A stretch of 64,000 nt of DNA from Bacteroidales bacterium. Lineage in GTDB: Bacteria > Bacteroidota > Bacteroidia > Bacteroidales > VadinHA17. Shown here piece after piece: positions 1 through 64,000 of this stretch (position 1 is its first letter; each line of letters starts with the position of its first letter). The DNA lies in the NCBI GenBank assembly GCA_049294275.1, contig JBAQCQ010000086.1, positions 34,160-98,159 of the forward strand. Direction: 5' to 3'. The notes under the pieces were generated by a model. That model saw nothing but the letters and a program-made list of their open reading frames with translations. It was not told the DNA's origin and ran no database searches. Made by a program: the position numbers and the translations under genes.

Positions 1-2578
<2,578 letters not shown>

Positions 2579-3076
2579 TCATTTCATGTCATTTGACTCT
2601 TCAGAAGGAATATCCTCAGGATAGTTTATGTTTTTAAAAGCCCGAAGGGTGGCTGCCGAGCGCGGCAGATCGAAATACCTGGTATTCACCAGCTTGTAAA
2701 AGTCAATTACTGCCGGGCTTCCCCCTGAAGCAAGGTAACTCTCCAGCACGCCGTGAAGGCTGCAACTGTAAACGGAATGCAACGGTTCAGCCATGACTCC
2801 GATCCGTGCCACGAGGATGTCTGCAGGATCCCTGAGTATCTCATTCGCCTGCTCCTTAATCATCTTCTCTGAGAGCCATGGCATGTCACTCCCGAAGACA
2901 AACAGCAGGGGTGATGAGGAGATCTTCAGAGCCGCCTCTATTCCCCCGAGCGGACCAAGTCCAGGGAAATTGTCATCGACCGGAATGACACCGTCGGGAA
3001 GGGGACTGTTTCCCTTCCACCCGGCAAGTATTATCTCGCTGAAGAGAGGTTCAAGAATGGCAATGGTGCGACTCAC
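2579..3076 (-). CDS. MobA-like NTP transferase (molybdenum cofactor guanylyltransferase family); the true 5' end is probably near 3184
   Basis: ORF track gives 165 aa from a GTG start. MobA-like core motifs are FPGLGPLGGIEAAL and LFVFGSDMPW. The family's N-terminal motif (ISAAILAGGKASRFGGINKALIEIEGVPIV) is encoded in the same frame upstream (3077..3160), but no ATG, GTG or TTG precedes it. Confidence 0.7.
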   Translation of the reverse strand: MSRTIAILEPLFSEIILAGWKGNSPLPDGVIPVDDNFPGLGPLGGIEAALKISSSPLLFVFGSDMPWLSEKMIKEQANEILRDPADILVARIGVMAEPLHSVYSCSLHGVLESYLASGGSPAVIDFYKLVNTRYFDLPRSAATLRAFKNINYPEDIPSEESNDMK

Positions 3077-3180
3077 AATAGGGACGCCCTCTATCTCGAT
3101 AAGCGCCTTGTTTATGCCACCGAAACGTGATGCCTTCCCGCCGGCAAGAATGGCAGCCGATATGTCAGGAAAACTCTTTT

Positions 3181-4851
3181 TCAGAATAGTCCGCTTATCT
3201 GTCCCTTGTCATTGATGTCTATCTTCTCGGCAGACGGCACCGTTGGCAATCCCGGCATTCTCATTATTGCACCGGCAATGGGTACAATGAACCCGGCTCC
3301 TGATGAGAGCTCCACCTTACGTATGCGGATTGTGAAGTCCCTCGGCCTGTTGCGCCGGGCCTGGTCATCTGAGAGCGATTTCTGGGTCTTGGCAATGCAG
3401 ACAGCCAGATTCCCAAGTCCCAGGTCAGCAATCTTCTTCAGTTGTTCTTTGGCTTCGAGGGTGTATTCCACATTCTTTGCCCCGTACATCAGGGTGGTGA
3501 TTGTCTCAATCTTCTTTTCCAGAGGCCAGGAGAGGTCATACAACGGCGTGAAACAGTCGACGCATGCCTCAGTAGCTTCGATGACTGCCTCAGCAAGTTC
3601 GGCAGCTCCCTTTCCTCCGTCTGCCCAGGCGGTGTTTACAGCCACCCTGACATTATGTTCTTCGCAGTATTTCTTAAGCAGGTCAATTTCGGCCTGGGTA
3701 TCGGAGCTGAACCGGTTGACGGCAATCACCGGTCTGAACCCGTAATAATGCATGTTCTCAATATGCTTATCGAGGTTCTCAAAGCCCTTGGAAAGCGCCT
3801 CAAGGTTCTCGCCGGCCAGCTCGGAGAGCTTTACGCCGCCGTGATATTTCAGGGCCCTGATGGTTGCCACGATGACGACGGCATTAGTCTTTAATTTGCC
3901 TACCTGCGACTTGATGTTGAAAAACTTCTCGGCACCCAGCTCGCTTGCAAAACCGGCTTCTGTAACAACATAGTCACTCAGTGTGAGTCCCATCTTTGTT
4001 GCGAGAATGGAGTTGGTTCCCTGGGCAATGTTTGCAAAGGGACCTCCATGTATTATGGCAGGTGTGCCTTCGAGTGTCTGAACCAGGTTGGGTTTGAGGG
4101 CGTCCTTGAGAAGGGCGGCCATGGCTCCCTGAGCCTTCAGGTCACGTGCAAAGACCGGCTTCCCTGCATATGTGTATCCTATGAAAATGTTGCCCAGACG
4201 CTCCTTCAGGTCACTTATGCCCGTTGCCAGGCACAGGATGGCCATCACCTCCGATGCGGCCGTGATGTCAAAACCTGTCTCCCGGGGTACGCCCTGGGCT
4301 GTTCCGCCAAGACCAATTACTATATCCCTCAGTGCCCGGTCATTCATGTCAATAACCCTCTTCCAGGCGATCGTCCTTGGGTCAATACCCAGGTTGCTCT
4401 CACCGGCCTGAATATTGTTGTCGATCATAGCTGACAGAAGATTATGAGCCTTCTCCACCGCCGAGAGATCGCCGGTAAAGTGCAGGTTAATATCCTCCAT
4501 CGGTATCACCTGCGAAAAACCGCCTCCGGCAGCACCACCCTTTATACCAAAGACAGGTCCAAGAGATGGTTCACGCAAAACCACGGTAGCCTTTTTCCCA
4601 AGCAGGTTGAGACCCTGGGCAAGCCCGATCGATGTTGTGGTCTTTCCTTCGCCGGCAGGCGTTGGCGTAATGGCAGTGACAAGAATAAGCTTTGCCTTTG
4701 CCGCCTTCTTTTCGTCAATCAGGGAGAGGGGAAGTTTGGCTTTGTACTTTCCGTATAGTTCAAGGTCGTCTTCAGTCAGGCCAAGTTTTGCAGCAACCTC
4801 GGTTATGGGTCTGATAAAGGCACCCTGGGCAATCTCGATGTCTGTCTTCAT
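3181..4851 (-). CDS. fhs: Formate--tetrahydrofolate ligase
   Basis: 556 aa. It shows the typical FTHFS sequence throughout: [31 protein letters not shown] and [10 protein letters not shown]. Confidence 0.95.
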
Positions 4852-4943
4852 AGGTGATATGATTGGATGGGATAAATTTAAGATTTAATTCATTTTCCTG
4901 AGAACAAATATTTCTTGTGAAAGTTTAGTTGAACAAAACAGAT

Positions 4944-6329
4944 TTACAGTATTTCACTAAAGCCCGACTGGTTTTCCATGCGTATACGCCACGACTGCGG
5001 GTAACCATTGTTCAACCTGTTTCCGAGGTTGTTTACAAACCCCAGGGGAACCCCGCGGTATTTAACAAGGACCCTTCCCACAGGCATCGATACCGCAGGA
5101 TGCAGCTCAAGCCTGAGGTATGCAAGGGCCTCATCATACGAGAGTACATGCTCAGGCCAAGAACCGCGTTTTTGTTTCACGGACATTGCCAGGTCATGAG
5201 CCGGCACCAGGTCATCGTTCTTCAGCTCGCCGATCATGGTTCCAGACTTAATTACCGTAAGCTTTTCGCTCAGCTGGCTTATAACATCCCTGTCTGCGGC
5301 CAGGGCAATGATCCTGTTTCCCGACATGACCACCCTGTCACGGTTAAAATCAGCCAGTGGTTCCGATCTGCTGAATGCAAAGGAAGAGAGGCTGATGGCT
5401 CCTCTCCTGCCATCACTGTGTGCACCCCCGGGTCCGGCCGGTTTACGCACGGCAGCTATGAAAAAGCCCTCTCCGCGGACCCTCCCCGGATGAAAGGCAT
5501 AGCCATGAATTCCTCCGTAACTTATGACAGTGATGCCCCGGGTACCCTTAAGATCAGCAGTCAGAGGCTCCGATCCGGTAGTCTCCATGATCCACGAGAT
5601 GTTCTCCTCATTCTCGGCAGGATTGAAGGTACAGGTGGAGTATATAAGGATGCCTCCCGGTTTAAGGGCGGGCCAGACCTCCATGATTATCCGGCGCTGT
5701 CTGTCACTGCATAACCTTGCATTCTGCAGGGACCACTCCCTGACGGCTGCTGGATTACGGAACATACCCTCCCCCGAACATGGAGCATCTGCGACAATGA
5801 CATCAAAGAACCCCGGCAGGGAGGCGAAGCGTGCCGGGTCGTTCAGCGTCACAACAGTGTTGCCCATGCCCCATTTCGTGATGTTTTCCGCAAGGACAGC
5901 CGACCTGGTCCTGATTACCTCGTTGGCAACCAGCAGCCCGTCATCGCCAACGATCGCCGACAGGTGGGTGGCCTTTCCGCCGGGAGCACCGCAGAGGTCA
6001 AGAACCCGCAGAGAGGTCATGCCTGCGGTGAGCTGGCGGAAGAACTCCCCGGCAAACATGCCTGATGATTCCTGGGGATAAAATACGCCCGCATGAAAGA
6101 GAGGGTCAGGGGTAAAGAGCGTCTTCCCCGGCAGATAATAACCGTCATGCTCCCAGCTCACTCTTTCATACCTCGTAACGGGCTGGGGCCATTTGCGACG
6201 GTTTACCCTGACGGAGGGCTCAGCCGGCCGGCTCAGTGCATCAACAATACCGGCACTGTCAAAATATGACTGATTACTTATCCGTTCAAGGAATTCTTCA
6301 GGAAGCATCATCGTCTGATCTGGATGCAA
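4944..6329 (-). CDS. RsmB/RsmF-family (NOL1/NOP2/Sun) rRNA cytosine-C5 methyltransferase
   Basis: 461 aa. SAM-MTase motifs are VLDLCGAPGGKATHL and DVIVADAPCSGEGMFR, with the second catalytic Cys in LIYSTCTF. The start may instead be the MMLPEEF Met at about 6311. Confidence 0.85.
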   Translation of the reverse strand: MHPDQTMMLPEEFLERISNQSYFDSAGIVDALSRPAEPSVRVNRRKWPQPVTRYERVSWEHDGYYLPGKTLFTPDPLFHAGVFYPQESSGMFAGEFFRQLTAGMTSLRVLDLCGAPGGKATHLSAIVGDDGLLVANEVIRTRSAVLAENITKWGMGNTVVTLNDPARFASLPGFFDVIVADAPCSGEGMFRNPAAVREWSLQNARLCSDRQRRIIMEVWPALKPGGILIYSTCTFNPAENEENISWIMETTGSEPLTADLKGTRGITVISYGGIHGYAFHPGRVRGEGFFIAAVRKPAGPGGAHSDGRRGAISLSSFAFSRSEPLADFNRDRVVMSGNRIIALAADRDVISQLSEKLTVIKSGTMIGELKNDDLVPAHDLAMSVKQKRGSWPEHVLSYDEALAYLRLELHPAVSMPVGRVLVKYRGVPLGFVNNLGNRLNNGYPQSWRIRMENQSGFSEIL

Positions 6330-6361
6330 AGATAAACATTGAGTCCAAACCGTATAAAAGA

Positions 6362-6389
6362 ATACCGCCCCGGTCGTCCGGAGCGGTAT
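6362..6389 (-). terminator. Candidate intrinsic terminator downstream of the CDF transporter gene
   Basis: Hairpin ATACCGC-C-CCGG tcgt CCGG-A-GCGGTAT (7+4 bp stem). On the minus strand it is followed by TTCTTTTATACG. It lies about 180 nt after the stop at 6567. Confidence 0.45.
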
Positions 6390-6566
6390 ATAATAACCCC
6401 TAAAACCTAAACTGTCTTATAATGCGGTATTTGTGTGACAAAACGCTTACCAGACTGTAGTGTATGGGATACACTAATTAGGCAGTCCAAATGTATCGTT
6501 GATTTCATACGCCCGGGATGACATATCTCATGATTAGTTCCTTTTAACATTTTTTAGGGCAGGGAG

Positions 6567-7184
6567 TCAGGAGATGAGCTCGCGTCCAGAGTCCCGGAGC
6601 AACCCGAGCGACCATTTGATGATTACTGCGGAGCTGATGAGTGCAGCAATGGCATCAACATAGGGCAGCCCCCATATCATTGCAACAACAAGCCCGAGGA
6701 TGGCGGCCACGCTTGTAATGGCATCGGCAAGCACGTGAAGATAAGCAGCCCTGATGTTATTGTCCCTCTCCTCTTTGTCATGGTGGAGCAGGAAAGCACT
6801 GAGGATGTTCACCCCCAGACCTATGAATGCGATCATTATGGCTTCCCTGTATTCTATGACGCGCGGATTGATGAATCTCCCCACTGCACCGGCAATTATC
6901 ATGGCTGCAAAAATAAGCAGCATGAGCCCGCTGGTGTACCCCGACAGTGTCAGTATCCTGTCATTGCTACCGGTAAACGAAGGATTGGATGAGAGCTTCT
7001 GTACCAGGACATAAGCGGCCCAGCTCAGGCCTATGGCAAGCACATGAGATCCCATGTGTATGCCGTCTGCCATAAGAGCCATTGAGCCTGTCAGCCACCC
7101 GGCTATGATCTCTATAACCATAGTAACCGCGGTGAGTAAGACTACCCACTTGGTCCTTTTCCTGTTTCTTTCAATAGCTGTCAC
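6567..7184 (-). CDS. Cation diffusion facilitator (CDF) family transporter, short form with the membrane domain only
   Basis: 205 aa from a GTG start. CDF signatures are GSMALMADGIHMGSH (TM2 HxxxD-like site) and AAYLHVLADAITSV (TM5 HxxxD). The protein ends right after TM6, and I found no cytoplasmic C-terminal domain in any downstream frame. Confidence 0.8.
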   Translation of the reverse strand: MTAIERNRKRTKWVVLLTAVTMVIEIIAGWLTGSMALMADGIHMGSHVLAIGLSWAAYVLVQKLSSNPSFTGSNDRILTLSGYTSGLMLLIFAAMIIAGAVGRFINPRVIEYREAIMIAFIGLGVNILSAFLLHHDKEERDNNIRAAYLHVLADAITSVAAILGLVVAMIWGLPYVDAIAALISSAVIIKWSLGLLRDSGRELIS

Positions 7185-7215
7185 AGCCTATAAACGATAA
7201 GCAACCTTCTATTGT

Positions 7216-9846
7216 TTAGTCCGTCATACTTATTTCCCTGCCGGTCAGCCTGAAACGTGCGGTAAGCGTCATGTCCTGATCCTGCCCGGTCAACCCTGAT
7301 GACCCCGGTTGCCTGCCACCCACGGCGACGGTAAACCAGCCGGGTTCGATCACCCTGGCATCACTCCTGTTGATCATTGAGAACTGTTCAGCCCTGAGGA
7401 TGAACTCCAGTGTGCGGCTCTCCCCTGCTTCAAGGTGTACGCGCTTGAATCCCTCAAGCTGACGCAATGGTCGTGGCGTGGATGCCTTTTCGTCAGTGAC
7501 ATACAACTGTATCACCTCATCCCCTGCCATCTCACCTGTGTTGGTGACGGTAACCTCTACCTTAACATCACTGCCTGCGGCCACCTTTTCCGGAACCCTC
7601 AGGCCACTGTAGGCAAAGGATGTGTAACTCAGTCCGAACCCGAACGGATAGAGTGGAGTACCTGTAAAATAGCGGTAGGTCCTGTTTGACATATCATACT
7701 CATCGAACGCGGGCAGCTGTTCAACGGAGCTGTAATATGTCACAGGCAGCCGCCCGGCAGGATTATAATCACCGAAGAGCACATCGGCGATTGCGTTTCC
7801 CCCTTCCACTCCCGGATACCCCGCTAGCAGTACTGCAGCTGTCTTCTCCTGCACCTGCGGAGATGACACAGGACCACCGTTCATCAATACGACAATCACG
7901 GGTTTTCCGGTGGCAGTCAGTGCTGAAAGCAGTTCCTCCTGGTTTGCCGGCAGGTTCAGGCTGGTGCGGTCACCGCCGGAGAACCCCTCTATATGTATGT
8001 CCATCTCCTCACCCTCCAGTCTCTGTGAGAGGCCCAGAACGGCAATTATAACATCAGCCCCGGAGGCAATCGTCACAGCCTCCTCCTTCATATCTGTCCC
8101 TGGCAAAGCCCAGAGGAGCTTCATATCTGCGTCGCCGCTGTGATTCCTGTACAACACTTCTATCTTCCTTTTTTCTCCTGCGGTCATGTCAACCGGCACC
8201 TCCTTGTGAAAAGCATGATGCTCGCCACGGTAACGCATGACAGTGTCACCATCGAGGATGATCTTGTACTCGGACGAACCCCATGCTCCAAGTGAGTACC
8301 GGCCCGTAACGGGGGGATCCAGCCATGCCGTCCACCGGATGCCAAAATCATTTACCGGCATCAGGTGATGGGGCGAGACGTTCTCCCAGTAGAAGTCAAT
8401 CATGTCGTCAGTTCTTGTAAAGAGAGGCTCCCCCGTCATCTCCCTGCTGCTGTAATACTCGCCCCTTACACCCTGTTGACCATCAGGTGTAATCAGGTGG
8501 CATGATTGTACAGGAACCAGGTTGTGTACCCCGGGGGCCAGGTCAGTACCCTCTGCACTGACCACCTGTGCACAGGATGAGACTTTTGAAATTATGCCGT
8601 CAAGAGCAGTCACAGGATCCTTCGGTATACCGTTGTAGTTCCCAATCAGCGCCTCCCGGTTATCTGCATTTGGTCCGATAACTGCAATGGTTCTGACATC
8701 GTCTCCAAGGGGCAGGATGCCATTATTCTTAAGCAGTACAATGGATTCGCAGGCGGCTCTTCTGGCCAGTGACCTGTTGTAGTCAGAGCAGTTTGCCTGG
8801 TAAGGTATCTGAGCATATTCCACAATACTGTCGGGGTCGAACATTCCGAGTTTAAAGCGAGCCAGCATCACTCTCTTTACAGCCCTGTCAATATCGTTTT
8901 CAGTTATAAGTCCGAGTTTGTATGATTCCATGAGGTGACTGTAGTCGGTCCCGCACTCAAGATCAGTGCCCGCCTTCAAAGCCCGGGCAGCCGCTTCTGC
9001 AGGGCTGCCGGCGTATCCCTGAAAATTATAGAAGTCGGATATTGCCCAGCAGTCTGATACAATGTAGCCTTCAAAGCCCCATTCATTCCTGAGAATCCCA
9101 TACAGCTCATCATTGGCGCAGGCCGGATGGCCGCGGAACTGATTGTAGGCTCCCATGACAGAATAAACTTTGCCCTCCCTGACAAGTGTGCGGAAGGCGG
9201 GCAGGTAAGTCTCACGCAAATCACGCTCGCTTATCTGAGCATTGAATTGATGCCTCAGAGGCTCGGGCCCTGAATGAACTGCATAATGCTTAGCCGTTGC
9301 AATGGTCTTGAAATACTTCTGATCAGAGCCCTGCATGCCCTGCACAAACCTGAGACCCAGCCGGCCTGTGAGGTATGGATCCTCGCCATAGGTCTCATGT
9401 CCCCTCCCCCAGCGCGGGTCTCTGAATATATTGATATTTGGCGACCAGAATGTCAGGCCGTGGTATATACCCGGGTCCCCTCGCCTTAAAAACTCGTGAT
9501 ACTTGGCCCTGGCCTCATCTGAGATGGCATTGGCCACATCGAGCATCAGCTCCTCATCCCAGCTGTTGGCAATAGTGATCGACTGTGGGAAGACGGTGGC
9601 ATAGCCGGCACGGGCCACCCCGTGAAGGGCCTCATTCCACCAGTTGTACTCCGGAACACCCAGCCGGGGAATGGCCGGAGCCGTGTAGAGCAGCTGGGCT
9701 GCCTTCTCTTCAAGGGTCATGCGGCCGACAAGGTCATTCACACGCTCATCAAACGGAAGATCAGTATTAAGGTAGACAGTAGCCTGGGCATACAAGGCCC
9801 CGGTTATCATTAAAACCAGAAACGAAAAAAAGATTATTCTTTGCAT
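7216..9846 (-). CDS. GH3 glycoside hydrolase (beta-glucosidase/beta-xylosidase type) with an inserted PA14 domain
   Basis: ORF 7216..9909. The likely start is MQRIIFFSFLVLMITGALYAQ (signal peptide) at 9846. GH3 motifs are FRDPRWGRGHETYGEDP, KHYAVHSGPE and GYIVSDCWAI (nucleophile Asp). A PA14-like insert reads GEYYSSREMTGEPLFTRTDDMIDFYW...FGIRWTAWLDPPVTGRYSL. A C-terminal Fn3-like domain follows. Confidence 0.9.
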   Translation of the reverse strand: MQRIIFFSFLVLMITGALYAQATVYLNTDLPFDERVNDLVGRMTLEEKAAQLLYTAPAIPRLGVPEYNWWNEALHGVARAGYATVFPQSITIANSWDEELMLDVANAISDEARAKYHEFLRRGDPGIYHGLTFWSPNINIFRDPRWGRGHETYGEDPYLTGRLGLRFVQGMQGSDQKYFKTIATAKHYAVHSGPEPLRHQFNAQISERDLRETYLPAFRTLVREGKVYSVMGAYNQFRGHPACANDELYGILRNEWGFEGYIVSDCWAISDFYNFQGYAGSPAEAAARALKAGTDLECGTDYSHLMESYKLGLITENDIDRAVKRVMLARFKLGMFDPDSIVEYAQIPYQANCSDYNRSLARRAACESIVLLKNNGILPLGDDVRTIAVIGPNADNREALIGNYNGIPKDPVTALDGIISKVSSCAQVVSAEGTDLAPGVHNLVPVQSCHLITPDGQQGVRGEYYSSREMTGEPLFTRTDDMIDFYWENVSPHHLMPVNDFGIRWTAWLDPPVTGRYSLGAWGSSEYKIILDGDTVMRYRGEHHAFHKEVPVDMTAGEKRKIEVLYRNHSGDADMKLLWALPGTDMKEEAVTIASGADVIIAVLGLSQRLEGEEMDIHIEGFSGGDRTSLNLPANQEELLSALTATGKPVIVVLMNGGPVSSPQVQEKTAAVLLAGYPGVEGGNAIADVLFGDYNPAGRLPVTYYSSVEQLPAFDEYDMSNRTYRYFTGTPLYPFGFGLSYTSFAYSGLRVPEKVAAGSDVKVEVTVTNTGEMAGDEVIQLYVTDEKASTPRPLRQLEGFKRVHLEAGESRTLEFILRAEQFSMINRSDARVIEPGWFTVAVGGRQPGSSGLTGQDQDMTLTARFRLTGREISMTD

Positions 9847-9943
9847 CTGCAGAAAATATGTTTTAACGATGTTAAAGTTAGGATTTATTACCTTTGGGAA
9901 GAGCCTCAACCCACTTTCAGATTAACAAAACAGCAATCAGATC

Positions 9944-11290
9944 ATGACCAACAGAAGAACATTCGTAAAAAAAAGCCTGCTGGCTTCAGCCGGAATTGCA
10001 GGATTCGGATCCGTGAAATCACTCTATGGCATACCCGGAAGAAGAGTGAACCCGTCAGACAGGATACGCGTGGCACTGATCGGGGGCCGCAACATGGGAT
10101 GGTCCAACCTCGAGACATTCCTGAAATTTCCGCAGGTGCAATGCACATCGCTCTGTGACATTGATGATGAGTGGCTTAACAAGAGAGCCTCAGATGTTGA
10201 AAAGATTGCCGGTAGGAAGCCACAGCAGCTTGTGAAGGACTGGCGGAAGGTGATGGATAACCGGGATGTTGATGCCGTCATTGTTGCCACGCCTGATCAC
10301 TGGCACTGTCTCCAGGCCATCGCAGCAATGGAGGCCGGCAAGGATGTATATTGCGAAAAGCCGCTCGCCAACTCAATTGCGGAATGCGATGCCATGGTCA
10401 GGGCGGCAAGAAAACATAAACGTGTTGTTCAGACCGGTCAGTGGCAACGCAGTGACCCCCACTGGCAGGATGCCGTGGCCTTCATCCATTCCGGCAGACT
10501 GGGTCGCATAAGAACAGTCAAGGTATGGGCTTATATGATCTGGAAGAAGACTCTTCCCGTTCAGCCCGACGGTCCGGTACCGGCCGGGGTAGACTATGAG
10601 ATGTGGCTGGGTCCGGCCAGGCACCGTATGTTCAACCCGAACCGTTTTCACTACAATTTCAGATATTTCTGGGATTATGCAGGTGGACTGATGTCAGACT
10701 GGGGAGTGCACCTCCTCGACTATGCCCTTCTGGGAATGAAAGCTGATCTTCCAAAGGCAGTCTATACCGCCGGCGGAAAATTTGCCTACCCTACCGATGC
10801 AATGGAAACCCCTGACACCCTCCTGGCCTCGTATGTCTATGACGATTTCACAATCAGCTGGGATCATGCATGCGGAATAAAGGACGGGCCCTACGGACGA
10901 GAGCACGGACTGGCATTCCTTGGTGAGAACGGCACCCTGGTGCTCGACCGCAATGGCTGGGAAGTGATCCCGGAGGTCGATTCCGCACCGAGGATGGAGG
11001 CGGTTCCCCTGCGGACCAAATCGGAGACTGTCGAGGGACAGGCTGTTGCCGGCGGAGGTCTGGCAGCTCATGTGGCAAACTTCCTCGACTGCATGTCGAC
11101 CCGGAATTTGCCGAACGCCGAGGTGGCTATCGGGGCACAGGTGGCAAAGATGACCCACCTGGCCAACGTTTCATGCAGGCTGGGGAAACCGCTTACCTGG
11201 AATAACGCCGCAGGAAAATTCGGTGAGAATGATGCAAATGAACTTATCATACCTTACTACAATTCACCCTGGAAATTCCCCCAATACTAA
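9944..11290 (+). CDS. Gfo/Idh/MocA-family oxidoreductase with a twin-arginine (Tat) signal
   Basis: 448 aa. The N-terminus MTNRRTFVKKSLLASAGIAGFGS is a Tat motif. The Rossmann segment is IRVALIGGRNMGWSN, and EKPLAN is the family motif. Confidence 0.9.
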   Translation: MTNRRTFVKKSLLASAGIAGFGSVKSLYGIPGRRVNPSDRIRVALIGGRNMGWSNLETFLKFPQVQCTSLCDIDDEWLNKRASDVEKIAGRKPQQLVKDWRKVMDNRDVDAVIVATPDHWHCLQAIAAMEAGKDVYCEKPLANSIAECDAMVRAARKHKRVVQTGQWQRSDPHWQDAVAFIHSGRLGRIRTVKVWAYMIWKKTLPVQPDGPVPAGVDYEMWLGPARHRMFNPNRFHYNFRYFWDYAGGLMSDWGVHLLDYALLGMKADLPKAVYTAGGKFAYPTDAMETPDTLLASYVYDDFTISWDHACGIKDGPYGREHGLAFLGENGTLVLDRNGWEVIPEVDSAPRMEAVPLRTKSETVEGQAVAGGGLAAHVANFLDCMSTRNLPNAEVAIGAQVAKMTHLANVSCRLGKPLTWNNAAGKFGENDANELIIPYYNSPWKFPQY

Positions 11291-11307
11291 TCTAACAACA
11301 TATACAT

Positions 11308-12657
11308 ATGAAATCAAAACTGACACTGATATTTCTTTCAGCCATATTTACGTTTGCCGGCTGCGGCAAAAGCGACTGGCAGAAGCTGTTTAACGGCAAG
11401 GACTTCAGCGGCTTCGTGCAGCTTGGCGGGAAGGCACAGTACATTGTTGAGGACGGTGTTATGGTGGGTATATCCACCCCCGGCACTCCCAACAGCTTCA
11501 TGTGCACCACGGAGGAGTACACTGACTTTGTACTTGAGTTTGATGCGAAGGCAGACACCCTCCTCAACTCCGGCGTCCAGGTCAGGAGCCACAGCAGGGA
11601 GACCGGTAACGGGGTCCTTGTCTGCGGCTACCAGGTTGAGATCGATCCTACTGACCGCGGATGGAGTGGCGGCATATATGATGAGGCAAGAAGAGGATGG
11701 CTCTACCCTGTCACTCCCAACAACGCTGCTGCCGTCAGGGCATTTGACAGGTACGGGTGGAACAGATACCATGTGGAGGCAACTGGCAACAGGATCAGAA
11801 CATGGGTAAACGGGATACCCGTTGCGGACCTGGTTGACGATGCCGATTCTTCGGGATTCATCGGCTTCCAGGTACATGCAGTGAGAGACGACCTGGCCGG
11901 GACCAGGGTGATGTGGAAGGATATCAGGATTGCCACTGAGAACCTTGCAAAGTATATGATCTCCGATACTGCCGGAATCTACCAGGCAAACTTCATTCCG
12001 AACACCCTGACTGACAGAGAGGTGAACGACGGCTGGAAGCTTCTGTTTGACGGCGCCACTTCAGCAGGCTGGAGAGGAGCTCATAAAAAAGAGTTCCCCG
12101 AATCGGGGTGGGTCATTGAAAACGGGTGCCTGAAAGTGCTTGCCTCGGGTGGCGCCGAGTCAAAAGCCGGCGGAGACATTGTATCCCTGAACGAGTACGG
12201 CAACTTCGATCTCTTTTTTGAGTTCATGATTACTGAAGGTGCCAACAGCGGAGTCAAATACTTCGTCACTGAAGACTACTCCACGACCGGCTCTGCAATC
12301 GGCCTTGAATACCAGATACTGGACGACCTGCGGCATCCTGACGCCAGGATGGGGCGTGACGGCAACAGGACAGTGGCATCGCTGTATGATCTCATTCCGG
12401 CTGCGAACAAGCGGTTTAACGGCGTTGGCCAGTGGAATGCAGCACATATTGTATCATTTAACGGTCATGTCGAGCACTGGCTGAACGGCTTCAGGGTGCT
12501 TGAATACGAGAGGGGCAGCGAGGCATACCGCCAGCTGGTAAGCGAGAGCAAGTACAAGGACTTTGCCGGGTTCGGAGAGGCTGAAAAGGGACACATCCTC
12601 CTGCAGGATCACGGTAACGAGGTCTCTTTCCGCAGTATCAAGATACGGGAGCTCTGA
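11308..12657 (+). CDS. Lipoprotein with two tandem DUF1080 (3-keto-disaccharide hydrolase-like, PF06439) domains
   Basis: 449 aa with lipobox FTFAGCG. There are two repeats of the DUF1080 pattern. The first runs WQKLFNGKDFSGF...GFQVH...VMWKDIRI. The second runs WKLLFDGATSAGWRG...SGVKYF...LEYQILDD...ILLQDHGNEVSFRSIKIREL. Confidence 0.8.
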   Translation: MKSKLTLIFLSAIFTFAGCGKSDWQKLFNGKDFSGFVQLGGKAQYIVEDGVMVGISTPGTPNSFMCTTEEYTDFVLEFDAKADTLLNSGVQVRSHSRETGNGVLVCGYQVEIDPTDRGWSGGIYDEARRGWLYPVTPNNAAAVRAFDRYGWNRYHVEATGNRIRTWVNGIPVADLVDDADSSGFIGFQVHAVRDDLAGTRVMWKDIRIATENLAKYMISDTAGIYQANFIPNTLTDREVNDGWKLLFDGATSAGWRGAHKKEFPESGWVIENGCLKVLASGGAESKAGGDIVSLNEYGNFDLFFEFMITEGANSGVKYFVTEDYSTTGSAIGLEYQILDDLRHPDARMGRDGNRTVASLYDLIPAANKRFNGVGQWNAAHIVSFNGHVEHWLNGFRVLEYERGSEAYRQLVSESKYKDFAGFGEAEKGHILLQDHGNEVSFRSIKIREL

Positions 12658-12680
12658 ATCAGTCGGCAATAGGCAGTCGG

Positions 12681-12732
12681 CAGTCTACAGTCCGGAATTG
12701 ACTGAAGACTGTAGGCTGAAGACTGTGGACTC
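12681..12732. repeat. Interleaved direct and inverted repeats between convergent genes (possible bidirectional terminator structure)
   Basis: CAGTCTACAGTC (12681-12692) can pair with GACTGTAGGCTG (12707-12718), with one G-U pair. A second copy GACTGTGGACTC lies at 12721-12732. The direct repeats AGTCGGCA x2 and CTGAAGACTGT x2 are also present. There is no clear U-tract. Confidence 0.35.
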
Positions 12733-12742
12733 TTACTAAAAT

Positions 12743-13873
12743 CTACCTGACGCTGAACCTGAAGGTGGTGCTTGACAGGAACGGCTCATCCGGTGTCAGC
12801 ACAACTGACGGGAATGATGACTGGTTGGGACTGTCAGGAAAATGCTGCGTCTCGAGGCAGAACCCGCTGCGGTAGTTGTAAACCTTGCCGCCCCGTCCGG
12901 TCTGTGTGCCGTTCAGGAAGTTCCCGGTGTAAAGCTGTATGCCAGGCTGGTCTGTAATGACTTCCAGCAGCCTTCCCGTTGAAGGATCATAAACCTCCGC
13001 GTCAACCGGCTCAACATTGTCAAGCACATAATTGTGGTCATATCCGCCGCCTAGCACCAGCTGGTCATAATCCGCACCGATCCTCTCACCAATCTGGTGC
13101 GGTGTCCGGAAGTCGAACGGAGTGCCCTCCACAGGCCTTATCTCTCCGGTGGGAATCAGAGTAGAATCGACCGGCGTAAAAGCTGAGGCCCTTATCAGAG
13201 CCTCATGATCGAGGATGTCACCAACTCCGGCACCGTGAAGGTTAAAGTATGCATGGTTGGTGATGTTGATGACGGTATTCCTGTCGGTTGTCACCTTGTA
13301 ATCCATAATGATCTCGTTGTCATCAGTCCATGTATACACTACCTCTGCAACCACATTGCCCGGGAAGCCCTCTTCCATGTCGGGTTTGCTGTATGTAAAC
13401 TTCACTGCCGGGAAATCAGTACCCTTCAGCACCTCGGCAACCCAGACACGGCTGTGCCAGCCAGTGGGGCCGCCATGAAGAGCATTGGGATAGTTGTTTA
13501 TGGCGAGAGTGTAATCAACTCCGTCAAGAGTGAACCTGCCCCTGGCAATCCGGTTTGCATACTGGCCCACAACCTTGCCGAAGTACGGATCGCCCTTCGC
13601 ATAGCCTTCAAAAGTGTCATATCCGAGTGTGACATTCTCCCGTTTGCCGTCACGGTCGGGAACGGCGATCTCAACTATCACCGCCCCGTAATTCGAGAGC
13701 CTGATGAAGTCACCGTCCTTGTTTGTGAGTGTGTAAAGGAAGACATCCTTCCCTTCAAATGAGCCGAAGCTTTCAGTTGTAACCATCTCTTTTGATTTAT
13801 TGCTACCGCACGAGCCCATGCCAATCATGACCACAGCAAGTGCAGATATTAATAACAGTTTTTCTCTTTTCAT
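12743..13873 (-). CDS. galM: Aldose 1-epimerase (mutarotase), lipoprotein form
   Basis: ORF 12743..13933. The likely start is MKREKLLLISALAVVMIGMGSCG at 13873. GalM motifs are NALHGGPTGWHSRVW, TNHAYFNL and CLETQHFPDSPN. Confidence 0.9.
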   Translation of the reverse strand: MKREKLLLISALAVVMIGMGSCGSNKSKEMVTTESFGSFEGKDVFLYTLTNKDGDFIRLSNYGAVIVEIAVPDRDGKRENVTLGYDTFEGYAKGDPYFGKVVGQYANRIARGRFTLDGVDYTLAINNYPNALHGGPTGWHSRVWVAEVLKGTDFPAVKFTYSKPDMEEGFPGNVVAEVVYTWTDDNEIIMDYKVTTDRNTVINITNHAYFNLHGAGVGDILDHEALIRASAFTPVDSTLIPTGEIRPVEGTPFDFRTPHQIGERIGADYDQLVLGGGYDHNYVLDNVEPVDAEVYDPSTGRLLEVITDQPGIQLYTGNFLNGTQTGRGGKVYNYRSGFCLETQHFPDSPNQSSFPSVVLTPDEPFLSSTTFRFSVR

Positions 13874-13944
13874 TTTTTCCGTTCTGTAAGGTGTCTCCAA
13901 ATATACAATTTCTGTTTCTGGCCCGGAGTTCAAACATTCCTGTA

Positions 13945-15507
13945 TTATTCAACTGCCAGCACTATTATGGAGGCAGGGGGAATGGTGACGCTCACCATAT
14001 TCTGTCTGACCTTTGCTTCATTAAAGGCCCTGGGCTTTACCTCCTCAGGATTTTCGAAGGTATTGTGAGCAGTCAGTACCGACGAGTTTAATATCCTTCC
14101 AGATACATCCCTGTACTCGCCTCCGCGCAGGTCTATAAGTATTTCCACTGCTTTGGACGGATCTATATTTACCAGCGAGAGGTTCACCTTACCATCCTTA
14201 TCCTTTGATGCAGAGGCACTGACAGCCGGAAGTTCCTTTCCCTCAATGACATAATTGCCGCAGTTCAGGTGCAGCGGAAGCATTGTGGCATCATGGTGCA
14301 CCTTGAACATCTCAAAGACATGATAGGTCGGTGTAAGGATCATTTTCTCGCCGTCAGTGAGTATAAGCGACTGCAAAACGTTGACAGTCTGTGCAATGTT
14401 GGCCATCTTTATGCGGTCACACCTCTCATTGAAATAATTCAGGGAGAGCGCTGCCACAATCGCATCTCTCACCGTGTTCTGCTGGTAAAGGAATCCCGGA
14501 TTCGTACCCGGCTCCACGTCCCACCATGTTCCCCATTCGTCAACTACAAGTGCGACACGCTTCGCGGGATCATATTTATCCATCACTGCCATATGCACGT
14601 CGAGCGCCTTCTCAACACTGAGGCAGCGTTCAAGGGTTTCGAAATATTCCTTCTCGCCGAATTTCGTAGCAGATCCCTTGTTGCTCCAGTTGGTTGTATA
14701 ATAATGAAGTGAAATCCCCCACATCATATTGTGAGGTATCTTCTGCATCAGCACCTCAGTCCAGTTATAGTCAGTTGAATTGGCTCCCCCGGCAATCTTC
14801 ATCAGACGGTTTCTGCCATAATTGCGGGTGTATGTCGCATACCTCCTGTACTGGTCGGCATAGAATTCGGCAGTCATATTTCCGCCGCAACCCCAGTTCT
14901 CGTTCCCGACACCCCAGTACTTCAGGTTCCATGGCTTATCCCGGCCGTTGGCGCGGCGGAGGTCTGCCATGGGGCTCACGCCGTCAAAATTGATGTACTC
15001 AACCCATTTTGACATCTCCTCAACCGAACCGCTCCCCACGTTGCCGCATATTACCGGTTCGGCCCCGAGCTGTTCACACAGGTCGAGGAACTCATGTGTT
15101 CCGAAGCTGTTATCCTCGGTAACGCCTCCCCAGTGGGTGTTTACCATTTTGGGACGTTTTTCGCGCGGGCCGATGCCGTCCATCCAGTGATACTCATCGG
15201 CAAAGCAGCCTCCCGGCCACCGGAGGTTGGGTATCTGCGTCTTCTTCAGCGCCTCAACCACATCGTTCCTGATGCCTCTTGTATTGGGTATAGCTGCGTT
15301 CTCTCCTACCCAGTAACCGCCGTAAATGCAACGACCGAGGTGTTCCGAGAAATGACCGTAAATATGACGACTGATTGTTTCAGTCCCAAGATCGGTACTG
15401 ATAATTATGTTGGCCTTCCCCGTAACCTTTCCTGCCTGCGCATAAACCGATGAGGTCATGGCAGAGAGACATAGGATGCTCATTAATAAAACTTTTTGAT
15501 TCTTCAT
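13945..15507 (-). CDS. abfA: GH51 alpha-L-arabinofuranosidase
   Basis: 520 aa with a signal peptide. GH51 motifs are [27 protein letters not shown] (acid/base Glu) and [12 protein letters not shown] (nucleophile Glu). Confidence 0.92.
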
Positions 15508-15557
15508 ATCCCTGATTTTGATTTTTCTTTTATTGTTATAGAACCTGATTAAAATCC

Positions 15558-17531
15558 TTACTGTTCCGCATATGGAATCCAGACCCTCATCTCACCCTTG
15601 CCCCTGTTATTCCAGAGATGATACGGAATGAGGTTTATTTCAACAGGTTCACCCGGGGTGATATTCCCGTCTGGTGAGGCAACAGCCCTGTAACCGCCGG
15701 TTTTGATCAGTTCTGTTCCGTTAAGAAGGTCCTGATCAAATTCCGTGGTGAAATCCGGCCTGGCGGAAATCAGAAGGTCAAGTACCTTCCCTTCGGGATT
15801 ATCCGGCCATTCGGCACAAAACATAAGTGGTCCCTTCTGAATGGCATATCTGCCTGAGTCTTCCTTTACTTTTCCGTCTGCAACAACCCGCCTGACGGGC
15901 ATCGGAAGGTAAAGCTCAATCCTGTCACCCTTTTTCCATTTTCTTTCAAAAGTGACATACCCGTCTGATATGGTTGCTTCCGGCACTTCACCGTTCACAA
16001 TGAGAGAGTACTCCTCTGCAATTGTATCGGAAAATGCATAGAGTCCTCCGGGCATGGCTTCGTTGCGGGCCCATCCCGGGATACGAATATGCAATGCAAA
16101 AATGCCCTCATTCTCAGGACTGACTGTCATAGTCACCTTGCCGTCCCAGGGGTAGAGGGTCTCCTGGGTTACCTTCACCATATTTTTCCCTAACCCGATC
16201 TGTGCTTCATTGGATGCGAAGAGGTTCACGTACAAATCATTGTCAGTGACAGAGTAGATGTAACCAGGAATTGCCGGGATGAACCTGCATATATTGGAGG
16301 GGCAGCAGGCGCAGCCAAACCATGGTGACCTCGCATGCCTGCCGTCTGATTCAAGCGGATTGGGATAGAAGAACCGGTCACCCGAGAGGCTTACACCGGA
16401 GAGAGCCCCGTTGTAAAGGGTCTTTTCCAGGATGTCAAAATACTTTCCTTCTCCATGCATCGAAAACATCCTGTGGTTGAAGAAGATACTGCCTATGGAT
16501 GCACACGTCTCGCAATATGCAGTCATGTTAGGCAGATGCCAGGGTTCGGCAAACCCCTCATTACCGCCTGAGGCGCCGATGCCGCCGGTGATGTACATCT
16601 TCCTGTGAACGAGGTCCTCCCAGATCCTGGTAATTGCATTGATATAGGCCTCGTCCTTAAGTATGGATGCCACATCTGCCATGCCTGAGTACATGTATGT
16701 TGCCCTCACCGAGTGACCTACCGCCTCTCTCTGGTCAACCACCTTCATGTGGCTCTGCGAGTACTCGTCACCGTCTTCACGGGTGCCGCGGGCATCAAGA
16801 AAGAACTTTGCAAGATCAAGATATTTCCTCTCCCCGGTGGTCCTGTAGAGCTTCACAAGACCCATCTCAATCACCTGGTGCCCCGGATAGCTTACAAAGG
16901 CATCCCAACCGAAGTCCCTGTCGACCAGGTCAGCCGATTTGAGGGAGATATCCAGCAGCTCTCTCTTGCCGGTTGCCTGGTAGTATGCAACGGCTGCCTC
17001 GTACATATGACCAAGGTTGTACAGTTCATGGCTGAGAATGTTGGTTTTTTCCCATCTCTTTCCCTCGGCCCATTCATGCAGTTTACCGAAGCCCATCTCC
17101 GCAATTGTGCGGTTGGTGTAAAGGTATCCGTCATCCTCCTGGGAAAGCCCAATTTTCCATATAAGAGAATCTACATAGGCCTCCAGGTCCGGATCCGGAA
17201 AGGTCTGCAGGGAATAGGCTGCTCCCTCGATTATTTTCGTTACGTCAGAGTCATCAAAAGGGTAGATGGTCTGAAATGCTCCGGTGTCAAGCCCGCCGGC
17301 AATTTCGAAGTTCTTTACCCTTCCGGTTGACTCACAGAAGCCGAAGGCAATGGGGATGGTCACCTCGTGATTCTTTTTGATTCTGGGAGCCCAGAAACTG
17401 TCAGTCATCTTCACCGCGGTGAAGGGGACAGGCCTTATGGGGTAATTCTCATCTTCTCCGTTGCCTGAACATGAAGTCATGGCAAGCGCTATTACCGCCG
17501 CCACAGTTTTTATCTTTCCGGCCTTTTTCAT
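15558..17531 (-). CDS. GH127 (DUF1680) beta-L-arabinofuranosidase-like lipoprotein, copy 1
   Basis: 657 aa with lipobox [10 protein letters not shown]127 pattern: [40 protein letters not shown] and the Cys cluster [13 protein letters not shown]. Confidence 0.88.
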
Positions 17532-17537
17532 TATCTG

Positions 17538-19502
17538 TTATTTTTCCGATTTAATCCATACGGTCATTTCGCCTCTGCCCCTGTTGGCCCAGGAGTAATA
17601 AGGAACCGCCTTCACCGTTCTCTCCTCACCCGCAGTGGTTTTCGCCTGGAAGGTGAGTGTGCCGATCCCGCCCAGCAAATCAGGATCAAAGGCAAACTTC
17701 ACCTTTGTTTGCCGATTGACGGTCAGCTCACGTACGGGGCCGTTGTCAGCCTCCTCAAGGCAGTAGACCACAGGCCCCACTCCAAGGGCCACTCTTCCCC
17801 TGTCAGCCTCGACCTCCTCCCTGGCTTTTATAAACCGTGGTTCAACTGGCAGGGAAATATCAACGGCGTCTCCCCTGTTCCATTCCCTTTCAATTACCGC
17901 AAAGCCATTAACGGTCCTCACCTTTGTTCTTTTGCCGTTGACATTAATCCGGATCTTTCTCCTTTCGCCGGAAGCATAACTGTAGAGACCTCCCGTGAAA
18001 GGTGAGTCGCCGGTCCACTCCGGAACACGTATTCCGAGGCTGAACAGACTGCCGTCGTTGTCAGGATCAATACTGATGGTGATTTTGCCGCTCCACGGAT
18101 AATCTGTCACCTGCCTTATCACAACTTCTCCGCCGATTGTTGACAGCCTTGCCTGCGAGCTTATGAAGAGATTCACGTTCACCCCTTCGTCGGTTAATGA
18201 CCATACATACTGTTTCAGTCCAGGCATGAACCTCCCCACGTTGACCGGGCAGCAGGAGCAGTCAAACCAGCCTGCGCGTTCAAAGCTGCCGTCCGATTCC
18301 AGGGGGTTGGGATAGAAGAAGTGGCATCCGTCGCTCCCTATGCCTGAGATAAGTCCGTTGTACAGTGTCCGCTCCAGCACGTCGAGGTATTTCGCATCAC
18401 CGGTCGCCCGGTATAGGCGGTGGTTCCAGAAAACATTCGCCACCGATGCGCATGTCTCGGTATAGGCTGTCATGTTGGGGAGCTCATAGGATTCACCGAA
18501 TGCCTCTCCGTGTTCCTTTGATCCAATGCCGCCGGTTATGTATATTTTGCCATGTACGACGTCTTCCCAGATCCTTTGTGACGCTTTGAGATAACGGTTA
18601 TAACCGGTTGCTTCAGAGAGGTCCGCCATGGCAGTGTACATATAGGCACCCCTCACTGCATGGCCGACAGCTTCGGCCTGATCAAGAACCGGCCTGTGCA
18701 TCTGCAGATATACCGAGTCATTGTAAACTTCAAACCTGCTTCCCTCCGGATGATGAATATAATCACCGTATCTGCCCCTCACATCAATGAAGAACTGTGC
18801 GAGATCGAGCCATTTCCTCTCGCCGGTAAGTTTGTACAGTTTTATCAGTCCGATTTCAATCTCCTGGTGTCCGGGAGCGATTTCCCGCTTGCCCCAGCCA
18901 AACTCGTTATAAACCAGTTCGGCATTCCTCAGTGCGACATTGATGAAGGTGTAGGAACCGGTAGCCAGGTGATGGGTTACGGCAGCCTCATACATATGAC
19001 CGACGTTGTAGAGTTCATGGCTGACGCGCTCGTCAATCCATCTCTCACTGCCGGCGCCCGGAGCCATATTGACCGGATCAATGGTCCGCGTTGTATAGAG
19101 ATAACCGTCATCCTCCTGTGCTGCAGCAATAAGCGTCACGAGACTGTCAACATACACGCGGAGCACCGGATCAGGGGTCTCCATCAATGAATAACAGGCT
19201 CCCTCAATGATCTTGAACACGTCGGAATCATTGTACCTCTCACCTGTATGACCCCCTTTTTTCAGTCCGCCTGCTATGGCGAAATTGTCAATTCGCCCTG
19301 TCTGTTCACATTGTTTGAAAACATATGGTATTGTCCTGACCCTGTTCAGTTCGATTTTGGGCGACCAGAATTTATCATTTATCAGCACCTCCCCAGGTGC
19401 AGGAGTACCCAGCCAGTGAGTGGTCGTCTCCTTTTCTGATACCGTTTGGCAGGACATTGCACAGACGGCCATCACAACAAATATCAGGCACCTTATTTTC
19501 AA
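17538..19502 (-). CDS. GH127 (DUF1680) beta-L-arabinofuranosidase-like lipoprotein, copy 2
   Basis: 654 aa from a TTG start that overlaps the araB stop (TTGA). Lipobox is VCAMSCQ. It is a paralog of copy 1: [53 protein letters not shown]. Confidence 0.88.
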
Positions 19503-21166
19503 CCTCTTGTCACTTTTTTCATGAGCTTTAGCCTCTTCATGACATCATTTGTGCCGCGGCCGAAATAATCATGCAGAATCCGGTATTCTGCAAAAAGCCT
19601 GTCATAAACCCCGGCGTTTTCCGGTACCGGTTTGTAGGCATTCTCCCTGACCTTTGCCATGACTGCGGCCGCTTCCATTATTGTGTCAAAACCGCCTGCG
19701 GCTTTTCCGGCAGCAACAGCTCCGAACATTGCCGAGCCGAGAGCCGGCGCCTGGGGAGATCCCGAGATCCTGATCTCTCTTTTTATGATGTCAGCATAGA
19801 TCTGCATGACGAATGGATTCTTCTCTGCTATTCCTCCCGCAGCATAGAATTCATCCACAGGCACTCCGTTCTCTTCGAAGGTCTCGATGATCATTCTCGT
19901 ACCGAATGCCGTTGCCTCGATGAGGGCGCGGTATATTTCTTCCGGCCTTGTAGTCAGGTTCATCCCGAGGATCATACCTGTGAGGTCAACATCAACCAGC
20001 ACAGACCTGTTCCCATTCCACCAGTCCAGGGCTACGAGCCCGCTCTCTCCCGGCTTTAGCCTGGCAGCCTTTTCCGTCAGGAGAGCATGGAGGTCAATGC
20101 CCCTGGCATCCGCCTCTGCCTTGTAGTCAGCCGGAGTACAGTTCTCTGCGAACCACTGGAAATGATCGCCCACACAGCTCTGCCCGGCCTCATACCCGAA
20201 GAATCCTTCTATGATCCCGTCCTCGACCACGCCGCACATGCCCGGCATCTCTTTCTCCACATCTCCAAGGAGCATATGGCAGGTCGATGTCCCGATAATC
20301 GCAAGCATTTTTCCTGAAGAGGTGATCCCGACGGCAGGGATCGAGACATGTGCGTCGACGTTTGCGACCGCGACGGCTGTTTCCACATTAAGACCCGTAA
20401 GATTAGCCGCTGCAGGAGTGATTACCCCGGCCTTCGTCCCAACAGGCAGGAGAGTGCGAGACAGTTTTTCGTCAACAAGTTTCTCCATTTTGGGATGGAG
20501 CGCCCTGAAGAAATCATCAGAGGGGTATCCGTCATGCTTGTGCCAGATTGCCTTGTATCCTGCGGTGCAGGTATTGCGTGTCTCACTTCCGGTAAGCTGC
20601 CAGACAACCCAGTCAGCAGCCTCAATGAAACGTGCAGCGGCGTCATATACAGCGGGATCCTCGTTGACAGTCTGCCATATCTTGGGGATCAACCACTCCG
20701 ACGAAATCTTTCCCCCGTAACGTCTGAGGAACTTCTCTCCCCTTTGCTCCGCAATGGCATTCAGTCTGTTGGCCTCATCCTGGGCAGCGTGGTGCTTCCA
20801 CAGCTTGATCCAGGCATTGGGCCTGCCCTTGTATTCATCGAGGAAACAGAGCGGGGTGCCGTCAGCCGTCACCGGGAGCATTGTACATGCGGTGAAGTCA
20901 ATTCCCACTCCCGCGATCTGGTCAGGACCCACCGAGGCCATCCTCATCACCGCAGGGATGGTAGTCCTGAAAACATCGAGGTAATCCTGCGGGTGCTGCA
21001 GAGCCCAGTCAACCCCGAGGGGAGTACCGTCAGGCAGCTTCTCATCCATCACCCCGTGTTTATACTCATGCACTGAAACGGCAACCTCGTCGCCGGTGGT
21101 GGTATCAACAATTACCGCCCTGCCCGAGAGGGTGCCGAAATCAACTCCGATTGAATACTTATGCAT
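19499..21166 (-). CDS. araB: Ribulokinase
   Basis: 555 aa FGGY kinase. Motifs are [15 protein letters not shown] and the AraB-type core WLIPKIWQ...GTSTCHM...[11 protein letters not shown]. Confidence 0.93.
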
Positions 21167-21181
21167 TATCCGGTTGTTTGT

Positions 21182-21871
21182 TTATTTTTTCTGTCCGTAA
21201 TAGGCACCGGGTCCATGTTTGCGCAGGTAATGCCTGTCGAGGAGGTGTCTGTCAATCTCCCGCGGAGGGGCAATAGATACCGTCAGGGCTGCCATTCGTG
21301 CAACCTCCTCGAGTATCACAGCCACATGAACTGCCTGAGCAGGGGTCACGCCCCATGTGAACGGAGCATGCGAATTTACCAGGGCTGCCGGCATGGTAAG
21401 AGGGTCAACGCCGCCAAGCGCCTCGACTATCAGCAATCCTGTGTTGTATTCATAATCGCTCTCCGTCTCCTCCGCCGTCAGCCTCCGTGTCACCGGTACG
21501 GCGCCGTGGAAATAGTCGGCATGAGTTGTCCCCAGGCACGGTATTGCCGTCCCGGCCTGTGCCCATGCAGTAGCGTGGGTCGAGTGGGTGTGAACAACGC
21601 CCCCGATCCCCGGAAAGGCTTTATACAGGGCAAGGTGCGTTGCGGTATCCGTGGAGGGTTTCAACGTTCCCTCAATGACGGTGCCGCTGAGGTCGGTGAC
21701 CACCATGTCATTGACAGTCATCTCATTGTATGACACTCCCGAGGGCTTGATAACCATCAGTCCGGAAGCCCGGTCAAACCCGCTTACATTGCCGAAGGTC
21801 ATTATGACAAGGCCGTGCTTTACCAGATCGAGGTTTGCCCTGAAAACATCCTCTTTAAGTTTTTCGAGCAT
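21182..21871 (-). CDS. araD: L-ribulose-5-phosphate 4-epimerase
   Basis: 229 aa class II aldolase/epimerase. Motifs are [34 protein letters not shown] and HADYFHG. Confidence 0.93.
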
Positions 21872-21916
21872 TGCAATTCACTTTTAAATGTTAAGCCCGC
21901 AGCGAGCATCCAGCTG

Positions 21917-22621
21917 TCAGCTCACCACAAGGTTGAAAAAGAAGCCGAGTCTCGACAGTTCCTTGTACCGCTCCTCGTTGAACCTGTAGTACCAGGCCCC
22001 TTTCCTTGATGTCTCCCTCTCCTTTTCATCCTGCTTGTCAAGCAGGTTCATCGACAGGATTTTTTTCCTGAAGTTACGCTTGTCAATCGCTCTCAGGTAT
22101 ATGGCTTCATAGAGGTTCTGAAGCTGCACCAGGGTGAACTTCTCGGGGAGGAGCTCAAAGCCCACGGGCCGCACCTTGACCGTCTTCACCAGCTCCAGGA
22201 GGGCCCTGTCAACCATCCTTCGATGGTCGAAGATAAGTTCCGGTAGATTTGATATGGATCTCCAGTGAGCCCCGTTCTTCCTTCGTATAACCGGATCCAG
22301 TTCATGAATACCTATGAGTGCGAAGTAGGCCGTGGAGATCACCCTGGCGCCCGGATCACGTTCAACCTCGCCGTAGGTGTACAACTGCTCCATGAAGAGG
22401 TCAGAAAGGCCTGTAAGGCTGTACAGGACACGGGAGGCCGCATCGTCAAGGCTCTCCTTTTCCTGCACGAAACCGCCGGCAAGTGACCATTGTCCCAGGG
22501 CAGGTTCGAAACTCCTCTTTATCAGCAGCAGCTTGAGCTCCTTATCGGAAATATCGTATCCGAAGATGATGCAGTCTACTGCAGTGAAATGCCTGGGATG
22601 CCTGGAATAGAGATGGCTCAT
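21917..22621 (-). CDS. araR: NUDIX-domain transcriptional regulator (NrtR-like; Bacteroides AraR type)
   Basis: 234 aa with an N-terminal NUDIX fold ([27 protein letters not shown]) and a C-terminal winged-helix-like part. It sits between araA and araD, as in the Bacteroides arabinose cluster. Its start overlaps the araA stop (ATGA). Confidence 0.75.
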
Positions 22622-24105
22622 AGACCAATATTCAGATGGTAGAATATTTCATTCCACCTGAGTTCTTTCCTGAACTGTGCTATATCGCACTTTTCGTCAA
22701 TCAGGACGAATTCCGTACCGGTCATGGCAGCGAAGTCAGCCAGGTGTTCAGCCGTAAGAGACTGGCTGAATGATGTATGATGAGCGCCACCGGCATAGAT
22801 CCACGCTGTTGCGGCAGTCTTAAGGTCGGGATCCGGCTTCCACAGTACGCTTGCGACCGGGAGCTTCGGCATCGGCGGACATTCAACAACTTTCATCGTA
22901 TTCACAATCAGCCTGAAGCGATCTCCCATCTCTACCATGGATGCTGCAAGGGCCCTTCCGAGACTGGCTCTGAACACCAGTCTCGCCGGATCTGCCTTTC
23001 CTCCTATCCCGAGGGGATGCACCTCAAGCGACGGTTTGCCGGCGGCAATTGAGGGGCATACCTCAAGCATGTGAGCGCCGAGGATAGCCATGTTCTTCGG
23101 ATCAAGATGGTAGGTGTAATCCTCCATGAATGAGGTGCCTCCCTTAAGTCCTTCTGCCATCACCTTCATGGAACGCACAAGCGCCGCCGTCTTCCAGTCG
23201 CCCTCGGCACCGAAACCGTAGCCGTCGGCCATGAGCCGCTGTACGGCCAGGCCCGGCAGCTGAACCAACCCATGCAGGTCTTCAAAATTGGTTGTGAATG
23301 CCTTGAAGTTTCCCTTTTCAAGGAAAGAGCGCATTCCGGCCTCTATGCGTGCTGCCTCCTTCACTGCAGGTGCTGAGAGCACCCTTGCGGGGGCTTTGTA
23401 TTCATCTCCGTACTGTTTGATGAGCGTACTGACCTGCCTGTCAGACACTTTGCTGACGACATCAGCAAGGTCACCGACACCGTAACCGTGGACCTGGTAA
23501 TCAAGTTTGAGCTGCGCAGACACCTTGTTACCCTCGGTAACGGCAACGTCTCTCATGTTGTCTCCGAAACGCACCACCTTAAGTGACCGGGCATCAAGGG
23601 CAGCCATGGCAGCACGTGACCATGCACCTATTGCACTCAGCACCTCGTTGTCCTGCCAGTGGCCGACCACCACTTTGCGTTCAATCTTAAGCCTTGAGCA
23701 GATGTATCCGAACTCGCGGTCTCCGTGCGCCGACTGGTTCAGATTCATGAAATCCATGTCTATCTCAGACCACGGTATGTCACGGTTAAATTGTGTATGG
23801 AGGTGGAGCATCGGCCTGGTCAGCCTCTTAAGTCCCGGTATCCACATCTTTGCCGGGGAGAAAGTGTGCATCCAGGCAATAAGCCCTGCACATGCAGGGG
23901 AATTGCTGGCCTCCAGACATATTGATGAAATGGCCTCGGCAGTGGTAAGGACCGGTTTGAAAACCACCTTCACCGGTATTTTGTCTGATTTGTCAAGGGC
24001 CATGGCTATGGTCTTCGAATCCGCATTTACAGTTCTGAGGGTCTCTTCACCATAAAGATGCTGGCTTCCGGTGATAAACCAGAGTTCAACGTTCTTATTG
24101 TTCAT
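22618..24105 (-). CDS. araA: L-arabinose isomerase
   Basis: 495 aa. It shows the AraA pattern throughout: [38 protein letters not shown] and FMEDYTYH. Confidence 0.95.
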
Positions 24106-24138
24106 TATAATAAATGTATCTTATTTATTGTCAATGCT

Positions 24139-25794
24139 TTAATTCCAGAAATAGGCATAGAATGCCAGTATCACGGCAATTATTAAGCCGGAAGCGATCA
24201 CATCCCACTTATTCCAGCTGGCACGGGTGAGAGCTTTTTGCTCAGCTGAGGCAGACCCGAGATAAAGCCCGGCGATCTTCTTCTCATCAATCCGCGGGGT
24301 GAAGATACTGACAATTATCATCGTGACAATGACTATTGCAAAGTTGACGATCTCGTAATGCAGCCAGTTTGTTCCTACAAAAATCTGATATACCGAACCG
24401 TCCGCGTCAAGAAATCCTTTGAAAACGGTAGCGAGCAGGCGGGCCATGCCGATGGTGAAACCTGTCAGAAGGCCTGCGAGGCCGGCAGCAGGGGTCACTT
24501 TCTTTGAAAGGATACCAAGAAGGAAAGCTCCGGCGATGCCCGGAGCAAGCAGGGACTGGACATCCTGAAGGTATGCATAGAGCACCTTCCCTATGCCTTT
24601 CATGACAGGTATCCAGAGGATCCCCAGTATGACCACAACCACAGTGGCTATCCGTCCTACCCTGACTAGCTCAGCCTCGGGTGCATTTGGCTTGTATTTC
24701 TGGTAAAAGTCGATGGTAAAGAGTGTTGCCGATGAGTTGAAGAGAGACGCGAGGGAACTCATAAGGGCAGCAAGAATTCCGCCAACGACAAGCCCTTTAA
24801 ATCCCATGGGCAGCAGTTCCTTCACAAGTGTCGAGAATGCCGAGTCTGAACTCGTAAGATGAATTACACCCTGCTGGTTGAGAGCATAGGCTATCATACC
24901 TGGAATAAGGAAAATAAATACGGGCGACAGTTTCAGGAAACCACCGAAAATGGCACCGCGGCGTGACTGCGTCTGGTCGCGCCCTGACAGCACACGCTGA
25001 ACAATGTACTGGTCTGTGCACCAGTACCAGAAACCGATGATGGCGGACCCCAGAAGCACTCCGGTCCAGGGGTAGACCGGATCCTTGGGCGACCTGATGA
25101 GCTGCGTCATGGTGTCACCGAATTCATTGACGGGTACGGCACGGCAGATATGCATCAGTTCGTCCCATCCGCCCACTTTTATGAGCCCTGCTATCAGCAC
25201 CGCAATAGACCCGAGCAGCAGGATGGGGGTCTGCAGGACTGAAGTCCAGAGAACGGCCTTCATGCCTCCCAGGGCAGTGTATATACCGGTTACCACGACC
25301 AGCCCTATGGCGCTGATCCAGAAGAAATCAATGCCCCAGACCGATTCAATCCCGAAGACATCTTTGAAAACAACTCCTCCTGCATATACGGTGACAGCAA
25401 CCTTGGTCAGGACATAACTCACGAGGGAGATTATTGAGAGCACTGACCTGGATGCCTTATTATACCTTCTCTCGAGGAACTCGGGCATTGTGAAGACACC
25501 GCTTCGTGCGTAGAAGGGTACAAACAGCCATCCGAGGAGCAGGATCAGCCATCCGTGCATCTCCCAGTGTGCCATTGCCATCCCTGATGATGCACCGGCG
25601 CCGGCCAGACCCACGAGGTGCTCAGATCCGATGTTCGATGCAAAGATAGAGGCGCCGATTGCCACCCAGGTGGCATCACGTCCGGCAAGAAAGTAGTCGG
25701 TAGAGGTCTTATTCTTTGATCGGACGGAAAAAATAATAAATACGATCAGCGTGAGGACAAACGCCCCCAGTACGATCCAGTCAAGTACTTGCAT
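24139..25794 (-). CDS. Sodium:solute symporter (SGLT/SSS family), probable arabinose/pentose uptake
   Basis: 551 aa and polytopic. SSS motifs are YFLAGRDATWVAIGASIFASNIGSEHLVGLAG and TMPEFLERRY. It is the first gene of the ara operon. Confidence 0.88.
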   Translation of the reverse strand: MQVLDWIVLGAFVLTLIVFIIFSVRSKNKTSTDYFLAGRDATWVAIGASIFASNIGSEHLVGLAGAGASSGMAMAHWEMHGWLILLLGWLFVPFYARSGVFTMPEFLERRYNKASRSVLSIISLVSYVLTKVAVTVYAGGVVFKDVFGIESVWGIDFFWISAIGLVVVTGIYTALGGMKAVLWTSVLQTPILLLGSIAVLIAGLIKVGGWDELMHICRAVPVNEFGDTMTQLIRSPKDPVYPWTGVLLGSAIIGFWYWCTDQYIVQRVLSGRDQTQSRRGAIFGGFLKLSPVFIFLIPGMIAYALNQQGVIHLTSSDSAFSTLVKELLPMGFKGLVVGGILAALMSSLASLFNSSATLFTIDFYQKYKPNAPEAELVRVGRIATVVVVILGILWIPVMKGIGKVLYAYLQDVQSLLAPGIAGAFLLGILSKKVTPAAGLAGLLTGFTIGMARLLATVFKGFLDADGSVYQIFVGTNWLHYEIVNFAIVIVTMIIVSIFTPRIDEKKIAGLYLGSASAEQKALTRASWNKWDVIASGLIIAVILAFYAYFWN

Positions 25795-25876
25795 GATTTT
25801 TTCGTGTTAGGTTAAATATTGAATGTCTGTTACCTTCTACAATACTTGATTCTCTACGAGCAACCACCACTATTGG

Positions 25877-25899
25877 CTACTGCCTAATCCCTACTGCCT
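25877..25899. promoter_or_regulatory. Direct repeat CTACTGCCT x2 (14-bp register) upstream of the ara operon; candidate operator
   Basis: CTACTGCCT occurs at 25877-25885 and 25891-25899, 83-117 bp upstream of the symporter ATG (25794). An AT-rich near-palindrome TGTAATATATACA lies at about 25937-25949. Confidence 0.25.
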
Positions 25900-26091
25900 G
25901 TTGTGCAAGTTATATAATTATTTAAATGTAATATATACACTTTTTGTAAAATATTTTAAAAAAAACAATTCTTTCATCTGTTCTTCATGTTTGAATGAAT
26001 AATTTTGCTGTGTATCAGTCCGATAATAAGAAGAGAGGTCTGACTGAAAAAAAAACGAAAAGATCTTCGGTCAGATAAAACCGGATAAATT

Positions 26092-26559
26092 ATGCATACG
26101 ATTAAAAAGATATTGCTGACGATGACCGGTATTCTGGTCATCTCCGGTGTCATAAATGGACAGGAGGCGAAGGTAAAGCCTGACTCGGCCACAGTAAGAA
26201 CCCGGGAGAGGGAGCAGCAGGCACAGGAGCAGAACCCGAACAGGGAGCAGGCTCAGAACCAGGGTCAGGAGCAAAACCAGGCACAGGATGGGAAACAGAA
26301 CCAGGGTCAGGAACAGGCTCAGAGCCAAAGCGGAAAACAGAACCAGGACCAGGGGCAGAATCAGGCGATGACGACCGGTCAGGCAAAGACCCAGAACCAG
26401 GGCACGGGTGCATCAGGCGTTAAGAAGGTGCAGAGCGCCAGGCCCGACTGGAGCAAGTCCCGCGGAGCACGCCCCGCCTCTGTTGAGCGTCCTTCAGGAT
26501 CCAGGATACCCAAGGGCGCCGGAAAGCCCGGTGCTGCAAAGGGTCCGGGAAGAAGGTAA
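26092..26559 (+). CDS. Secreted Gln/Asn/Glu-rich low-complexity protein with a basic Pro/Gly/Lys tail (paralog of 29555..29965)
   Basis: 155 aa. The signal peptide is MHTIKKILLTMTGILVISGVINGQ. A stretch of about 70 aa of QEQNQAQ-type repeats follows. The tail is RPDWSKSRGARPASVERPSGSRIPKGAGKPGAAKGPGRR. Codon-periodic DNA repeats support the coding frame. Confidence 0.6.
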   Translation: MHTIKKILLTMTGILVISGVINGQEAKVKPDSATVRTREREQQAQEQNPNREQAQNQGQEQNQAQDGKQNQGQEQAQSQSGKQNQDQGQNQAMTTGQAKTQNQGTGASGVKKVQSARPDWSKSRGARPASVERPSGSRIPKGAGKPGAAKGPGRR

Positions 26560-26582
26560 AGACATTAAAAACGGACACTGTA

Positions 26583-27461
26583 ATGGAGAGGGTAGCATTG
26601 ACGACTGTGATTGCCTGCGGAATTATGTTGCAGGCTTTCATTATTAATGCACCGGCGCAGCCATCAATAAACGCCCAACTTGACACTTCAACTGTTGCAG
26701 ACAGGAATCCCGTACATTCATTTTATGCCGGGGCCGGTTACGGAAGCAACATGGTTTACCTCGGTACGACCATGTCACAGGATCACGGTTTTGGGTACAC
26801 ATCATTCTCCTACGGGCTTAAGGATAAACTATATCTCACCGCCACTGGTTACACCATTGGCGGTTTCTCTCCATTCGTGGCTTTCTCCAGCGTCGGTCTG
26901 AGCTTCAACCATCCATTTAACTCATGGTTCGACATTAGCGCCGGCCTTTCGCGGTACATTGTGGCGGAATCGCTCAGGGACACACTCTTCAGCAATTTCA
27001 CCTATGCTGATGCCACCCTTGGATTCGACTGGAGGATACTGTACTCTAAGGTTTCCCTGGGAGGACTCTTTGCTGACGGCGGCCAGTTCTACCTGCAAAC
27101 AAGACATTCAAGATACTTCGAGACACCATCATTTGCCGGTGACAAGGCATTCTTCTCCTTTGATCCGTACGTCAATGTTCTATTCGGGAAAATGATCAGC
27201 ATTGAAACCACGGAAGGCACGACCACGACAGTATCACCCGGATACAGACATTGGAAAAACCGTAATCCGGGATCGTCAACAACCTATACTGAAACCTTTG
27301 GCCCTATGGAGATCGACTTCGGACTGCCCATAGCCTTCAGTTATGATTTCTTTACCATCGAGATAGAACCCGGCTATATTCTGCCCTTCTATACAGATAC
27401 CGGGACGACCGGCATGAAAGGTTTTCTGTTTATGGCCAGCGCCTTCTTCAGGATTTTTTAA
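26583..27461 (+). CDS. Putative outer-membrane beta-barrel protein (family unknown)
   Basis: 292 aa with a signal-like N-terminus ending APAQ. Aromatic/Gly-rich strands alternate (FYAGAGYGSNMVYLG, GFGYTSFSYGL). The C-terminus ends in Phe (FMASAFFRIF), as in OMP sorting signals. Confidence 0.55.
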   Translation: MERVALTTVIACGIMLQAFIINAPAQPSINAQLDTSTVADRNPVHSFYAGAGYGSNMVYLGTTMSQDHGFGYTSFSYGLKDKLYLTATGYTIGGFSPFVAFSSVGLSFNHPFNSWFDISAGLSRYIVAESLRDTLFSNFTYADATLGFDWRILYSKVSLGGLFADGGQFYLQTRHSRYFETPSFAGDKAFFSFDPYVNVLFGKMISIETTEGTTTTVSPGYRHWKNRNPGSSTTYTETFGPMEIDFGLPIAFSYDFFTIEIEPGYILPFYTDTGTTGMKGFLFMASAFFRIF

Positions 27462-27470
27462 CTTTGGGTA

Positions 27471-28151
27471 ATGAACGTCCTGATTGTTGAAGACGAAAGG
27501 AGCCTCGCGAATGAGATAGCATCCTATCTGAAGAAGGAAAACTTTCTTTGTGACGTGGCTTATTCCGGTAATGATGCATCAGAAAAGATCTCCGTCAACC
27601 TCTACGATTTTGTCCTTCTCGACCTGGGTCTTCCCGATTATGACGGGCTTGATCTGATAAAGGAAGCACGGATTAACAACATCGAGGTCTCATTTATCAT
27701 TATCACTGCCCGCGGTGCCGTTGAAGACAGGGTCAGGGGGCTGGACCTGGGCGCAGATGACTACCTGTCAAAACCCTTTGCCCTGGTTGAACTTCATTCA
27801 CGGATAATGGCAGTGGCAAGAAGAAAGTTCCAGATTACCTCTCCCGACATAAACCTGGGTGAATTTGTCATGGAGATACAGGCCCGGAGGCTGACACATA
27901 GCGGCCGGGAGGTAGAGATCACAAGAAAAGAATTCGATCTTCTGCATTATCTTGTTATCAATCAGAACAAGGTACTGGCCCGCCACCAGCTATATGAACA
28001 CATCTGGGGTAACACCCTTGATGACCAGTACGACAGCAATTTCATCGACGTTCATATCAAGAATTTACGTAAGAAACTTAATGCCCACGCACCCTCTCCC
28101 TGGCTCGAGACAGTCAGGGGCGTTGGTTACAGGGTAAGCACTGACAGGTAA
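27471..28151 (+). CDS. OmpR/PhoB-family response regulator
   Basis: 226 aa. The receiver domain reads MNVLIVEDE...DFVLLDLGLPDYDG...KPF. The winged-helix domain reads LTRKEFDLLHYL...VHIKNLRKKL...TVRGVGYRV. Confidence 0.93.
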   Translation: MNVLIVEDERSLANEIASYLKKENFLCDVAYSGNDASEKISVNLYDFVLLDLGLPDYDGLDLIKEARINNIEVSFIIITARGAVEDRVRGLDLGADDYLSKPFALVELHSRIMAVARRKFQITSPDINLGEFVMEIQARRLTHSGREVEITRKEFDLLHYLVINQNKVLARHQLYEHIWGNTLDDQYDSNFIDVHIKNLRKKLNAHAPSPWLETVRGVGYRVSTDR

Positions 28152-28166
28152 CGTGAATCAAGGAGC

Positions 28167-29492
28167 ATGATGAAATTACAGACAAAACTTGCCCTCTTCA
28201 ACCTGCTCTCAAAACTGGTCTTCTCTGCACTTTTCATCGGTTTCCTGCCCCTTATCATCGAACGGATAAACACGCGCCAGACTGACAATGAGCTGATAAA
28301 CAAGAGGGAAGAGGTCATTGATCTGATCACCCGGGTGGGAATAGAGCCATTCATCACTGCCGAATCAGAGAACGGCTTCGGCAGTTACAATATATTAAAG
28401 GAGGAATTTATCAGTCTGGAGCGGATTGACCTGTCAGAGGACTGGAACTATATCGAAGTAACGCAGAGACTCATTGATGACGAAGCCATTGTCTACCGTG
28501 TTCTCAACTATTCCTTTAAGATTGATGGCCAGACCTATCTTCTTGAGATAGGGAAAAGCCTGTCGAGCATTACCTATGGGGCAAGAAATATCAGAAGTGT
28601 CATCCTGATCTTTCTTGCGATATTCATTTTGACCACCCTCCTCTCCGACCTCTTCTATACAGCACGCATACTCCGGCCACTCAGGATCATAACCGGGAGG
28701 CTTAAAGAGTCCTCATCGTCTTCACTCCTCACAACAGGTCCGGTAATAACCTCAACGGAGGACTTTATTCAGCTTGACCATACCCTGAGGGAGCTGATGA
28801 GAAAAATCGAGGATCTTTTCCGGAAGGAGAAGGAAATTACCGTGAACATCTCCCACGAGCTTATGACTCCCGTTTCCGTCCTCCGGAGCAAACTCGAAAA
28901 CATGCTCCTCCAGGATAATATTGATCCTGTTATTGAAGCAGGGTTAGAGGAGTCACTCAGGACACTGCACCGGCTGAAGACCCTGGTAAACTCACTGCTG
29001 ATGATAGCGCGTATTGAGAGCAGGCAGTATCTCAGAGAGGATACGGTAGAACTGGAATCACTGCTGAACGAGGTCGTGGAAGAACTGAGGCCAATAGCTG
29101 AAGATTCGGGCGTGATCATTTCCCTGGACTGCGGAAGCAACTTTGCTTTCAGAAACGCAAACAGGTCCCTGATATTCTCAATGTTCTACAATGTGGTGAA
29201 CAATGCAGTTAAGAATACTCCCGAAACCGGAAGAATAGATATAAGCGGGAAGGAAAGCGAGGGAAGGTATAAAGTCTCAGTCTCTGATACCGGCAGGGGC
29301 ATGTCAAAAGAGCAGATTGACAGGCTCTTTTCGCGATTCAGCACCAGGTTTGATCCGGCAGGCGACAGCACCGGAATCGGGCTCGCCATCACAAAATCAA
29401 TAGCAGATTTTCATGACATCGCCGTAAGGGTGTTGTCTGAACCCGGAAAAGGCACGCAATTTATTTTCTTTTTCCCCGTAAATTCATTATAG
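28167..29492 (+). CDS. Sensor histidine kinase (2 TM, about 120-aa periplasmic loop, HisKA+HATPase_c)
   Basis: 441 aa. The boxes are H box NISHELMTPVSVL, N box NVVNNAVKNT, G1 VSDTGRGM and G2 GIGLAI. It lies 15 bp after the response regulator gene. Confidence 0.92.
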   Translation: MMKLQTKLALFNLLSKLVFSALFIGFLPLIIERINTRQTDNELINKREEVIDLITRVGIEPFITAESENGFGSYNILKEEFISLERIDLSEDWNYIEVTQRLIDDEAIVYRVLNYSFKIDGQTYLLEIGKSLSSITYGARNIRSVILIFLAIFILTTLLSDLFYTARILRPLRIITGRLKESSSSSLLTTGPVITSTEDFIQLDHTLRELMRKIEDLFRKEKEITVNISHELMTPVSVLRSKLENMLLQDNIDPVIEAGLEESLRTLHRLKTLVNSLLMIARIESRQYLREDTVELESLLNEVVEELRPIAEDSGVIISLDCGSNFAFRNANRSLIFSMFYNVVNNAVKNTPETGRIDISGKESEGRYKVSVSDTGRGMSKEQIDRLFSRFSTRFDPAGDSTGIGLAITKSIADFHDIAVRVLSEPGKGTQFIFFFPVNSL

Positions 29493-29554
29493 CTTCATTT
29501 TCACGGGGTTATTTTTGATCTGTTATTTGATAATAAACCAAAAACAGTACCAGA

Positions 29555-29965
29555 ATGAAAAAGGAAATTCTTTTGGGCGCAATAGCACTTCTTTTAAGTG
29601 CCGGCGTTATGGCACAGACCTCAGAACCTGTCCAGACACAGTCAAAAACCAGGAAACAGCTCAGGATTGAAGCCAGGGAACAGGCCAGAGTTCAGGATCA
29701 GACACAGAGCGGTGATCCGATCATGACTCAGACCCAGACCAGGACTCAGAATCATGGAGAGGTTGTAAGTGAGACAGCAAAACAGGCTCAGACCCAGACC
29801 GAAGGAGGTGTTGGTGAGGTGGTCAGGGAGCAGGCCAGAATGAAGGGTGAGCCCCGGAAAGCAATGAAGCAGGCCAATAAAGCTAACAAGAACAAGGGTG
29901 CAGCAAAGAGTGTCAGGACAAACCGTCCTGCAACCGGCAAGGGAACCGGCACGGGCAGAAAGTAA
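29555..29965 (+). CDS. Secreted Gln/Thr-rich low-complexity protein with a basic tail (paralog of 26092..26559)
   Basis: 136 aa. The signal peptide is MKKEILLGAIALLLSAGVMAQ. A Q/T/E-rich region follows (REQARVQDQTQSGDPIMTQTQTRTQNHGEVVSETAKQAQTQTEGG). The tail is RTNRPATGKGTGTGRK. Confidence 0.6.
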   Translation: MKKEILLGAIALLLSAGVMAQTSEPVQTQSKTRKQLRIEAREQARVQDQTQSGDPIMTQTQTRTQNHGEVVSETAKQAQTQTEGGVGEVVREQARMKGEPRKAMKQANKANKNKGAAKSVRTNRPATGKGTGTGRK

Positions 29966-29984
29966 ACAATACGAAAAGGCTGAG

Positions 29985-30016
29985 AAAAAAACCGGCGGAG
30001 AGATCTGCCGGTTTTT
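29985..30016. terminator. Bidirectional intrinsic terminator between convergent genes
   Basis: AAAAACCGGC (29987-29996) and GCCGGTTTTT (30007-30016) form a perfect 10-bp stem with a 10-nt loop. An A-run lies on one side and a T-run on the other. It sits between the stops at 29965 (+) and 30023 (-). Confidence 0.85.
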
Positions 30017-30022
30017 ATATTT

Positions 30023-31237
30023 TCACTTTATAATGAGGCCCATGGGAACACGCAGGAATTGAGCCCTGTATGCTTCGACATCCTCAAAGATATCCCTCAC
30101 ATCCAGAGAATTGACACAGTAGGTGACCAGCAGCCGGTCATCATCAATGTACTGACCGTGAGCAAGGGCATTGTAGGTGATGATATGGTTATCCGGATCA
30201 GAATCCGCCTCCGGGGCATGGTAGATGAACCTTTTATTATGAAAATCCTTATGCGGAAAATCTGAGATGTAAGTGTAAATATCATCTCCTGCCCTTTCCT
30301 GTGAAAGCAGGATATACTTGTCCCCGTACCTGAAGACACTGAACTGCTCCGACACGGAGATGTCAATATCGAGTGGTGCCGACCTGCTGATATCCTTATC
30401 CCACTCTTTCCCTGTAAAAAATTCCCAGCCCCGGTAAAAGTCAGCACTTTGCATGGAGACACGGGCAACGTGGATCTCCGAATGACCGGGATTGTTTCTC
30501 GTGCCGTAGATATAGAGGTAGCCACCGTCTGCCATGACACAGTTCCCGAAGTCGATCAGGCTGACAGGATAGTTGATCTCAACCCTGTGGGTCTCAAGAT
30601 GACTGAAACCGGGGAAGGTAAAAGACAGGAGATCAATATGGGAGATGGCGAAGGTAAATATGTTCTTCACCACCGTGTCAGCCGGCCGGTCGTTTTCACT
30701 GTCGTAAAAAGCCTGAATAGCGGCTGTGTCAGGCACATTTATAAGGCTGAGGGCAAAGACATGAACGGTATCGTTCTTCACAAAGCCGTGGCCGGGCCAG
30801 TACCAGCGGTAAGTCGAATCGCCGGGTTCATTTACCGGCTCCATCAATGTTTGCGGCCTCGCCCAGGTACCCCTGTATATCGGTCTCACAAGGGTCCTGT
30901 TACTGTCAATCAACACGAAAGCATTGCGCAACATCGTGGTCAACGTGTCCCTGGTACCGTTCACCACCTCGCCAAGAAAACAGTCGCCCAGCATGAAGAG
31001 TGACGATCCATCGGGCATCAGAACGGAGAAGAGGCCGTCAGCTCCTGTGATGCCTCCGGAATCAGAGTAGAAGAGTGAGCGAAAATCCTCATCAGCGGTG
31101 ACATGACCCGTTGTCGTTCGTCCCGGCTTGCAGGCTGATATCAGAAGAGCCAGAGATATACAAAACGCCAAGGATGCTTTCAGACTGGCTGTTCTGTTGC
31201 TGATAGTTCTTATTTTGAAGTTTCTGTTCTCTTTCAT
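30023..31237 (-). CDS. Lipoprotein, beta-propeller-like putative glycoside hydrolase (DUF4185-like by memory); paralog A
   Basis: 404 aa with lipobox LLISACK. It shares blocks with 31285..32619 and 35608..37008: GADGLFSVLMPDGSSLFMLGDCFLGEV, YRWYWPGHGF, GGYLYIYG, GWEFFTGKEWDKD, YNALAHGQY...LLVTYCVNS and YRAQFLRV. Confidence 0.55.
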   Translation of the reverse strand: MKENRNFKIRTISNRTASLKASLAFCISLALLISACKPGRTTTGHVTADEDFRSLFYSDSGGITGADGLFSVLMPDGSSLFMLGDCFLGEVVNGTRDTLTTMLRNAFVLIDSNRTLVRPIYRGTWARPQTLMEPVNEPGDSTYRWYWPGHGFVKNDTVHVFALSLINVPDTAAIQAFYDSENDRPADTVVKNIFTFAISHIDLLSFTFPGFSHLETHRVEINYPVSLIDFGNCVMADGGYLYIYGTRNNPGHSEIHVARVSMQSADFYRGWEFFTGKEWDKDISRSAPLDIDISVSEQFSVFRYGDKYILLSQERAGDDIYTYISDFPHKDFHNKRFIYHAPEADSDPDNHIITYNALAHGQYIDDDRLLVTYCVNSLDVRDIFEDVEAYRAQFLRVPMGLIIK

Positions 31238-31284
31238 GGCATCCGGATTTTTGGATCTGTGATCATGGTTACGTAATTGACCTC

Positions 31285-32619
31285 TTACTTCTGACTGTAC
31301 CTTACTCTGATAAACCTGGGGTGGTAGATGGTTGCATCCTTTTGTATATCTTCCCAGAAATCAAGGGTGATGGTATTATAGCTCACCAGCAGCTCGCCGG
31401 GGCCTGAGAGATGATAATGAGCCTTGGCATTGTATGGGAGCAGTCCTTTCTCAGCGTATTCGGGACATGTATATACCTCGTTGATATCCCCGAACGGACC
31501 GGCAGGACTTTCACCCACGCGGATGCCGATCTTGTCGGAGATGCCCATCACGGTAAAAGTCAGCAGGAACCTTCCGTCATCCGTGGGAGTTACACTGAGT
31601 TCGTTGGACACACCATCAGTGATCGGTGCAATATTCTCAACCCCTTTCACCCAATCCTCGCCGTTCCAGAATCTCCACGCCCCGATCTTTTCAATCCTGC
31701 CCGGCTTCGTCCTTGCAGCTAGAAGGGATTTGCGTCCCTCAGCAATTCCGTAGATGTAAACATATCCGTCAGGAAAGGGGGCTCCGGCGCTTCTGGTGTT
31801 GACCAGAATTCCGCTGCCAAAATAAACCCTTCCATATTCAGGATGGACAAAGCCCAGCCCAGTTGGGAATTGCTCATAGTGTGACATATTCTCCAATGAT
31901 GGTTTTCTTATCCTGATCAGGGCAACGTTGGTGGCCTCGAAATCAAAGACATTCGGACCGGTCTTGTGTACATGGTAGGCAAAGATGTAAAGGGCGTTCC
32001 GTTTCGCCCGGTTCACGAACCCGTCGCCCAGCCAGAAGTATTCTCCCTCCCTGCTGTTCTCATTATCAGGCACGAAATATGACACCGGATTGCCGTTCCG
32101 GTCCCGGTTATATTCAAATATCACCGAATCCCTTACGGGAAGAGTGCCGCTCATCAGGGCTATTGAGTTGTTAACCATTACATTACCCGGCTGAGGGACA
32201 CCATCTTTCACCTCTCCGATATATGTGTCACTGAAAATAAAAAGCGTCTTCTTCTCCTCCGCCCTACCCTCTTCAATCCCATCAAGGGGAATTGAGAAAA
32301 TACCGTCGGCGCCGAACCATCCGGAGGTGCGCTCCATAAGGGCGGTCCATTCAGGTGCCGGCTCAGCGGTGAAGGTGAGCGGCTTCAGGGGTTGGGATAT
32401 GCTTCTGCCGTTGTTGGCACCAGGTTCAGTTCCGCATCCACCTGTGATCAACAAGATCAGCAGGGCAATCAGCTCCCTTGTTCCTGTGACCAGCAGATAA
32501 AAGAACCCCCCTTTTCCCGTGATTGGCTGGGCAAAAATCTCCCGTTTTCTCATGACCGGCAGTGAAAATATCCTACCTGTTCTCGTGACCGGCGGTGCAA
32601 TATTCTCCTTCATTCTCAT
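31285..32619 (-). CDS. Lipoprotein, same beta-propeller-like family; paralog B (N-terminal region made of 11-aa repeats)
   Basis: 444 aa with lipobox LITGGCG. Shared blocks are GADGIFSIPLDG...LFIFSDTYIGEV, EYFWLGDGF, DGYVYIYG, AWRFWNGEDWVKG, YNAKAHYHL...LLVSYNTIT and YHPRFIRV. The start is ambiguous (32619 or the MRKRE Met at 32553). Confidence 0.55.
   Translation of the reverse strand: MRMKENIAPPVTRTGRIFSLPVMRKREIFAQPITGKGGFFYLLVTGTRELIALLILLITGGCGTEPGANNGRSISQPLKPLTFTAEPAPEWTALMERTSGWFGADGIFSIPLDGIEEGRAEEKKTLFIFSDTYIGEVKDGVPQPGNVMVNNSIALMSGTLPVRDSVIFEYNRDRNGNPVSYFVPDNENSREGEYFWLGDGFVNRAKRNALYIFAYHVHKTGPNVFDFEATNVALIRIRKPSLENMSHYEQFPTGLGFVHPEYGRVYFGSGILVNTRSAGAPFPDGYVYIYGIAEGRKSLLAARTKPGRIEKIGAWRFWNGEDWVKGVENIAPITDGVSNELSVTPTDDGRFLLTFTVMGISDKIGIRVGESPAGPFGDINEVYTCPEYAEKGLLPYNAKAHYHLSGPGELLVSYNTITLDFWEDIQKDATIYHPRFIRVRYSQK
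32461..32592. repeat. Four tandem imperfect 33-bp repeats at the 5' end of paralog B
   Basis: The units are 32461-32493, 32494-32526, 32527-32559 and 32560-32592. Each ends in (G/A)TGA(C/T)(C/T)(A/G)G, and the GTGACC-like cores are spaced exactly 33 bp apart. U3 versus U4 is 23/33 identical. They are translated as PVTRTGRIFSL/PVMRKREIFAQ/PITGKGGFFYL/LVTGTRELIAL. Confidence 0.8.
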
Positions 32620-32634
32620 TATCTGCTATTTAGA

Positions 32635-35529
32635 TTATTCCTCAACATATTTTGTGATCGCCTCTTTCCATACCAGATACCCTTTCCCGTTAAGGTGCAA
32701 ACCATCGCTGCTGTACTCCGGGTTAAGCTTGTTGTTTTCGAGCCTGAACAGTTCAAAGAGGTCGATATATGTTATCCCGTTGGCGCCGGCAATCTCCCTG
32801 AGCCGGTCGTTGATAGCTATGATGTCACTGTTGCGCCGGGTATAATGGAGGGCGTCGTCGGTCGGGATGACACTCTGAATGTAAATCCTTGTTCCGGGTG
32901 TTGAAGCGGTGATGAGCCGGATTATTTTTTTGTAATTTTCAATTATATAATCGACGCTCTTGCCGTTCGAAAGATCATTGGTGCCGATCATAATAAAGAT
33001 CTTCGAAGGCCGCGATTCTGTCACTTCTTCAAGCCTTTCAAGGATGCCGTCAGTGTCATCACCGCCGATGCCCCTGTTCCTGATCCTTGTGTTACTGAAA
33101 AGCTCCCACCATTCGGCATTATCGGTGATGCTGTTGCCAAGGAAGATGATCTCATTCTCACCGTTGGGCAAGCTCTCAAAGTGCTCCTTCTTATGGTAGT
33201 AATAGGCTCTCAGGGCTTTGTTCCATATCTCCAGCTCTTCGGCATACCGGTCATACTTTATAATCTCGCCAATCTGCTCTGCTGTCATCCCGGAACTCAT
33301 TGAGGGTGGCGCCTTCTCCGGGCTGCTGCCCCATTCCTTTTCCGGCATTGAGCTCATCTCAAGCACCAGCCTGCCGCCGGCGGCAAAATCTGAGTGAGGG
33401 AACCAGGGACCTTCCAGCTCCTCACCGTTGAGTTTCGCTTTCCTGATAAAGCCCTTCCCGGGGGAACTGTTCCCGGCCTCAATGATAAACTCACCGCCGG
33501 GATAATATCTTTCATCGAGACGGATAGTCACCTTCTCAAAAACTGGACTTCCAATCTCATAAATGGGAGTGGCAGATGTGCCGCCGTCGGTTTGGAAGAG
33601 GCCAATGGCACTCATAACATAGAGGGCTGCTGACTGTGCGGGGTCATCAGCGGCAGAGCCCATTGGGGCATCATTCTTCTGATAACCTGAGAGAATCTCC
33701 CGAACCCATTTCTGCGTAAGCCAGGGGGCACCGGCGTAATTGAAGAGCCAGGCAGCCTGCAGGGGTGACTGCCGGAAACTATAGCCGCCGGAGAAGAGCC
33801 TCTCTTTTATATCATCGTCGCTGTCCTCTTCTTTACGGTCGGGTGAGAGACAATCAGAGATCTCCCCCTCAAGCCTTGTCACAAAATCTTCTCTTCCGTA
33901 AATATCAATCAGTCCCCTGACATCATGGGGAACGAAAGTCTGCATCACCCCGGCCTCAGGTTTGGCAAGATGCCTGTAACTGAAAGCCCTCTTTGCAAAA
34001 GTCCTGTAATCCGGCACATTCCCCGCTGCAAGGGCTATCTCAGCCATTGCCCCGTCATGATATGCATATTCAAAGGTGAGAGATGCAGGAGCCTTCTCCT
34101 CAGGCACATAACCCGAGGCAAGGTAGGTCTCAAGATATCTCTTGCCGGCAAATCCGCCACCTTCATGAGGCTTGCCGGCATTGCTCAGGTCATGCATCAG
34201 GGCCCTGTAGAGCATCACAGTGTCATAATCCCTTATCCCCTTCTGCAAGGCAGATGTCAAGAGGGGGATCAGCTGCGAACTGACGGGATGATCAGCATAT
34301 TCAATGCCTTCAGAGCCCTCCGGGAACCAGCCGCCGCAGGCGTGCAGGGCGAGCAGTGACCTGACATAACTGTTGACAAGGTCAGGCTGGCAGAGAGCCA
34401 TCAGCTGATTTATGGCCACGGTGCCCGGCCCCGGAGGGGTGCTTCCGAAAATAGCCAGGTCAGTATCATCAGGCTGCTGAACGTTTTCATACATATCAAC
34501 ATACTTTCCGTTCACATCACTCCATACGGTCAGTCCTGCGAAGACGCGGTACATAGCTGTGTAGAACATCCTGAGGTCAGCTTCGCTCCCACCCTCGACC
34601 CTGATGCCCATCAGGAGATCATTCCATGCCATTCGGTTCATCTCACTGACAGCGTCAAAATCCCAATTAAACGGACCCAGCTCTCTATCAAGATTAAGCC
34701 TGGCCTGGTCAATGCTCACCAGTGACACTCCTGACTGCACCAGTACCGTCTCCCCCTCATGGGTCTTAAAGTTCAGAAAGAGCCCCGTGCTTCCGTCGTC
34801 ATACAGTGAACGTATCTCCGTAATATCTCGCATGATCTCCCCGCCCAGCCATCCGTTGAATGTATCAAACGGCTTACTGAAGCGAACCACAAAGTGAAGT
34901 GTGTAGAGGTTGTGATGGGCACCGAGCAGGCTTCGTTGTCTGGAGAAACCCTCTATCTCCCTGTCGCTCACCTTCGTAATGCACGACTCAAGAAGTTCGT
35001 AACCGTTGTCGGTGGGGATCTTCAGGTCAAACAGGATGCGGGAAGAATCTGACTCCGGGAAGGTATATCTCTGGAATGCTGCCCTTGCGGTGGTAGTAAG
35101 CTCCGCTTTGATGCCGTAATCATCCAGGAAGACCGAATAGTAACCCAGCCGGGCTGTCTCGTTCTGATGGCTGAAGCGAGAACGGTAACCTGCGTCAGGG
35201 TCGTCAGGAGCACCGGGGACCATTTGCAGTTCACCTGTTGCCGGCATTACCAGCAGCCCTCCCATCGTGCGGGAGTGGATATGACTGAAGCCGGCAATAT
35301 TCCCAGTGTTATAATCATAACCGGCTTTATAACCCTTCATCTGGTTATCAGGACTGATCTTTACCATTCCGGCAGGCATGGTCACACCCGGGAAGAGTGT
35401 CCAGCGGGGTGAGGAGGTCCCCATCAGAGGATCAACATGGTCAACAGGATCTGCTCCGCCGGTCTGGGCTGTAAGTGTAAAACAAAAACCTGCAAGTAAC
35501 AGCATGGAGGAAATGATAAATTTTTTCAT
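32635..35529 (-). CDS. GH92-like domain fused to a C-terminal SGNH/GDSL esterase domain
   Basis: 964 aa with a signal peptide. The GH92 N-terminal pattern is VDPLMGTSSPRWTLFPGVTMPAGMVKISPDN, GFSHIH and SRFSHQNETARLGYYSVFLDDYGIKAELTTTARAAFQRYTF. The GH92 C-terminal pattern is NYAGAPWLTQKWVREIL and YEIGSPVFEKVTIRL. The last ~200 aa are SGNH blocks: IIFLGNSITD (I), RGIGGDDT (II), IMIGTNDL (III) and SSDGLHLN (V). Confidence 0.8.
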   Translation of the reverse strand: MKKFIISSMLLLAGFCFTLTAQTGGADPVDHVDPLMGTSSPRWTLFPGVTMPAGMVKISPDNQMKGYKAGYDYNTGNIAGFSHIHSRTMGGLLVMPATGELQMVPGAPDDPDAGYRSRFSHQNETARLGYYSVFLDDYGIKAELTTTARAAFQRYTFPESDSSRILFDLKIPTDNGYELLESCITKVSDREIEGFSRQRSLLGAHHNLYTLHFVVRFSKPFDTFNGWLGGEIMRDITEIRSLYDDGSTGLFLNFKTHEGETVLVQSGVSLVSIDQARLNLDRELGPFNWDFDAVSEMNRMAWNDLLMGIRVEGGSEADLRMFYTAMYRVFAGLTVWSDVNGKYVDMYENVQQPDDTDLAIFGSTPPGPGTVAINQLMALCQPDLVNSYVRSLLALHACGGWFPEGSEGIEYADHPVSSQLIPLLTSALQKGIRDYDTVMLYRALMHDLSNAGKPHEGGGFAGKRYLETYLASGYVPEEKAPASLTFEYAYHDGAMAEIALAAGNVPDYRTFAKRAFSYRHLAKPEAGVMQTFVPHDVRGLIDIYGREDFVTRLEGEISDCLSPDRKEEDSDDDIKERLFSGGYSFRQSPLQAAWLFNYAGAPWLTQKWVREILSGYQKNDAPMGSAADDPAQSAALYVMSAIGLFQTDGGTSATPIYEIGSPVFEKVTIRLDERYYPGGEFIIEAGNSSPGKGFIRKAKLNGEELEGPWFPHSDFAAGGRLVLEMSSMPEKEWGSSPEKAPPSMSSGMTAEQIGEIIKYDRYAEELEIWNKALRAYYYHKKEHFESLPNGENEIIFLGNSITDNAEWWELFSNTRIRNRGIGGDDTDGILERLEEVTESRPSKIFIMIGTNDLSNGKSVDYIIENYKKIIRLITASTPGTRIYIQSVIPTDDALHYTRRNSDIIAINDRLREIAGANGITYIDLFELFRLENNKLNPEYSSDGLHLNGKGYLVWKEAITKYVEE

Positions 35530-35607
35530 GGCCGGGTGTGGTTTGAGCCTGTTATTGAACTTAAAAATTCTTCTCTGCCGCTTTCCCGGGCGGCGGGTTG
35601 AAATCAG

Positions 35608-37008
35608 TTATCTGAAGATGAATTTTTTTGTCTCTGTACCCCATTTCCCGCTCAGGCGGACTATCATCATCCCTCCGCGGATGTGACTGCAGTTTATTTC
35701 GGTATCATCCCTCACTTCACACCGGAGGCAGAGCCTGCCGTCAAGACTGAAGATCTCCACCGAGGAAGAGGAAGAGATACTTCTTACCTGGAGGTATCGC
35801 GTCAGCGGATCATATGCAAGGTGGCTACCAGGAGTGTCGTAATCAACCCCTGCAATTCCCACAGGGTTATCAAAGATTGTGATGGTGTCAGGGATGGCAG
35901 CTGTCACCGCTCCCTCAACATCCAGCCAGAAAAAACGGGCCCTGTAATTGCGGGTATCCTGGTAGATCGAATTGAAGTTGGTGGTGTTGACATTGAACGA
36001 GATCAGGATATCACCCTCCTTCTGAAAATGCGGATGAGCGAAAAGGTTATATGTAATGTTTCCCGTGTGTGGCGTGATTTCCGCAAACTTGTTTTCAATC
36101 CCTCCAGACGACTTGCGGTTCCACGGGCCGGTTATCTTGTCGGCCTCAAGGATAAAGAGCTCGCCCACGAGCCATATCTCATGCATGATCAAATAGAACT
36201 TGCCGTTTCTTTCATACACGTAGAATGACTCGCTCATGGGCCTGTCTCCCAGCGGCACGGCATCCCTGATGTCGTCCGACCAGGTTTCAGATCCAGCGTA
36301 GAACTGCCACGGCTCATCTATGCTCCCGGATACCCTTGCCAGGTAGGGCAAAGGGTAGGTGAAACCGCCGGAGGTGGTGTCCCTGATCCCGAAGATGTAT
36401 GTGAACTCTCCGCTCCTGACGACGCAGGCACCAAAGCGGAAGGTGCTGTCTGTAACCGATTCGAATTTGGTGGTCGAAATATGTTTCATAGCCGGGTATT
36501 CGTAGGAGGCCCTGTAGGTTGTTCCGACCTGAAAATTGAATCCCGGGATCCCGTTGTCAACTATCTTCACCCTCACCGCAAAGACCTTAACAGTATCATC
36601 TTCTATTACCGCATGCTCCGGCCAGAAAAAATCAGCTCCCTCCCCGGGGATGAATGATGAGGGATTTTCTGAGGTTCCGCCGTGCAGGGTATTCATAGCC
36701 GTACCATCTTCAATAATGGCGGCATTGTTTATCATCCTTGAACCCACAGGAATAATGGTGAACTCTCCGCTTTTTGTCCCGATGAAACTGTCGCCAAAAA
36801 GCCAGAATGTCTTGCCGTCCGGAAGAGGGAGGGAGATGGTCGCATCACCGGCGCACCATCCTCCCGCCACACTGGTGAATTTGTCAAAGTGCTCCGGCGC
36901 CTCCGATATAACATGCTGAGCCTGGAGTTCAGAGATAAGGAGTGGCTGTGTCGTCAGCGTCAACAACAAAATATATCTGAACAATATGGTAATGTCTCTG
37001 ATCATCAA
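35608..37008 (-). CDS. Same beta-propeller-like family, paralog C, with a T9SS (Por) C-terminal sorting domain
   Basis: 466 aa with a signal peptide ending LQAQ. Shared blocks are CAGDATISLPLPDGKTFWLFGDSFIGTK, DFFWPEHA, GEFTYIFG, PWQFYAGSETWSDD, YNLFAHPHF...ILISFNVNT and YRARFFWL. The last ~70 aa (VEIFSLDGRLCLRCEV...INCSHIRGGMMIVRLSGKWGTETKKFIFR) fit the T9SS CTD pattern. Confidence 0.6.
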   Translation of the reverse strand: MMIRDITILFRYILLLTLTTQPLLISELQAQHVISEAPEHFDKFTSVAGGWCAGDATISLPLPDGKTFWLFGDSFIGTKSGEFTIIPVGSRMINNAAIIEDGTAMNTLHGGTSENPSSFIPGEGADFFWPEHAVIEDDTVKVFAVRVKIVDNGIPGFNFQVGTTYRASYEYPAMKHISTTKFESVTDSTFRFGACVVRSGEFTYIFGIRDTTSGGFTYPLPYLARVSGSIDEPWQFYAGSETWSDDIRDAVPLGDRPMSESFYVYERNGKFYLIMHEIWLVGELFILEADKITGPWNRKSSGGIENKFAEITPHTGNITYNLFAHPHFQKEGDILISFNVNTTNFNSIYQDTRNYRARFFWLDVEGAVTAAIPDTITIFDNPVGIAGVDYDTPGSHLAYDPLTRYLQVRSISSSSSVEIFSLDGRLCLRCEVRDDTEINCSHIRGGMMIVRLSGKWGTETKKFIFR

Positions 37009-37038
37009 TTAGTTTTGTGGCTGTCGGCTACAGGAGGG

Positions 37039-39378
37039 TCACCTCTTCCCGATCTTCTCCTTTTTCATTACCGGTTTGCCGGATTCATACTCAAGTGTAT
37101 AGTAATTATTTTTGTATAGCACGTGATGGAGTTTACCGTCAAACTGAAAATTTTCAGACGCTTTCAGGACCTCACCATCTGTCGACGGGTAGAAACCGAA
37201 AAAGTTTTTCAGTACCACCTGGGCGAAGGCTATCCCCGATGACGACTCCCTGTTGCACCAGTCCCGTTCCGCAATCCTTACCAGGGCATTCTTGCTGGTC
37301 TTGTTCTCACCCCACAGCTCATGGGCCTGTGCCCATATCCCCTCATAGGTCACCGGCTCTACAGCACGGTAAAACTCAAGTGCTTTCTCAGGGTAGCCCA
37401 TCTGCGTGAGGGCGTCCATGATGTCAACCGGCCATCCGTCAAAAGCGCCGAACGGACCGTGATCGGCACGGTCTGAATGTTCAGCGGCAATATCCAGAAG
37501 AGACTGTGCCCTCATCCAGTGATCGGTTATCAGCTCATCATACAGAAATCCGATCATCTCTTCTTTAATCTCTCGGGGGATATCATCAGGGATGTATTTG
37601 CCGAAGAAGGCAAAATCGAGGCAGTGACGTACCTCTATGGTCTTGTTGCCGGGATAAAGGCTGTTCCAGACACCGTCTCCGGCATACAGTTTCAGGATAC
37701 GCCCTATCATATCGGAAGCGAGAGCGTCAAGCGTATCTGCTTTCGGCTGGTCGCCGTGCTGACTGTATAGTTTTGCCGTCTCGCGCATCATCCATGCATA
37801 ACCAATATTGAATGAGGGAACAATATGTTTGTAGGTTGGCACACATTCAAGCAGGTTCCACTCATCATCGCCGAAATCTGCCAGCCTGTAGATATCGTCA
37901 GTAGCGCCCTCACTCCCGTAAACAGATATCTTTTGCCAGTTAAGTGCATACTCTTCCAGGTGCTCAAGCACGCTCTTGCCCTCGATTATCTCATCCAGAT
38001 ATTCATAGTCGCCCGTGACGTTGATATAATCGCGGATCAGCTGAAACCTGGCCCAATAGTTCGCCGAGTAGCCGTTGCCGACACCCTTGCCCCCGAAGTT
38101 ATCCTTCCCGTAATATTTATCCGGATCGATCCCGAACCACGCGGAGAGATGCTCCTTCATCATCACCGGATCAACAACAGCCCACAGGGTTGACCAGAGA
38201 GTGATATCCCAGTAAAAGGTGATAGATGCACCCCATCGCGGTCCTCCGGTAAGGAATACCTTGTCATGCTCGGGCAGGTTGGTATTCGTGAGGTAAAGCA
38301 TTGTCAGAGGGCTGGTGTAATATACCTTTCTGACCAGGGGGTCATCTGTCTCCAGGACGGGAAAACATCCGGAGATAAGATCATTGCCCGGACGGAAGAT
38401 CATCTCCCACTTTTCTTCCCAGCTATCTTTTATACCTGCAAAAAGCGTATCAAAATCTGATGACCAGGCTGTTATATTTTCCTTCACAGCCTCCTCGTCG
38501 TCTCCGTATGACATGAGGTATTTTATTGTCCTGGTCTCTCCCGGGGCAAGTGTGCAGCTCCATGAAGCCGTCGCCCCGCTGTTCCATGCTGTCACGGTAT
38601 CCGGAGGAGTAACGACGGAGAAGGAGATGACCGCATCCGTCTCGGTGTCATGTATGAGAATCCTGTTTTCCCCAGCTGTTGCATGGTATTTTGAACTGCC
38701 CAGTATCTCCGTGTCTCCCGGCCATTTCATCATTATCCTGACAAGCTGAGGCTTCCCGTCAATCAGTTCCCGGCTAAACCCTTCACTTGTGAAAATCTCT
38801 TCCCCCAGGTGATCCCTGATGTTTTCCACCTCCTCATCACGTTTGGTTACCTGGCCCGACATCTTCGGGTAGGGATACCACCACTGCCAGTCGCCGCCAT
38901 ATTTACTGATGAAACCTATCAGGTCAAGTTCGAGATTCAGATCTTTGGCGAGGGTGTCGCTGTTGGTTATATCAACCTGCCACATGACCGCATCCCTGTC
39001 AAAAAGCATTCTTGTTGAACTCAGTATATCCAGTCCGTCAACGCTTCCTTTCCTGAGCCCCTGCCAGGGCTGCCAGCGCCATGTTGTTGCCTTCGGTGTC
39101 TTGCCGTTGACCCTCAGCGTTCCGGTATGATACCCGCCGGAAAAAGGAGCTGAGACAAACCAGCTTATTGAAGTCATATCCCTGTTCAGCAGCGCCTGCC
39201 CGCGAAAATTCCTGATGGATGGTTCCATCTCCACAGTGTCGGATGAGACCCAGACGCCTGACAGCTCTTCAAGCGAAGGAATACTGTCGCTGATGCTTCC
39301 GCTGTCAGGGCGGTTGTCATCGCAGCCTGTCGCGCTGATCAGCACCAGGAAGGTCATGAGATGTATCGCTCTTTTCAT
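37039..39378 (-). CDS. Lipoprotein, putative (alpha/alpha)6-barrel glycoside hydrolase, GH63-like (family assignment tentative)
   Basis: 779 aa with lipobox LISATGCDD. It has an N-terminal beta-sandwich-like half. The segment GGPRWGASITFYWDITLWSTLWAVVDPVMMKEHLSAWF resembles the GH63 PRGFLWDEGFH...WDP motif as I recall it. The length is similar to E. coli YgjK. Confidence 0.4.
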   Translation of the reverse strand: MKRAIHLMTFLVLISATGCDDNRPDSGSISDSIPSLEELSGVWVSSDTVEMEPSIRNFRGQALLNRDMTSISWFVSAPFSGGYHTGTLRVNGKTPKATTWRWQPWQGLRKGSVDGLDILSSTRMLFDRDAVMWQVDITNSDTLAKDLNLELDLIGFISKYGGDWQWWYPYPKMSGQVTKRDEEVENIRDHLGEEIFTSEGFSRELIDGKPQLVRIMMKWPGDTEILGSSKYHATAGENRILIHDTETDAVISFSVVTPPDTVTAWNSGATASWSCTLAPGETRTIKYLMSYGDDEEAVKENITAWSSDFDTLFAGIKDSWEEKWEMIFRPGNDLISGCFPVLETDDPLVRKVYYTSPLTMLYLTNTNLPEHDKVFLTGGPRWGASITFYWDITLWSTLWAVVDPVMMKEHLSAWFGIDPDKYYGKDNFGGKGVGNGYSANYWARFQLIRDYINVTGDYEYLDEIIEGKSVLEHLEEYALNWQKISVYGSEGATDDIYRLADFGDDEWNLLECVPTYKHIVPSFNIGYAWMMRETAKLYSQHGDQPKADTLDALASDMIGRILKLYAGDGVWNSLYPGNKTIEVRHCLDFAFFGKYIPDDIPREIKEEMIGFLYDELITDHWMRAQSLLDIAAEHSDRADHGPFGAFDGWPVDIMDALTQMGYPEKALEFYRAVEPVTYEGIWAQAHELWGENKTSKNALVRIAERDWCNRESSSGIAFAQVVLKNFFGFYPSTDGEVLKASENFQFDGKLHHVLYKNNYYTLEYESGKPVMKKEKIGKR

Positions 39379-39390
39379 TGTTTGTCTATT

Positions 39391-41175
39391 TTATGTTCTA
39401 ACATATGCTTTTATTGTGGCGCATTCACTCCCTTCTGATTCACCGTGGGGCCGAATTGTATACTCCCCGACTGCGGCCGGGATAATGAAGGTTTCGGCAT
39501 AATGGACGATGAACGGCTCAAACCGTCCGCCAGGACTTTCAACGATGATCTCACGGCCCTCGATCAGGTTCAAAACATTCACGCCACCGCGGGTGTTGTG
39601 AACAACCTTTTTGGTGAACCAGTGCCTGCGAGTCTCGATGAACTCCCTTACATGCAATCCGGTAGCCTCCTCGGTCCAGCCATCACCCTCAGCAACTTTT
39701 CTGACCTGGTTTATGAGGTTGTTGCGGACATAGTCCGTGGTACGCTCCCACTGAATTACGTTTTTGCCGTGCCCGATGTTGATAGGCCTCGGCCTTCCGT
39801 CAAGATCGAGACGTCCCCAGTCCCACAGCTTGAAAGTGAAGATGTAGGTCGTGGAGCTTATCTCCAGCACCAGGCAGTTCTTCCCCGAGCAGTGAACGGT
39901 GCCTCCCGGTATCAGGAAATGGTCATGTTTATTTGCCGGCCACCTGTTGACATATTTGACATCATCGAAACGGGATCCCTCATGCTGTGCCTTGCAAAGA
40001 TCGTCAATCATCGCTTTCGGACTGATGCCTTCTTTCAGTCCCAGGTAGACTGAGGCATCTTCTCCGGTATCCATTATGTAGTAACTTTCGTCCTGCGTAT
40101 AGTGCATGCCGAATTTCTCCTGGATGTATTCAGTCACCGGGTGGACCTGCAGGCTGAGGTTTCCTCCCTCCATGGTATCGAGGTAGTCGAACCTTATCGG
40201 GAACTCATCGCCAAAACGTCCATACACTGCTTCTCCCAGCAGTTCAACAGGATGAAAGAACACCAGGTTCACAGAGGGTGTCTCAAACAACCCCTCCCCG
40301 AAATCAAACATCAGGCTGTTCTCCTCAACAATGCAATTAAAGCACCAGGAATAGTTGGCTGGAGCAGGATCAAGACTCAGTTTCCTCTTCATCCATTGCC
40401 CGCCCCAGATACCCTGGTCAAAGAGGGGGACAACACTGTAAGGTGTTGTAATTCCCTTTGCCATCGCTTTATCGAAAGCTTCTGCGGTAACCATGGCAGG
40501 AGAGTTCATGTTGGTGGTGTCAAGGACAAAATCCCACTTGCCTCTCAGCTTTTTCTTATGCCTGTCACAGACACGCCAGTCGACAAAGAAGCCTCGCTTG
40601 TATTGCAGCTCGAACAGTTCCTCCCTGTTGCTGAGGCCGAGATTGTCCACCCTGTTGGCCCTCATCCTGAGCTGTATCTCCCACCGCGGCATGTCAGCAT
40701 AGATGATAAGGGAGGGCCTGCGTGCCACCAGCGCCGCACCGTACCCGAACACGAGTATGGTTCCACGGGTTACGGAATCGATTCTGCTCATGCATGCCGC
40801 AAGCTTCTCATTACTGATGAGATCCTTAAAAGTCAAACGGGTAAGGTATCCGAAGATACGGTCGTCGGTGACGTCAGGCCAGGTTATCCTGGAAATCTCT
40901 TCAGGGGCGAGAAAATAATCCCTGCTGGTAATAACCAGATCAGGCTTCAGCCTTTCGGTAAAAATTCCGAGCAGATCTTCAAAGATAACCCCCTGGTAGC
41001 AGTCAACGACAATCACCTTTTTGCCAGGGTTGCCGTCGTAAAGCTGACTGAAAAGCTCCCCGAATATCCTGTCCCATCCCCCTGAATAACCGTTACTGAA
41101 TTCACTGACGCGAACCACGGGTACCTGATTGAAGTTGGAATCAGGTTTGTCTTTCTCGCTAGTTGTATCCCTCAT
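39391..41175 (-). CDS. Long-form class I phosphomannose-isomerase-like cupin protein (cytoplasmic)
   Basis: 594 aa with no signal peptide. The PMI type I pattern is IWGGQWMKRK...FPIRFDYLDTMEGGNLSLQVHP...DESYYIMD...HFLIPGGTVHCSG. It follows an N-terminal extension of about 250 aa. The gene overlaps the susD stop by 17 nt. Confidence 0.6.
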   Translation of the reverse strand: MRDTTSEKDKPDSNFNQVPVVRVSEFSNGYSGGWDRIFGELFSQLYDGNPGKKVIVVDCYQGVIFEDLLGIFTERLKPDLVITSRDYFLAPEEISRITWPDVTDDRIFGYLTRLTFKDLISNEKLAACMSRIDSVTRGTILVFGYGAALVARRPSLIIYADMPRWEIQLRMRANRVDNLGLSNREELFELQYKRGFFVDWRVCDRHKKKLRGKWDFVLDTTNMNSPAMVTAEAFDKAMAKGITTPYSVVPLFDQGIWGGQWMKRKLSLDPAPANYSWCFNCIVEENSLMFDFGEGLFETPSVNLVFFHPVELLGEAVYGRFGDEFPIRFDYLDTMEGGNLSLQVHPVTEYIQEKFGMHYTQDESYYIMDTGEDASVYLGLKEGISPKAMIDDLCKAQHEGSRFDDVKYVNRWPANKHDHFLIPGGTVHCSGKNCLVLEISSTTYIFTFKLWDWGRLDLDGRPRPINIGHGKNVIQWERTTDYVRNNLINQVRKVAEGDGWTEEATGLHVREFIETRRHWFTKKVVHNTRGGVNVLNLIEGREIIVESPGGRFEPFIVHYAETFIIPAAVGEYTIRPHGESEGSECATIKAYVRT

Positions 41176-42634
41176 TCTGGGTCAGCTTGGGATTTAGATA
41201 TCTCTCCTTCTGGGGTATGGGAAACAGTGTGTGATAAGACTGTATATTCGCAGTTGGCTTGGCCAGTTGAACACGCTCAATGAGTTTTCCCATCCGCACC
41301 AGGTCATACCACCGATGCCCCTCCATCACAAATTCCCACTGCCTCTCCTGTAAGATGGCATCCTTGAACGACTGATAGTCCAGTCCTTCCGGCAGGTCAA
41401 CGAGGCCAGCCCTGTTACGGATGTCATTTATGGCATTATATGCACCGAGGTCAGGACCATTATTGATTTCGTTAAGCGCTTCTGCATACATCAGCACCAC
41501 ATCCGAATAACGGAGGTAGATGAAGTCAGCATCGGATTCACCGTTCTGCCTCCCTCCTTCAGCCTCCTGATCCCAATACTTCCTGATGTAAGGCCCATTG
41601 AACACCTCTCCTTCAAATTCGGTGATGAAGGTTGCCGCCTTCCTCTCATCGGTGTCACTGTAACTGTTGTAAAGATGATCAATCGGTCGTTCCCAGCCCT
41701 GGCCGTTTCTCACCCCGTTGGGAGAATCAGTGGTTGGCATAAGCCTTACCATGAACTGGTTCGTGGTCCAACCCTCACCCAGCGTGCCGCTGAAGTTTAT
41801 TGCCCATAAAATCTCCCCTGAATTGGCATTGCCGATCTTGAAAATATCTGCAAATTCCGGCTCAAGTGTATAATGTCCAATAACCTTCTCAAGAGAGGTT
41901 TTTGCAGATGAGAAATCTGCGGCGTTGCCGGTCAGCGCTCCCCTCGTAAGATAGGCCTTGGCCAGCAACGCGGAGGCCGTATGGCTTGTGGGCATCCCTT
42001 CCACTCTCTTGGAAAATGGGTTGACTGCAAGAAGCTGTTCAGCCTTCTGGAGATCGCTGATAATGCTTTCATAAACATCAGCCACAGGACTTCTTTCGAT
42101 CTGCGATTCGGTTACACTCTTCGTCGGGAAAAGCTGGAGAGGAACATCCCCGAACAATCTCACCAGATCGAAATAGAGCATCCCCCGAATGAAATAGGCT
42201 TCACCCTGAAGATGATCCTTTACCTCCGGTTCCGAATAATCAGTGATGTTCCCGGATTCTTCCAGGAGGACATTGGCCGACTGGATAACCTCATAACAGC
42301 CGACCCATATATAATAAAGAGTGGAGTTATTAACATCAAAAGTGAACTGTGACAGGTCATGCATATCAATCGACGGACCGGTCTCATAGCAGTTATCAGA
42401 GGCGAGATCCTGAAGAACCCAGTAATTATTGAAAAACAATCCGCCGCCGGTCCATGTCCATGTGATCAGTCCTGCAAACATGCCGTCGGCAAAGGAGATC
42501 AGATCATCTTCCGTCAGGAAATAGTTATCATAGTTCAGTTCAGAACGCAGGTCCTGTTCAAGGAAGTCTTTGCAGCTGGTCAGTAAGAGCAGCATGACCG
42601 TCATCAATATTGTGATTTTCTTCATTGCAGGCAA
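41159..42634 (-). CDS. susD: SusD/RagB-family nutrient-binding outer-membrane lipoprotein
   Basis: 491 aa with lipobox LLLTSCKD. The SusD-like TPR pattern is present (EAYFIRGMLYFDLVRLFGDVPL, RYSDVVLMYAEAL, RQWEFVMEGHRWYDLVR). It lies immediately downstream of susC. Confidence 0.92.
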   Translation of the reverse strand: MPAMKKITILMTVMLLLLTSCKDFLEQDLRSELNYDNYFLTEDDLISFADGMFAGLITWTWTGGGLFFNNYWVLQDLASDNCYETGPSIDMHDLSQFTFDVNNSTLYYIWVGCYEVIQSANVLLEESGNITDYSEPEVKDHLQGEAYFIRGMLYFDLVRLFGDVPLQLFPTKSVTESQIERSPVADVYESIISDLQKAEQLLAVNPFSKRVEGMPTSHTASALLAKAYLTRGALTGNAADFSSAKTSLEKVIGHYTLEPEFADIFKIGNANSGEILWAINFSGTLGEGWTTNQFMVRLMPTTDSPNGVRNGQGWERPIDHLYNSYSDTDERKAATFITEFEGEVFNGPYIRKYWDQEAEGGRQNGESDADFIYLRYSDVVLMYAEALNEINNGPDLGAYNAINDIRNRAGLVDLPEGLDYQSFKDAILQERQWEFVMEGHRWYDLVRMGKLIERVQLAKPTANIQSYHTLFPIPQKERYLNPKLTQNEGYN

Positions 42635-42642
42635 TTTAATGG

Positions 42643-45600
42643 TTAAAAGGTGGCGTTGATGCTGAAAAGCAGCGTTCTGGCCATGGGGTATGCTCCATAA
42701 TCAGCACCCTTGCCGAAAACGCTTCCGCCGAAGATAGATACCTCCGGGTCATAACCCGAGTAACGGGTCAGAGTATAAAGATTGGTGCCACTGAGCGAAA
42801 GGCGAAGGTTACTTATTCTGACTTTGTCAAGCAACTCCCCGTGAAGATCGTAGGAAAAGACCACCTCCTTTAGCCTGGCATAGGAACCATCCTCCACATA
42901 AACATCCGACATAATTATGCCGTGGGGTGAGGCATTAGCCCTGGGGTACTTGTTGGTAGGATTACTCTCCGTCCATCTCTCCAGGGCAACGGCAGCATTG
43001 TTCTGGTAACCGTCAAAACTCTCAAGCTGAAACCTGTTGAAATTTACGATCTCATTCCCGTAATCGCCCTGTATATAAATATCGAGCGAGAAGTTACCGT
43101 ACGAAAAGGTGTTCTTGAGGCCGAATGAAAAATCAGGATTGGCATTGCCGAGTTCATAGTAATCATCCACAGTAAGTTTCTCGTCCAGGTTCCTGTCAGC
43201 ATATTTGCGGTCTCCGTAACGTGCTATCTTGGCAGGAAAGAAGGGTACCTCTGACAGCTCTTCATTCAGCTGGATTATCCCGTCCGACTTGTATCCGTAG
43301 ATCATCCCGATGGGTTTGCCCTCGCTGATCATTGTCCAGTCCAGGATATTGAGTACCGAGGTTCCGTAAATATTCTCAGACTTGTCAAGATTGGTAACCT
43401 CGTTCCTGTTGAATGAGAGATTGAATCGGGTATTCCATTTGAATTTGTCAATGAAATTGACACTGTTGACCGAGAACTCAATGCCACGGTTCTGCAGGTC
43501 ACCGACATTGGCCCAGACATATTCAAATCCGGAGGATCTGTTAACCGGCAGGTAAAGAAGCAGGTCAGTGGTGTTCTTCAGGTATGTCTCTGCGGTAAAT
43601 TCGACACGAGATCCGAAGAGGCTGAGGTCAAGCCCCAGATCAAACTGCCTGGTCACCTCCCATTTAAGGTCATTGTTCTGAAGTGAATAGACATATGTGC
43701 CTATAACTTCTGCGCTACTGCCCTCCCCGTAAAAATACTGTCGCGTACCCATAAGGCTCAGGGTGCTTCCTGAAGGTATGCCTTCGTTGCCCACACTTCC
43801 GGCACTTATCCTCAGTTTAAGGTCATTGACAGCTTCAGCATTTTCGAGGAAAGGTTCTTTGCTGAGGCGCCATGCAGCTGAGACCGAAGGGAAGAAACCG
43901 TACTTGTTGTCGGTCCCAAACTTTGACGATCCATCAAGCCGCCCGGAGAAGGTCAGATAATACTTGTTGTCATAATCATACATGACCCTCGCCAGTCCTG
44001 ATAACATCGACCATGAGCTGTAGCCTGAATAAACGCTTTTATCAAGCCCCATGCTGAGGTTGTAGTATCCCAATCGCTCATCCTCAAAGCGTTCAACGGC
44101 TATCTGGGCAGACTCGGATACATATTTCTGGGCAGTCTGGCCGGCCAGCAGGTTGAAATGATGCTTATCGAATGCAAGTTTGTAGGTTAATGTATTCTCC
44201 ATCAGCCAGGTGTAACCCTTGATATCCACATTTGACCCCTTCCCCTTATCCTGACCGCGCTTGATGAAACTGGGAATATACTGCTGTTCCTTGTTGAAGA
44301 AGGCATCAATGCCTATCTTGAATTTGTACTGCAAATCTTTTATGATATCCCAGGTGGTGTAGAAGTCGCCGATTACCCTGTCTGTAGTGATGACAATTTC
44401 TGTTTCATTCATCTCGGCTACAGGGTTCGGGATCCGGTTAATAGTATTGCTCTCGTAGGTGTAGCCCCCGGCCTGAGTCGAGTCATACACCTCCTGACCC
44501 GGATTGAACAGCAGGGCCATGGCAGTGACACTTGATGCCACGTTGGGAACACCTGTCGTGACGCCGTTGTTGACAGCATGAGACATGCTGATTCCAATGC
44601 CGGTCCTGACCTTCGGAGAGAGATCACTGTCAAGGTTTATTCTGAAAGCGCCCTTGTTGAAATCGGAATTGTGAATGATCCCCATATGCCTTACCACATT
44701 GGCAGACATGAAATACTGAGTATTGTCGCTCCCTCCCTGAATCGAGATCTGACCGTTCATCAGGGGAGCCGTACGGAAGATCTGTTCCTGCCAGTCGGTA
44801 CCCTCCCCGAACCGGCTGGGAACCGCGAAGTTGCTGCCAAATGCAATATCCGGATAATATTTCCTCGCTTCCGTGACAGCGTCATTACCCAGGTCAGCCA
44901 GCTCTCTCGCATTGAGCAGATCGAGCTTTTTCGAGAGCTTCTGTATCCCGTAGGCCAGGTTAAGGTTGACCTTCAGATCCCCTTTCGTACCTCGCCTGGT
45001 GTTTATGAGGATCACGCCGTTGGCACCTCTGGCTCCGTAGATAGCGGTTGCCGAAGCATCCTTAAGCACCTGCATCGACTCTATATCCTGGGGATTGATG
45101 CTTATCAACGGATTGATGTCGGATCCCTGGATGGTACCTGAAGTGAGCTCCTGCGAAGCCGTAATTATTGGTATCCCGTCAACAACATAAAGCGGTTCGT
45201 TGGTCCCGTTGATAGAGGTTGTGCCCCTGATACGGATTGAGACCGGAGCTCCGGGTTTTCCTGATGTCTGGCTTACTACCACACCCGAAGCCTGTCCCTG
45301 AAGAGACTGATCAAGCGAGGTGATCGCCGGTGAAGTCAGGTCTTTGGTGGCCACAGACGACATGGAGACCGTGACATCACCCTTGCGCTGTGTACCGTAA
45401 CCTATAACCACTATCGCATCCAGCTCGGTGACTTCCGGTGTCATGATGAATTCATAGAAGGTGATGCCCTCAGCCAACTGCCGGGTGGCACGGCCATAAC
45501 CGACGAAAGAACAGCTGAGTGACCTTGCGGTACTTTTATCAACCGTCAGGGTAAACTCACCGTAAGCGTTTGTGCTCGTTCCCGTTGTCGTCCCGTCAAC

Positions 45601-45726
45601 AACAACCGTTACTCCCGGCATAGGCACCTTGTCATCATCTGTTACCTTCCCCCGGATGGTGATCTCCTGGGAAAAGGCTGTCTGCAGAAACAGAAACGGC
45701 AGGATTAAGAGGAATAAATGCTTCAT
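42643..45726 (-). CDS. susC: SusC/RagA-family TonB-dependent outer-membrane transporter
   Basis: 1027 aa. It has a signal peptide, a carboxypeptidase-regulatory-like domain (ITIRGKVTDDDKVPMPGVTVVV), a plug (VVIGYGTQRKGDVTVSM, IESMQVLKDASATAIYGARGANGVILINTRRG) and a C-terminal barrel ending TLLFSINATF. There is no N-terminal STN signalling domain. Confidence 0.95.
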   Translation of the reverse strand: MKHLFLLILPFLFLQTAFSQEITIRGKVTDDDKVPMPGVTVVVDGTTTGTSTNAYGEFTLTVDKSTARSLSCSFVGYGRATRQLAEGITFYEFIMTPEVTELDAIVVIGYGTQRKGDVTVSMSSVATKDLTSPAITSLDQSLQGQASGVVVSQTSGKPGAPVSIRIRGTTSINGTNEPLYVVDGIPIITASQELTSGTIQGSDINPLISINPQDIESMQVLKDASATAIYGARGANGVILINTRRGTKGDLKVNLNLAYGIQKLSKKLDLLNARELADLGNDAVTEARKYYPDIAFGSNFAVPSRFGEGTDWQEQIFRTAPLMNGQISIQGGSDNTQYFMSANVVRHMGIIHNSDFNKGAFRINLDSDLSPKVRTGIGISMSHAVNNGVTTGVPNVASSVTAMALLFNPGQEVYDSTQAGGYTYESNTINRIPNPVAEMNETEIVITTDRVIGDFYTTWDIIKDLQYKFKIGIDAFFNKEQQYIPSFIKRGQDKGKGSNVDIKGYTWLMENTLTYKLAFDKHHFNLLAGQTAQKYVSESAQIAVERFEDERLGYYNLSMGLDKSVYSGYSSWSMLSGLARVMYDYDNKYYLTFSGRLDGSSKFGTDNKYGFFPSVSAAWRLSKEPFLENAEAVNDLKLRISAGSVGNEGIPSGSTLSLMGTRQYFYGEGSSAEVIGTYVYSLQNNDLKWEVTRQFDLGLDLSLFGSRVEFTAETYLKNTTDLLLYLPVNRSSGFEYVWANVGDLQNRGIEFSVNSVNFIDKFKWNTRFNLSFNRNEVTNLDKSENIYGTSVLNILDWTMISEGKPIGMIYGYKSDGIIQLNEELSEVPFFPAKIARYGDRKYADRNLDEKLTVDDYYELGNANPDFSFGLKNTFSYGNFSLDIYIQGDYGNEIVNFNRFQLESFDGYQNNAAVALERWTESNPTNKYPRANASPHGIIMSDVYVEDGSYARLKEVVFSYDLHGELLDKVRISNLRLSLSGTNLYTLTRYSGYDPEVSIFGGSVFGKGADYGAYPMARTLLFSINATF

Positions 45727-45929
45727 TTCATTTATACATTATAAACTTATTTTATTGGCAGAACGGAACCTGCATGAAATCAAATATTCAAATTCCTTTG
45801 TGAGCTCTTGCTCATGCAAGCATCATGGTAGTTTGACTGTCAAAAAGAAGGCTCATCTCGGGTTCGCAGATCATGCGGGCTCTGGCCACAACGTATTCAG
45901 CAGTCTTGTAGTTAGAAGACAACAATTCA

Positions 45930-45975
45930 GGGTTGTCAGGGAGATATTATGACTGGCACACCTCACCGACAACCC
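45930..45975 (-). other. Stem-loop in the 272-nt spacer between the lipoprotein gene and susC
   Basis: GGGTTGTC (45930-45937) pairs with GACAACCC (45968-45975), an 8-bp stem with a 30-nt loop. It lies 24 nt after the upstream stop. There is no clear U-tract, so its function is unknown. Confidence 0.3.
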
Positions 45976-45998
45976 GGAACTGTAAGAAGTGATAAAGC

Positions 45999-46877
45999 CT
46001 ACCGTATTGTCAGCAACGAATTATCAATGTTACTGCAGCTCAGAGGGGCATTGGCCATTACGATTGCTTCCATGGCAGCCGTGCCGTAAGGTACAAAAGC
46101 TCCCTTTGCCTGGCTCTTGAAAGTGTTCTGAATATCCAGCAGACCAAATACAGGTATATCCCAGAACATAGTCATCTCTGATTCATTGGCCGCCGTAATC
46201 ATGTAATCATAATACTCGTCAATGGCGCTATCCTCATCCTGCATGAGCCTTCTGATAAGCCTGACAACTGAGATTGTGTCTCCGTTGTTGGGTGTCTCCT
46301 TGTAAACCCAGAAACAGAAATGGTGAAATTCATCAGCATAATCGACACCCAGATCCTCCTCATATGTGCCATCCTCGTTAAACCGGTAAATAATTGCAGC
46401 ATCGGCCGGAGTCAGGACATCCAATCCAAGCCATGTGCTTGCCGAGACTTTCCAGTCATATTTTACAAACATCGACTGAATTGAAATATTTATGTTGACC
46501 ACAAGCCCGACAGTTTTGAACTCATTCTCATCGTCTGTCAGCTCAAACTCAAATCCCAGTGTGTGCAGGTCATCAAACTCCTGCACGGTGTAGGTAAAAT
46601 TATATGTGTAAGTATTTTCTGACTGGACAAGCTGTGATGTCACATCAGTCCCGGCATCACGCTGAGTATCGACAACCTTGTAATATTTCAGTGATTTCAC
46701 TCCGTCAGCCTGAATGGTAACCGTGGCGGTTACCTCATCGCCTATGTTCAACTGGGGAGTTGATGAGGGAGTGATGGACATTTCAGTAGCTATATCCTTT
46801 TTGCAGGAGAGAAGCAGGAAGGCAGATCCGATTGCCACAATGGCAATAACAGGCAGAAGCAGAAGCAGTTTTTTCAT
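45999..46877 (-). CDS. Hypothetical lipoprotein encoded directly upstream of susC
   Basis: ORF 45999..46898. The likely start is MKKLLLLLPVIAIVAIGSAFLLLSCKKD at 46877 (lipobox LLSCK). I recognise no motifs. It is acidic and aromatic-rich, with lower GC than its neighbours. Confidence 0.6.
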   Translation of the reverse strand: MKKLLLLLPVIAIVAIGSAFLLLSCKKDIATEMSITPSSTPQLNIGDEVTATVTIQADGVKSLKYYKVVDTQRDAGTDVTSQLVQSENTYTYNFTYTVQEFDDLHTLGFEFELTDDENEFKTVGLVVNINISIQSMFVKYDWKVSASTWLGLDVLTPADAAIIYRFNEDGTYEEDLGVDYADEFHHFCFWVYKETPNNGDTISVVRLIRRLMQDEDSAIDEYYDYMITAANESEMTMFWDIPVFGLLDIQNTFKSQAKGAFVPYGTAAMEAIVMANAPLSCSNIDNSLLTIR

Positions 46878-46919
46878 AATTGTAGAGGTTAGATTCATAA
46901 ATAAATCATTAAAAAGACC

Positions 46920-46943
46920 ATATGTTCAGACATATGAACATAT
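46920..46943. promoter_or_regulatory. Perfect inverted repeat ATATGTTCA-N6-TGAACATAT in the promoter region of the SusC/D operon; candidate GntR/HutC operator
   Basis: The arms are 46920-46928 and 46935-46943 (9 bp, perfect), with spacer GACATA. It lies 22-45 bp upstream of the first ATG (46898) of the operon's first gene. The GntR gene ends 275 bp away. Confidence 0.4.
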
Positions 46944-47217
46944 AATTGATCAAAAATAATAAAAATAATTCGTAAAAAGAAATTTTTTTCAAAAGAAACC
47001 TAAACACCTGAAAATTAATAGGGAAAATTCGGAAAGATGTCATCCGGAAACTACCAGTTGTCAATAAAGTAGTTGATTTTGAGAAAATTAATATAAAAAT
47101 ACCTGCAAGGCTGTTTATAACTACCTGATTCTTATACTGGTGAATAGTTTCGAAATTTTATTTGCACAACAGCTATCAGAAGCAACATTGCGGGGCCAGC
47201 TGCATTCTCCGAATAAG

Positions 47218-47976
47218 TCAAATATCCCTCTCGCTTTCAACGATATATACAAAACTGTCTGTCCTATAGTAACTTACATTGTACTCTATGGGTCTCCCAC
47301 CCGGATCATAGACATACCGTTTACGCTTCAGGAGAGGGCCTCCGGAATCTGTCCGCAGTTTAATTGCAAGAGAGTCATCAGCAGCTACGGCGCTGATCTC
47401 TTCCCTGGACAGCTTGGCTACCGTGGCATAATTCTTTTCCAGAATTTCATAGAGCGGCTGGTTGAAATCTTCACTGCCGTTCAAACCGATTCTCGGGTGA
47501 AAGAAGGAGATGGACCAGACAAACGGTCCTTCATCACTGCCTCTCAGCCGTTCCAGCTTCAATATTTTCTTTTTGGGTGGTATCATGAAAAATCCTGATT
47601 GCTCCTGGTCAGCTTCTGCCCATTCGACATTCAGCTGGTAGTTCGTGATTGAGATGCCCATGGCCTTCATCTCCTGTGTGAAGCTCAACCAGTTTTTCAG
47701 TTTTGTATGAACTCCTACCTCAGCGACCCTGGTCCCAATACCCTTTTTCCTCACCAGTAAACCTTCATAAACCAGCTTGTTTGCTGCCTGTCTCAATGTA
47801 TTTCTGGAAATCCCAAGCAGTTTGGCCAGATCAACCTCATTCGGCAGGAATTTGCCTTTGGCATATTCAGGATCCCTTATCATCTCGCGTAGCAGGTTCT
47901 CAACCTGAACGTGTAAAGGAGATGAACTTTTATGATCGATCCTGAAATTCATCTTCGCTGCTTTACCCATAGTCAC
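47218..47976 (-). CDS. GntR-family transcriptional regulator, HutC subfamily (wHTH + UTRA)
   Basis: 252 aa. The wHTH reads LPNEVDLAKLLGISRNTLRQAANKLVYEGLLVRKKGIGTRV. A C-terminal UTRA-like effector domain follows. The true start may be the MNFRIDH Met at about 47952. Confidence 0.88.
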   Translation of the reverse strand: MTMGKAAKMNFRIDHKSSSPLHVQVENLLREMIRDPEYAKGKFLPNEVDLAKLLGISRNTLRQAANKLVYEGLLVRKKGIGTRVAEVGVHTKLKNWLSFTQEMKAMGISITNYQLNVEWAEADQEQSGFFMIPPKKKILKLERLRGSDEGPFVWSISFFHPRIGLNGSEDFNQPLYEILEKNYATVAKLSREEISAVAADDSLAIKLRTDSGGPLLKRKRYVYDPGGRPIEYNVSYYRTDSFVYIVESERDI

Positions 47977-48179
47977 ACCGGTTTTGTCATAGAAGAATTA
48001 TCAATATGCAAGTTCGCCAAATTATTTATATAAGCAATTTTCTTCGTTATATGCAATGAAAAGTCTCGGATATTTCTTATCTTAACTTTCTTTCTCAAAT
48101 CCGGGCGGTGGCTTTGATTATTATCTGCCCGTGCAAATCAGGCTTTTTATTTAAGTTTGACATTGAATTGTATGCTTGG

Positions 48180-49406
48180 ATGAATTCGCGTGAAAGGATA
48201 TTGTCGGCAATAAACCACCGGCAACCTGACAGGGTTCCGGTTGACCTGGCAGCCTCAACGGTAACCGGCATCTCGGCAATTGCATGCAGCAACCTCAAAA
48301 AATATCTGGGAATAGATAAACCGACAAGGGTTTTTGACGTTGTTCAGCAGCTGGCCAATATCGATATGGAGATCATTGACCTCTTCGGTGTTGATGCCCT
48401 GGACATCAACCGGATATCTGCCGAAACCGGCGAGTGGTATGAAGTTGAACTGGCAGATGGCAACAGGGTGGAATTCCCCGCCTGGTACCGGCCCCAAAGA
48501 CTTCCTGACGGATCATGGGAGACAACCGATGAAGAGGGCAGGGTGCTGTCGCGAATGCCTGCCGGTGCAACATGCTTCGACCAGACCTTCTTCCCTTACG
48601 AAAACGGCTACCCTGAAAACTTTGACGGCCTGAAGGAGGCACTGAAAAAAATCAGCTGGGTGGTTCATTCACATGCATCCAACCTCGATGCCCCGGAACT
48701 CAGGGAACGGCTTCTGAGACTCAGGGATGAGACAGGAAAAGCCCTGGTGATGTCGGGAGGTGTCAAGCTGCTTGAGCTGGGATTTTTCGCCAGGAGAATG
48801 GATAATTTCCTGACCGACCTTCTGGTTGACCGCGAAAAACTGTGTGAGATGCTTGACCGGTTGGTTGAGATGCATCTTGCAGGACTGGAGAAGAAGATCA
48901 ACGCCCTGGGAGACATTGTTGACGTTATACGCTTCGGCGATGACCTGGGCATGAAGACCGGGCCGTTCATGGACCTTGATACCTTCCGAGAGGTGTTCAT
49001 ACCGCGTTACAAAATACTCTGCGACTATGTCAAAAAGCACAGCAGCATGAAGATCTTCCTCCATTCATGCGGCAGTGTCAGGCAGTATATCCCTGACCTC
49101 ATCGAGGTTGGCTTTGACATCCTGAACCCGGTGCAGACCAACTCGCGCGGCATGGACCCGGAGGAGCTGAAGAGAGAATTCGGGAAAGACATCGTCTTCT
49201 GGGGCGGAGGCGTGGATACAACCACTGTCATCAACAGGGGCACCCCCGATGAGATCAGAAGGGATGTCCTGCGGCGCTGCGAGATCTTCTCAGAAGATGG
49301 CGGCTTTGTCTTCGCACCCATTCATAACATACTTTCTGAAGTCCCCCCGCAGAACATAGTCGCTGCCTATAACGCGGTCAGGGAGTTCAACGGAGAGCTT
49401 CGCTGA
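48180..49406 (+). CDS. Uroporphyrinogen-decarboxylase (URO-D/MtaA-like) family protein, cytoplasmic
   Basis: ORF 48108..49406. The likely start is MNSRERILSAINHRQPDRVPVD at 48180. The URO-D fold pattern is PDRVPV...RFGDDLGMKTGPFM...IFLHSCGSV...GFDILNPVQ...FWGGGVDT...GFVFAPIHN. Confidence 0.75.
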   Translation: MNSRERILSAINHRQPDRVPVDLAASTVTGISAIACSNLKKYLGIDKPTRVFDVVQQLANIDMEIIDLFGVDALDINRISAETGEWYEVELADGNRVEFPAWYRPQRLPDGSWETTDEEGRVLSRMPAGATCFDQTFFPYENGYPENFDGLKEALKKISWVVHSHASNLDAPELRERLLRLRDETGKALVMSGGVKLLELGFFARRMDNFLTDLLVDREKLCEMLDRLVEMHLAGLEKKINALGDIVDVIRFGDDLGMKTGPFMDLDTFREVFIPRYKILCDYVKKHSSMKIFLHSCGSVRQYIPDLIEVGFDILNPVQTNSRGMDPEELKREFGKDIVFWGGGVDTTTVINRGTPDEIRRDVLRRCEIFSEDGGFVFAPIHNILSEVPPQNIVAAYNAVREFNGELR

Positions 49407-49580
49407 GGGGCTGCCGGAATGGTGAGTATGTGTGGATTTTGCGACTGCCGGGCCGACGAGGATGACAGATTGCAGAGACTGCCAGTTGGTTAAACACGGG
49501 GGATTTGTGATTTGGATCTCATGCTTTTCAGGCAGGGAGATTAACACCGGGGTCCGGCTTCTTTCATCTGCAAAACATGT

Positions 49581-51374
49581 TCATTCCACCCCCTGTACTT
49601 TCATCTTCGCCCGCTTCCGGTCATTCTCATCAAGCATAATCTTCCTGAGCCGCATCGATTTAGGTGTAATCTCAATATACTCATCGGCCGCAATATACTC
49701 CATGGCCTCCTCCAGCGAGAACCGCACCGGCGGGGTCAGTATTGCCTTGTCGTCGGAGCCGGAAGCTCTCATGTTGGTGAGTTTCTTGGTCTTTGTGACA
49801 TTGACGACAATATCATCCTGACGGGTGTTTTCACCTATGACCTGTCCCATATAGACAGCCTCACCGGGAAAAATGAAAAACCTGCCCCTGTTCTGCAACT
49901 TGTCAATGGCATAGGCCACAGCCGTTCCTGTATCCATGGCTATCAGCGAACCGTTACGTCTTACCGCCATCTCTCCCTTCCAGGGTTCAAAAGCGTCAAA
50001 CCGGTGGGCCATCACGGCCTCTCCTTCAGTAACGGTGAGCACCTGGTTCCTCAGCCCGATTATCCCGCGGGCCGGTATCCTGAAGTCGATGTGGGCACGG
50101 TCATCCCTCACCTCAATATTGGAAATCTCCCCCTTTCGCTGGGTGACCTGATCGATGACCTTTCCGGCGAAAATGTCCGGCACCTGCACTGTAAGAACCT
50201 CTATCGGCTCATGCTTTATACCGTCGACCTCTTTTATCAATACTTTAGGCTGGCCTACCTGCAGTTCGAATCCCTCCCGGCGCATCGTTTCAATGAGTAT
50301 GGAAAGATGCAGGATGCCCCTGCCATATACTATGAATGTATCTGCGGAGTCAGTCTCTTCTATCCTCATTGCCAGGTTCTTTTCCGTCTCCCTGAAGAGC
50401 CGTTCCCTGAGCTGACGCGAAGTGACAAGGGTACCTTCGCGCCCGAAGAAGGGTGAATTGTTCGAAGTGAAGAGCATGCTCATGGTAGGCTCATCGACCT
50501 GCATATAGGGCAGACCCTCAGGCAGTTCGGCATCGGCAATTGTGTCGCCTATGTCAAAATCCTCCATGCCGAACACGGCACATATCTCTCCTGACCGCAC
50601 AGGTTTCTTCGTCTTCTCTTTCCCCAGCCCCTCAAAGAGATAGACCTCCTTGACAGTGTTCCTCATTACAGTGCCATTGCGCTTGATAAGAGACACCTGG
50701 CTTCCGGGAACGAGAGTCCCTCTCTTAATTTTACCAACCGCAATTCGCCCCATGTACGACGAATAATCAAGCGAGGAGATCCTCATCTGGAGGGTTCCCC
50801 CGGACATCTGCGCTGCAGGTATGTGATCAATGATCGTATCCAGGAGGTAGCTTACATCAGTCGTCGGGTGCGCCCAGTCGGGGCCCATCCATCCCTGTTT
50901 TGAGGAACCGTACACGGTTGGAAAGTCGAGCTGATCTTCCGTCGCCTTGAGGCTGTGCATCAGGTCAAAGACGCTCTCCTGGGTCTCCTCGGGCTTGCAG
51001 TTCGGCTTGTCAACCTTGTTGATCACCACTATAGGTTTGAGCCCCAGTTCCAGGGCCTTCTGAAGTACAAACCGCGTCTGTGGCATCGGGCCCTCGAAGG
51101 CATCTACTATTAGAAGGACACCTTCAGCCATATTCAATACACGCTCAACCTCTCCTCCGAAATCGGAGTGTCCCGGTGTGTCTATTATATTGATCTTGAC
51201 GTTTTTGTACCGAACGGAGACATTCTTTGAAAGTATTGTGATGCCTCTCTCCCTCTCAAGGTCATTGCTGTCGAGGATCAGATCGCCCATAACCTGGTTG
51301 TCGCGGAAAAGCTTAACCTGGTAAAGTATTCTGTCTACAAGTGTAGTTTTGCCGTGGTCGACGTGAGCTATCAC
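49581..51374 (-). CDS. typA: Translational GTPase TypA/BipA (the called GTG start truncates the conserved N-terminus)
   Basis: 597 aa with AHVDHGKTTLVD (G1), DTPGHSDFGGEVER (G3) and NKVD (G4). The conserved EEIRNIAV strand is encoded in frame upstream (51375-51398) without a canonical start codon. Confidence 0.93.
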   Translation of the reverse strand: MIAHVDHGKTTLVDRILYQVKLFRDNQVMGDLILDSNDLERERGITILSKNVSVRYKNVKINIIDTPGHSDFGGEVERVLNMAEGVLLIVDAFEGPMPQTRFVLQKALELGLKPIVVINKVDKPNCKPEETQESVFDLMHSLKATEDQLDFPTVYGSSKQGWMGPDWAHPTTDVSYLLDTIIDHIPAAQMSGGTLQMRISSLDYSSYMGRIAVGKIKRGTLVPGSQVSLIKRNGTVMRNTVKEVYLFEGLGKEKTKKPVRSGEICAVFGMEDFDIGDTIADAELPEGLPYMQVDEPTMSMLFTSNNSPFFGREGTLVTSRQLRERLFRETEKNLAMRIEETDSADTFIVYGRGILHLSILIETMRREGFELQVGQPKVLIKEVDGIKHEPIEVLTVQVPDIFAGKVIDQVTQRKGEISNIEVRDDRAHIDFRIPARGIIGLRNQVLTVTEGEAVMAHRFDAFEPWKGEMAVRRNGSLIAMDTGTAVAYAIDKLQNRGRFFIFPGEAVYMGQVIGENTRQDDIVVNVTKTKKLTNMRASGSDDKAILTPPVRFSLEEAMEYIAADEYIEITPKSMRLRKIMLDENDRKRAKMKVQGVE

Positions 51375-51545
51375 GGCAATATTTCTTATTTCTTCCGTAT
51401 TCTTAAGTATTTGGGCTGCAAAAGTATAAAAAGAATCGTCACTCCTGCAGGTTTTCCCAAACTGTTTTTGCCGTTAAGGCTTGCAGATCACCCGGCCTTC
51501 CTCCCCGACCTGCTCCGGAGAAAAAGACGGCCCAGTCCCCGAATT

Positions 51546-51941
51546 TCATTTGGCTGTGGATTTTAGAATCTTCCATCTGAGGAAAATATTTATTAATCCT
51601 GCAACCAGAAACAGAGGCTGCAGAAAACTTATGAGCGAGATCCATGTCACCTTTATAATAATCCAGATGGTAAGCAAAAATCCCAGGGTTAGTCTGACAT
51701 GAACCACATACCTGTGGCGGGTAAATGAAAGATAAGCTCCGGCAACATTTGAAAGACCGTTTACAAGTACGAGAAACAGCCCCGGCAGCAGGAATGAATT
51801 CAGGGGTGAATTGGCCGGCATTTCAGGGGAAACACCCATTCTGCCTCCAGTAATATCAAGCAGGTATCAGATTCCTGCGGGTATTGCTCCTATAGCCGTG
51901 AAAGCCTGGAGAGAACCGAGAATAATGAAATATTTCTTCAT
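51546..51941 (-). pseudogene. Small membrane protein gene interrupted by an in-frame TGA (codon 25)
   Basis: The ATG at 51941 gives MKKYFIILGSLQAFTAIGAIPAGI, then TGA (51869..51867). The same frame then continues YLLDITGGRMGVSPEMPANSPLNSFLLPGLFLVLVNG... into the 97-aa ORF 51546..51839. Confidence 0.6.
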
Positions 51942-52074
51942 GCCTGGTTTTTTGCATTTTAAAAATAATTATTTCCGCATCCGAAAATTTATTTCGGGCA
52001 TTTGATGACCGGGCACGCTTATTGTATCTCATAAAATGTAAATTTGCAATCATTAGCATTAAACCTGAACAAAC

Positions 52075-52584
52075 ATGAAGAAATTTTTTGTGACATTCTG
52101 TTTCCTGACAGTTGCGCTTATGCCGGCAGTCTCACAGGATAAAAAGGCCGAAAGGGAAGCTGCAGCGCTCGCAGCATTTGAAAAGGCCCTGGCCACAATT
52201 GAGACAAAAGACTTTGTAATAATAGTCGATTCCTACGAGACCGGGGGCGGCATGTACGAGACAAATACTGACGTGGCCAATTTCTTATCTTATGAGAAGG
52301 AATTCGCATACCTCCAGGGACAGATACTGACTGGCAACAACAATACCAACAAGCTTACCGTATCTGATTACAGCCAGGTAACCGATAAAAAGGGGAATGT
52401 AAAAGTCTCGATGCAGGCAAAAGGCTTCTTCATTAATGCCAGAATTGAGATCTCTCTCAAGAAAACCGGAGGCAGTAAAGCCGACGTGATTATAACCCCT
52501 GCCAAAGGAGAAGTAAAACGCTTTAACGGCGAGGTTGTGCCCAGGGCTCAGTCAAAATACTTCAAGAGACCGGGAGAGATTTAA
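52075..52584 (+). CDS. Secreted small protein, DUF4251-like (tentative)
   Basis: 169 aa with signal peptide MKKFFVTFCFLTVALMPAVSQ. A KAEREAAALAAFEKAL helix is followed by a beta-rich body. The family name is from memory of the architecture only. Confidence 0.4.
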   Translation: MKKFFVTFCFLTVALMPAVSQDKKAEREAAALAAFEKALATIETKDFVIIVDSYETGGGMYETNTDVANFLSYEKEFAYLQGQILTGNNNTNKLTVSDYSQVTDKKGNVKVSMQAKGFFINARIEISLKKTGGSKADVIITPAKGEVKRFNGEVVPRAQSKYFKRPGEI

Positions 52585-52587
52585 GAC

Positions 52588-53406
52588 TTACTTTCTCAGG
52601 CTGATGCCGTAATGGCTGGTAAGGATAGCTGAAAACACCCTGCCGGGAAGAATTTTTTTAAGCACAACCGCCAGTTTCTGGTCGGGTGATGCGATGATGT
52701 AACGCTGACGGGGGTTTTTACATTCAACAATTGCTGCAAGTTTCTTTGCCAGCACCGCCGGTTCGCCTCCGCTGGCTTCATCATGCTCGATAACAGAAAG
52801 AGTCCTTTCAAACTGTTCATGATAGGGATCTTCCGGACCTGACGGAGCCAGGTACCCTCTGCGGTTGGCGGAGTTGTGTGTATGAAAATCACCGGGATTT
52901 ATGACTACGATCTTGACATTGAACCCGGCTGTCTCCATCCTCAGCGCCTCGCTGAAACCTTCCACGGCAAACTTGGCGGCAGAATAGAACGACTGAAAAG
53001 GCAATCCTATCAATCCGCCTATCGAGCTGATGTTTATTATTGTACCTCCTCCGTTGCTTCGCATCACCGGCAACACCTCACGGGTAAGATTCACCATGCC
53101 CATGAAGCTTGTTTCCATCTGAAGCCTTATGTTTTCTAAGGGGGTGGTCTCAACCGGTCCCCCGGTATGCATCCCGGCATTGTTGATCAGCACGTCGATC
53201 CTTCCCTCCTTTTCAACAACCGTCCTGACTGTCCGCCTTATTGAATCAATATCTGTCAGGTCCAGCATCAGCACATTGACAGCACTGCCCGTTTCACATG
53301 CTTTCCTTACCGTACCGTACACCGTATGGCCCTTTGCTGCCAGCAGCCGGGAGGTCTGCTGCCCGAATCCTGATGATATCCCGGTAATTAAAACTACTTT
53401 CCGCAT
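52588..53406 (-). CDS. Classical short-chain dehydrogenase/reductase (SDR)
   Basis: 272 aa with VVLITGISSGFG (TGxxxGxG), IDVLINNAG, the Ser in NISSIGG and YSAAK (YxxxK). Confidence 0.9.
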   Translation of the reverse strand: MRKVVLITGISSGFGQQTSRLLAAKGHTVYGTVRKACETGSAVNVLMLDLTDIDSIRRTVRTVVEKEGRIDVLINNAGMHTGGPVETTPLENIRLQMETSFMGMVNLTREVLPVMRSNGGGTIINISSIGGLIGLPFQSFYSAAKFAVEGFSEALRMETAGFNVKIVVINPGDFHTHNSANRRGYLAPSGPEDPYHEQFERTLSVIEHDEASGGEPAVLAKKLAAIVECKNPRQRYIIASPDQKLAVVLKKILPGRVFSAILTSHYGISLRK

Positions 53407-53444
53407 GAAACCTGGAAATTAACCTGTTACTGGAGTCCGGCCCG

Positions 53445-54635
<1,191 letters not shown>

Positions 54636-54842
54636 TTATTAGTGTTAGGCAATAGTGCGAATATAGAAAATAAGCTCCGATGTAAGTTCACTATCTGTTA
54701 ATATTAAGCTAAAAGCACAGTCGGACGGTCAAGAATACCATTTTATGCTTAGGTTTCAGTTCCGAATTGTTGCCATATTTGCAGCGTCAAAATGCAGAAA
54801 TGCTGAAGCAAACCCAAATAACTGACTATTAACCAATTGATT

Positions 54843-56144
54843 ATGACAGGAAATAAGAAATCCACCGGCACGGGGAAATTAATTATCGGACAGGACTGGG
54901 CATCTGTCGTTACAGGTTTTATTCTGATTCTTTTTGTAGTGTTAGCCGGGTACAGTATTGTCACCCCCTCTTTCGGCGGCAAGGCCGGATGGAGCAGCAA
55001 CCAGGACATGCCCGGTATTTTCAGCGCCTCTTCACTTTGGCTCTCGGGACTTTCCACACTTCTGATTTTCGGGATCATCTCGGTTATCGGTGTCCTGCTG
55101 AGCGGCGACACGCTTAAGAAATTTGTCACGGGCTTTGTTGCCATATTCCTTCTGGCGGTTCTGGCACAGTTTATTTCATCTTATGCCGGCTTTAAAAACC
55201 TCGGGCTCGAGACAGTACTTTTTTCCCTTCTGCTCGGCCTTATCATCGGGAACCTCGGAAAACTTCCATCCTGGTTGCGGGCGGGGGTATTGACGGAACT
55301 TTACGTCAAGATCGGACTGGTGCTCCTGGGGGCTACCATCCTGTTCAATGACATTATGTCGGCAGGTGCTTTCGGGCTGATACAGGCAGTCATCGTCGTG
55401 AGCGTGGTATGGTACTTTGCGTTCTGGATCTCACGCAAACTGAAAGTTGATGATGAATTTTCCACAATGCTTGCCAGCGCCGTTTCGATCTGCGGTGTCT
55501 CCGCTGCCATTGCAACTGCCGGAGCCATTAACGGAGACAAGAAGAAACTCTCCTTCATCATCTCGCTGGTCCTTGTCATTGCGATCCCGATGATGATCTT
55601 CCTTCCAATAATTGCAAATTGGATGGGACTCTCCGAGATAGTCACCGGCGCATGGCTCGGAGGAACCATCGATACGACCGGGGCTGTTGTTGCAGCCGGG
55701 ACCATAGCCGGGGAGGAAGGACTCAAATATGCCACAATAGTCAAATTCTCGCAGAACGTCCTGCTCGGGCTTGCAGCCTTTGCCATATCGATATTCTGGG
55801 CATACAGGAAAAGAGGCGTAGGCGAAAAGGGAAAACATGTGCCAGCAGGCATTATCTGGGAACGTTTCCCGAAATTCGTTCTTGGATTCATCCTGGCATC
55901 GCTGGCGTTCTCATTCCTGCTAAGCCCTGAGACAGCGCTGACATCCGGAAAGGTTATCAAGTCGTTCAGCACCTTCTGGTTCAACCTGGCCTTTGTCAGC
56001 ATCGGCCTCGAGACCCGCTTCGCCGACTTCAGGCACATGGAGAGTAAAAAACCGTTCTACAGCTTTCTGATAGCGCAGGGATTCAATATTATTTTTACGC
56101 TTGGCATCTCCTGGCTCCTGTTCCAGCTCATTGGCCCCAAATAG
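54843..56144 (+). CDS. YeiH/UPF0324-family membrane transporter (putative sulfate-exporter family)
   Basis: ORF from the TTG at 54837, with the first ATG at 54843. It has about 11 TM segments. The motif SAVSICGVSAAIATAGAI resembles the YeiH ICG.SAI signature. Confidence 0.6.
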   Translation: MTGNKKSTGTGKLIIGQDWASVVTGFILILFVVLAGYSIVTPSFGGKAGWSSNQDMPGIFSASSLWLSGLSTLLIFGIISVIGVLLSGDTLKKFVTGFVAIFLLAVLAQFISSYAGFKNLGLETVLFSLLLGLIIGNLGKLPSWLRAGVLTELYVKIGLVLLGATILFNDIMSAGAFGLIQAVIVVSVVWYFAFWISRKLKVDDEFSTMLASAVSICGVSAAIATAGAINGDKKKLSFIISLVLVIAIPMMIFLPIIANWMGLSEIVTGAWLGGTIDTTGAVVAAGTIAGEEGLKYATIVKFSQNVLLGLAAFAISIFWAYRKRGVGEKGKHVPAGIIWERFPKFVLGFILASLAFSFLLSPETALTSGKVIKSFSTFWFNLAFVSIGLETRFADFRHMESKKPFYSFLIAQGFNIIFTLGISWLLFQLIGPK

Positions 56145-56212
56145 GGACCTGTCCTTCAGCCGTTGATTTCACAGTTGCCGGGTTTGAAAGAAATACAAGA
56201 AGTTTTATTACA

Positions 56213-57250
56213 TCAGATTTTCAGGTCAAGAGAGAGGGCAAACCTTGAAATGAACGGCATATCTCCCGCGGCTGGCTTCCATCCCTGGAAATTGGGAGAG
56301 AGATTCACTCCGGGAGAAAGGGCAATCTCTACAGCTGCCAGGAAGAGCTGACCGTCCCTGGTCAGGTTCCAGGGATCAACTTCATTCCCGACCCTTGCAG
56401 AAGCCGCATAGTCATATCTTCCGATGATCCTTACCCTGTCGCTGACCGGCACCCTGCAATTAAAAGAGATGGCATGATAATCATGCCCGGCGACAAGTCC
56501 GCTGTTTTTACGGTAATTCCAGGCAGCGGACAGCATTGATCCCTTGTTCTCATACGAGGCGATAACCTCAGTCGTCTGCTGATGCAAACCGTCTTTGCTC
56601 ATATTGTCAAAATAACCGCGCATCGAAAAGTTCTTTACAGGGACCAGGGTGACACCGACAGCTGTTTTGAAGGTGGAGTCGGCTTCTGTCAGCTTGAATC
56701 CCTCCCCGTTCATCAGTGTCACGTCAGCGGTGAGCCAGGGGGCAATACTGTAAGCCACACTTAATCCCAGATCCGCAGCCGTACCGAACCCGTACTCATC
56801 ATGCAAAGGTTTATAAATATAGCGATGGCCCCACCTTCTTTCAGCCTGCTCATACTCCGGCAGGGGAATCATTCCTCCGGTGACTGTCAGTTTTTGGGTC
56901 TGATACCTGAGGTAGGCAAATTTCAGCATGCCGGTAAACTTCATTTTCCCGACTCCCGGATCCGCAACATCATACACAATACGCCCTGAAAGGGTTTTGG
57001 AAAAGTTGTACCCGTATCCCATGTAAGCCCGTGTCACGTCAAACTTTGTGTGGTTTTCTCCGTCCGAAAATGTGGTATAAAGACCTGTGAAAATCCTCAC
57101 CTCCATCTTGCCTCCGGGTTTAAATTCGACCGGGTCCTGCCCGGTTAATGACATTGACAACAACATTCCGGCAACAAAAATGATGACAAAATGAGTCCTG
57201 AAATTTGCAAACCCAAACCTCAGTATCCTTAATCCTGTTCCTTCCAGCAT
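56213..57250 (-). CDS. Putative outer-membrane porin (OprO/P-like beta-barrel)
   Basis: 345 aa with a signal-like N-terminus ending SLTGQ. It has alternating beta-strand periodicity and frequent aromatic-Gly turns (RAYMGYGYNF, KFAYLRYQ). The family assignment is tentative. Confidence 0.45.
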   Translation of the reverse strand: MLEGTGLRILRFGFANFRTHFVIIFVAGMLLSMSLTGQDPVEFKPGGKMEVRIFTGLYTTFSDGENHTKFDVTRAYMGYGYNFSKTLSGRIVYDVADPGVGKMKFTGMLKFAYLRYQTQKLTVTGGMIPLPEYEQAERRWGHRYIYKPLHDEYGFGTAADLGLSVAYSIAPWLTADVTLMNGEGFKLTEADSTFKTAVGVTLVPVKNFSMRGYFDNMSKDGLHQQTTEVIASYENKGSMLSAAWNYRKNSGLVAGHDYHAISFNCRVPVSDRVRIIGRYDYAASARVGNEVDPWNLTRDGQLFLAAVEIALSPGVNLSPNFQGWKPAAGDMPFISRFALSLDLKI

Positions 57251-57523
57251 ATTCCTTTTCTTTTAAAATCTTATCAAGTTTCCATTATGCCGCAGTGCTT
57301 CCACTACCGGCAAAATGCCGGGTGAAATTAATTAAAGATCAGGTCTGATTTACGACTGCATGAGTCAGGGAAATGGTCGCTGATGTGTCTGCCGGTTCCA
57401 TCAGGCCTCAATAATATACTGTATATCATATCAGTACACGCTCCTCCTCCGGAACACCCTGAACAAATCGCTTACTTTAAAATACGATTTAATACCTACA
57501 AAAAATGTCCTGGTAAATGCGGT

Positions 57524-58459
57524 TTACTCATCCCATTTCAGTAGCACATCGGCCACCGACTGATGTACGTTTCCTGATAAAAACCGGGCAAGGCTGTCAT
57601 CATCCAGGACCGATTTCTGTTTATCCAGAGCTGTCCACAGTTTAGTAAAAAGTTCTTTTCCACCGGCGTTATAAATATCTGCTGCCCCTGCATGCCATCT
57701 GCTCTGATACCAACCGTAATTATTTGGATATTTCTGACCTATCTCATCGTACCGGCTCTCAAGGTCAGTCAGTGAAGTGTATTTCAGAGCCGATCTGTCT
57801 CCTGAGATAACCATCTGCGGAAACAGGGTCAGTGCGGCCAGTTGTTCCGGTTCGTTTTCAGCAATATATGTGTGAAGAAAGATATTCGCAAACAGTTCTG
57901 CCATCCACTTGCGCTGCATGGTCAGGCCATACTGGAAATGGTAGGCATGTCCGAGCTCGTGAATGGCAAGCAGGTCAAAAAAAGCACCCATAGAAAGGTT
58001 CCCCTTGCCGTCTGAATATGTTTCCTTTATTCTATCAGCGAGACCGGCAGGAAGCTGGTCGACCGGCGGTATGAAACTTTTCCAGAATTCGTTGTCGCGG
58101 GAAGCAACTATCAGGGTTTTGTCGTCATTGTAATGGGGCATGCCATAGACAGGAAAGCTCGTATACGTACTCCAGTCCTCCGGATCAAGCACCAGCAGTG
58201 TTACGGCTGGCTCAAATCTGACAGACTGATTATAATAATTCATAACATTATCGCAACGCTCTGCAAGGACTTTTGCCCTTTCCTCGTTTCCGGCACTGTA
58301 GTGCACAGCAGCTTTGTAGCCTTTTAAAGGAACAAGTTTGTCATAGTTCTGCGCCTCAAGGGTGCCAGGAATAAAGAAAACTGAAACCAGGAAGATTGAA
58401 CAGAACGCATAGCACGACCGGCGGATTCTATCCCCGGAAAAAGCCTTTTCATTTCTCAT
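57524..58459 (-). CDS. Secreted hypothetical protein with an HExxH zinc-metallopeptidase motif
   Basis: 311 aa with a signal peptide ending TLEAQ. The motif is LLAIHELGHAYHF. No other family motif was recognised. Confidence 0.45.
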   Translation of the reverse strand: MRNEKAFSGDRIRRSCYAFCSIFLVSVFFIPGTLEAQNYDKLVPLKGYKAAVHYSAGNEERAKVLAERCDNVMNYYNQSVRFEPAVTLLVLDPEDWSTYTSFPVYGMPHYNDDKTLIVASRDNEFWKSFIPPVDQLPAGLADRIKETYSDGKGNLSMGAFFDLLAIHELGHAYHFQYGLTMQRKWMAELFANIFLHTYIAENEPEQLAALTLFPQMVISGDRSALKYTSLTDLESRYDEIGQKYPNNYGWYQSRWHAGAADIYNAGGKELFTKLWTALDKQKSVLDDDSLARFLSGNVHQSVADVLLKWDE

Positions 58460-58532
58460 AACTAAAAGTTTATGGATTAGTAACTGGGATTAACTTCACA
58501 TAAAAAACAATCAGAGGCAGGTTTAGTTTACT

Positions 58533-58550
58533 TTCAGATTTAAATCTGAA
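58533..58550. promoter_or_regulatory. Perfect 18-bp palindrome TTCAGATTTAAATCTGAA in a divergent intergenic region
   Basis: It spans 58533-58550 and is exactly self-complementary. It lies 74 bp upstream of the HExxH gene start (58459) and 73 bp upstream of the cyclophilin start (58623). Confidence 0.4.
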
Positions 58551-58622
58551 GCCTCGCGTGTAAATAAGCCATGCCTGCACGTTTATGCGAACAGTGACAC
58601 GTAAAAAAACTATATTGCCAGA

Positions 58623-59255
58623 ATGAGAATAATATGGACCATACTCCTTATAGCCTTAATGCTGGACTCCGGCCTCCATGGGCAAACACCTGGGAAAAAG
58701 GAGAAAATTATAATAAAGACGGAGCCTGGAAACATTTATGCCACAATTGACCTGAAGCGGGCGCCTGTAACTGCATCCAATTTTCTGAGGTACATTGATG
58801 CCGGGCTCTTTGACAGCACCTGCTTCTACAGGGTTGTCAGGCTCGACAATCAGCCTGACAACAAGGTACTTATAGAAGTCATCCAGGGGGGAAGATATGA
58901 GGAGGAAGAAGGAGGTTTTCAGCCCATCGCTCATGAGACCACAGCCGTGACAGGGATTCGCCACAGGAAGGGAACTATCTCAATGGCAAGGGCGGAACCG
59001 GGAAGCGCGACCTCGGAATTTTTCATATGTGTCAGTGACCAGCCGGAACTGGATTACGGTGGGAAGCGAAATCCTGATCTTCAAGGCTTTGCTGCCTTCG
59101 GAAGGATAACAAAGGGAATGGAAGTTGTGAAAAAAATCCATGCAATCAATGCCCCCGGACAGTATCTTGACAAGCCGGTGGTGATCCTTGAAATAGTCCG
59201 GCTAAACCCTGAGGTCAGGGTGGTGAACCTTGAAATCATCCGGGTAAAGCCATAA
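58623..59255 (+). CDS. Cyclophilin-type peptidyl-prolyl cis-trans isomerase (secreted)
   Basis: 210 aa with a signal peptide. Cyclophilin motifs are NFLRYIDAGLFDSTCFYRVV, GTISMAR, SEFFICV and AFGRITKGMEVV. Confidence 0.88.
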   Translation: MRIIWTILLIALMLDSGLHGQTPGKKEKIIIKTEPGNIYATIDLKRAPVTASNFLRYIDAGLFDSTCFYRVVRLDNQPDNKVLIEVIQGGRYEEEEGGFQPIAHETTAVTGIRHRKGTISMARAEPGSATSEFFICVSDQPELDYGGKRNPDLQGFAAFGRITKGMEVVKKIHAINAPGQYLDKPVVILEIVRLNPEVRVVNLEIIRVKP

Positions 59256-59397
59256 GGCGGCAGGTGTGATAGAAAAAACTTTCTGTGCAAAACCATGAGC
59301 GGACGGAAGCAGACGGTAATTCTCCTGAAATAAAGTTGACCCTGGTCAAACTACGACTTACCTTTGAAAGCCAGGGTTAATTCACTAAAAATCAGCC

Positions 59398-61312
59398 GTG
59401 ATGAAAACCATTATCGATCTGCCTGAAAACAGCGCTGCCAGATCCGGCAACAATCCTTACCTGATTGAAAAGAAAACAGACCACTACGAGTCAATCACCT
59501 GCAGGGAGACCAAAGAACTGGCATACGCCACTGCTGCCGGCCTCCCTGCCCTTGGCATAGAGAAGGGCGACCGCATTGCCCTCCTGCCGGAATCACGGAC
59601 AGACCGGGTAATAAGCGAGCTTGGTATTCTTCATGCCGGAGCCATCTGCGTGCCTCTCTCCATCTTGCTGAAGGAAGGTGTCAATCTTAAATTCAGAATT
59701 GACCATTCCGGCACACGCCGGATTATTGTCTCAGCCCTGCAGTATGAAAAGATCAATGCAATAAGGAAAGATCTTCCGAGTCTGGAGAAGATCATTCTGC
59801 CTGATCCAGGGGAGAGCTATACCGGAGATGAAATTTACATGGGAACGGTCAGGAAAACGGGCGGGGAGTACCTGACCGGCAATTATGACTAATTCATGGA
59901 AAGGGTAAGGTCGGTCGGAGCGAACGATTACGCAAATATCAGCTATACTTCAGGAACCACTGCTGACCCGAAAGCTATAATCCTTTCTCACAGGAATTAC
60001 ACTGCCAATATTGAACAGACTCTCACCCTCATGGACGTCCCCGAATGGTGGACAACACTGCTTATCCTGCCCCGGGACCATTCGTTCGCACATACGGTCG
60101 GGATATAACATAATGATGGCAACCGGTGCGAGCCTGGCAGCTGTTCAGTCGGGCAAATCATATCTCGACTCAATCAAACATATCCCTGAAAACATACGGG
60201 AGATAAAGCCCGTGTTTCTGCTGAGCGCTCCTGCTCTTGCAAAAAACTTCCGCAAAGGGATTGAAAAAGGTATAAAGGACAAAGGACCGGTGATCGAAAA
60301 GATGTTCAGACATGCACTGAAGGTAGCCTATATGTACAATGGCAATGGCTGGAACAAGGGGAAAGGATTCAGGATCTTTCTGAAACCGGAATACATGCTT
60401 TTCGACCTTATCCTGTTCAGGAAGATAAGGGCAGGCTTCGGCGGAAGGCTGAAGTTCTTCTTCGGAGGAGCAGCGCTGCCTGACATCGAACTTCAGAAAC
60501 TCTTCTCCGCCATAGGCATACCGATGCTTCAGGGTTACGGACTGTCTGAAGCTTCACCCGTCATCTCGGGAAACGTCGAAAAGAGATACAAGCTTGGATC
60601 ATCCGTCATGGTAAAAAACCTCGATCTGAAGATCTGTGATGAGCATGGCAAGGTACTTCCTGCCGGACAGAAGGGAGAGATTGTAATCCGGGGTGAAAAC
60701 GTAATGCAGGGCTACTGGAAAAACGAAAGTGCTACGCGTGAAGCAATACGTGACGGTTGGCTGTACACAGGCGATATGGGGTACGTTGACCAGGACGGAT
60801 TTCTTTACGTCCAGGGAAGGTTTAAGAGCCTCCCCATCTCAGACGACGGCGAAAAATACAGTCCCGAGGGAATTGAGGAGACAATCACCGACAGGTCTCC
60901 CTTCATTGACCAGATGATTCTCTATAACAATCAGAACAAGTACACGACCGCGCTGCTTGTGCCGAACGGAGAGGCACTGGCAAGGTGGGCAAAAAACAAG
61001 AATATTGATTTCTCAGGTCAGAAAGGCCCTGAGGCAGCATTAATTGAACTTGACGAAGTGATAAACCAGTACAGGACCGGAGGCCGGTATGATGACCTCT
61101 TCCCGGCGAAATGGCTGCCTGCCGCAGTCGGCATTCTTGATGAACCGTTCAACCCAGACAACAAGATGCTGAACAGCCTCGGGAAGATGATCAGGGCAAA
61201 AATCACGGAGCGATACGGTGATAAGCTAAACTTCCTCTATACCCCCGAGGCAAAAAACATGGTAAACGCTGAGAATCTTGCTGCCATCAGGAAGGTATTG
61301 GGAGTCAAATGA
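59398..61312 (+). pseudogene. fadD: Long-chain acyl-CoA synthetase (AMP-dependent ligase, FadD-like) disrupted by an in-frame TAA and a 1-nt frameshift
   Basis: Three consecutive ORFs (59398..59892, 59896..60108, 60011..61312) together make one ligase. A TAA at 59890-59892 is in frame between ORF1 and ORF2, which carries ISYTSGTTADPK. The frame shifts at about 60102-60104 (HTVG|YNIMMATGA). The downstream part is intact (GYGLSEASP, GWLYTGDMGYVDQDGFLYVQGR). Confidence 0.75.
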
Positions 61313-61324
61313 GTATGACCTGAC

Positions 61325-61372
61325 TTGTGATACCTGGCCAGGGCTTGTATCACAATTTCATTTGTTGTATTT
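61325..61372 (+). terminator. Intrinsic terminator after fadD
   Basis: TTGTGATAC (61325-61333) pairs with GTATCACAA (61347-61355), a 9-bp stem. The loop contains the palindrome CCTGGCCAGG. The T-rich tract TTTCATTTGTTGTATTTT follows. Confidence 0.75.
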
Positions 61373-62184
61373 TGGGATGTCAAAACAAACGGAATGAGGC
61401 AACCTGGATTCATTACAATAGTATTCTGGCAGACAGGGGAATATTGCAGCCTGCACTCACCCCCGACAGAATTATTGAGTCGGAAGTTCAGAAATTTACA
61501 CTGGATACGGTTGTCTCCGGGTTGAATGTACCGTGGGGGATGGCCTTTCTGCCCAACGTCGATATGCTTATCTCGGAACGCTCCGGATCACTGTACCTCT
61601 TTTCGGGAGGAAAACTTTCCGAACCTGTTGAAGGCTTGCCATCAATTATGGCCACAGGACAAGGCGGATTGCTTGACATTGCCCTGCACCCCGAATATGA
61701 CTCCAACGGCTGGATCTACTTTTCTTACTCATACCTGAATGAGGGAGGCTCAGGACCGAAGGGCAATACCGCAATCATGAGGGCAAGACTTGAAGGAAAC
61801 AGACTCGTAGACCAGCAGGTGCTCTTCAAAGGCGAACCGGCAACGGACCGGAATTACCACTTCGGCTGCAAAATGGCATTTGACGGAAAGGGACACATTT
61901 TTTTCGGCATCGGAGACCGCGGACAGCATTTCGACTTCCCCCAGAAGCTTGACAACCATAACGGCAAGATCCACAGGTTGAATGACGACGGATCAATCCC
62001 GGCTGACAACCCGTTTGTCAACACTCAGGAAGCAATGGCGTCTATCCGGAGCTACGGACACCGGAACCCTCAGGGAACCTGCTTCGATCCGCTTACCGGT
62101 GAACTCTGGGTTTCGGAGCACGGTCCGCGTCAGGTAAATGCCCGCATTATGTATCAGGACATCAATCGGGGTATTAAGCTTTAA
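61327..62184 (+). pseudogene. PQQ-dependent soluble sugar (glucose/sorbosone) dehydrogenase, 3'-truncated with an unclear 5' end
   Basis: sGDH/YliI-like blocks are GLNVPWGMAFLP, GQGGLLDIALHP, GKIHRLNDDGSIPADNPF, YGHRNPQG and LWVSEHGPR. Homology stops at about 62130, and roughly the last 100 aa of the family are missing. The called start lies inside the fadD terminator, and the nearest ATG (61394) is in another frame. Confidence 0.65.
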
Positions 62185-62244
62185 GAGCTCCCCAGCCACT
62201 TTTTTAATATCCCTCAACTTACTCAGGTCACCAATTTTGTCCAA
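62131..62244 (-). pseudogene. ~37-aa relic of an SDR gene abutting the truncated dehydrogenase
   Basis: The minus strand encodes DKIGDLSKLRDIKKVAGELLKLNTPIDVLIHNAGIY (SDR region up to the NNAG motif). There is no N-terminal TGxxxGxG part upstream, and no catalytic YxxxK part downstream. Confidence 0.55.
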
Positions 62245-62391
62245 AAATAATTAATCTATAAAAGGCTCCGCCTTAGGCTATTATTTAGTTTAGGAAAAGA
62301 TCTGGTTTTACAGTCCGGTGCATCAAAAACTGTCTGGAACTTTGACAATGTTCTCTCTAAAGGATAACTTAGCGGTTCGTACCATTAAGCC

Positions 62392-62895
62392 ATGAGCAGA
62401 GGATTTGTCAAGGAAGATGACCAGGAGGAAGTGCCGATGATGCCGCAGAGGGCATACCTGCCGGATGGTGTACCAAACTTTGTCACCCGCTCTGGTCTGG
62501 AACAGCTGTTGGCTGAAAAGGAGGCCCTGATCAGCGAGAGGGAAAATCTGAGCATCACCAGCGATAATGAAAAACGAATTGCCGTTAATTACATCAATGC
62601 AAAGTTTCAATTGCTGAATAACAGAATTGCTGAAGCCAGGGTCATCGATACGAAGGAGCAACCTCAGGATGAGATAACTTTTGGTGCAACGGTTACCCTC
62701 AGACCGGCAACTTCCGGCAACCACCAGACCTTTCAGATTGTGGGAGTAGATGAAGCAAACATTGCCAGAGGCAAGATCTCATTCATATCACCTTTAGCCA
62801 AAGCATTGATAAATAAAAAAACCGGGGACAGCATCATCTTAAAGCGGGACGGGGCAGACATAATCTATGAAATTATCGGAATAGCCTACCAGTGA
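62392..62895 (+). CDS. GreA/GreB-family transcription elongation factor-like protein
   Basis: 167 aa with a coiled-coil N-half. The GreA C-terminal domain pattern is ITFGATVTL...FQIVGVDEANIARGKISFISPLAKALINKKTGDSI. Confidence 0.8.
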   Translation: MSRGFVKEDDQEEVPMMPQRAYLPDGVPNFVTRSGLEQLLAEKEALISERENLSITSDNEKRIAVNYINAKFQLLNNRIAEARVIDTKEQPQDEITFGATVTLRPATSGNHQTFQIVGVDEANIARGKISFISPLAKALINKKTGDSIILKRDGADIIYEIIGIAYQ

Positions 62896-63000
62896 TCCTG
62901 ATCTCAAGACAGAAAGTATACAGTCAAACGTGTAATCTGATCACCAGACGGGGTAATTCAGTCATATGCCCGAAATCAAGAGGCATAACCGGCGAGTAAA

Positions 63001-63722
63001 TCATCTCATCAGAAGTTTCAGCACTTTTTCCTTTAATGCCGTATAGGGCGGGTAACGCACGGGAATGTCGACCAGGTTTGATTTCTCCATGACTGACTTC
63101 ATGTTTGAGAATGACTTGAATGACTCTCTCCCGTGATACCGTCCCATTCCGTCTGGACCGATACCCCCAATGACACTTGTGGCGATGCGACCTGCATAAC
63201 AGTATCATTCACGGCGGCGAAACCTCTCCGGGTCTTCAACAGGAACTCCCTGCCAGCTTTTTACTGGTAGTGAAAATATAAGCTGCCAGCGACTTCGGGT
63301 TTCTGCTGATGACAGGGTATATTTCTTCGAAATCATCGAATGTGATCAAAGGCAGAACCGGGCCGAATATTTCCCCTGCATGACAGGGTCCTCAGGGCTG
63401 ACTCCGGTAATGATGGTGGGGGCTACATAACAATTTCCGGGATTTGTGGTTCCCCCGGTAATGATATCCCCGTTTTTCAGAAATGATTCCATTCTTATGG
63501 TTTTATCTGTATTGACCATGCGGCAATAGTCTGTGCCTGATGCCGGATCCTCACCATAAAATGATCTGATCTCTTTGAGAAGCAGTTCAGGAAAACGGTC
63601 TTTAACCTTATTGTCAATAAGCAGATAATCGGGTGCGATACATGTCTGGCCGGCATTTATGAATTTTCCGTAGGTTATCCTTGAATACCAGTTATTTATT
63701 ACCGGTACTTCTCTTATTGGTA
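63001..63722 (-). pseudogene. Aldehyde dehydrogenase (ALDH3-like) remnant: 5'-truncated with at least three frameshifts
   Basis: My translation of the minus strand gives RITYGKFINAGQTCIAPDYLLIDNKV...GNCYVAPTIITGVSPEDPVMQG. After a shift it gives EIFGPVLPLITFDDFEEIYPVISRNPKSLAAYIFTTSKKLAG. After a second shift it gives EFLLKTRRGFAAVNDTVMQVASPQ. After a third shift it gives GGIGPDGMGRYHGRESFKSFSNMKSVMEKSNLVDIPVRYPPYTALKEKVLKLLMR and stops at 63003..63001. There is no ALDH N-terminal half upstream. Confidence 0.75.
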
Positions 63723-64000
63723 AGCCTCAGCCTATTCAGCCAGACGGGCATTGAATGCGTCACCTGTAAAGGGATTAATGGAAATCATAAAACATCCTGC
63801 CCTTATTATAATCCTCACTCAGAATCTTCATCCGGCGCCACTGGTACCAGCCTTGAAACCCGGATTATTGGAGCAATCTTCCAATCCGTCATCCAGTCAA
63901 TGTTTGCTCCCTCCAAGGCTGATGCTGAACCGACAGCAGCAGAAAGGGCCCGGATTGAGAGACTCGATCTGGAGAGGCAGAAACAGATGGCATTGAGGCA
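63659..64000 (+). CDS. Secreted Cys-containing hypothetical protein (partial, continues beyond the window); apparent 1-nt frameshift after codon 3
   Basis: Frame 3 is open from 63663 to the window end: IFRRLSLNTSYLLPVLLLLVSLSLFSQTGIECVTCKGINGNHKTSCPYYNP...AERARIERLDLERQKQMALR. ATG AAT TTT at 63659 is one base out of frame. Removing one base in TTTTCC (63664-63669) gives MNFRRLSLNTSYLLPVLLLLVSLSLFSQ, a good signal peptide. Confidence 0.45.

Follow-up and report, generated by a model that had tools for sequence, protein, structure and literature searches.

A conserved envelope two-component module of uncultured Bacteroidales, with a predicted outer-membrane barrel and candidate basic-tailed output proteins

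In the CpxRA system of Enterobacteria, a small secreted protein (CpxP/Spy) accompanies a regulator of the OmpR type and a kinase that senses the periplasm, and CpxP, which is a folded helical dimer and is divergently transcribed, is like MgrB a feedback protein controlled by the regulator. In a second system RcsF, a lipoprotein whose C-terminal domain is folded, carries a charged unstructured segment in the lumen of an outer-membrane barrel, for which general porins are used, and the Rcs phosphorelay reads the state of the envelope (PMC4942254). The Bacteroidota have their own envelope signalling design, Dma, in which an outer-membrane β-barrel is built into the signalling unit as a single polypeptide which extends through both membranes and has an ECF sigma factor under its control. 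The orphan kinase PorY, partnered by PorX, acts in the regulation of the T9SS, and in the export of functional amyloid by Pseudomonas the FapF barrel gene adjoins genes for secreted proteins (FapC) that are unfolded, rich in Q/N/T and variable in linker length.

The locus we describe here shares features with each of these. In the 64 kb window (the whole stretch of DNA analysed), an ORF check recovered five genes on the plus strand in the order S1, barrel, regulator, kinase and S2, exactly where an earlier sequence-only reading had placed them, together with the terminator that it had noted downstream (Table 1). S1, barrel, regulator and kinase follow one another at intervals of 23, 9 and 15 nt. 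Like CpxRA, the locus combines an OmpR-type regulator and a sensor kinase with a small secreted protein, but an outer-membrane barrel is obligatory here and S1 lies inside the operon. The likeness to RcsF is one of a small envelope protein, a barrel and a phosphorelay, in which S1 might by analogy be threaded; however, S1 has neither Cys nor a lipobox, it has a dedicated barrel encoded beside it, and no IgaA-like component is present at the locus. Unlike Dma, the barrel, small protein and two-component system are separate proteins. The Fap likeness extends to a barrel of similar size next to genes for low-complexity secreted proteins, but no Fap accessory genes, amyloid repeats, N-terminal coiled coil or plug are found here, and control is by a dedicated two-component system.

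Table 1. Features of the module and its flanking elements, with positions in the window.
Feature	Position	Strand	Details
Distal conserved upstream element TGCAAGTTATATAAT..TTTAAATGTAATATATACAC	25904..25940	+	~60 bp upstream of TTCAT box
Box 1, direct repeat TTCATCTGTTCTTCAT, presumed OmpR-type regulator binding site	25973..25988	+	Presumed from position and conservation
-7 box upstream of S1, TAATTTTG	26000..26007	+	Fits TAnnTTTG; 11 nt after box 1, 85 nt before S1 ATG
11-bp hairpin, predicted S1 5' leader	26038..26076	+	-16.6 kcal/mol, z = -2.76
S1, small secreted protein	26092..26559	+	155 aa
Outer-membrane β-barrel protein (predicted), unnamed family	26583..27461	+	292 aa; signal peptide, C-terminal FFRIF
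OmpR/PhoB-family response regulator	27471..28151	+	226 aa; PF00072, PF00486; MFZ2287676.1
Sensor histidine kinase	28167..29492	+	441 aa; two transmembrane segments and conserved acidic periplasmic loop of ~110 aa
Box 2, direct repeat TTCATTATAGCTTCAT	29483..29498	+	Overlaps kinase stop codon
-7-type box upstream of S2, TATTTTTG	29510..29517	+	11 nt after box 2, 38 nt before S2 ATG
S2, small secreted protein	29555..29965	+	136 aa
Intrinsic-terminator-like hairpin	29987..30016	+	13 bp, then T run

A synteny survey identified S1–barrel–regulator–kinase as a conserved four-gene unit in 64 species-level Bacteroidales metagenome-assembled genomes (MAGs), and we regard the module as uncharacterised but widely conserved in uncultured members of this order. 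The barrel is followed by the regulator in 64 loci, and S1 adjoins the two-component system in each of the 57 loci with enough upstream sequence, which bears out its proposed link to that system; the adjacency of S1 and the barrel is never broken, and the barrel, also proposed as part of the system, is retained in the unit without exception. Of 51 checkable loci, 28 have S2 after the kinase and 23 lack it, contrary to the conservation with the two-component system that had been expected. S2 is a lineage-specific addition, with a DUF4382 lipoprotein in its place elsewhere, and the bracketing of the system by two small proteins is consequently found in a sub-lineage only. S2-like proteins also adjoin barrel paralogues with no nearby two-component system (L056, L061 and L074). 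A small-protein gene adjoins a barrel gene in three independent contexts, and several barrel paralogues (L055, L060 and L063) have no small-protein neighbour. The S2-like proteins beside kinase-less barrel paralogues suggest a link of the small proteins to the barrel that is no weaker than their link to the kinase.

S1 consists of a signal peptide (residues 1–23, cleaved before Gln), a low-complexity linker that varies between 45 and 111 aa, and an invariant cationic Pro/Gly-rich tail of ~45 aa (residues ~108–155, 26413–26556; net charge +11) which is nearly identical in dozens of species. This tail, and not the Q-rich stretch, is the only conserved part of the protein, and as the linker may be anywhere between 4 and 40% Gln across the family, the description of S1 as Gln-rich does not hold as a family trait. 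From its composition S1 appears to be a largely disordered secreted protein. We found no His-, Cys- or Met-rich motifs or amyloid-type imperfect repeats in S1, and its tail shows no obvious protease or processing site. S2 has a signal peptide also cleaved before Gln, one SGDPIMTQTQTRT unit, a NHGEVVSETAKQ module and, at the C-terminus, a basic core ending in NRPATGKGTGTGRK (tail net charge +12), with one His and few Met, and its AlphaFold2 model contains low-confidence helices (pLDDT 57, pTM 0.19). The two proteins do share the architecture noticed earlier, with a low-complexity middle between signal peptide and basic tail. The public annotation of L001 calls an opposite-strand ORF at the position of S1.

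That S1 and S2 are chance ORFs in low-complexity DNA, leaving just a two-component system beside a porin, might be argued from this opposite-strand call and from the absence of the exact S1 and S2 sequences from a 15-billion-protein collection in which the neighbouring genes are present. However, the S1 reading frame is retained through changes in linker length in 57 loci, and codon differences favour synonymous changes both in the S1 tail (1075 synonymous and 422 nonsynonymous against 50 orthologues) and in the last 45 codons of S2 (327 and 284 against 23 orthologues), and both small ORFs are real genes, as they had been taken to be; the S1 tail is under purifying selection. There are also 76 S1-family and 40 S2-family matches, and 111 matches to the S1 tail among 1.84 billion representative proteins, all at the C-terminus of small proteins, and the tail is confined to this one family of them. 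With the conserved tail, its matches and the synonymous excess already contradicting it, we find the chance-ORF explanation scarcely credible.

The shared architecture had been read as paralogy and as a possible relationship with CpxP, and neither proposal was sustained. BLASTP aligned S1 and S2 with E=0.001 over 61 low-complexity residues, and hhalign aligned 29 columns of their profiles, covering the signal peptide only, and membership of a single paralogous family is therefore not supported. Neither protein matched PF07813, Spy or DUF4890 (hmmscan, E<=1), PF07813 was not found among 38 S1-family members at E<=0.01, and an LTXXQ string is seen in neither sequence when read directly. We do not regard the module as a Cpx/CpxP system by descent, and whereas CpxP is a folded dimer, S1 probably has no stable fold and bears a cationic tail rich in Pro and Gly.

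The regulator carries Response_reg (PF00072, 7e-25) and Trans_reg_C (PF00486, 5.9e-25) domains, the receiver and winged-helix combination which places it in the OmpR/PhoB family, and matches no NCBIfam equivalog at cut-off (the best is PmrA with 189 bits vs 330). The kinase is a HisKA-type transmembrane sensor histidine kinase with PF00512 (HisKA) and PF02518 (HATPase_c) domains, and the periplasmic loop described earlier is indeed found as ~110 aa between hydrophobic segments at residues ~12–32 and 144–164 (net charge -7; median -8 over 51 orthologues). Its best full-length NCBIfam match is PorY (NF052314), aligning to residues 3–420 including the sensor region, followed by the heavy-metal sensor family of CusS, SilS and CopS (TIGR01386, cztS/silS/copS). 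We assign it to neither, as the scores of 204 bits for PorY and 155.5 bits for the heavy-metal kinases are below the cut-offs of 350 and 292.55; furthermore, PorY is an orphan partnered by PorX, whereas the adjacent partner here is an OmpR-type DNA binder, and no T9SS genes were found near the module.

The barrel is predicted to be an outer-membrane β-barrel from its signal peptide (followed by Gln), C-terminal aromatic residue (FFRIF) and AlphaFold2 model of 12–14 strands (pLDDT 74.8, pTM 0.69), and the top Foldseek matches of the model are all outer-membrane barrels. The nearest PDB folds are 12–14-strand barrels which include the polypeptide-conducting FapF and autotransporter β-domains, but TM-scores of 0.4–0.56 amount to generic barrel similarity that does not single out a polypeptide-conducting barrel, with TMq values of 0.33–0.49 alike for the PcoB/CopB, FapF, LpxR, OmpG, Tsx and autotransporter families. 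There is no Pfam or NCBIfam match, CopB/PcoB Pfam included, and the barrel profile matches no PDB sequence at E<=10. We therefore rejected membership of any of these families, having neither a profile match nor a family-specific fold.

Two rival explanations draw on these structural matches. In the first, the barrel would be the conduit for its unfolded neighbours, as in FapF, to form a surface coat or matrix, with the two-component system only timing production. FapF and autotransporter β-domains are among the best Foldseek matches (TMq 0.46–0.49), the candidate cargo has Sec signals and is probably disordered (judged by the S2 model and by composition), and small proteins and barrels recur together in the three contexts described above. 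We nevertheless consider this export pair distinctly unlikely, as the similarity to FapF (TM-scores of at most 0.5, ~10% sequence identity) is matched by PcoB, LpxR, OmpG, Tsx and NanC, the barrel profile finds no related PDB chain, and S1 lacks amyloid-type repeats, while its conserved tail, basic and rich in Pro and Gly, would be a poor candidate for amyloid formation. The second explanation is Cu/Ag-type metal resistance by analogy with pcoB, pcoRS and pcoE, in which the barrel would be accompanied by a CusS-like kinase and by a disordered periplasmic 'sponge' under separate promoter control. PcoB gives the top Foldseek E-value, heavy-metal sensors are the second-best family for the kinase, and in following the kinase and having a promoter of its own S2 resembles pcoE/silE, of which SilE is described as a disordered periplasmic protein (PMC5008109). 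This would be very improbable, given a kinase score far under the family cut-off, the missing CopB/PcoB match, the lack of His-, Cys- or Met-rich motifs in S1 and the scarcity of His and Met in S2, and we found no oxidase, efflux, chaperone or other metal-resistance genes near the module.

Upstream of both S1 and S2 we found the direct repeat TTCAT-N6-TTCAT, which occurs only twice in the window, followed after 11 nt by a match to TAnnTTTG, the Bacteroidota -7 promoter consensus (PMC4747536). The full motif (TTCAT-N6-TTCAT-N11-TAnnTTTG) has a chance expectation of 0.05 in the window even when two mismatches are allowed, and both of its matches are on the plus strand. The direct repeat precedes S1 in 55 of 57 loci. 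Over 600 kb of related loci the full motif is matched 87 times at no more than one mismatch, always on the gene strand and never on the opposite one, and always upstream of S1, S2, an S2-like ORF, a barrel paralogue or the lipoprotein replacing S2. OmpR/PhoB-type promoters are characterised by direct repeats with a period of ~10–11 bp which abut or overlap the upstream promoter element and are bound by the regulator; the repeat architecture and an exclusive, strand-specific placement are seen here, and position and conservation suggest that the regulator binds the TTCAT repeat. At unlinked sites, the box might instead serve paralogous regulators. As S2 has its own promoter-like box, a four-gene operon followed by a fifth gene under separate control describes the locus better than the five co-transcribed genes first proposed.

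These observations are consistent with an autoregulated envelope module, a reading whose chances we judge to be about even when docking of the tails in the barrel is included. The kinase would read a periplasmic or envelope cue through its acidic loop and phosphorylate the regulator, which would then bind the direct repeat 11 nt upstream of the -7 box, the position expected of an activator contacting RNA polymerase, and induce both its own operon and a small regulon. S2 would belong to this regulon in the present genome; in relatives its members would be the DUF4382 lipoprotein found in place of S2, together with the S2-like proteins and the unlinked barrel paralogues. If the regulator activates the S1 and S2 promoters then the small proteins are outputs, and of the two roles suggested earlier, modulator or output, the second is favoured by the same box at a fixed distance from the -7 element upstream of both genes. 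They would be Sec-exported and largely disordered, with the cationic tail as the functional part. Because S1 is never parted from the barrel and S2-like proteins occur beside kinase-less barrel paralogues, we infer that the tail contacts the barrel and that S1 may be its physical partner; charge is compatible with this, the mature barrel having a net charge of -6. The tail might dock in or thread through the barrel as a plug, as an outer-membrane anchor for the disordered chain, or for passage outwards.

The charge complementarity of the tails fits the kinase loop as well as the barrel, and the small proteins may have a second role in feedback on this loop. S1, like CpxP, carries a putative regulator box and would therefore be an output with the potential to act as a feedback element. 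Were feedback the main function, periplasmic S1, and perhaps S2, would bind the loop and damp or tune signalling as CpxP/Spy or MgrB do, with the barrel merely co-regulated. The design is a familiar one, S1 shares an apparently autoregulated operon with the kinase in all 57 loci, and the basic tail of S1 is found together with a conserved acidic loop in the kinase. However, we think it unlikely as the main function, since no CpxP-type domain or motif was found, S2 is so often missing, S2-like proteins sit beside barrel paralogues far from kinases, and S1 and the barrel are never separated.

Release of the S1 tail as a peptide sensed by the kinase in a positive-feedback (quorum-type) loop would also suit a precursor-like gene sharing an autoregulated operon with a two-component system, with a direct-repeat box at the promoter and the tail as its sole conserved part. 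Yet pheromones diversify between species whereas this tail is nearly identical over dozens of them, no processing site is evident, and to our knowledge no peptide autoinduction system of this type is known in Bacteroidota; we hold such a loop to be very improbable.

A further variant of the barrel-docking module, by analogy with RcsF, has S1 and the barrel acting together as a sensor across the outer membrane: the threaded tail or chain would report on periplasmic width or on the condition of the outer membrane or LPS, and the kinase loop would read free versus engaged S1. Though we rate this as distinctly unlikely, it would, if true, be the first outer-membrane-to-kinase sensor of envelope integrity described in Bacteroidota, and one made of two protein families without known relatives.

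Finally, we note that the distal element upstream of the S1 promoter (TGCAAGTTATATAAT..TTTAAATGTAATATATACAC), absent in distant relatives, is kept in the closer ones (L002–L047).

We find a strict four-gene unit on the + strand, encoding the small secreted protein S1, the β-barrel protein BB, an OmpR-type regulator and a sensor histidine kinase, with a common promoter architecture and with small proteins in which a cationic tail is the conserved part. The genes are separated by gaps of 23, 9 and 15 nt, and a further 62 nt lie between the kinase and the gene for a second small secreted protein, S2. All five ORFs have exactly the coordinates reported in the sequence-only reading, which had seen a possibly Cpx-like module of two paralogous Gln-rich proteins bracketing a two-component system (TCS) and a barrel; this was largely correct as an observation, but 'paralogous', 'Gln-rich' and 'bracketed' each need to be qualified. 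No further copies of the barrel or of the small proteins were found elsewhere in the 64-kb window, and an Rfam scan of positions 25700–30100 gave no score near any gathering threshold.

Features of the S1–S2 region, in window coordinates
Feature	Position	Strand	Product	Remark
TTCAT box 1	25973–25988			upstream of S1
S1	26092–26559	+	155 aa	ORF list
BB	26583–27461	+	292 aa	ORF list
Regulator	27471–28151	+	226 aa	ORF list
Kinase	28167–29492	+	441 aa	ORF list
TTCAT box 2	29483–29498			overlaps kinase stop codon, upstream of S2
S2	29555–29965	+	136 aa	ORF list
13-bp hairpin, then T run	29987–30016			

A scan with a BB profile, using one genome per species, identified 75 loci, every one in a MAG labelled Bacteroidales or Rikenellaceae, and we compared the five proteins of the window with the ORFs of these BB loci. 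BB was followed by the regulator in 64 loci (identities of 70–91% for the regulator, 54–88% for the kinase and down to 40% for BB), and S1 lay directly before BB in every one of the 57 loci having at least 600 nt of upstream sequence. Where 600 nt or more follow the kinase (51 loci), S2 was present in only 28, so that the bracketing is true of a sub-lineage. S2 was replaced by a lipoprotein with DUF4382 and CarboxypepD_reg domains (Pfam) in eight of these 51 and by another lipoprotein of ~350 aa in three, and in the remaining loci lacking S2 the next gene is convergent. Gene order was identical in two independently fetched metagenome contigs. Other BB paralogues form a second class without an adjoining TCS, often in genomes that also carry a linked copy; three of these (L056, L061 and L074) are flanked by S2-like small proteins. 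We note that the S1 tail, the barrel and the kinase loop all follow the same phylogeny.

An alignment of 59 S1 orthologues resolved a signal peptide cleaved before Gln, in agreement with the Bacteroidetes Q-rule (PMC5837995), then a short D(T/S) motif, a linker and the tail. The linker varies from 45 to 111 aa and its Gln content from 4 to 40%, and Gln-richness is thus not a trait of the family. The tail of ~45 aa is nearly invariant, with a net charge of +8 to +12 and the consensus VK(K/Q)(V/I)x(S/G)ARPD(W/M)SKARGARPxS(V/I)xRPSGSRIPKG(A/V)GKPGGAKGPG(K/R)R. Compared with 50 orthologues its codons showed 1075 synonymous against 422 nonsynonymous differences, and S1 is therefore a real gene under purifying selection. 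When the 50-aa tail was searched against 1.84 billion representative proteins we obtained 111 matches, all but one of them small proteins of 68–198 aa matched almost always at the extreme C-terminus (the sole exception is a 1581-aa protein matched in six short stretches at 33% identity), and the tail is therefore exclusive to the S1 family. The predicted S1 5' leader (26038–26076) includes an 11-bp hairpin (–16.6 kcal/mol, z = –2.76) with no Rfam match.

S2 has its own signal peptide, carries zero to three copies of SGDPIMTQTQTRT and, in some members, an NHGxxVSETAKQ module, and closes with a basic C-terminal core that ends ...NRPATVKGTGAGRK; minimal members of 84 aa keep this conserved core alone, and in the orthologue alignment the evolution of S2 is one of gain and loss of the two kinds of module. 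Its last 45 codons differ among 23 orthologues by 327 synonymous versus 284 nonsynonymous changes, and an AlphaFold2 model had no confident fold (pLDDT 57, pTM 0.19). The architecture common to S1 and S2 is real, but a profile–profile comparison aligned the signal peptides alone and BLASTP reached only E=0.001, within the low-complexity part, and their description as paralogues is therefore unsupported; S2 is a different family from S1. Neither protein rose above noise in Pfam, with which NCBIfam agreed, and the CpxP, Spy and DUF4890 profiles did not match. Weak matches to G0/G1 switch, presenilin, DUF4148, phasin and chryseobasin precursor profiles were far under the cut-offs and were rejected as low-complexity or signal-peptide noise. 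The exact S1 and S2 sequences were not found in a 15-billion-protein collection, which does include the regulator and kinase encoded on this contig, and both small proteins seem to have been overlooked by routine annotation. Low-complexity small genes of this kind are evidently missed or mis-called, and such partners may be under-counted elsewhere. At L001:4332–4700 the public annotation places an opposite-strand ORF of 122 aa over S1.

The otherwise unalignable DNA upstream of S1 contains a conserved island, TTCATCnnTTCTTCAT...TAnnTTTG, ending in the Bacteroides –7 promoter consensus (PMC4747536). The direct repeat TTCAT-N6-TTCAT (TTCAT box) occurs exactly twice in the window, with TAnnTTTG exactly 11 nt after both copies, and the full 35-nt pattern gave only these two matches even with two mismatches allowed, versus 0.05 expected by chance. 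Across 77 loci (600 kb) there were 87 matches with no more than one mismatch, all on the gene strand and all upstream of S1, S2, an S2-like ORF, a BB paralogue (including that of L073) or the DUF4382 lipoprotein. A slightly relaxed pattern placed the box at 55 of 57 S1 genes, at the kinase end in 36 loci and at the BB paralogues of L055, L068, L070, L071, L072 and L077, with no matches on the opposite strand in the loci. Direct repeats with an 11-bp period abutting a promoter are the classical type of OmpR/PhoB-family activator site, and on the simplest interpretation the encoded regulator would bind the TTCAT repeats. It would thereby autoregulate S1–BB–regulator–kinase and also control S2, the DUF4382 lipoprotein, and those barrels and small proteins that are encoded away from the unit. 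A literature search for the TTCAT repeat or a comparable Bacteroidota system found nothing relevant.

The 271-aa DUF4382 lipoprotein occurs in distant lineages (L051, L053, L054, L062, L064, L069, L075 and L076; e.g. L076:7050–7865). In most of them a TTCAT box lies in front of it, without mismatch in L053, L054, L075 and L076 and with a single one in L062, L064 and L069, which may be a pointer to a DUF4382 function. A second conserved element, TGCAAGTTATATAAT..TTTAAATGTAATATATACAC at 25904–25940, lies ~60 bp upstream of the TTCAT box in the window, is common to the closer relatives (L002–L047) and absent from distant ones, and could be another regulator's site or an upstream promoter element.

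The databases contain 402 relatives of BB, all 'hypothetical', none with a Pfam domain and all of those with a named source from Bacteroidales MAGs. Conservation is unusually high (mean column identity 65%), the C-terminus is FFRIF and the Gln at the predicted cleavage site of the signal peptide is invariant. Nothing rose above noise in Pfam, NCBIfam agreed, and the BB profile had no match to PDB sequences at E≤10. An AlphaFold2 model built from 63 sequences predicted a 12–14-strand barrel (pLDDT 74.8, pTM 0.69), for which Foldseek returned from the PDB only outer-membrane barrels (PcoB, FapF, the autotransporter β-domains of Hbp, EspP and BrkA, LpxR, OmpG, Tsx and NanC) with TM-scores of 0.33–0.56 and sequence identities of 8–13%. 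The likeness is generic and singles out no specific barrel family. Given matches to barrels only and no PDB sequence match, BB is predicted to be an outer-membrane barrel of an unnamed family. Export of the small proteins through the barrel, as for FapF, and a metal module similar to Pco are both weaker explanations of the system. We also considered BB as a lipoprotein because of a VIAC sequence near the N-terminus and rejected this as the Cys is not conserved.

The regulator contains Response_reg and Trans_reg_C domains and the kinase HisKA and HATPase_c (Pfam). No NCBIfam equivalog was reached by any of the five proteins, the best models being the PorY family (204 bits versus a cut-off of 350) and then the heavy-metal sensor family (155 versus 292) for the kinase, and PmrA (189 versus 330) for the regulator. 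Hydrophobic segments at ~12–32 and ~144–164 of the kinase enclose a loop of ~110 aa with a net charge of –7. Against the PDB the cytoplasmic core alone matched, with no solved relative for the sensor loop. It should be noted that the PorY-family model spans kinase residues 3–420, including the sensor region, at its sub-cut-off score, and this T9SS regulator kinase may have a distantly related loop.

S1 is never found apart from BB and S2-like proteins occur beside kinase-less BB paralogues, and we therefore favour a physical partnership in which the cationic tail of the small protein would dock in, or thread through, the acidic barrel (net charge of mature BB, –6). The link of the small proteins to the barrel is no weaker than their link to the kinase. 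The alternative put forward in the sequence-only reading, that the S1 tail feeds back on the kinase, stays a live rival because the kinase loop is conserved and acidic in 51 of 51 orthologues (net charge –3 to –12); peptide autoinduction is a weaker one and, like barrel export and the metal module, has specific evidence against it. That reading's interpretation is partly borne out: the small proteins are likely to be outputs of the kinase and regulator, as the barrels would be too, but by sequence the small proteins are not CpxP-like.

The module is a TCS equipped with envelope accessory proteins of its own; it draws on two uncharacterised protein families and, as far as our searches show, is confined to uncultured Bacteroidales. 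To our knowledge little of envelope-stress sensing in the Bacteroidota has been mapped, and there is no description from this phylum of the Cpx and Rcs systems known from Enterobacteria. CpxRA/CpxP is alike in logic, with a regulator-controlled small secreted protein beside a TCS. RcsF/OMP (PMC4942254) would be alike if the tail threads through the barrel, and the Dma anti-sigma family (PMC10927553) is the nearest conceptual relative within the Bacteroidota using an outer-membrane barrel in signalling. By descent the module is a member of none of the three: the CpxP, Spy and DUF4890 profiles have no match, the PorY and heavy-metal kinase scores are below the cut-offs and the barrel falls in no named family. 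The four-gene unit is conserved in 64 species-level genomes, and the predicted operator sequence would make the regulon readable in any related genome. One of the two unnamed families is the barrel, which is highly conserved; the other is a secreted protein whose conservation is limited to its 45-aa cationic tail. The pairing of tail and barrel, if true, would couple an outer-membrane protein to a kinase in a new way, and if false, would still leave a cleanly defined regulon in an abundant environmental lineage.

The flanking genes are sugar-metabolism genes unrelated to the module. Upstream, on the – strand at 22618–25794, lie L-arabinose isomerase and a sodium:solute symporter, which occupy this place in L001 and L002 as well, and downstream, on the – strand at 30023–32619, are two DUF4185-like proteins in the position taken by BipA/TypA in relatives. 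With conserved upstream and variable downstream neighbours, the module is therefore an independent insert between them. In L068, L070, L071, L072, L074 and L077 (e.g. L077:3938–4960 and 5202–6809) there is a longer BB paralogue of ~340 aa, preceded by a TTCAT box. Behind it come an uncharacterised ~540-aa secreted protein with a Ser-rich basic tail (...SSRR), a PadR-like gene (judged by eye) and a ~480-aa ORF, and this barrel family may thus have given rise to a second module.

Follow-up and report, generated by a model that had tools for sequence, protein, structure and literature searches.

A derived, lineage-specific form of a widespread Bacteroidota SusC/SusD locus, probably directed at an O-acetylated, mannose-yielding glycan

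Results and discussion

The minus-strand locus described here lies in a window of 64 kb, by which we mean the whole stretch of DNA analysed, and we read it, with a confidence somewhat above even, as a GntR/HutC-repressed PUL for an O-acetylated, mannose-yielding glycan, in a lineage-specific and partly decayed version of a widespread Bacteroidota type. That the nine-gene set is a glycan-utilisation SusC/SusD locus is confirmed, and since dozens of genomes, drawn from several Bacteroidota orders, share its genes and their order (about 80 related loci were compared), the arrangement is not due to chance. The initial annotation had called it an orphan, but this genome is not its only host: what it carries is a derived variant of a type that normally includes a sugar transporter and a ROK kinase. 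We found no published description of this locus type in the literature.

Organization, transport and regulation

Nine intact ORFs, whose coordinates are those of the initial annotation, are packed into 30023-46898 (Table 1). Ten co-directional genes had been placed in this span, and ten do exist, but nine of them fill it and the tenth is the GntR gene, which is set off from the first gene of the operon by 319 nt and from the divergent URO-D-like gene by 131 nt. Read from 3' to 5', the gaps among the nine are 47, 15, 78, 30, 12, -17, 8 and 272 nt, and thus mostly tiny or overlapping as first described (-17 to 78 nt), with the one exception of 272 nt. The hairpin at the 3' end of the operon is likely a bidirectional terminator.

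Table 1. Features of the SusC/SusD locus and its neighbours (positions in the window)
Feature	Position	Strand	Basis
Strong hairpin, likely terminator	29987..30016	.	stem of 13 bp, flanked by an A-run and a T-run; between convergent gene ends
404-aa lipoprotein (Cys36), five-bladed beta-propeller-type glycosidase candidate	30023..31237	-	DUF4185/DUF5005 superfamily
444-aa lipoprotein, DUF4185 (GH183-type) beta-propeller paralog	31285..32619	-	Pfam DUF4185 49.3 bits
964-aa secreted GH92-like/SGNH fusion	32635..35529	-	Pfam/NCBIfam GH92N, GH92, Lipase_GDSL_2
SGNH esterase domain, intact (residues ~790-960)	32650-33162	-	catalytic residues present
GH92-like domain, degenerate (residues ~25-750)	33280-35457	-	motif scan, alignments
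466-aa secreted DUF5005/DUF4185 paralog, C-terminal ~90-aa probable T9SS sorting domain	35608..37008	-	Pfam DUF5005 31.7 bits
779-aa lipoprotein (Cys19 then DDN), candidate glycosidase	37039..39378	-	fold only
594-aa cytoplasmic long-form class I mannose-6-phosphate isomerase (PMI)	39391..41175	-	type I PMI cupin core, C-terminal
SusD-family lipoprotein	41159..42634	-	PF07980 E = 2e-38; PF14322 E = 6e-25
SusC/RagA TonB-dependent transporter	42643..45726	-	TIGR04056 829 bits; Pfam CarbopepD_reg_2, Plug, barrel
299-aa lipoprotein, first gene of the operon	45999..46898	-	lipobox
20-bp palindrome ATGTTCAGACATATGAACAT, candidate GntR/HutC operator	46922..46941	.	24-43 nt upstream of first gene
GntR/HutC-family regulator, winged-helix and UTRA effector domain	47218..47976	-	PF00392, PF07702
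432-aa URO-D/MtaA-like protein, divergent from GntR	48108..49406	+	PF01208 E = 8e-19, residues 229-426 only

Five of the products, namely SusD and the proteins of 299, 779, 444 and 404 aa, have a lipobox recognisable in their sequences, and no signal peptide is seen in the 594-aa protein; the placement of each enzyme at the surface or in the periplasm is a prediction from such N-terminal sequences only. The Pfam search found no STN domain in SusC, in agreement with the initial annotation. The 299-aa lipoprotein, which matched no family in Pfam or NCBIfam, stands in front of SusC in 31 related loci; a role in glycan binding at the surface is presumed.

As for regulation, the locus has neither an HTCS nor an ECF/anti-sigma pair, as had been noted, and the proposal that control goes through the GntR protein is backed by the palindromic candidate operator, which is kept across orders. 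The palindrome has no second match in the window, and exact copies occur in 15 loci. When up to two mismatches are allowed, about 35 related loci from several orders have it, 9-70 nt upstream of either their first gene or GntR itself; the regulator is linked to the locus in 22-23 related loci. The URO-D/MtaA-like neighbour, which also has weak MtaA/CmuA matches in NCBIfam, is a recurrent though not universal companion: 12 loci of this type have it alongside, some of them with 2-3 copies.

The canonical form and the putative mannose module

About 35 of 83 loci have the canonical order, lipoprotein-SusC-SusD-PMI-(MFS or Sugar_tr)-ROK-barrel-GH92/SGNH-propeller(s); their hosts belong to Bacteroidales, Cyclobacteriaceae, Roseivirgaceae, Reichenbachiella, Fulvivirga, Flavobacteriaceae and Gracilimonas. 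PMI, ROK and the sugar transporter are the sole conserved catabolic genes of the type, and, as first remarked, the locus lacks any family that would be the hallmark of a characterised polysaccharide system. In the window, neither the MFS sugar transporter nor the ROK kinase, companions of PMI in most related loci, is found in the locus or anywhere else, and two close relatives (L011 and L063) have lost PMI as well. Relatives that have diverged to 72-96% identity retain the derived architecture of the locus in the window, a persistence that speaks for purifying selection.

The 594-aa protein had been listed among unassigned or atypical families; its PMI-like identity holds, but the family is a very large one, named class I mannose-6-phosphate isomerase by NCBI. 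It matches PDB 1qwr both by sequence (E = 1e-12) and by Foldseek (E = 1.5e-14), and its metal ligands Gln343, His345, Glu363 and His428 are invariant in the family alignment. Ahead of the cupin core, residues 1-245 form an alpha/beta domain for which a separate search gave no Pfam match.

The GH92-like/SGNH fusion

Both domains of the fusion were assigned as the initial annotation had proposed, but the GH92 half is degenerate, so that no functioning mannosidase is counted here. A deletion of 34 residues between residues 530 and 531 (about nt 33937-33942) has taken away the general-acid motif; in the PDB alignment with BT3130, chain residues 500-538 are missing, and the general acid of BT3130 lies within this stretch (PMC5930347). 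Two more catalytic motifs are lost according to the scan and the alignment with active orthologs, and the domain-wise identities indicate that the GH92 domain is diverging faster, while the orthologs in canonical loci keep the EGNAWQY, NHGNQP and GDEDQGQ motifs. In this lineage the domain is catalytically degenerate, and it probably serves as no more than a scaffold or binding module.

The SGNH domain retains Ser800, Asn851, Asp942 and His945, and in the PDB search it matches the sialate O-acetylesterases 6njc and 7pzg (E about 1e-48). Moreover, loci without GH92 (L008, L009, L010 and L074) retain the SGNH part as a protein of about 250 aa, in Chryseolinea-type loci a SASA esterase stands in for it, and other loci have an extra Abhydrolase_2. 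The esterase match, these variants and the retention of SGNH when GH92 is lost together point to an O-acyl decoration. Mannose as the end product is suggested by the conserved PMI, ROK and transporter, by the intact motifs of the canonical GH92 and by GH38 in some variant loci. Of the glycans proposed initially, the acylated alpha-mannoside type remains the best guess.

The propeller paralogs and the D-arabinan alternative

The dominant family of three paralogs had been called uncharacterised, which holds for its nearest relative, DUF5005, but not for the superfamily, as DUF4185 is CAZy GH183, characterised in 2023 as endo-alpha-D-arabinofuranases (PMC10115798, PMC10509167). Profile evidence places the propellers in the DUF4185/DUF5005 superfamily: 42 of 42 diverse representatives match DUF4185, 36 of the 42 also match DUF5005, and hhalign of the family against true DUF5005 gives a probability of 100% (E = 1e-41). 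Individually, the 444-aa paralog exceeds the DUF4185 cut-off of 39.5 bits and matches the endo-alpha-D-arabinanase 8hhv (E = 2.5e-7) and 4hbs (E = 1.4e-6); the 466-aa paralog exceeds the DUF5005 cut-off of 29.6 bits and likewise matches 4hbs and 8hhv; the 404-aa paralog stays under both curated cut-offs (DUF4185 E = 2e-7, DUF5005 E = 2e-6). The true start of the 444-aa protein is probably internal, at Met23. As for the T9SS sorting domain of the 466-aa protein, an extra copy found in the clade of the window only, the Por_Secre_tail alignment is nearly full-length (profile positions 5-74 of 75) but its score of 18.3 bits is below the cut-off of 27, and TIGR04183 matches at E = 0.006.

Two Asp residues are invariant across the family alignment and form the putative catalytic pair, namely Asp67 and Asp85 in the 404-aa, Asp55 and Asp73 in the 466-aa, and Asp105 and Asp131, with an 8-residue insertion between them, in the 444-aa paralog. 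The 18-residue spacing in the first two is the same as that of Asp33/Asp51 in EndoMA1 (PMC10509167). Their putative equivalence with the GH183 catalytic residues is judged from where the motif lies, from the spacing of the pair and from the link through 4hbs.

Such kinship makes an arabinomannan-type target possible, though unproven, and D-arabinan was already among the test substrates initially suggested. It is conceivable, if rather unlikely, that the locus is a D-arabinan/lipoarabinomannan-type PUL feeding on arabinomannan, LAM or arabinogalactan of mycolata and other Actinomycetota, where the propellers would be true GH183-type endo- or exo-alpha-D-arabinofuranosidases, the ancestral GH92 would trim the mannan core, the esterase would deacylate, and the (alpha/alpha)6 enzyme would be an exo-beta-D-arabinofuranosidase or a mannanase. 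The gathering score and 8hhv match of the 444-aa paralog and the Asp spacing fit this, GH92 beside GH183-like enzymes would suit a mannan-plus-arabinan glycan, and GH116 ExoMA2 is among the fold matches of the barrel (rank 49). Moreover, the nearest relatives are Bacteroidales MAGs; such MAGs are often recovered from sludge or digesters, which commonly harbour mycolata. The characterised relatives of the propellers all cleave D-arabinofuranosides, not mannosides (PMC10115798, PMC10509167). However, the paralogs are closer to the uncharacterised DUF5005 (4hbs, E = 1e-22) than to GH183 (8hhv, E = 6e-12), the conserved ROK and PMI aim at a hexose, and the best structural matches of the barrel are to GH94, not GH116. 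Unlike the proven PUL42 of D. gadei, the window locus has no GH172, GH116 subfamily 4, FucI-type isomerase or ribulokinase, and neither has any of the about 80 related loci. In Bacteroides xylanisolvens-type PULs, true DUF5005 genes sit with two GH92, a GH130, and SASA and GDSL esterases, which makes propeller, GH92 and acetylesterase a recurrent trio.

The 779-aa barrel protein

No Pfam, NCBIfam or PDB sequence match was obtained for the 779-aa protein, whose 358 homologs are all named hypothetical; a profile search found chitobiose phosphorylase alone (E = 0.005). Its AlphaFold model (pLDDT 77.5, pTM 0.83, with low-confidence loops in the catalytic domain) starts with a beta-sandwich, from which a helical linker leads to an (alpha/alpha)6 barrel; a small beta domain lies at the C-terminus. 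Foldseek places GH94 on top (TM about 0.6, 11-13% identity), followed by GH65, GH63 and GH116, so that the label "GH63-like" is right at the level of fold or clan only, GH94 being structurally closest and no sequence family being assigned.

The GH94 fold brings to mind xanthan breakdown, in which an earlier step is followed by the action of a mannosidase (GH38 or GH92) and of a GH94 enzyme (PMC10154613). In a locus for a xanthan-like or other acetylated heteropolysaccharide EPS, the SGNH-GH92 protein would deacetylate and remove an acetylated alpha-mannose side-chain residue, leaving a non-mannan backbone to the barrel and propellers; more distant barrel paralogs, whose neighbours in some genomes are UxuA-like, SDR, KDPG-aldolase-like and GH38 genes, hint at uronic-acid-containing substrates. 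We consider this very unlikely, as neither the locus nor its canonical relatives have a polysaccharide lyase, GH88, GH5/GH9 or GH3, the barrel is a lipoprotein far in identity from GH94 phosphorylases, and the conserved catabolic genes serve mannose only.

Proposed mechanism and conclusions

For the favoured O-acetylated, mannose-yielding glycan, the polymer would be cut or debranched at the surface by the T9SS-exported 466-aa propeller, the 444- and 404-aa lipoprotein propellers and the 779-aa lipoprotein with its acidic lipobox, the propellers being predicted retaining glycosidases with an Asp-Asp pair, like GH183. The 299-aa lipoprotein and SusD would bind the fragments, and SusC, clear in its family assignment, would import the oligosaccharides. 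In the periplasm the SGNH domain, with its catalytic residues in place, would remove O-acetyl groups, after which, in the ancestral locus, the fused GH92 would take off the exposed alpha-mannose. In the cytoplasm mannose would be phosphorylated and then converted by the long PMI, judged by its fold and metal ligands, to fructose-6-phosphate. The GntR/HutC protein would bind the conserved palindrome until released by a sugar or sugar-phosphate effector.

It is highly improbable that the locus is no longer a working utilisation system but a decaying remnant, in which the losses of GH92 catalysis, transporter and kinase, together with the faster divergence of GH92 and the loss of its domain or of PMI in related lineages, mark a step towards pseudogenisation, because all nine ORFs are intact and closely packed, invariant residues are kept in SGNH, PMI, SusC/D, barrel and propellers, a third, secretion-tagged propeller has been gained in the clade, the palindrome is intact and purifying selection is argued as above.

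Considering that the only recognisable alpha-mannosidase is degenerate, that kinase and transporter are missing and that L011 and L063 are without PMI, the main product in this clade may now be something other than mannose. The locus type is conserved in Bacteroidota, and the version in the window is lineage-specific and derived; the most concrete candidate substrates are an acylated alpha-mannan or an arabinomannan/lipomannan-type envelope glycan of other bacteria.

Organization of the locus

On its gene content, the locus is a distinct and widespread variant of the PUL, a known kind of system: the genes for a SusC-like TonB-dependent transporter and a SusD-like lipoprotein are adjacent, 8 nt apart, and are accompanied by CAZymes (a GH92-like/SGNH fusion, three GH183/DUF5005-like proteins and an (alpha/alpha)6 protein) as well as by a regulator of its own, a GntR/UTRA protein with a conserved putative operator. 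Orphan PULs are common, and the novelty of this one is its two unplaced enzyme groups together with a documented catalytic-domain decay. The ORFs found in the window match exactly the coordinates of the initial annotation. The nine minus-strand genes, from 46898 down to 30023, are separated by 272, 8, -17, 12, 30, 78, 15 and 47 nt; the GntR gene lies 319 nt upstream of this run on the same strand, with the divergent URO-D-like gene beyond it, and a hairpin with a 13-bp stem is located between the last gene and its convergent neighbour.

Coordinates of the features in the window
Feature	Position	Strand	Remark
Formate-tetrahydrofolate ligase, BipA/TypA GTPase	3181-4851, 49581-51374		housekeeping genes flanking the region
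RsmF-type methyltransferase	4944-6329
GH3 with PA14 insert	7216-9909	-
Gfo/Idh/MocA oxidoreductase	9944-11290		adjoins GH3
3-keto-disaccharide hydrolase-family protein	11308-12657		adjoins GH3
L-arabinose and beta-L-arabinofuranoside cluster	12743-25794	-	aldose 1-epimerase, GH51-type alpha-L-arabinofuranosidase, two GH127 beta-L-arabinofuranosidases, FGGY kinase, 229-aa ORF (probably AraD), NUDIX/NrtR-type AraR regulator, L-arabinose isomerase, SSF symporter
Small ORFs flanking the two-component pair	26092-27461, 29555-29965
OmpR-type response regulator and histidine kinase	27471-29492	+	two-component pair
Hairpin	29987-30016
404-aa propeller	30023-31237	-
444-aa propeller	31285-32619	-
964-aa GH92-SGNH fusion	32635-35529	-
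466-aa propeller	35608-37008	-
779-aa barrel lipoprotein	37039-39378	-
594-aa PMI	39391-41175	-
SusD	41159-42634	-
SusC	42643-45726	-
299-aa lipoprotein	45999-46898	-
Palindrome	46922-46941
GntR/HutC regulator	47218-47976	-
URO-D/MtaA-like protein	48108-49406	+
AMP-binding enzyme (two ORFs) and GSDH-family protein	59398-61312, 61327-62184 region	+

Searches with Pfam and NCBIfam assigned SusC (TIGR04056, 829 bits, the STN domain being absent), SusD (PF07980 and PF14322), GntR with UTRA, the GH92N, GH92 and GDSL_2 domains of the fusion, and DUF4185/DUF5005 for the 466-, 444- and 404-aa paralogs; the 299-, 594- and 779-aa proteins have no family match in these collections. As read from the N-termini, lipoboxes are found in the 299-aa protein, SusD and the 779-, 444- and 404-aa proteins, and signal peptides in SusC and the 466- and 964-aa proteins, while the 594-aa protein has no signal peptide.

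Between the locus and the complete L-arabinose and beta-L-arabinofuranoside cluster lie three small ORFs and the two-component pair. This cluster was rejected as a part of the locus, for the linkage is not conserved in the related loci. Farther away, the pairing of the GH3 with the Gfo/Idh/MocA and 3-keto-disaccharide hydrolase-family genes is typical of oxidative (3-keto) glycoside cleavage. On the other side of the locus, the profile of an AMP-binding enzyme is matched by two separate ORFs (positions 2-130 and 225-384), and a truncated GSDH-family protein covers positions 1-204 of 332; frameshifts, pseudogenes or assembly errors are possible causes.

Decay of the GH92 domain

In the 964-aa fusion, the N-terminal and catalytic folds of the Ca2+-dependent exo-alpha-mannosidases of GH92 (BT3990, BT3130, BT3965) are still recognisable (PF17678, E = 3e-66; PF07971, E = 1e-84, in two stretches). 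However, unlike these enzymes, the protein is fused to an SGNH esterase and is without the general-acid segment of about 34 residues. Its alignment to BT3130 (6f91) is interrupted between query residues 529 and 531, with chain residues 500-538 skipped, and by mapping of the chain to the native numbering the missing segment contains Glu535 of BT3130, the equivalent of the general acid Glu533 of BT3990 (PMC5930347). In this segment the general-acid Glu stands in EGNAWQY, which the 34-residue deletion has removed.

The canonical loci have orthologs that retain all the catalytic motifs: the three, namely EGNAWQ(Y/F) (ten residues ahead of VPHD), NHGNQP and GDEDQGQMGAW, are found in about 40 orthologous fusions of ~995 aa with 47-53% identity. 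In the clade formed by the window and its nearest relatives, the loci L002/3, L005, L006, L011, L022, L048 and L063 of other genomes, the first motif is deleted, SFRQSP-type sequences replace the second, and the third is variable and degenerate. In the window itself NHGNQP reads SFRQSP, and GDEDQGQMGAW, the motif of the base and Ca2+, reads SAADDPAQSAAL; one Asp is kept in these degenerate motifs, and it varies within the clade. The loss of GH92 is complete in L008, L009, L010 and L074, where an SGNH protein of ~250 aa is all that is left of the fusion.

Moreover, pairwise comparison of the canonical fusions shows conservation to be highest in the GH92 catalytic region, with 70-78% identity versus 62-70% for the SGNH domain, whereas between the window and L002, L048 or L063 it is lowest there, with 54-61% versus 75-79%. 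The SGNH domain (PF13472, E = 6e-28; sialate O-acetylesterases 6njc and 7pzg at E ~1e-48) has blocks I, II, III and V intact (GNS800, GIGGD820, GTN851D and D942GLH945). As judged from these sequences, GH92 has very probably lost its activity in the lineage of the window, and we conclude that the esterase is the selected function of the fusion there. A decayed GH92 beside an intact esterase calls for caution in annotation, since automated CAZyme annotation would call an alpha-mannosidase, very probably wrongly here.

The predicted beta-propeller paralogs

The 466-, 444- and 404-aa proteins are 22-27% identical to one another, and each has orthologs of 62-76% identity in related genomes. A profile built from the three matched in the PDB 4hbs (E = 1e-22), which is BACOVA_04882, a DUF5005 (PF16396) protein of unknown function, and 8hhv (E = 6e-12), which is EndoMA1, a GH183 endo-alpha-D-arabinanase. 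From this homology and from weak GH68 matches, a five-bladed beta-propeller fold is predicted for them. Against DUF4185 (PF13810, cut-off 39.5 bits) the 444-aa protein scores 49.3, and the 404- and 466-aa proteins fall below with 30.9 and 25.8; against DUF5005 (cut-off 29.6 bits) the 466-aa protein, with 31.7, is the sole paralog above the cut-off.

Using the three paralogs as query against 1.84 billion representatives, 3853 clusters (50% identity) were matched at E <= 1e-3. DUF4185 is matched by 42/42 representatives of the family (E <= 1e-3) and DUF5005 by 36/42. With hhalign, the family and true DUF5005 are related at a probability of 100%, E = 1e-41 and 21% identity; the two Asp motifs, GWxGGDG and FxDSF, are aligned in this match. 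Because only the 466-aa protein passes the cut-off and the hhalign match stands at E = 1e-41 with 21% identity, the family appears to be a sister clade of DUF5005 rather than a clear member.

Each paralog has a pair of Asp residues in the context G(A/G)D...(G/S)D(C/S/T), namely D67/D85 (404 aa) and D55/D73 (466 aa), both with a spacing of 18 residues, and D105/D131 (444 aa), which has an 8-residue insertion; both Asp are invariant in all 42 of 42 diverse family members. In GH183, the Asp nucleophile and the Asp acid/base are located ~18 residues apart near the propeller N-terminus, as D33/D51 in EndoMA1 (PMC10509167) and D170/D188 in DgGH4185b. By way of 4hbs and of the spacing, we infer that the pairs of the paralogs may be equivalent to these; when the first 117 residues of the 404-aa paralog were compared with the PDB by phmmer, only 4hbs was matched, and not 8hhv. 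The profile, Asp, DUF4185/DUF5005 and hhalign results therefore argue for a clade of the GH183/DUF5005 superfamily. The initial annotation had taken this dominant paralog family as uncharacterised, which does not wholly hold, GH183 being characterised.

The C-terminus of the 466-aa protein scores 18.3 bits with Por_Secre_tail (cut-off 27), yet profile positions 5-74 of 75 are aligned and TIGR04183 is matched at E = 0.006; two representatives of the paralog family have a clear CTD. MmpH, the mycobacterial methylmannose-polysaccharide hydrolase, was dropped as a DUF4185 protein, for the paper shows an (alpha/alpha)6 enzyme (PMC9883506). As for phage relatives of GH183, the only match to the 444-aa protein that tblastn detected in 50,697 phage records was spurious.

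The barrel lipoprotein and the mannose-6-phosphate isomerase

The homologs of the 779-aa protein are all named hypothetical (358/358). The protein itself has no Pfam or NCBIfam match even at E <= 1 and no phmmer match in the PDB, and a 36-sequence profile of the barrel found only a chitobiose phosphorylase (E = 0.005, over 68 residues). In its AlphaFold model (pLDDT 77.5, pTM 0.83) a helical linker connects a beta-sandwich to an (alpha/alpha)6 barrel, which is followed by a small C-terminal beta domain. With this model Foldseek ranked GH94 phosphorylases first (E = 5e-20, TM ~0.6, 11-13% identity), GH65 and GH63 YgjK below them, and the GH116 exo-beta-D-arabinofuranosidase ExoMA2 at rank 49. 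The protein has the four-part architecture in common with GH94, GH65, GH63, GH15 and GH116, though only at this level of identity and TM score, and a relationship at the HMM level was not found; the earlier designation as GH63-like is thus right for the fold only and fails for the sequence, which no HMM matches. Since it is a lipoprotein outside the cytoplasm, a hydrolase is more likely than a phosphorylase; the Asp-Asp-Asn after its lipobox is presumably a surface-export signal, as we take it from Bacteroidota lipoproteins in general.

Distant paralogs of the barrel (34-52% identity), often in tandem, occur in contexts other than SusC/D (L042, L055-L058, L060, L045/L046 and L081-L083), with a UxuA-like dehydratase, an SDR, a solute-binding protein, GH38, a cupin GPI and a KDPG-aldolase-like gene as neighbours. 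The barrel family would therefore serve other pathways too, possibly linked to uronic acids.

Residues ~245-594 of the 594-aa protein constitute a type I phosphomannose isomerase, 1qwr being matched in sequence at E = 1e-12 and in fold at E = 1.5e-14, although the Pfam PMI models do not match it. Gln343, His345, Glu363 and His428, the metal ligands of the PMI cupin fold, are invariant in 36 homologs, and the family, with >8000 matches, is named class I mannose-6-phosphate isomerase by NCBI and JGI. Residues 1-245 form a confidently modelled alpha/beta domain, which has no Pfam match and to which the fold search gave no separate PDB match.

Regulation

Alignment of the sequences that precede the first gene of the loci revealed the palindrome ATGTTCA-N6-TGAACAT. 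In the window it occurs a single time, 24-43 nt ahead of the 299-aa lipoprotein's start codon. The exact palindrome is present in 15 related loci, and with <=2 mismatches in ~35 loci of different orders, 9-70 nt upstream of the first gene or of GntR. This conserved placement of a putative operator supports the control by GntR that the initial annotation had proposed. Promoter scans were uninformative, the sigma-70-type pattern giving 30 matches versus 21 expected and the Bacteroidetes -33/-7 pattern one match, far away.

The two-component pair, encoded on the opposite strand, is located downstream of the locus, and its conservation in this place is limited to the closest relatives (L002, L003, L006 and L022); the small ORFs at its sides have no family match. 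As a regulator of the locus the pair was rejected, being on the other strand, beyond the probable terminator and conserved only in those relatives.

Related loci across Bacteroidota

The comparative set of 80 loci comes from a scan of one genome per species, with tblastn, ORF clustering, and Pfam on the cluster representatives. The nearest loci, at 96% identity, are in the Bacteroidales MAGs WOFB09 and UBA4772. The canonical locus is present in ~35 genomes, among them Bacteroidales, Cyclobacteriaceae, Roseivirgaceae, Reichenbachiella, Fulvivirga sp. M361, a Flavobacteriaceae MAG and Gracilimonas mengyeensis, and has the order lipoprotein, SusC, SusD, PMI, MFS or Sugar_tr transporter, ROK kinase, barrel, predicted active GH92-SGNH and 1-2 propellers, often with GntR adjacent. 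In Chryseolinea-type loci a SASA esterase takes the place of SGNH, and some loci have an extra Abhydrolase_2 esterase, GH38 or sulfatase. Compared with the canonical form, the clade of the window has lost the transporter and the kinase, no homologs of which are found anywhere in the 64-kb window; it has gained a third propeller with a probable CTD, has the decayed GH92, and keeps the URO-D-like gene beside GntR.

The domain of the URO-D/MtaA-like protein is confined to residues 229-426. Its gene recurs beside this PUL type in 12 loci, sometimes in 2-3 copies (for example L014, L015, L017, L019, L077, L080 and L081), and no corrinoid protein was seen near it. It is conceivable, as pure speculation, that the protein removes O-methyl groups from sugars.

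Substrate and known systems

A sugar transporter, a ROK kinase and the PMI are the sole conserved catabolic genes of this locus type, which points to mannose as the main product. In xanthan breakdown an esterase acts first and then a mannosidase (PMC10154613); by analogy with this order, an acetylesterase fused to an exo-alpha-mannosidase suggests a substrate that would carry O-acetylated alpha-mannosyl residues. The propellers and the barrel are candidate depolymerases. Marine Bacteroidota alpha-mannan loci are mannose-releasing PULs with GntR, an MFS transporter, a ROK kinase and PMI, and the canonical form resembles them in its cytoplasmic mannose module and GntR-type control; in contrast, the locus of the window is without GH76, GH125, GH99 and sulfatases, and has the propellers and the unclassified barrel as its candidate depolymerising enzymes.

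True DUF5005 genes of the Bacteroides xylanisolvens type are located in PULs that also encode two GH92 enzymes, one GH130 and esterases of the SASA and GDSL families; therefore a superfamily propeller with GH92 and an acetylesterase is a recurring combination. Like the present locus, these are SusC/D loci with GH92 and an esterase alongside the propeller, but they have two SusC/D pairs, DUF5004, DUF4961 and GH130, and neither the 779-aa barrel nor the long PMI. Full-text literature searches found no functional work on DUF5005, this locus type or the barrel family, and searches on DUF5005, DUF4961, DUF5004, BACOVA_0488x and GH92+SGNH returned no functional study of this locus type; the LamH paper is without PUL data.

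A D-arabinofuranosyl-containing mannan, such as the arabinomannan or lipoarabinomannan of Actinomycetota, is kept alive as an alternative substrate by the homology of the propellers to GH183. The proven D-arabinan PUL is PUL42 of Dysgonomonas gadei, with the GH183 enzymes DgGH4185a/b, GH172, a FucI-type isomerase and ribulokinase (PMC10115798). Like PUL42, ours is a Bacteroidota SusC/SusD locus with several DUF4185-superfamily beta-propeller glycosidases (predicted here) that have the conserved Asp pair. Against the arabinofuranosyl alternative weigh the closer relation of the paralogs to DUF5005 and the absence of the exo-arabinofuranosidases and D-arabinose catabolic genes of PUL42: GH172, the D-arabinose isomerase, ribulokinase and the GH116-type enzyme are not in the window's locus, and GH172, a GH116-type enzyme, a FucI-type isomerase and ribulokinase are likewise absent from all related loci examined. 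Also unlike PUL42, the locus has the GH92-SGNH fusion, the unclassified (alpha/alpha)6 lipoprotein, the mannose-6-phosphate isomerase and predicted GntR regulation, and for its propellers DUF5005 is a nearer relative than characterised GH183.

The most far-reaching joint reading has clearly less than an even chance: the locus would be an unrecognised, widespread pathway for an abundant O-acetylated microbial glycan (e.g. an acylated mannan or arabinomannan of bacterial necromass), in which the 779-aa protein would found a new GH family with a GH94-like fold, the DUF4185/DUF5005-like clade would differ in specificity from the GH183 D-arabinanases, and the lineage of the window would show a GH92 catalytic domain becoming a non-catalytic module on an esterase. 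The two unplaced enzyme groups, an (alpha/alpha)6 lipoprotein outside all sequence families and a large clade that stands between GH183 and DUF5005, are part of a locus conserved from marine Cytophagales to digester-type Bacteroidales, and the pair of conserved putative operator and GntR offers an experimental handle, usable for reporter-based substrate screens. If the substrate were identified, hundreds of genomes would gain an annotation, CAZy might be extended by one or two families or specificities, and it might become clear which microbial glycan these bacteria recycle.

Follow-up and report, generated by a model that had tools for sequence, protein, structure and literature searches.

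A GH92-SGNH fusion protein from a Bacteroidales PUL: a putative O-acetylesterase with a probably inactive GH92-derived module

The open reading frame at 32635..35529 (minus strand) of the window, the whole stretch of 64,000 nucleotides from a Bacteroidales bacterium analysed here, encodes a genuine fusion of GH92 and SGNH domains. We consider it likely that the product is a periplasmic O-acetylesterase equipped with a non-catalytic scaffold or binding module derived from GH92. The GH92 module probably has no glycosidase activity, because the loop carrying the equivalent of the general acid Glu533 of Bt3990 is deleted, Asn601, Asp642, Met394 and the Asp of the W-D-T motif are lost, and selection is relaxed on the GH92 domain only.

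The gene starts with ATG and encodes 964 aa plus stop in a single unbroken frame, arranged as signal peptide, GH92-derived module, linker and SGNH esterase. Judged by eye, residues 1-22 (MKKFIISSMLLLAGFCFTLTAQ; 35464..35529, minus strand) form a putative N-terminal Sec-type signal peptide, of which residues 2-19 are helical in the AlphaFold model. The protein is probably secreted and located in the periplasm. Residues 31-269 (34723..35439, minus strand) constitute the beta-sandwich domain at the GH92 N-terminus and match Glyco_hydro_92N (PF17678, 3e-66). The degenerate (alpha/alpha)6 'catalytic' domain follows at residues 275-745 (33295..34707, minus strand), with a match to Glyco_hydro_92 (PF07971, 1e-84) from residue 275. 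A helical linker (residues 746-774; 33208..33294, minus strand) leads to the putative SGNH acetylesterase domain at residues 775-964 (32638..33207, minus strand), where Lipase_GDSL_2 (PF13472) matches at 796-951 with 6e-28. TIGR01180 is matched with 349 bits at a cutoff of 249.55. Both the Pfam GH92 match and the TIGR01180 match are broken into two stretches in the query and run as one in an intact relative. The AlphaFold model has a pLDDT of 80, with low confidence chiefly in the active-site loops. It shows the GH92 fold of beta-sandwich plus (alpha/alpha)6 barrel, and Foldseek aligns it to BT3965, BT3130 and BT3990 with TM 0.76-0.80.

An earlier note on this DNA had proposed a GH92-like module joined to a complete SGNH hydrolase in one protein. 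This is borne out by the domains and the single frame, and the fusion is conserved in relatives: all of the 120 best homologues share the GH92N + GH92 + GDSL_2 architecture. An assembly error joining separate genes, which the note had raised as the way its claim could fail, is contradicted by an identical 964-aa protein in independent assemblies from NCBI, JGI, ENA and Logan.

The active-site lesions are restricted to one clade, hereafter the short clade, made up of 12 clusters of sequences from uncultured Bacteroidales. Its monophyly is recovered in 50/50 bootstraps, as is its nesting inside about 109 intact fusions of ~998 aa (long clade). Tree and alignment place the protein P0014 as a transitional sister of the short clade. 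The linker is conserved in both clades, with W769 and N770 invariant. Residues were counted in an alignment of 12 short-clade and 109 long-clade proteins, and the Bt3990 numbering was checked on 8 named residues.

GH92 comprises Ca2+-dependent exo-alpha-mannosidases of the inverting type. According to the literature the general acid of Bt3990 is Glu533, mutants of which keep residual activity, and Asp644/Asp642 act as bases. The Glu533 context in Bt3990 is the F-T-E-G-N-x-W block. Compared with all intact GH92s, 34 residues are cleanly missing between residues 529 and 530 of the query, leaving the scar EAGVM/QTFVP (residues 525-534; 33928..33957, minus strand). The block G-x-G-F-V-E-G-N-A-W-Q-Y with the Glu533 equivalent falls inside this deletion. 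Glu533, Gly534, Asn535 and Trp537 are gone in 12/12 short-clade proteins; the Glu is present in 108/109 long-clade proteins as well as in Bt3990, BT3130 and BT3965.

Further losses surround the -1 subsite, where Asp353 of BT3130 (W-D-T) contacts O3/O4 of the sugar and Met394 sits over the sugar ring. The query reads PPGPGTV (residues 365-371; 34417..34437, minus strand) in place of F-W-D/N-T-F, with Pro368 at the position of this Asp (Asp348 in Bt3990). The WDT Asp is also missing in the intact fusions, which have Asn or Ile instead. ADHPVS (residues 412-417; 34279..34296, minus strand) replaces the G-C-M-V-G loop, so that Met394 becomes Pro415. In SFRQS (residues 584-588; 33766..33780, minus strand), which stands for H-G-N-Q-P, the His, Gly, Asn and Pro are gone and the Gln alone is kept (Asn601 to Arg586; Gln602 as Gln587). 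The H-G-N-(Q/E)-P motif is said to have been described by Zhu et al. 2010 as a Ca2+ site with Asn601 and Gln602 as ligands. Finally, AADDPAQ (residues 626-632; 33634..33654, minus strand) takes the place of G-D-E-D-x-G-Q. The earlier note had seen a changed GNDD.GQ block, which is right for Asp642, now Ala627, but not for the essential base Asp644, the last Asp of the D-E-D motif, which persists as Asp629. Of the catalytic Glu and Asp residues searched for elsewhere in the alignment, the Glu is thus absent and Asp644 present.

Across the short clade the positions of Asn601 (R/E/L/V/G/W), Asp642 (A/G/L/T/S/C) and Met394 are occupied by variable residues; in the long clade all three are conserved to at least 97%, Asp642 being Asp in 108/109. 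The equivalents of Asp644 (D629), Gln602 (Q587) and Gln647 (Q632) are kept in 11/12 short-clade proteins. Together with a dN/dS of ~0.23 in this domain, their retention suggests that some of the pocket may have kept a role, be it in binding or in a re-wired reaction.

The GH92 catalytic domain of the short clade evolves faster than that of intact relatives, yet remains under purifying selection. Its dN/dS is 0.21-0.26 compared to 0.02-0.06 in intact controls, a constraint 4-10 times more relaxed; the distant orthologues L004, L005 and L040 were left out of these estimates owing to saturated synonymous sites. For the SGNH domain and the GH92 N-terminal domain of the short clade the values are 0.06-0.16 and 0.08-0.14, respectively. 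Pairwise identity within the short clade is 61% in the GH92 catalytic domain and 81% in the SGNH domain, whereas the long clade shows the opposite order (73% and 64%); between the clades the GH92 catalytic domains share 41-47%. Among the sites conserved in the long clade, 81 are relaxed in the GH92 catalytic domain versus 1 in the SGNH domain. Hence the relaxed selection is specific to the GH92 catalytic domain.

The SGNH domain has, as far as its residues tell, the full Ser-His-Asp triad and the oxyanion residues. Translation confirms GNSIT at 798-802, GIGG at 820-823, GTND at 849-852 and DGLH at 942-945, by which blocks I, II, III and V are all represented. S800, G822, N851 and D942/H945 are invariant in 40 aligned fusions. 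The closest solved relatives are the sialate O-acetylesterase structures 7pzg and 6njc (E about 1e-50, ~42% identity), and the predicted alpha/beta/alpha SGNH fold superimposes on 7pzg/6xpg with TM 0.83 and rmsd 1.8-1.9 A (Foldseek). The complete catalytic set and this relationship indicate that the SGNH domain is the working catalytic part, with a putative specificity for acetyl groups. Among the window's annotated ORFs, none was recognisable as a sialidase or nan gene.

The fusion gene belongs to a PUL, an operon in which SusC (42643..45726) and SusD (41159..42634) are co-oriented with it on the minus strand with gaps of ≤78 nt. Between SusD and the fusion gene, and likewise on the minus strand, lie a PMI-like gene (594 aa, 39391..41175), a gene for a 779-aa lipoprotein of GH94-like fold (37039..39378) and a DUF5005-like gene (35608..37008). 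Two genes for DUF5005/DUF4185-like lipoproteins (31285..32619 and 30023..31237, minus strand) follow downstream. Apart from a strong hairpin that follows the final gene, a scan of the operon for sigma-70 promoters and terminators gave nothing informative. The 779-aa protein has no sequence match in the PDB; it is a distant structural relative of GH94 whose family is unclassified. We rejected an assignment of the DUF5005/DUF4185-like neighbours to the GH183 endo-D-arabinanases, as the matches are partial and weak: the Pfam E-values range from 1e-6 to 5e-13, two of the three lie under the gathering score, and the match to 8hhv (2.5e-07) covers ~100 residues. A link from the DUF4185-like neighbours, a mannosidase and an acetylesterase to acetylated methylmannose polysaccharide was likewise discarded: it presupposed that MmpH, the mycobacterial methylmannose-polysaccharide hydrolase, is a DUF4185 protein, but a published paper describes it as an (alpha/alpha)6 barrel.

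The gene order of the PUL is the same in orthologous loci. ROK and MFS genes are absent at 6/6 short-clade loci (~10 kb on each side), while ROK is present at most long-clade loci and MFS often; the P0014 locus is truncated ahead of the upstream genes that would be informative. It appears, therefore, that the short-clade PUL has lost its genes for the ROK kinase and the MFS transporter.

We propose that the ancestral protein was a bifunctional GH92 exo-glycosidase and SGNH O-acetylesterase, an architecture that remains intact in the ~109 related proteins found across Bacteroidota. The lineage of the window would then have lost the hydrolytic machinery of GH92 by deletion of the 34-residue general-acid loop, while Asn601 of HGN(Q/E)P, Asp642 as auxiliary base and the -1 elements (WDT, Met394) gave way to variable residues. 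Given that the fold is retained under purifying selection, the module most likely provides the esterase with a non-catalytic scaffold or a platform for glycan binding. The SGNH domain, in turn, would strip O-acetyl (short acyl) groups off imported oligosaccharides.

A more specific role, possible but doubtful, is that the module was repurposed, either into a glycan clamp that determines specificity by offering the esterase an acetylated sugar, or into a glycosidase with a re-wired site (Asp629 plus a new acid) that acts on a modified sugar. Such a sugar might be O-methylated or O-acylated, for example. This would fit the intact fusions, in which the Asp that binds O3/O4 in canonical GH92s is also missing, and, if true, would make the PUL family a route to new glycan specificity.

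Taken by itself, the view that the module is still a glycosidase seems improbable to us. Asp629 would serve as base and a residue of another loop as new acid (e.g. the clade-conserved Glu404 or Glu407), with another or modified sugar as substrate and maybe no need for Ca2+. The retained Asp644, Gln602 and Gln647 equivalents, a dN/dS well under 1 and the odd -1 subsite even of the intact fusions are in line with this. So are 13 'type II' positions of the catalytic domain, among them K384>E and T387>E beside the -1 loop, at which the short clade has fixed another residue. However, Bt3990 itself has a Glu at 384 without known catalytic role, and these 13 switched positions stand against the 81 relaxed ones. 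Moreover, most of the lost sites are now variable, the relaxation relative to intact relatives is strong, the active-site loops are modelled with low confidence, and the kinase and transporter genes of the PUL have gone alongside.

It is quite unlikely that the GH92 part is a functionless, decaying remnant, or the fusion and deletion an assembly artefact, leaving only the esterase to matter. The faster evolution of the catalytic domain and its lost motifs would suit decay, but 12 clusters that have diverged down to 61% identity keep an intact frame over 745 codons, 121 positions of the catalytic domain are still conserved with the intact clade, dN/dS is far under 1 in both GH92 domains, and the fold is predicted with confidence; the occurrence of the identical protein in many independent assemblies speaks against an artefact. 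Hardly tenable at all is a Glu to Gln exchange of the general acid within G-N-E-P, as read by the earlier note: some GH92s (BT3130, BT3965) do have HGNEP here and the Gln was placed exactly (codon 33771..33769, Gln587), but the numbered alignment refutes this, since the acid is Glu533 in another motif and the Gln corresponds to Gln602 in the HGNQP of Bt3990, an active enzyme, and is found in 107/109 intact fusions, so that it is not abnormal either. The note's conclusion of an altered glycosidase beside an intact esterase nevertheless holds on other grounds, among them the deletion of the Glu533 loop, which it had overlooked.

Automated annotation labels the query as alpha-1,2-mannosidase or GH92 hydrolase. 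If it is instead an esterase with a non-catalytic GH92 module, as we favour, the 'alpha-mannosidase' label is probably wrong for its clade, and predictions of mannan degradation from metagenomes that count this clade would be inflated. The clade would offer a natural example of a two-activity CAZyme that was reduced to a single activity yet preserved the dead glycosidase fold, with a transitional sister known, and would be useful for studying how pseudo-glycosidases originate and are retained. The PUL with its GH92-SGNH fusion, several DUF5005/GH183-like proteins, the GH94-like-fold family and the PMI-like protein is widespread in Bacteroidota, and comparing its intact and degenerate versions offers a handle on the target glycan.

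Among known systems, the Bacteroides thetaiotaomicron alpha-mannosidases Bt3990, BT3130 and BT3965 (PDB 2wvx, 6f8z, 6f91) have the same two-domain fold and are homologous in sequence (E 1e-62 to 1e-70), with the Asp644 and Gln602 equivalents shared. Apart from the losses described above, the query differs by the SGNH domain added at its C-terminus and by lacking the His-Glu of the 580-loop and Trp88. The intact fusions of Bacteroidota and Balneolales (e.g. Gracilimonas mengyeensis, Flavivirga eckloniae, Rhodohalobacter sp.) are uncharacterised and annotated as 'GH92 family glycosyl hydrolase'. They resemble the query in architecture, in the linker and in the SGNH domain (59-69% identity) but keep Glu533, HGNQP, DED and Met394 (at least 97%), the GH92 catalytic domain being their most conserved part. 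Their PULs have the core in common with that of the query (SusC/D, PMI-like protein, 779-aa GH94-like-fold protein, DUF5005/DUF4185) and differ in that they usually carry ROK and often MFS genes as well.

The sialate O-acetylesterase of Phocaeicola (Bacteroides) vulgatus (PDB 6njc, 7pzg), listed with the PAF acetylhydrolase Ib-type SGNH hydrolases as related enzymes, has all SGNH blocks in common with the query. These enzymes are stand-alone proteins of ~200 aa, whereas the query domain is fused to a GH92-derived module of ~745 aa and its locus has no recognisable sialic-acid genes. We do not file the query as a sialate esterase. A possible analogy is RiCE17 of Roseburia intestinalis, an acetyl-mannan esterase whose non-catalytic CBM35 'clamp' guides substrate recognition by the SGNH domain, according to a review. 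In the query the partner is a large degenerate glycosidase fold instead of CBM35, the domain order is reversed and binding is putative. Xanthan degradation by gut bacteria runs from SGNH esterases via a GH92/GH38 alpha-mannosidase to GH94 or GH3, i.e. mannose is deacetylated, alpha-mannose removed and the remainder processed by a GH94-type enzyme. This may serve as a precedent for the ancestral PUL; the PUL of the query, however, has no lyase or GH88, its 779-aa protein is distant from GH94, and the mannosidase step is apparently disabled. In the searchable literature, neither a fusion of GH92 with SGNH nor a GH92 without catalytic function turned up. Outside GH92, the Arabidopsis pseudoenzyme beta-amylase9 has reportedly lost catalysis and kept its GH fold, and it activates alpha-amylase3, with family, organism and role all different from those of the query.

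The fusion gene is a 964-codon ORF on the minus strand of the window (32635..35529). Its product carries the Pfam domains Glyco_hydro_92N (residues 31-269), Glyco_hydro_92 (from residue 275, in two stretches) and Lipase_GDSL_2 (796-951); the NCBIfam model TIGR01180 (GH92) matches with 349 bits, likewise in two stretches. All motif strings quoted in the earlier note were found in the translation at the positions it gives, the Gln flagged there being residue 587 (codon 33771..33769). The GH92N, GH92 and GDSL architecture is common to all of the best 120 homologues from a search space of 5.8 billion clusters, and the identical 964-aa protein is present in NCBI, JGI, ENA and Logan assemblies. Hence the proposed fusion of a GH92 module to an SGNH esterase is real and an assembly artefact is ruled out. 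The closest genomes are uncultured Bacteroidales MAGs (94-96% identity). In two loci of Planctomycetes MAGs (L032, L035) the match is confined to residues ~4-745 (48-49% identity); the GH92 part thus occurs there with no SGNH domain attached. Two further loci (L038, L039) match the SGNH part only (59-63%).

In the Bacteroides thetaiotaomicron alpha-mannosidase Bt3990 the general acid is Glu533, the base Asp644 and the second carboxylate Asp642, according to four papers. The Bt3990 chain sequence was taken from HMMER alignment output (native number = chain index + 19). This numbering reproduces all of Trp88, Cys393, Met394, Glu533, His584, Glu585, Asp642 and Asp644 as named in the papers. F-T-E-G-N-S-W is the sequence that supplies Glu533. 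Residues 599-603 make up the G-N-(E/Q)-P motif, which reads HGNQP in Bt3990 and HGNEP in the related enzymes BT3130 and BT3965. Gln587, which had been taken for a replaced general-acid Glu, aligns with Gln602 of the active enzyme Bt3990 and is thus no lesion; the acid resides in another block. A W-D-T motif in BT3130 provides Asp353, which binds O3/O4 of the -1 sugar.

When the query is aligned to PDB chains, the alignments are interrupted between residues 529 and 531, leaving ~33-40 residues per GH92 chain unmatched; the intact relative P0026 aligns over its whole length. A MAFFT alignment of the query and 120 homologues resolves two length classes. The query and P0001-P0011 (short clade) are ~964 aa long and at least 61% identical, while the other 109 (long clade) have ~998 aa and are at most 57% identical. 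The short class shows a clean gap of 34 residues, which removes the block holding G-x-G-F-V-E-G-N-A-W-Q-Y. With Bt3990 added as ruler, Glu533, Gly534, Asn535 and Trp537 are seen to be deleted in 12/12 short sequences, whereas the Glu is present in 108 of the 109 long ones. Moreover Asn601 (Asn in 108/109 long) is Arg586 in the query and R/E/L/V/G/W across the short clade, Asp642 (Asp in 108/109 long) is Ala627 and variable in the short clade, and Met394 (106/109 long) is Pro415. The W-D-T region reads PPGPGTV. Gln602 is retained as Gln587 and Asp644 as Asp629, the latter in 11/12 of the short clade. The module has thus lost its acid, a portion of the conserved, putative metal-site motif, one base carboxylate out of two and a pair of -1 subsite elements. 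The base Asp remains. The suspected alteration of the GH92 module therefore stands, with the acid loop, Asn601, Asp642, Met394 and W-D-T lost, but not at the residue suspected, and the alignment to Bt3990 locates catalytic Glu533 nowhere in the protein although the base is kept.

The long-clade fusions (P0012-P0120) also lack the W-D-T Asp, in the segment that aligns with query residues 365-371 (34417..34437). The position is Asn in 59/109 and Ile in 46/109, and the region reads FWNTFW or FWITFW. The -1 sugar of these intact fusions may thus not be plain mannose.

An AlphaFold2 model of the query, built from a 40-sequence alignment, has a mean pLDDT of 80 and a pTM of 0.73. The beta-sandwich, the barrel helices and the SGNH core are confident. 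Confidence is low in the inter-domain linker (775-783) and in residues 38-48, 56-89, 406-413, 578-580 and 618-626, the latter five coinciding with loops that build the active site of canonical GH92s. Target-normalised Foldseek TM scores are 0.76-0.80 against BT3965, BT3130 and BT3990.

The SGNH domain is well preserved. An alignment of 40 fusions from both clades shows no variation at Ser800 (GNSIT), Gly822 (GIGG), Asn851 (GTND) and Asp942/His945 (DGLH), which bears out the claim of an intact esterase. Its best solved relatives are a Phocaeicola vulgatus sialate O-acetylesterase (7pzg, 6njc; E ~1e-50), to which the query model superimposes with TM 0.83 and rmsd ~1.9 A; PAF acetylhydrolase Ib-type proteins rank next. 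All sequence and fold criteria that were tested identify the domain as a full SGNH hydrolase. The closest relatives, and these only, suggest acetyl specificity; among the genes surveyed in the locus nothing points to sialic acid.

NJ bootstrapping over the 704 GH92 columns that the alignment has in common with Bt3990 recovers the short clade as a single lineage inside the intact fusions, with 50/50 replicates for its monophyly and 50/50 for the nesting. Its sister P0014 (998 aa) has retained the Glu533 loop; in place of HGNQP it has YVNRF, D-E-E replaces D-E-D, GNT replaces WNT and Thr replaces Met394. It looks like a transitional form. The P0014 contig shows the gene order DUF5005, fusion, DUF5005, GH43.

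Pairwise identities of GH92N, the GH92 catalytic domain (GH92cat) and SGNH are 74%, 61% and 81% in the short clade versus 72%, 73% and 64% in the long clade, i.e. the order of the domains is inverted. For pairs matched in SGNH identity (0.7-0.8), GH92cat identity amounts to 55% in the short clade versus 78% in the long clade. Nei-Gojobori dN/dS of the query against its orthologues in MAGs WOFB09, UBA4772 and UBA4070 is 0.21-0.26 for GH92cat, 0.08-0.14 for GH92N and 0.06-0.16 for SGNH, compared to 0.02-0.06 (GH92cat) and 0.06-0.11 (SGNH) among unsaturated intact-fusion pairs. Among positions with conservation of 95% or more in the long clade, GH92cat has 81 that vary in the short clade and 13 at which a different residue is now conserved there; for SGNH the numbers are 1 and 0. 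Taken together, domain-wise identity, dN/dS and position counts show that constraint on GH92cat is specifically relaxed ~4-10 times, yet clearly not neutral. A re-wired glycosidase is conceivable, since conservation extends to Asp629, Gln587 and Gln632 and since Glu404/Glu407, close to the former -1 loop, are newly conserved; against it, most lost positions have become variable instead of acquiring new conserved residues.

The fusion gene lies in a co-oriented operon with intergenic gaps of at most 78 nt, a polysaccharide-utilisation locus (PUL) on the minus strand. It comprises SusC (42643..45726), SusD (41159..42634), a 594-aa cytoplasmic protein (39391..41175), a 779-aa lipoprotein (37039..39378), a DUF5005/DUF4185-like protein (35608..37008), the fusion gene and two DUF5005/DUF4185-like lipoproteins (31285..32619 and 30023..31237). 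Directly after the last gene a strong hairpin (29987..30016; 13-bp palindromic stem with A and T runs alongside) is probably a bidirectional terminator closing the operon. The 594-aa protein has no signal peptide and resembles type I mannose-6-phosphate isomerase in residues 244-481 (1qwr, E 1e-12), preceded by a ~240-residue region without assignment. The window and its closest relatives carry this protein; L004, L005 and L040, short-clade loci at greater distance, do not. The 779-aa lipoprotein lacks Pfam, NCBIfam and PDB sequence matches and is conserved across Bacteroidota (58-96% identity). Its model combines a beta-sandwich with (alpha/alpha)6, distantly like GH94/GH65/GH63 (TM 0.5-0.58, 11-13% identity), and the protein probably represents an unclassified glycoside hydrolase or phosphorylase family.

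The three DUF5005/DUF4185-like neighbours are paralogues with, by eye, two lipoprotein signals and one Sec signal; their match to the GH183 endo-alpha-D-arabinanase (8hhv) is weak. A link of these neighbours to acetylated methylmannose polysaccharide by way of the mycobacterial hydrolase MmpH is rejected, since the MmpH paper shows an (alpha/alpha)6 barrel and not a DUF4185 protein. Short-clade loci hold 3-4 such paralogues versus 1-3 in most intact-clade loci. In P0101 (1372 aa, JGI metagenome) GH92N, GH92, DUF5005/DUF4185 and GDSL form one protein, lending support to a functional link of the fusion gene with these neighbours. The gene order is repeated in L040 at 61% identity, and intact fusions in Gracilimonas mengyeensis and a Bacteroidales genome have this core around them as well. 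Neighbours of the window are 53-64% identical to those of long-clade loci and SGNH 59-69%, GH92cat only 41-47%. Using tblastn on 39 loci, ROK was found in most and MFS in about half of the long-clade loci, and neither gene in any of the six short-clade loci, whose flanks cover the operon in full.

Elsewhere in the window an L-arabinose utilisation cluster (12743..25794) encodes a GH51 alpha-L-arabinofuranosidase, two GH127 beta-L-arabinofuranosidases, aldose 1-epimerase, FGGY kinase, class II aldolase (AraD-like), L-arabinose isomerase, a NUDIX/NrtR-AraR-type regulator and an SSF symporter. The region 7216..12657 contains a GH3 with inserted PA14 domain (897 aa, minus strand) adjoining a divergent GFO/IDH/MocA oxidoreductase and a tandem 3-keto-disaccharide hydrolase-domain protein, a pairing typical of oxidative 3-keto-glycoside pathways. 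Between arabinose cluster and PUL (26583..29492, plus strand) a 292-aa ORF without Pfam match precedes an OmpR-type response regulator (27471..28151) and a histidine kinase (28167..29492); a HisKA/HATPase gene is also near the orthologous PUL in L040.

The most economical reading is a stepwise loss of the glycosidase. The ancestor would have been a periplasmic bifunctional enzyme, deacetylating a sugar and then cleaving it off via the GH92 module. In one Bacteroidales lineage the glycosidase function would have been lost, by motif erosion (the P0014 state) and subsequent deletion of the acid loop. The PUL would have shed its downstream genes for a ROK kinase and an MFS transporter, and the esterase, most strongly constrained, would have stayed as the working part. 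Since the GH92 fold is under purifying selection, it probably still plays a part in stability, oligomerisation or glycan binding. Such a role would parallel that of the CBM35 'clamp' in the esterase RiCE17. The query belongs to GH92 by homology and fold but does not show the family's catalytic features as regards acid, second carboxylate (Asp642), HGN(Q/E)P motif and -1 subsite; the module is therefore best called a GH92-derived pseudo-glycosidase module. No description of a GH92-SGNH fusion family or a non-catalytic GH92 was found in the searchable literature, which does not prove absence. Glycosidase-derived pseudoenzymes as such are a known kind.
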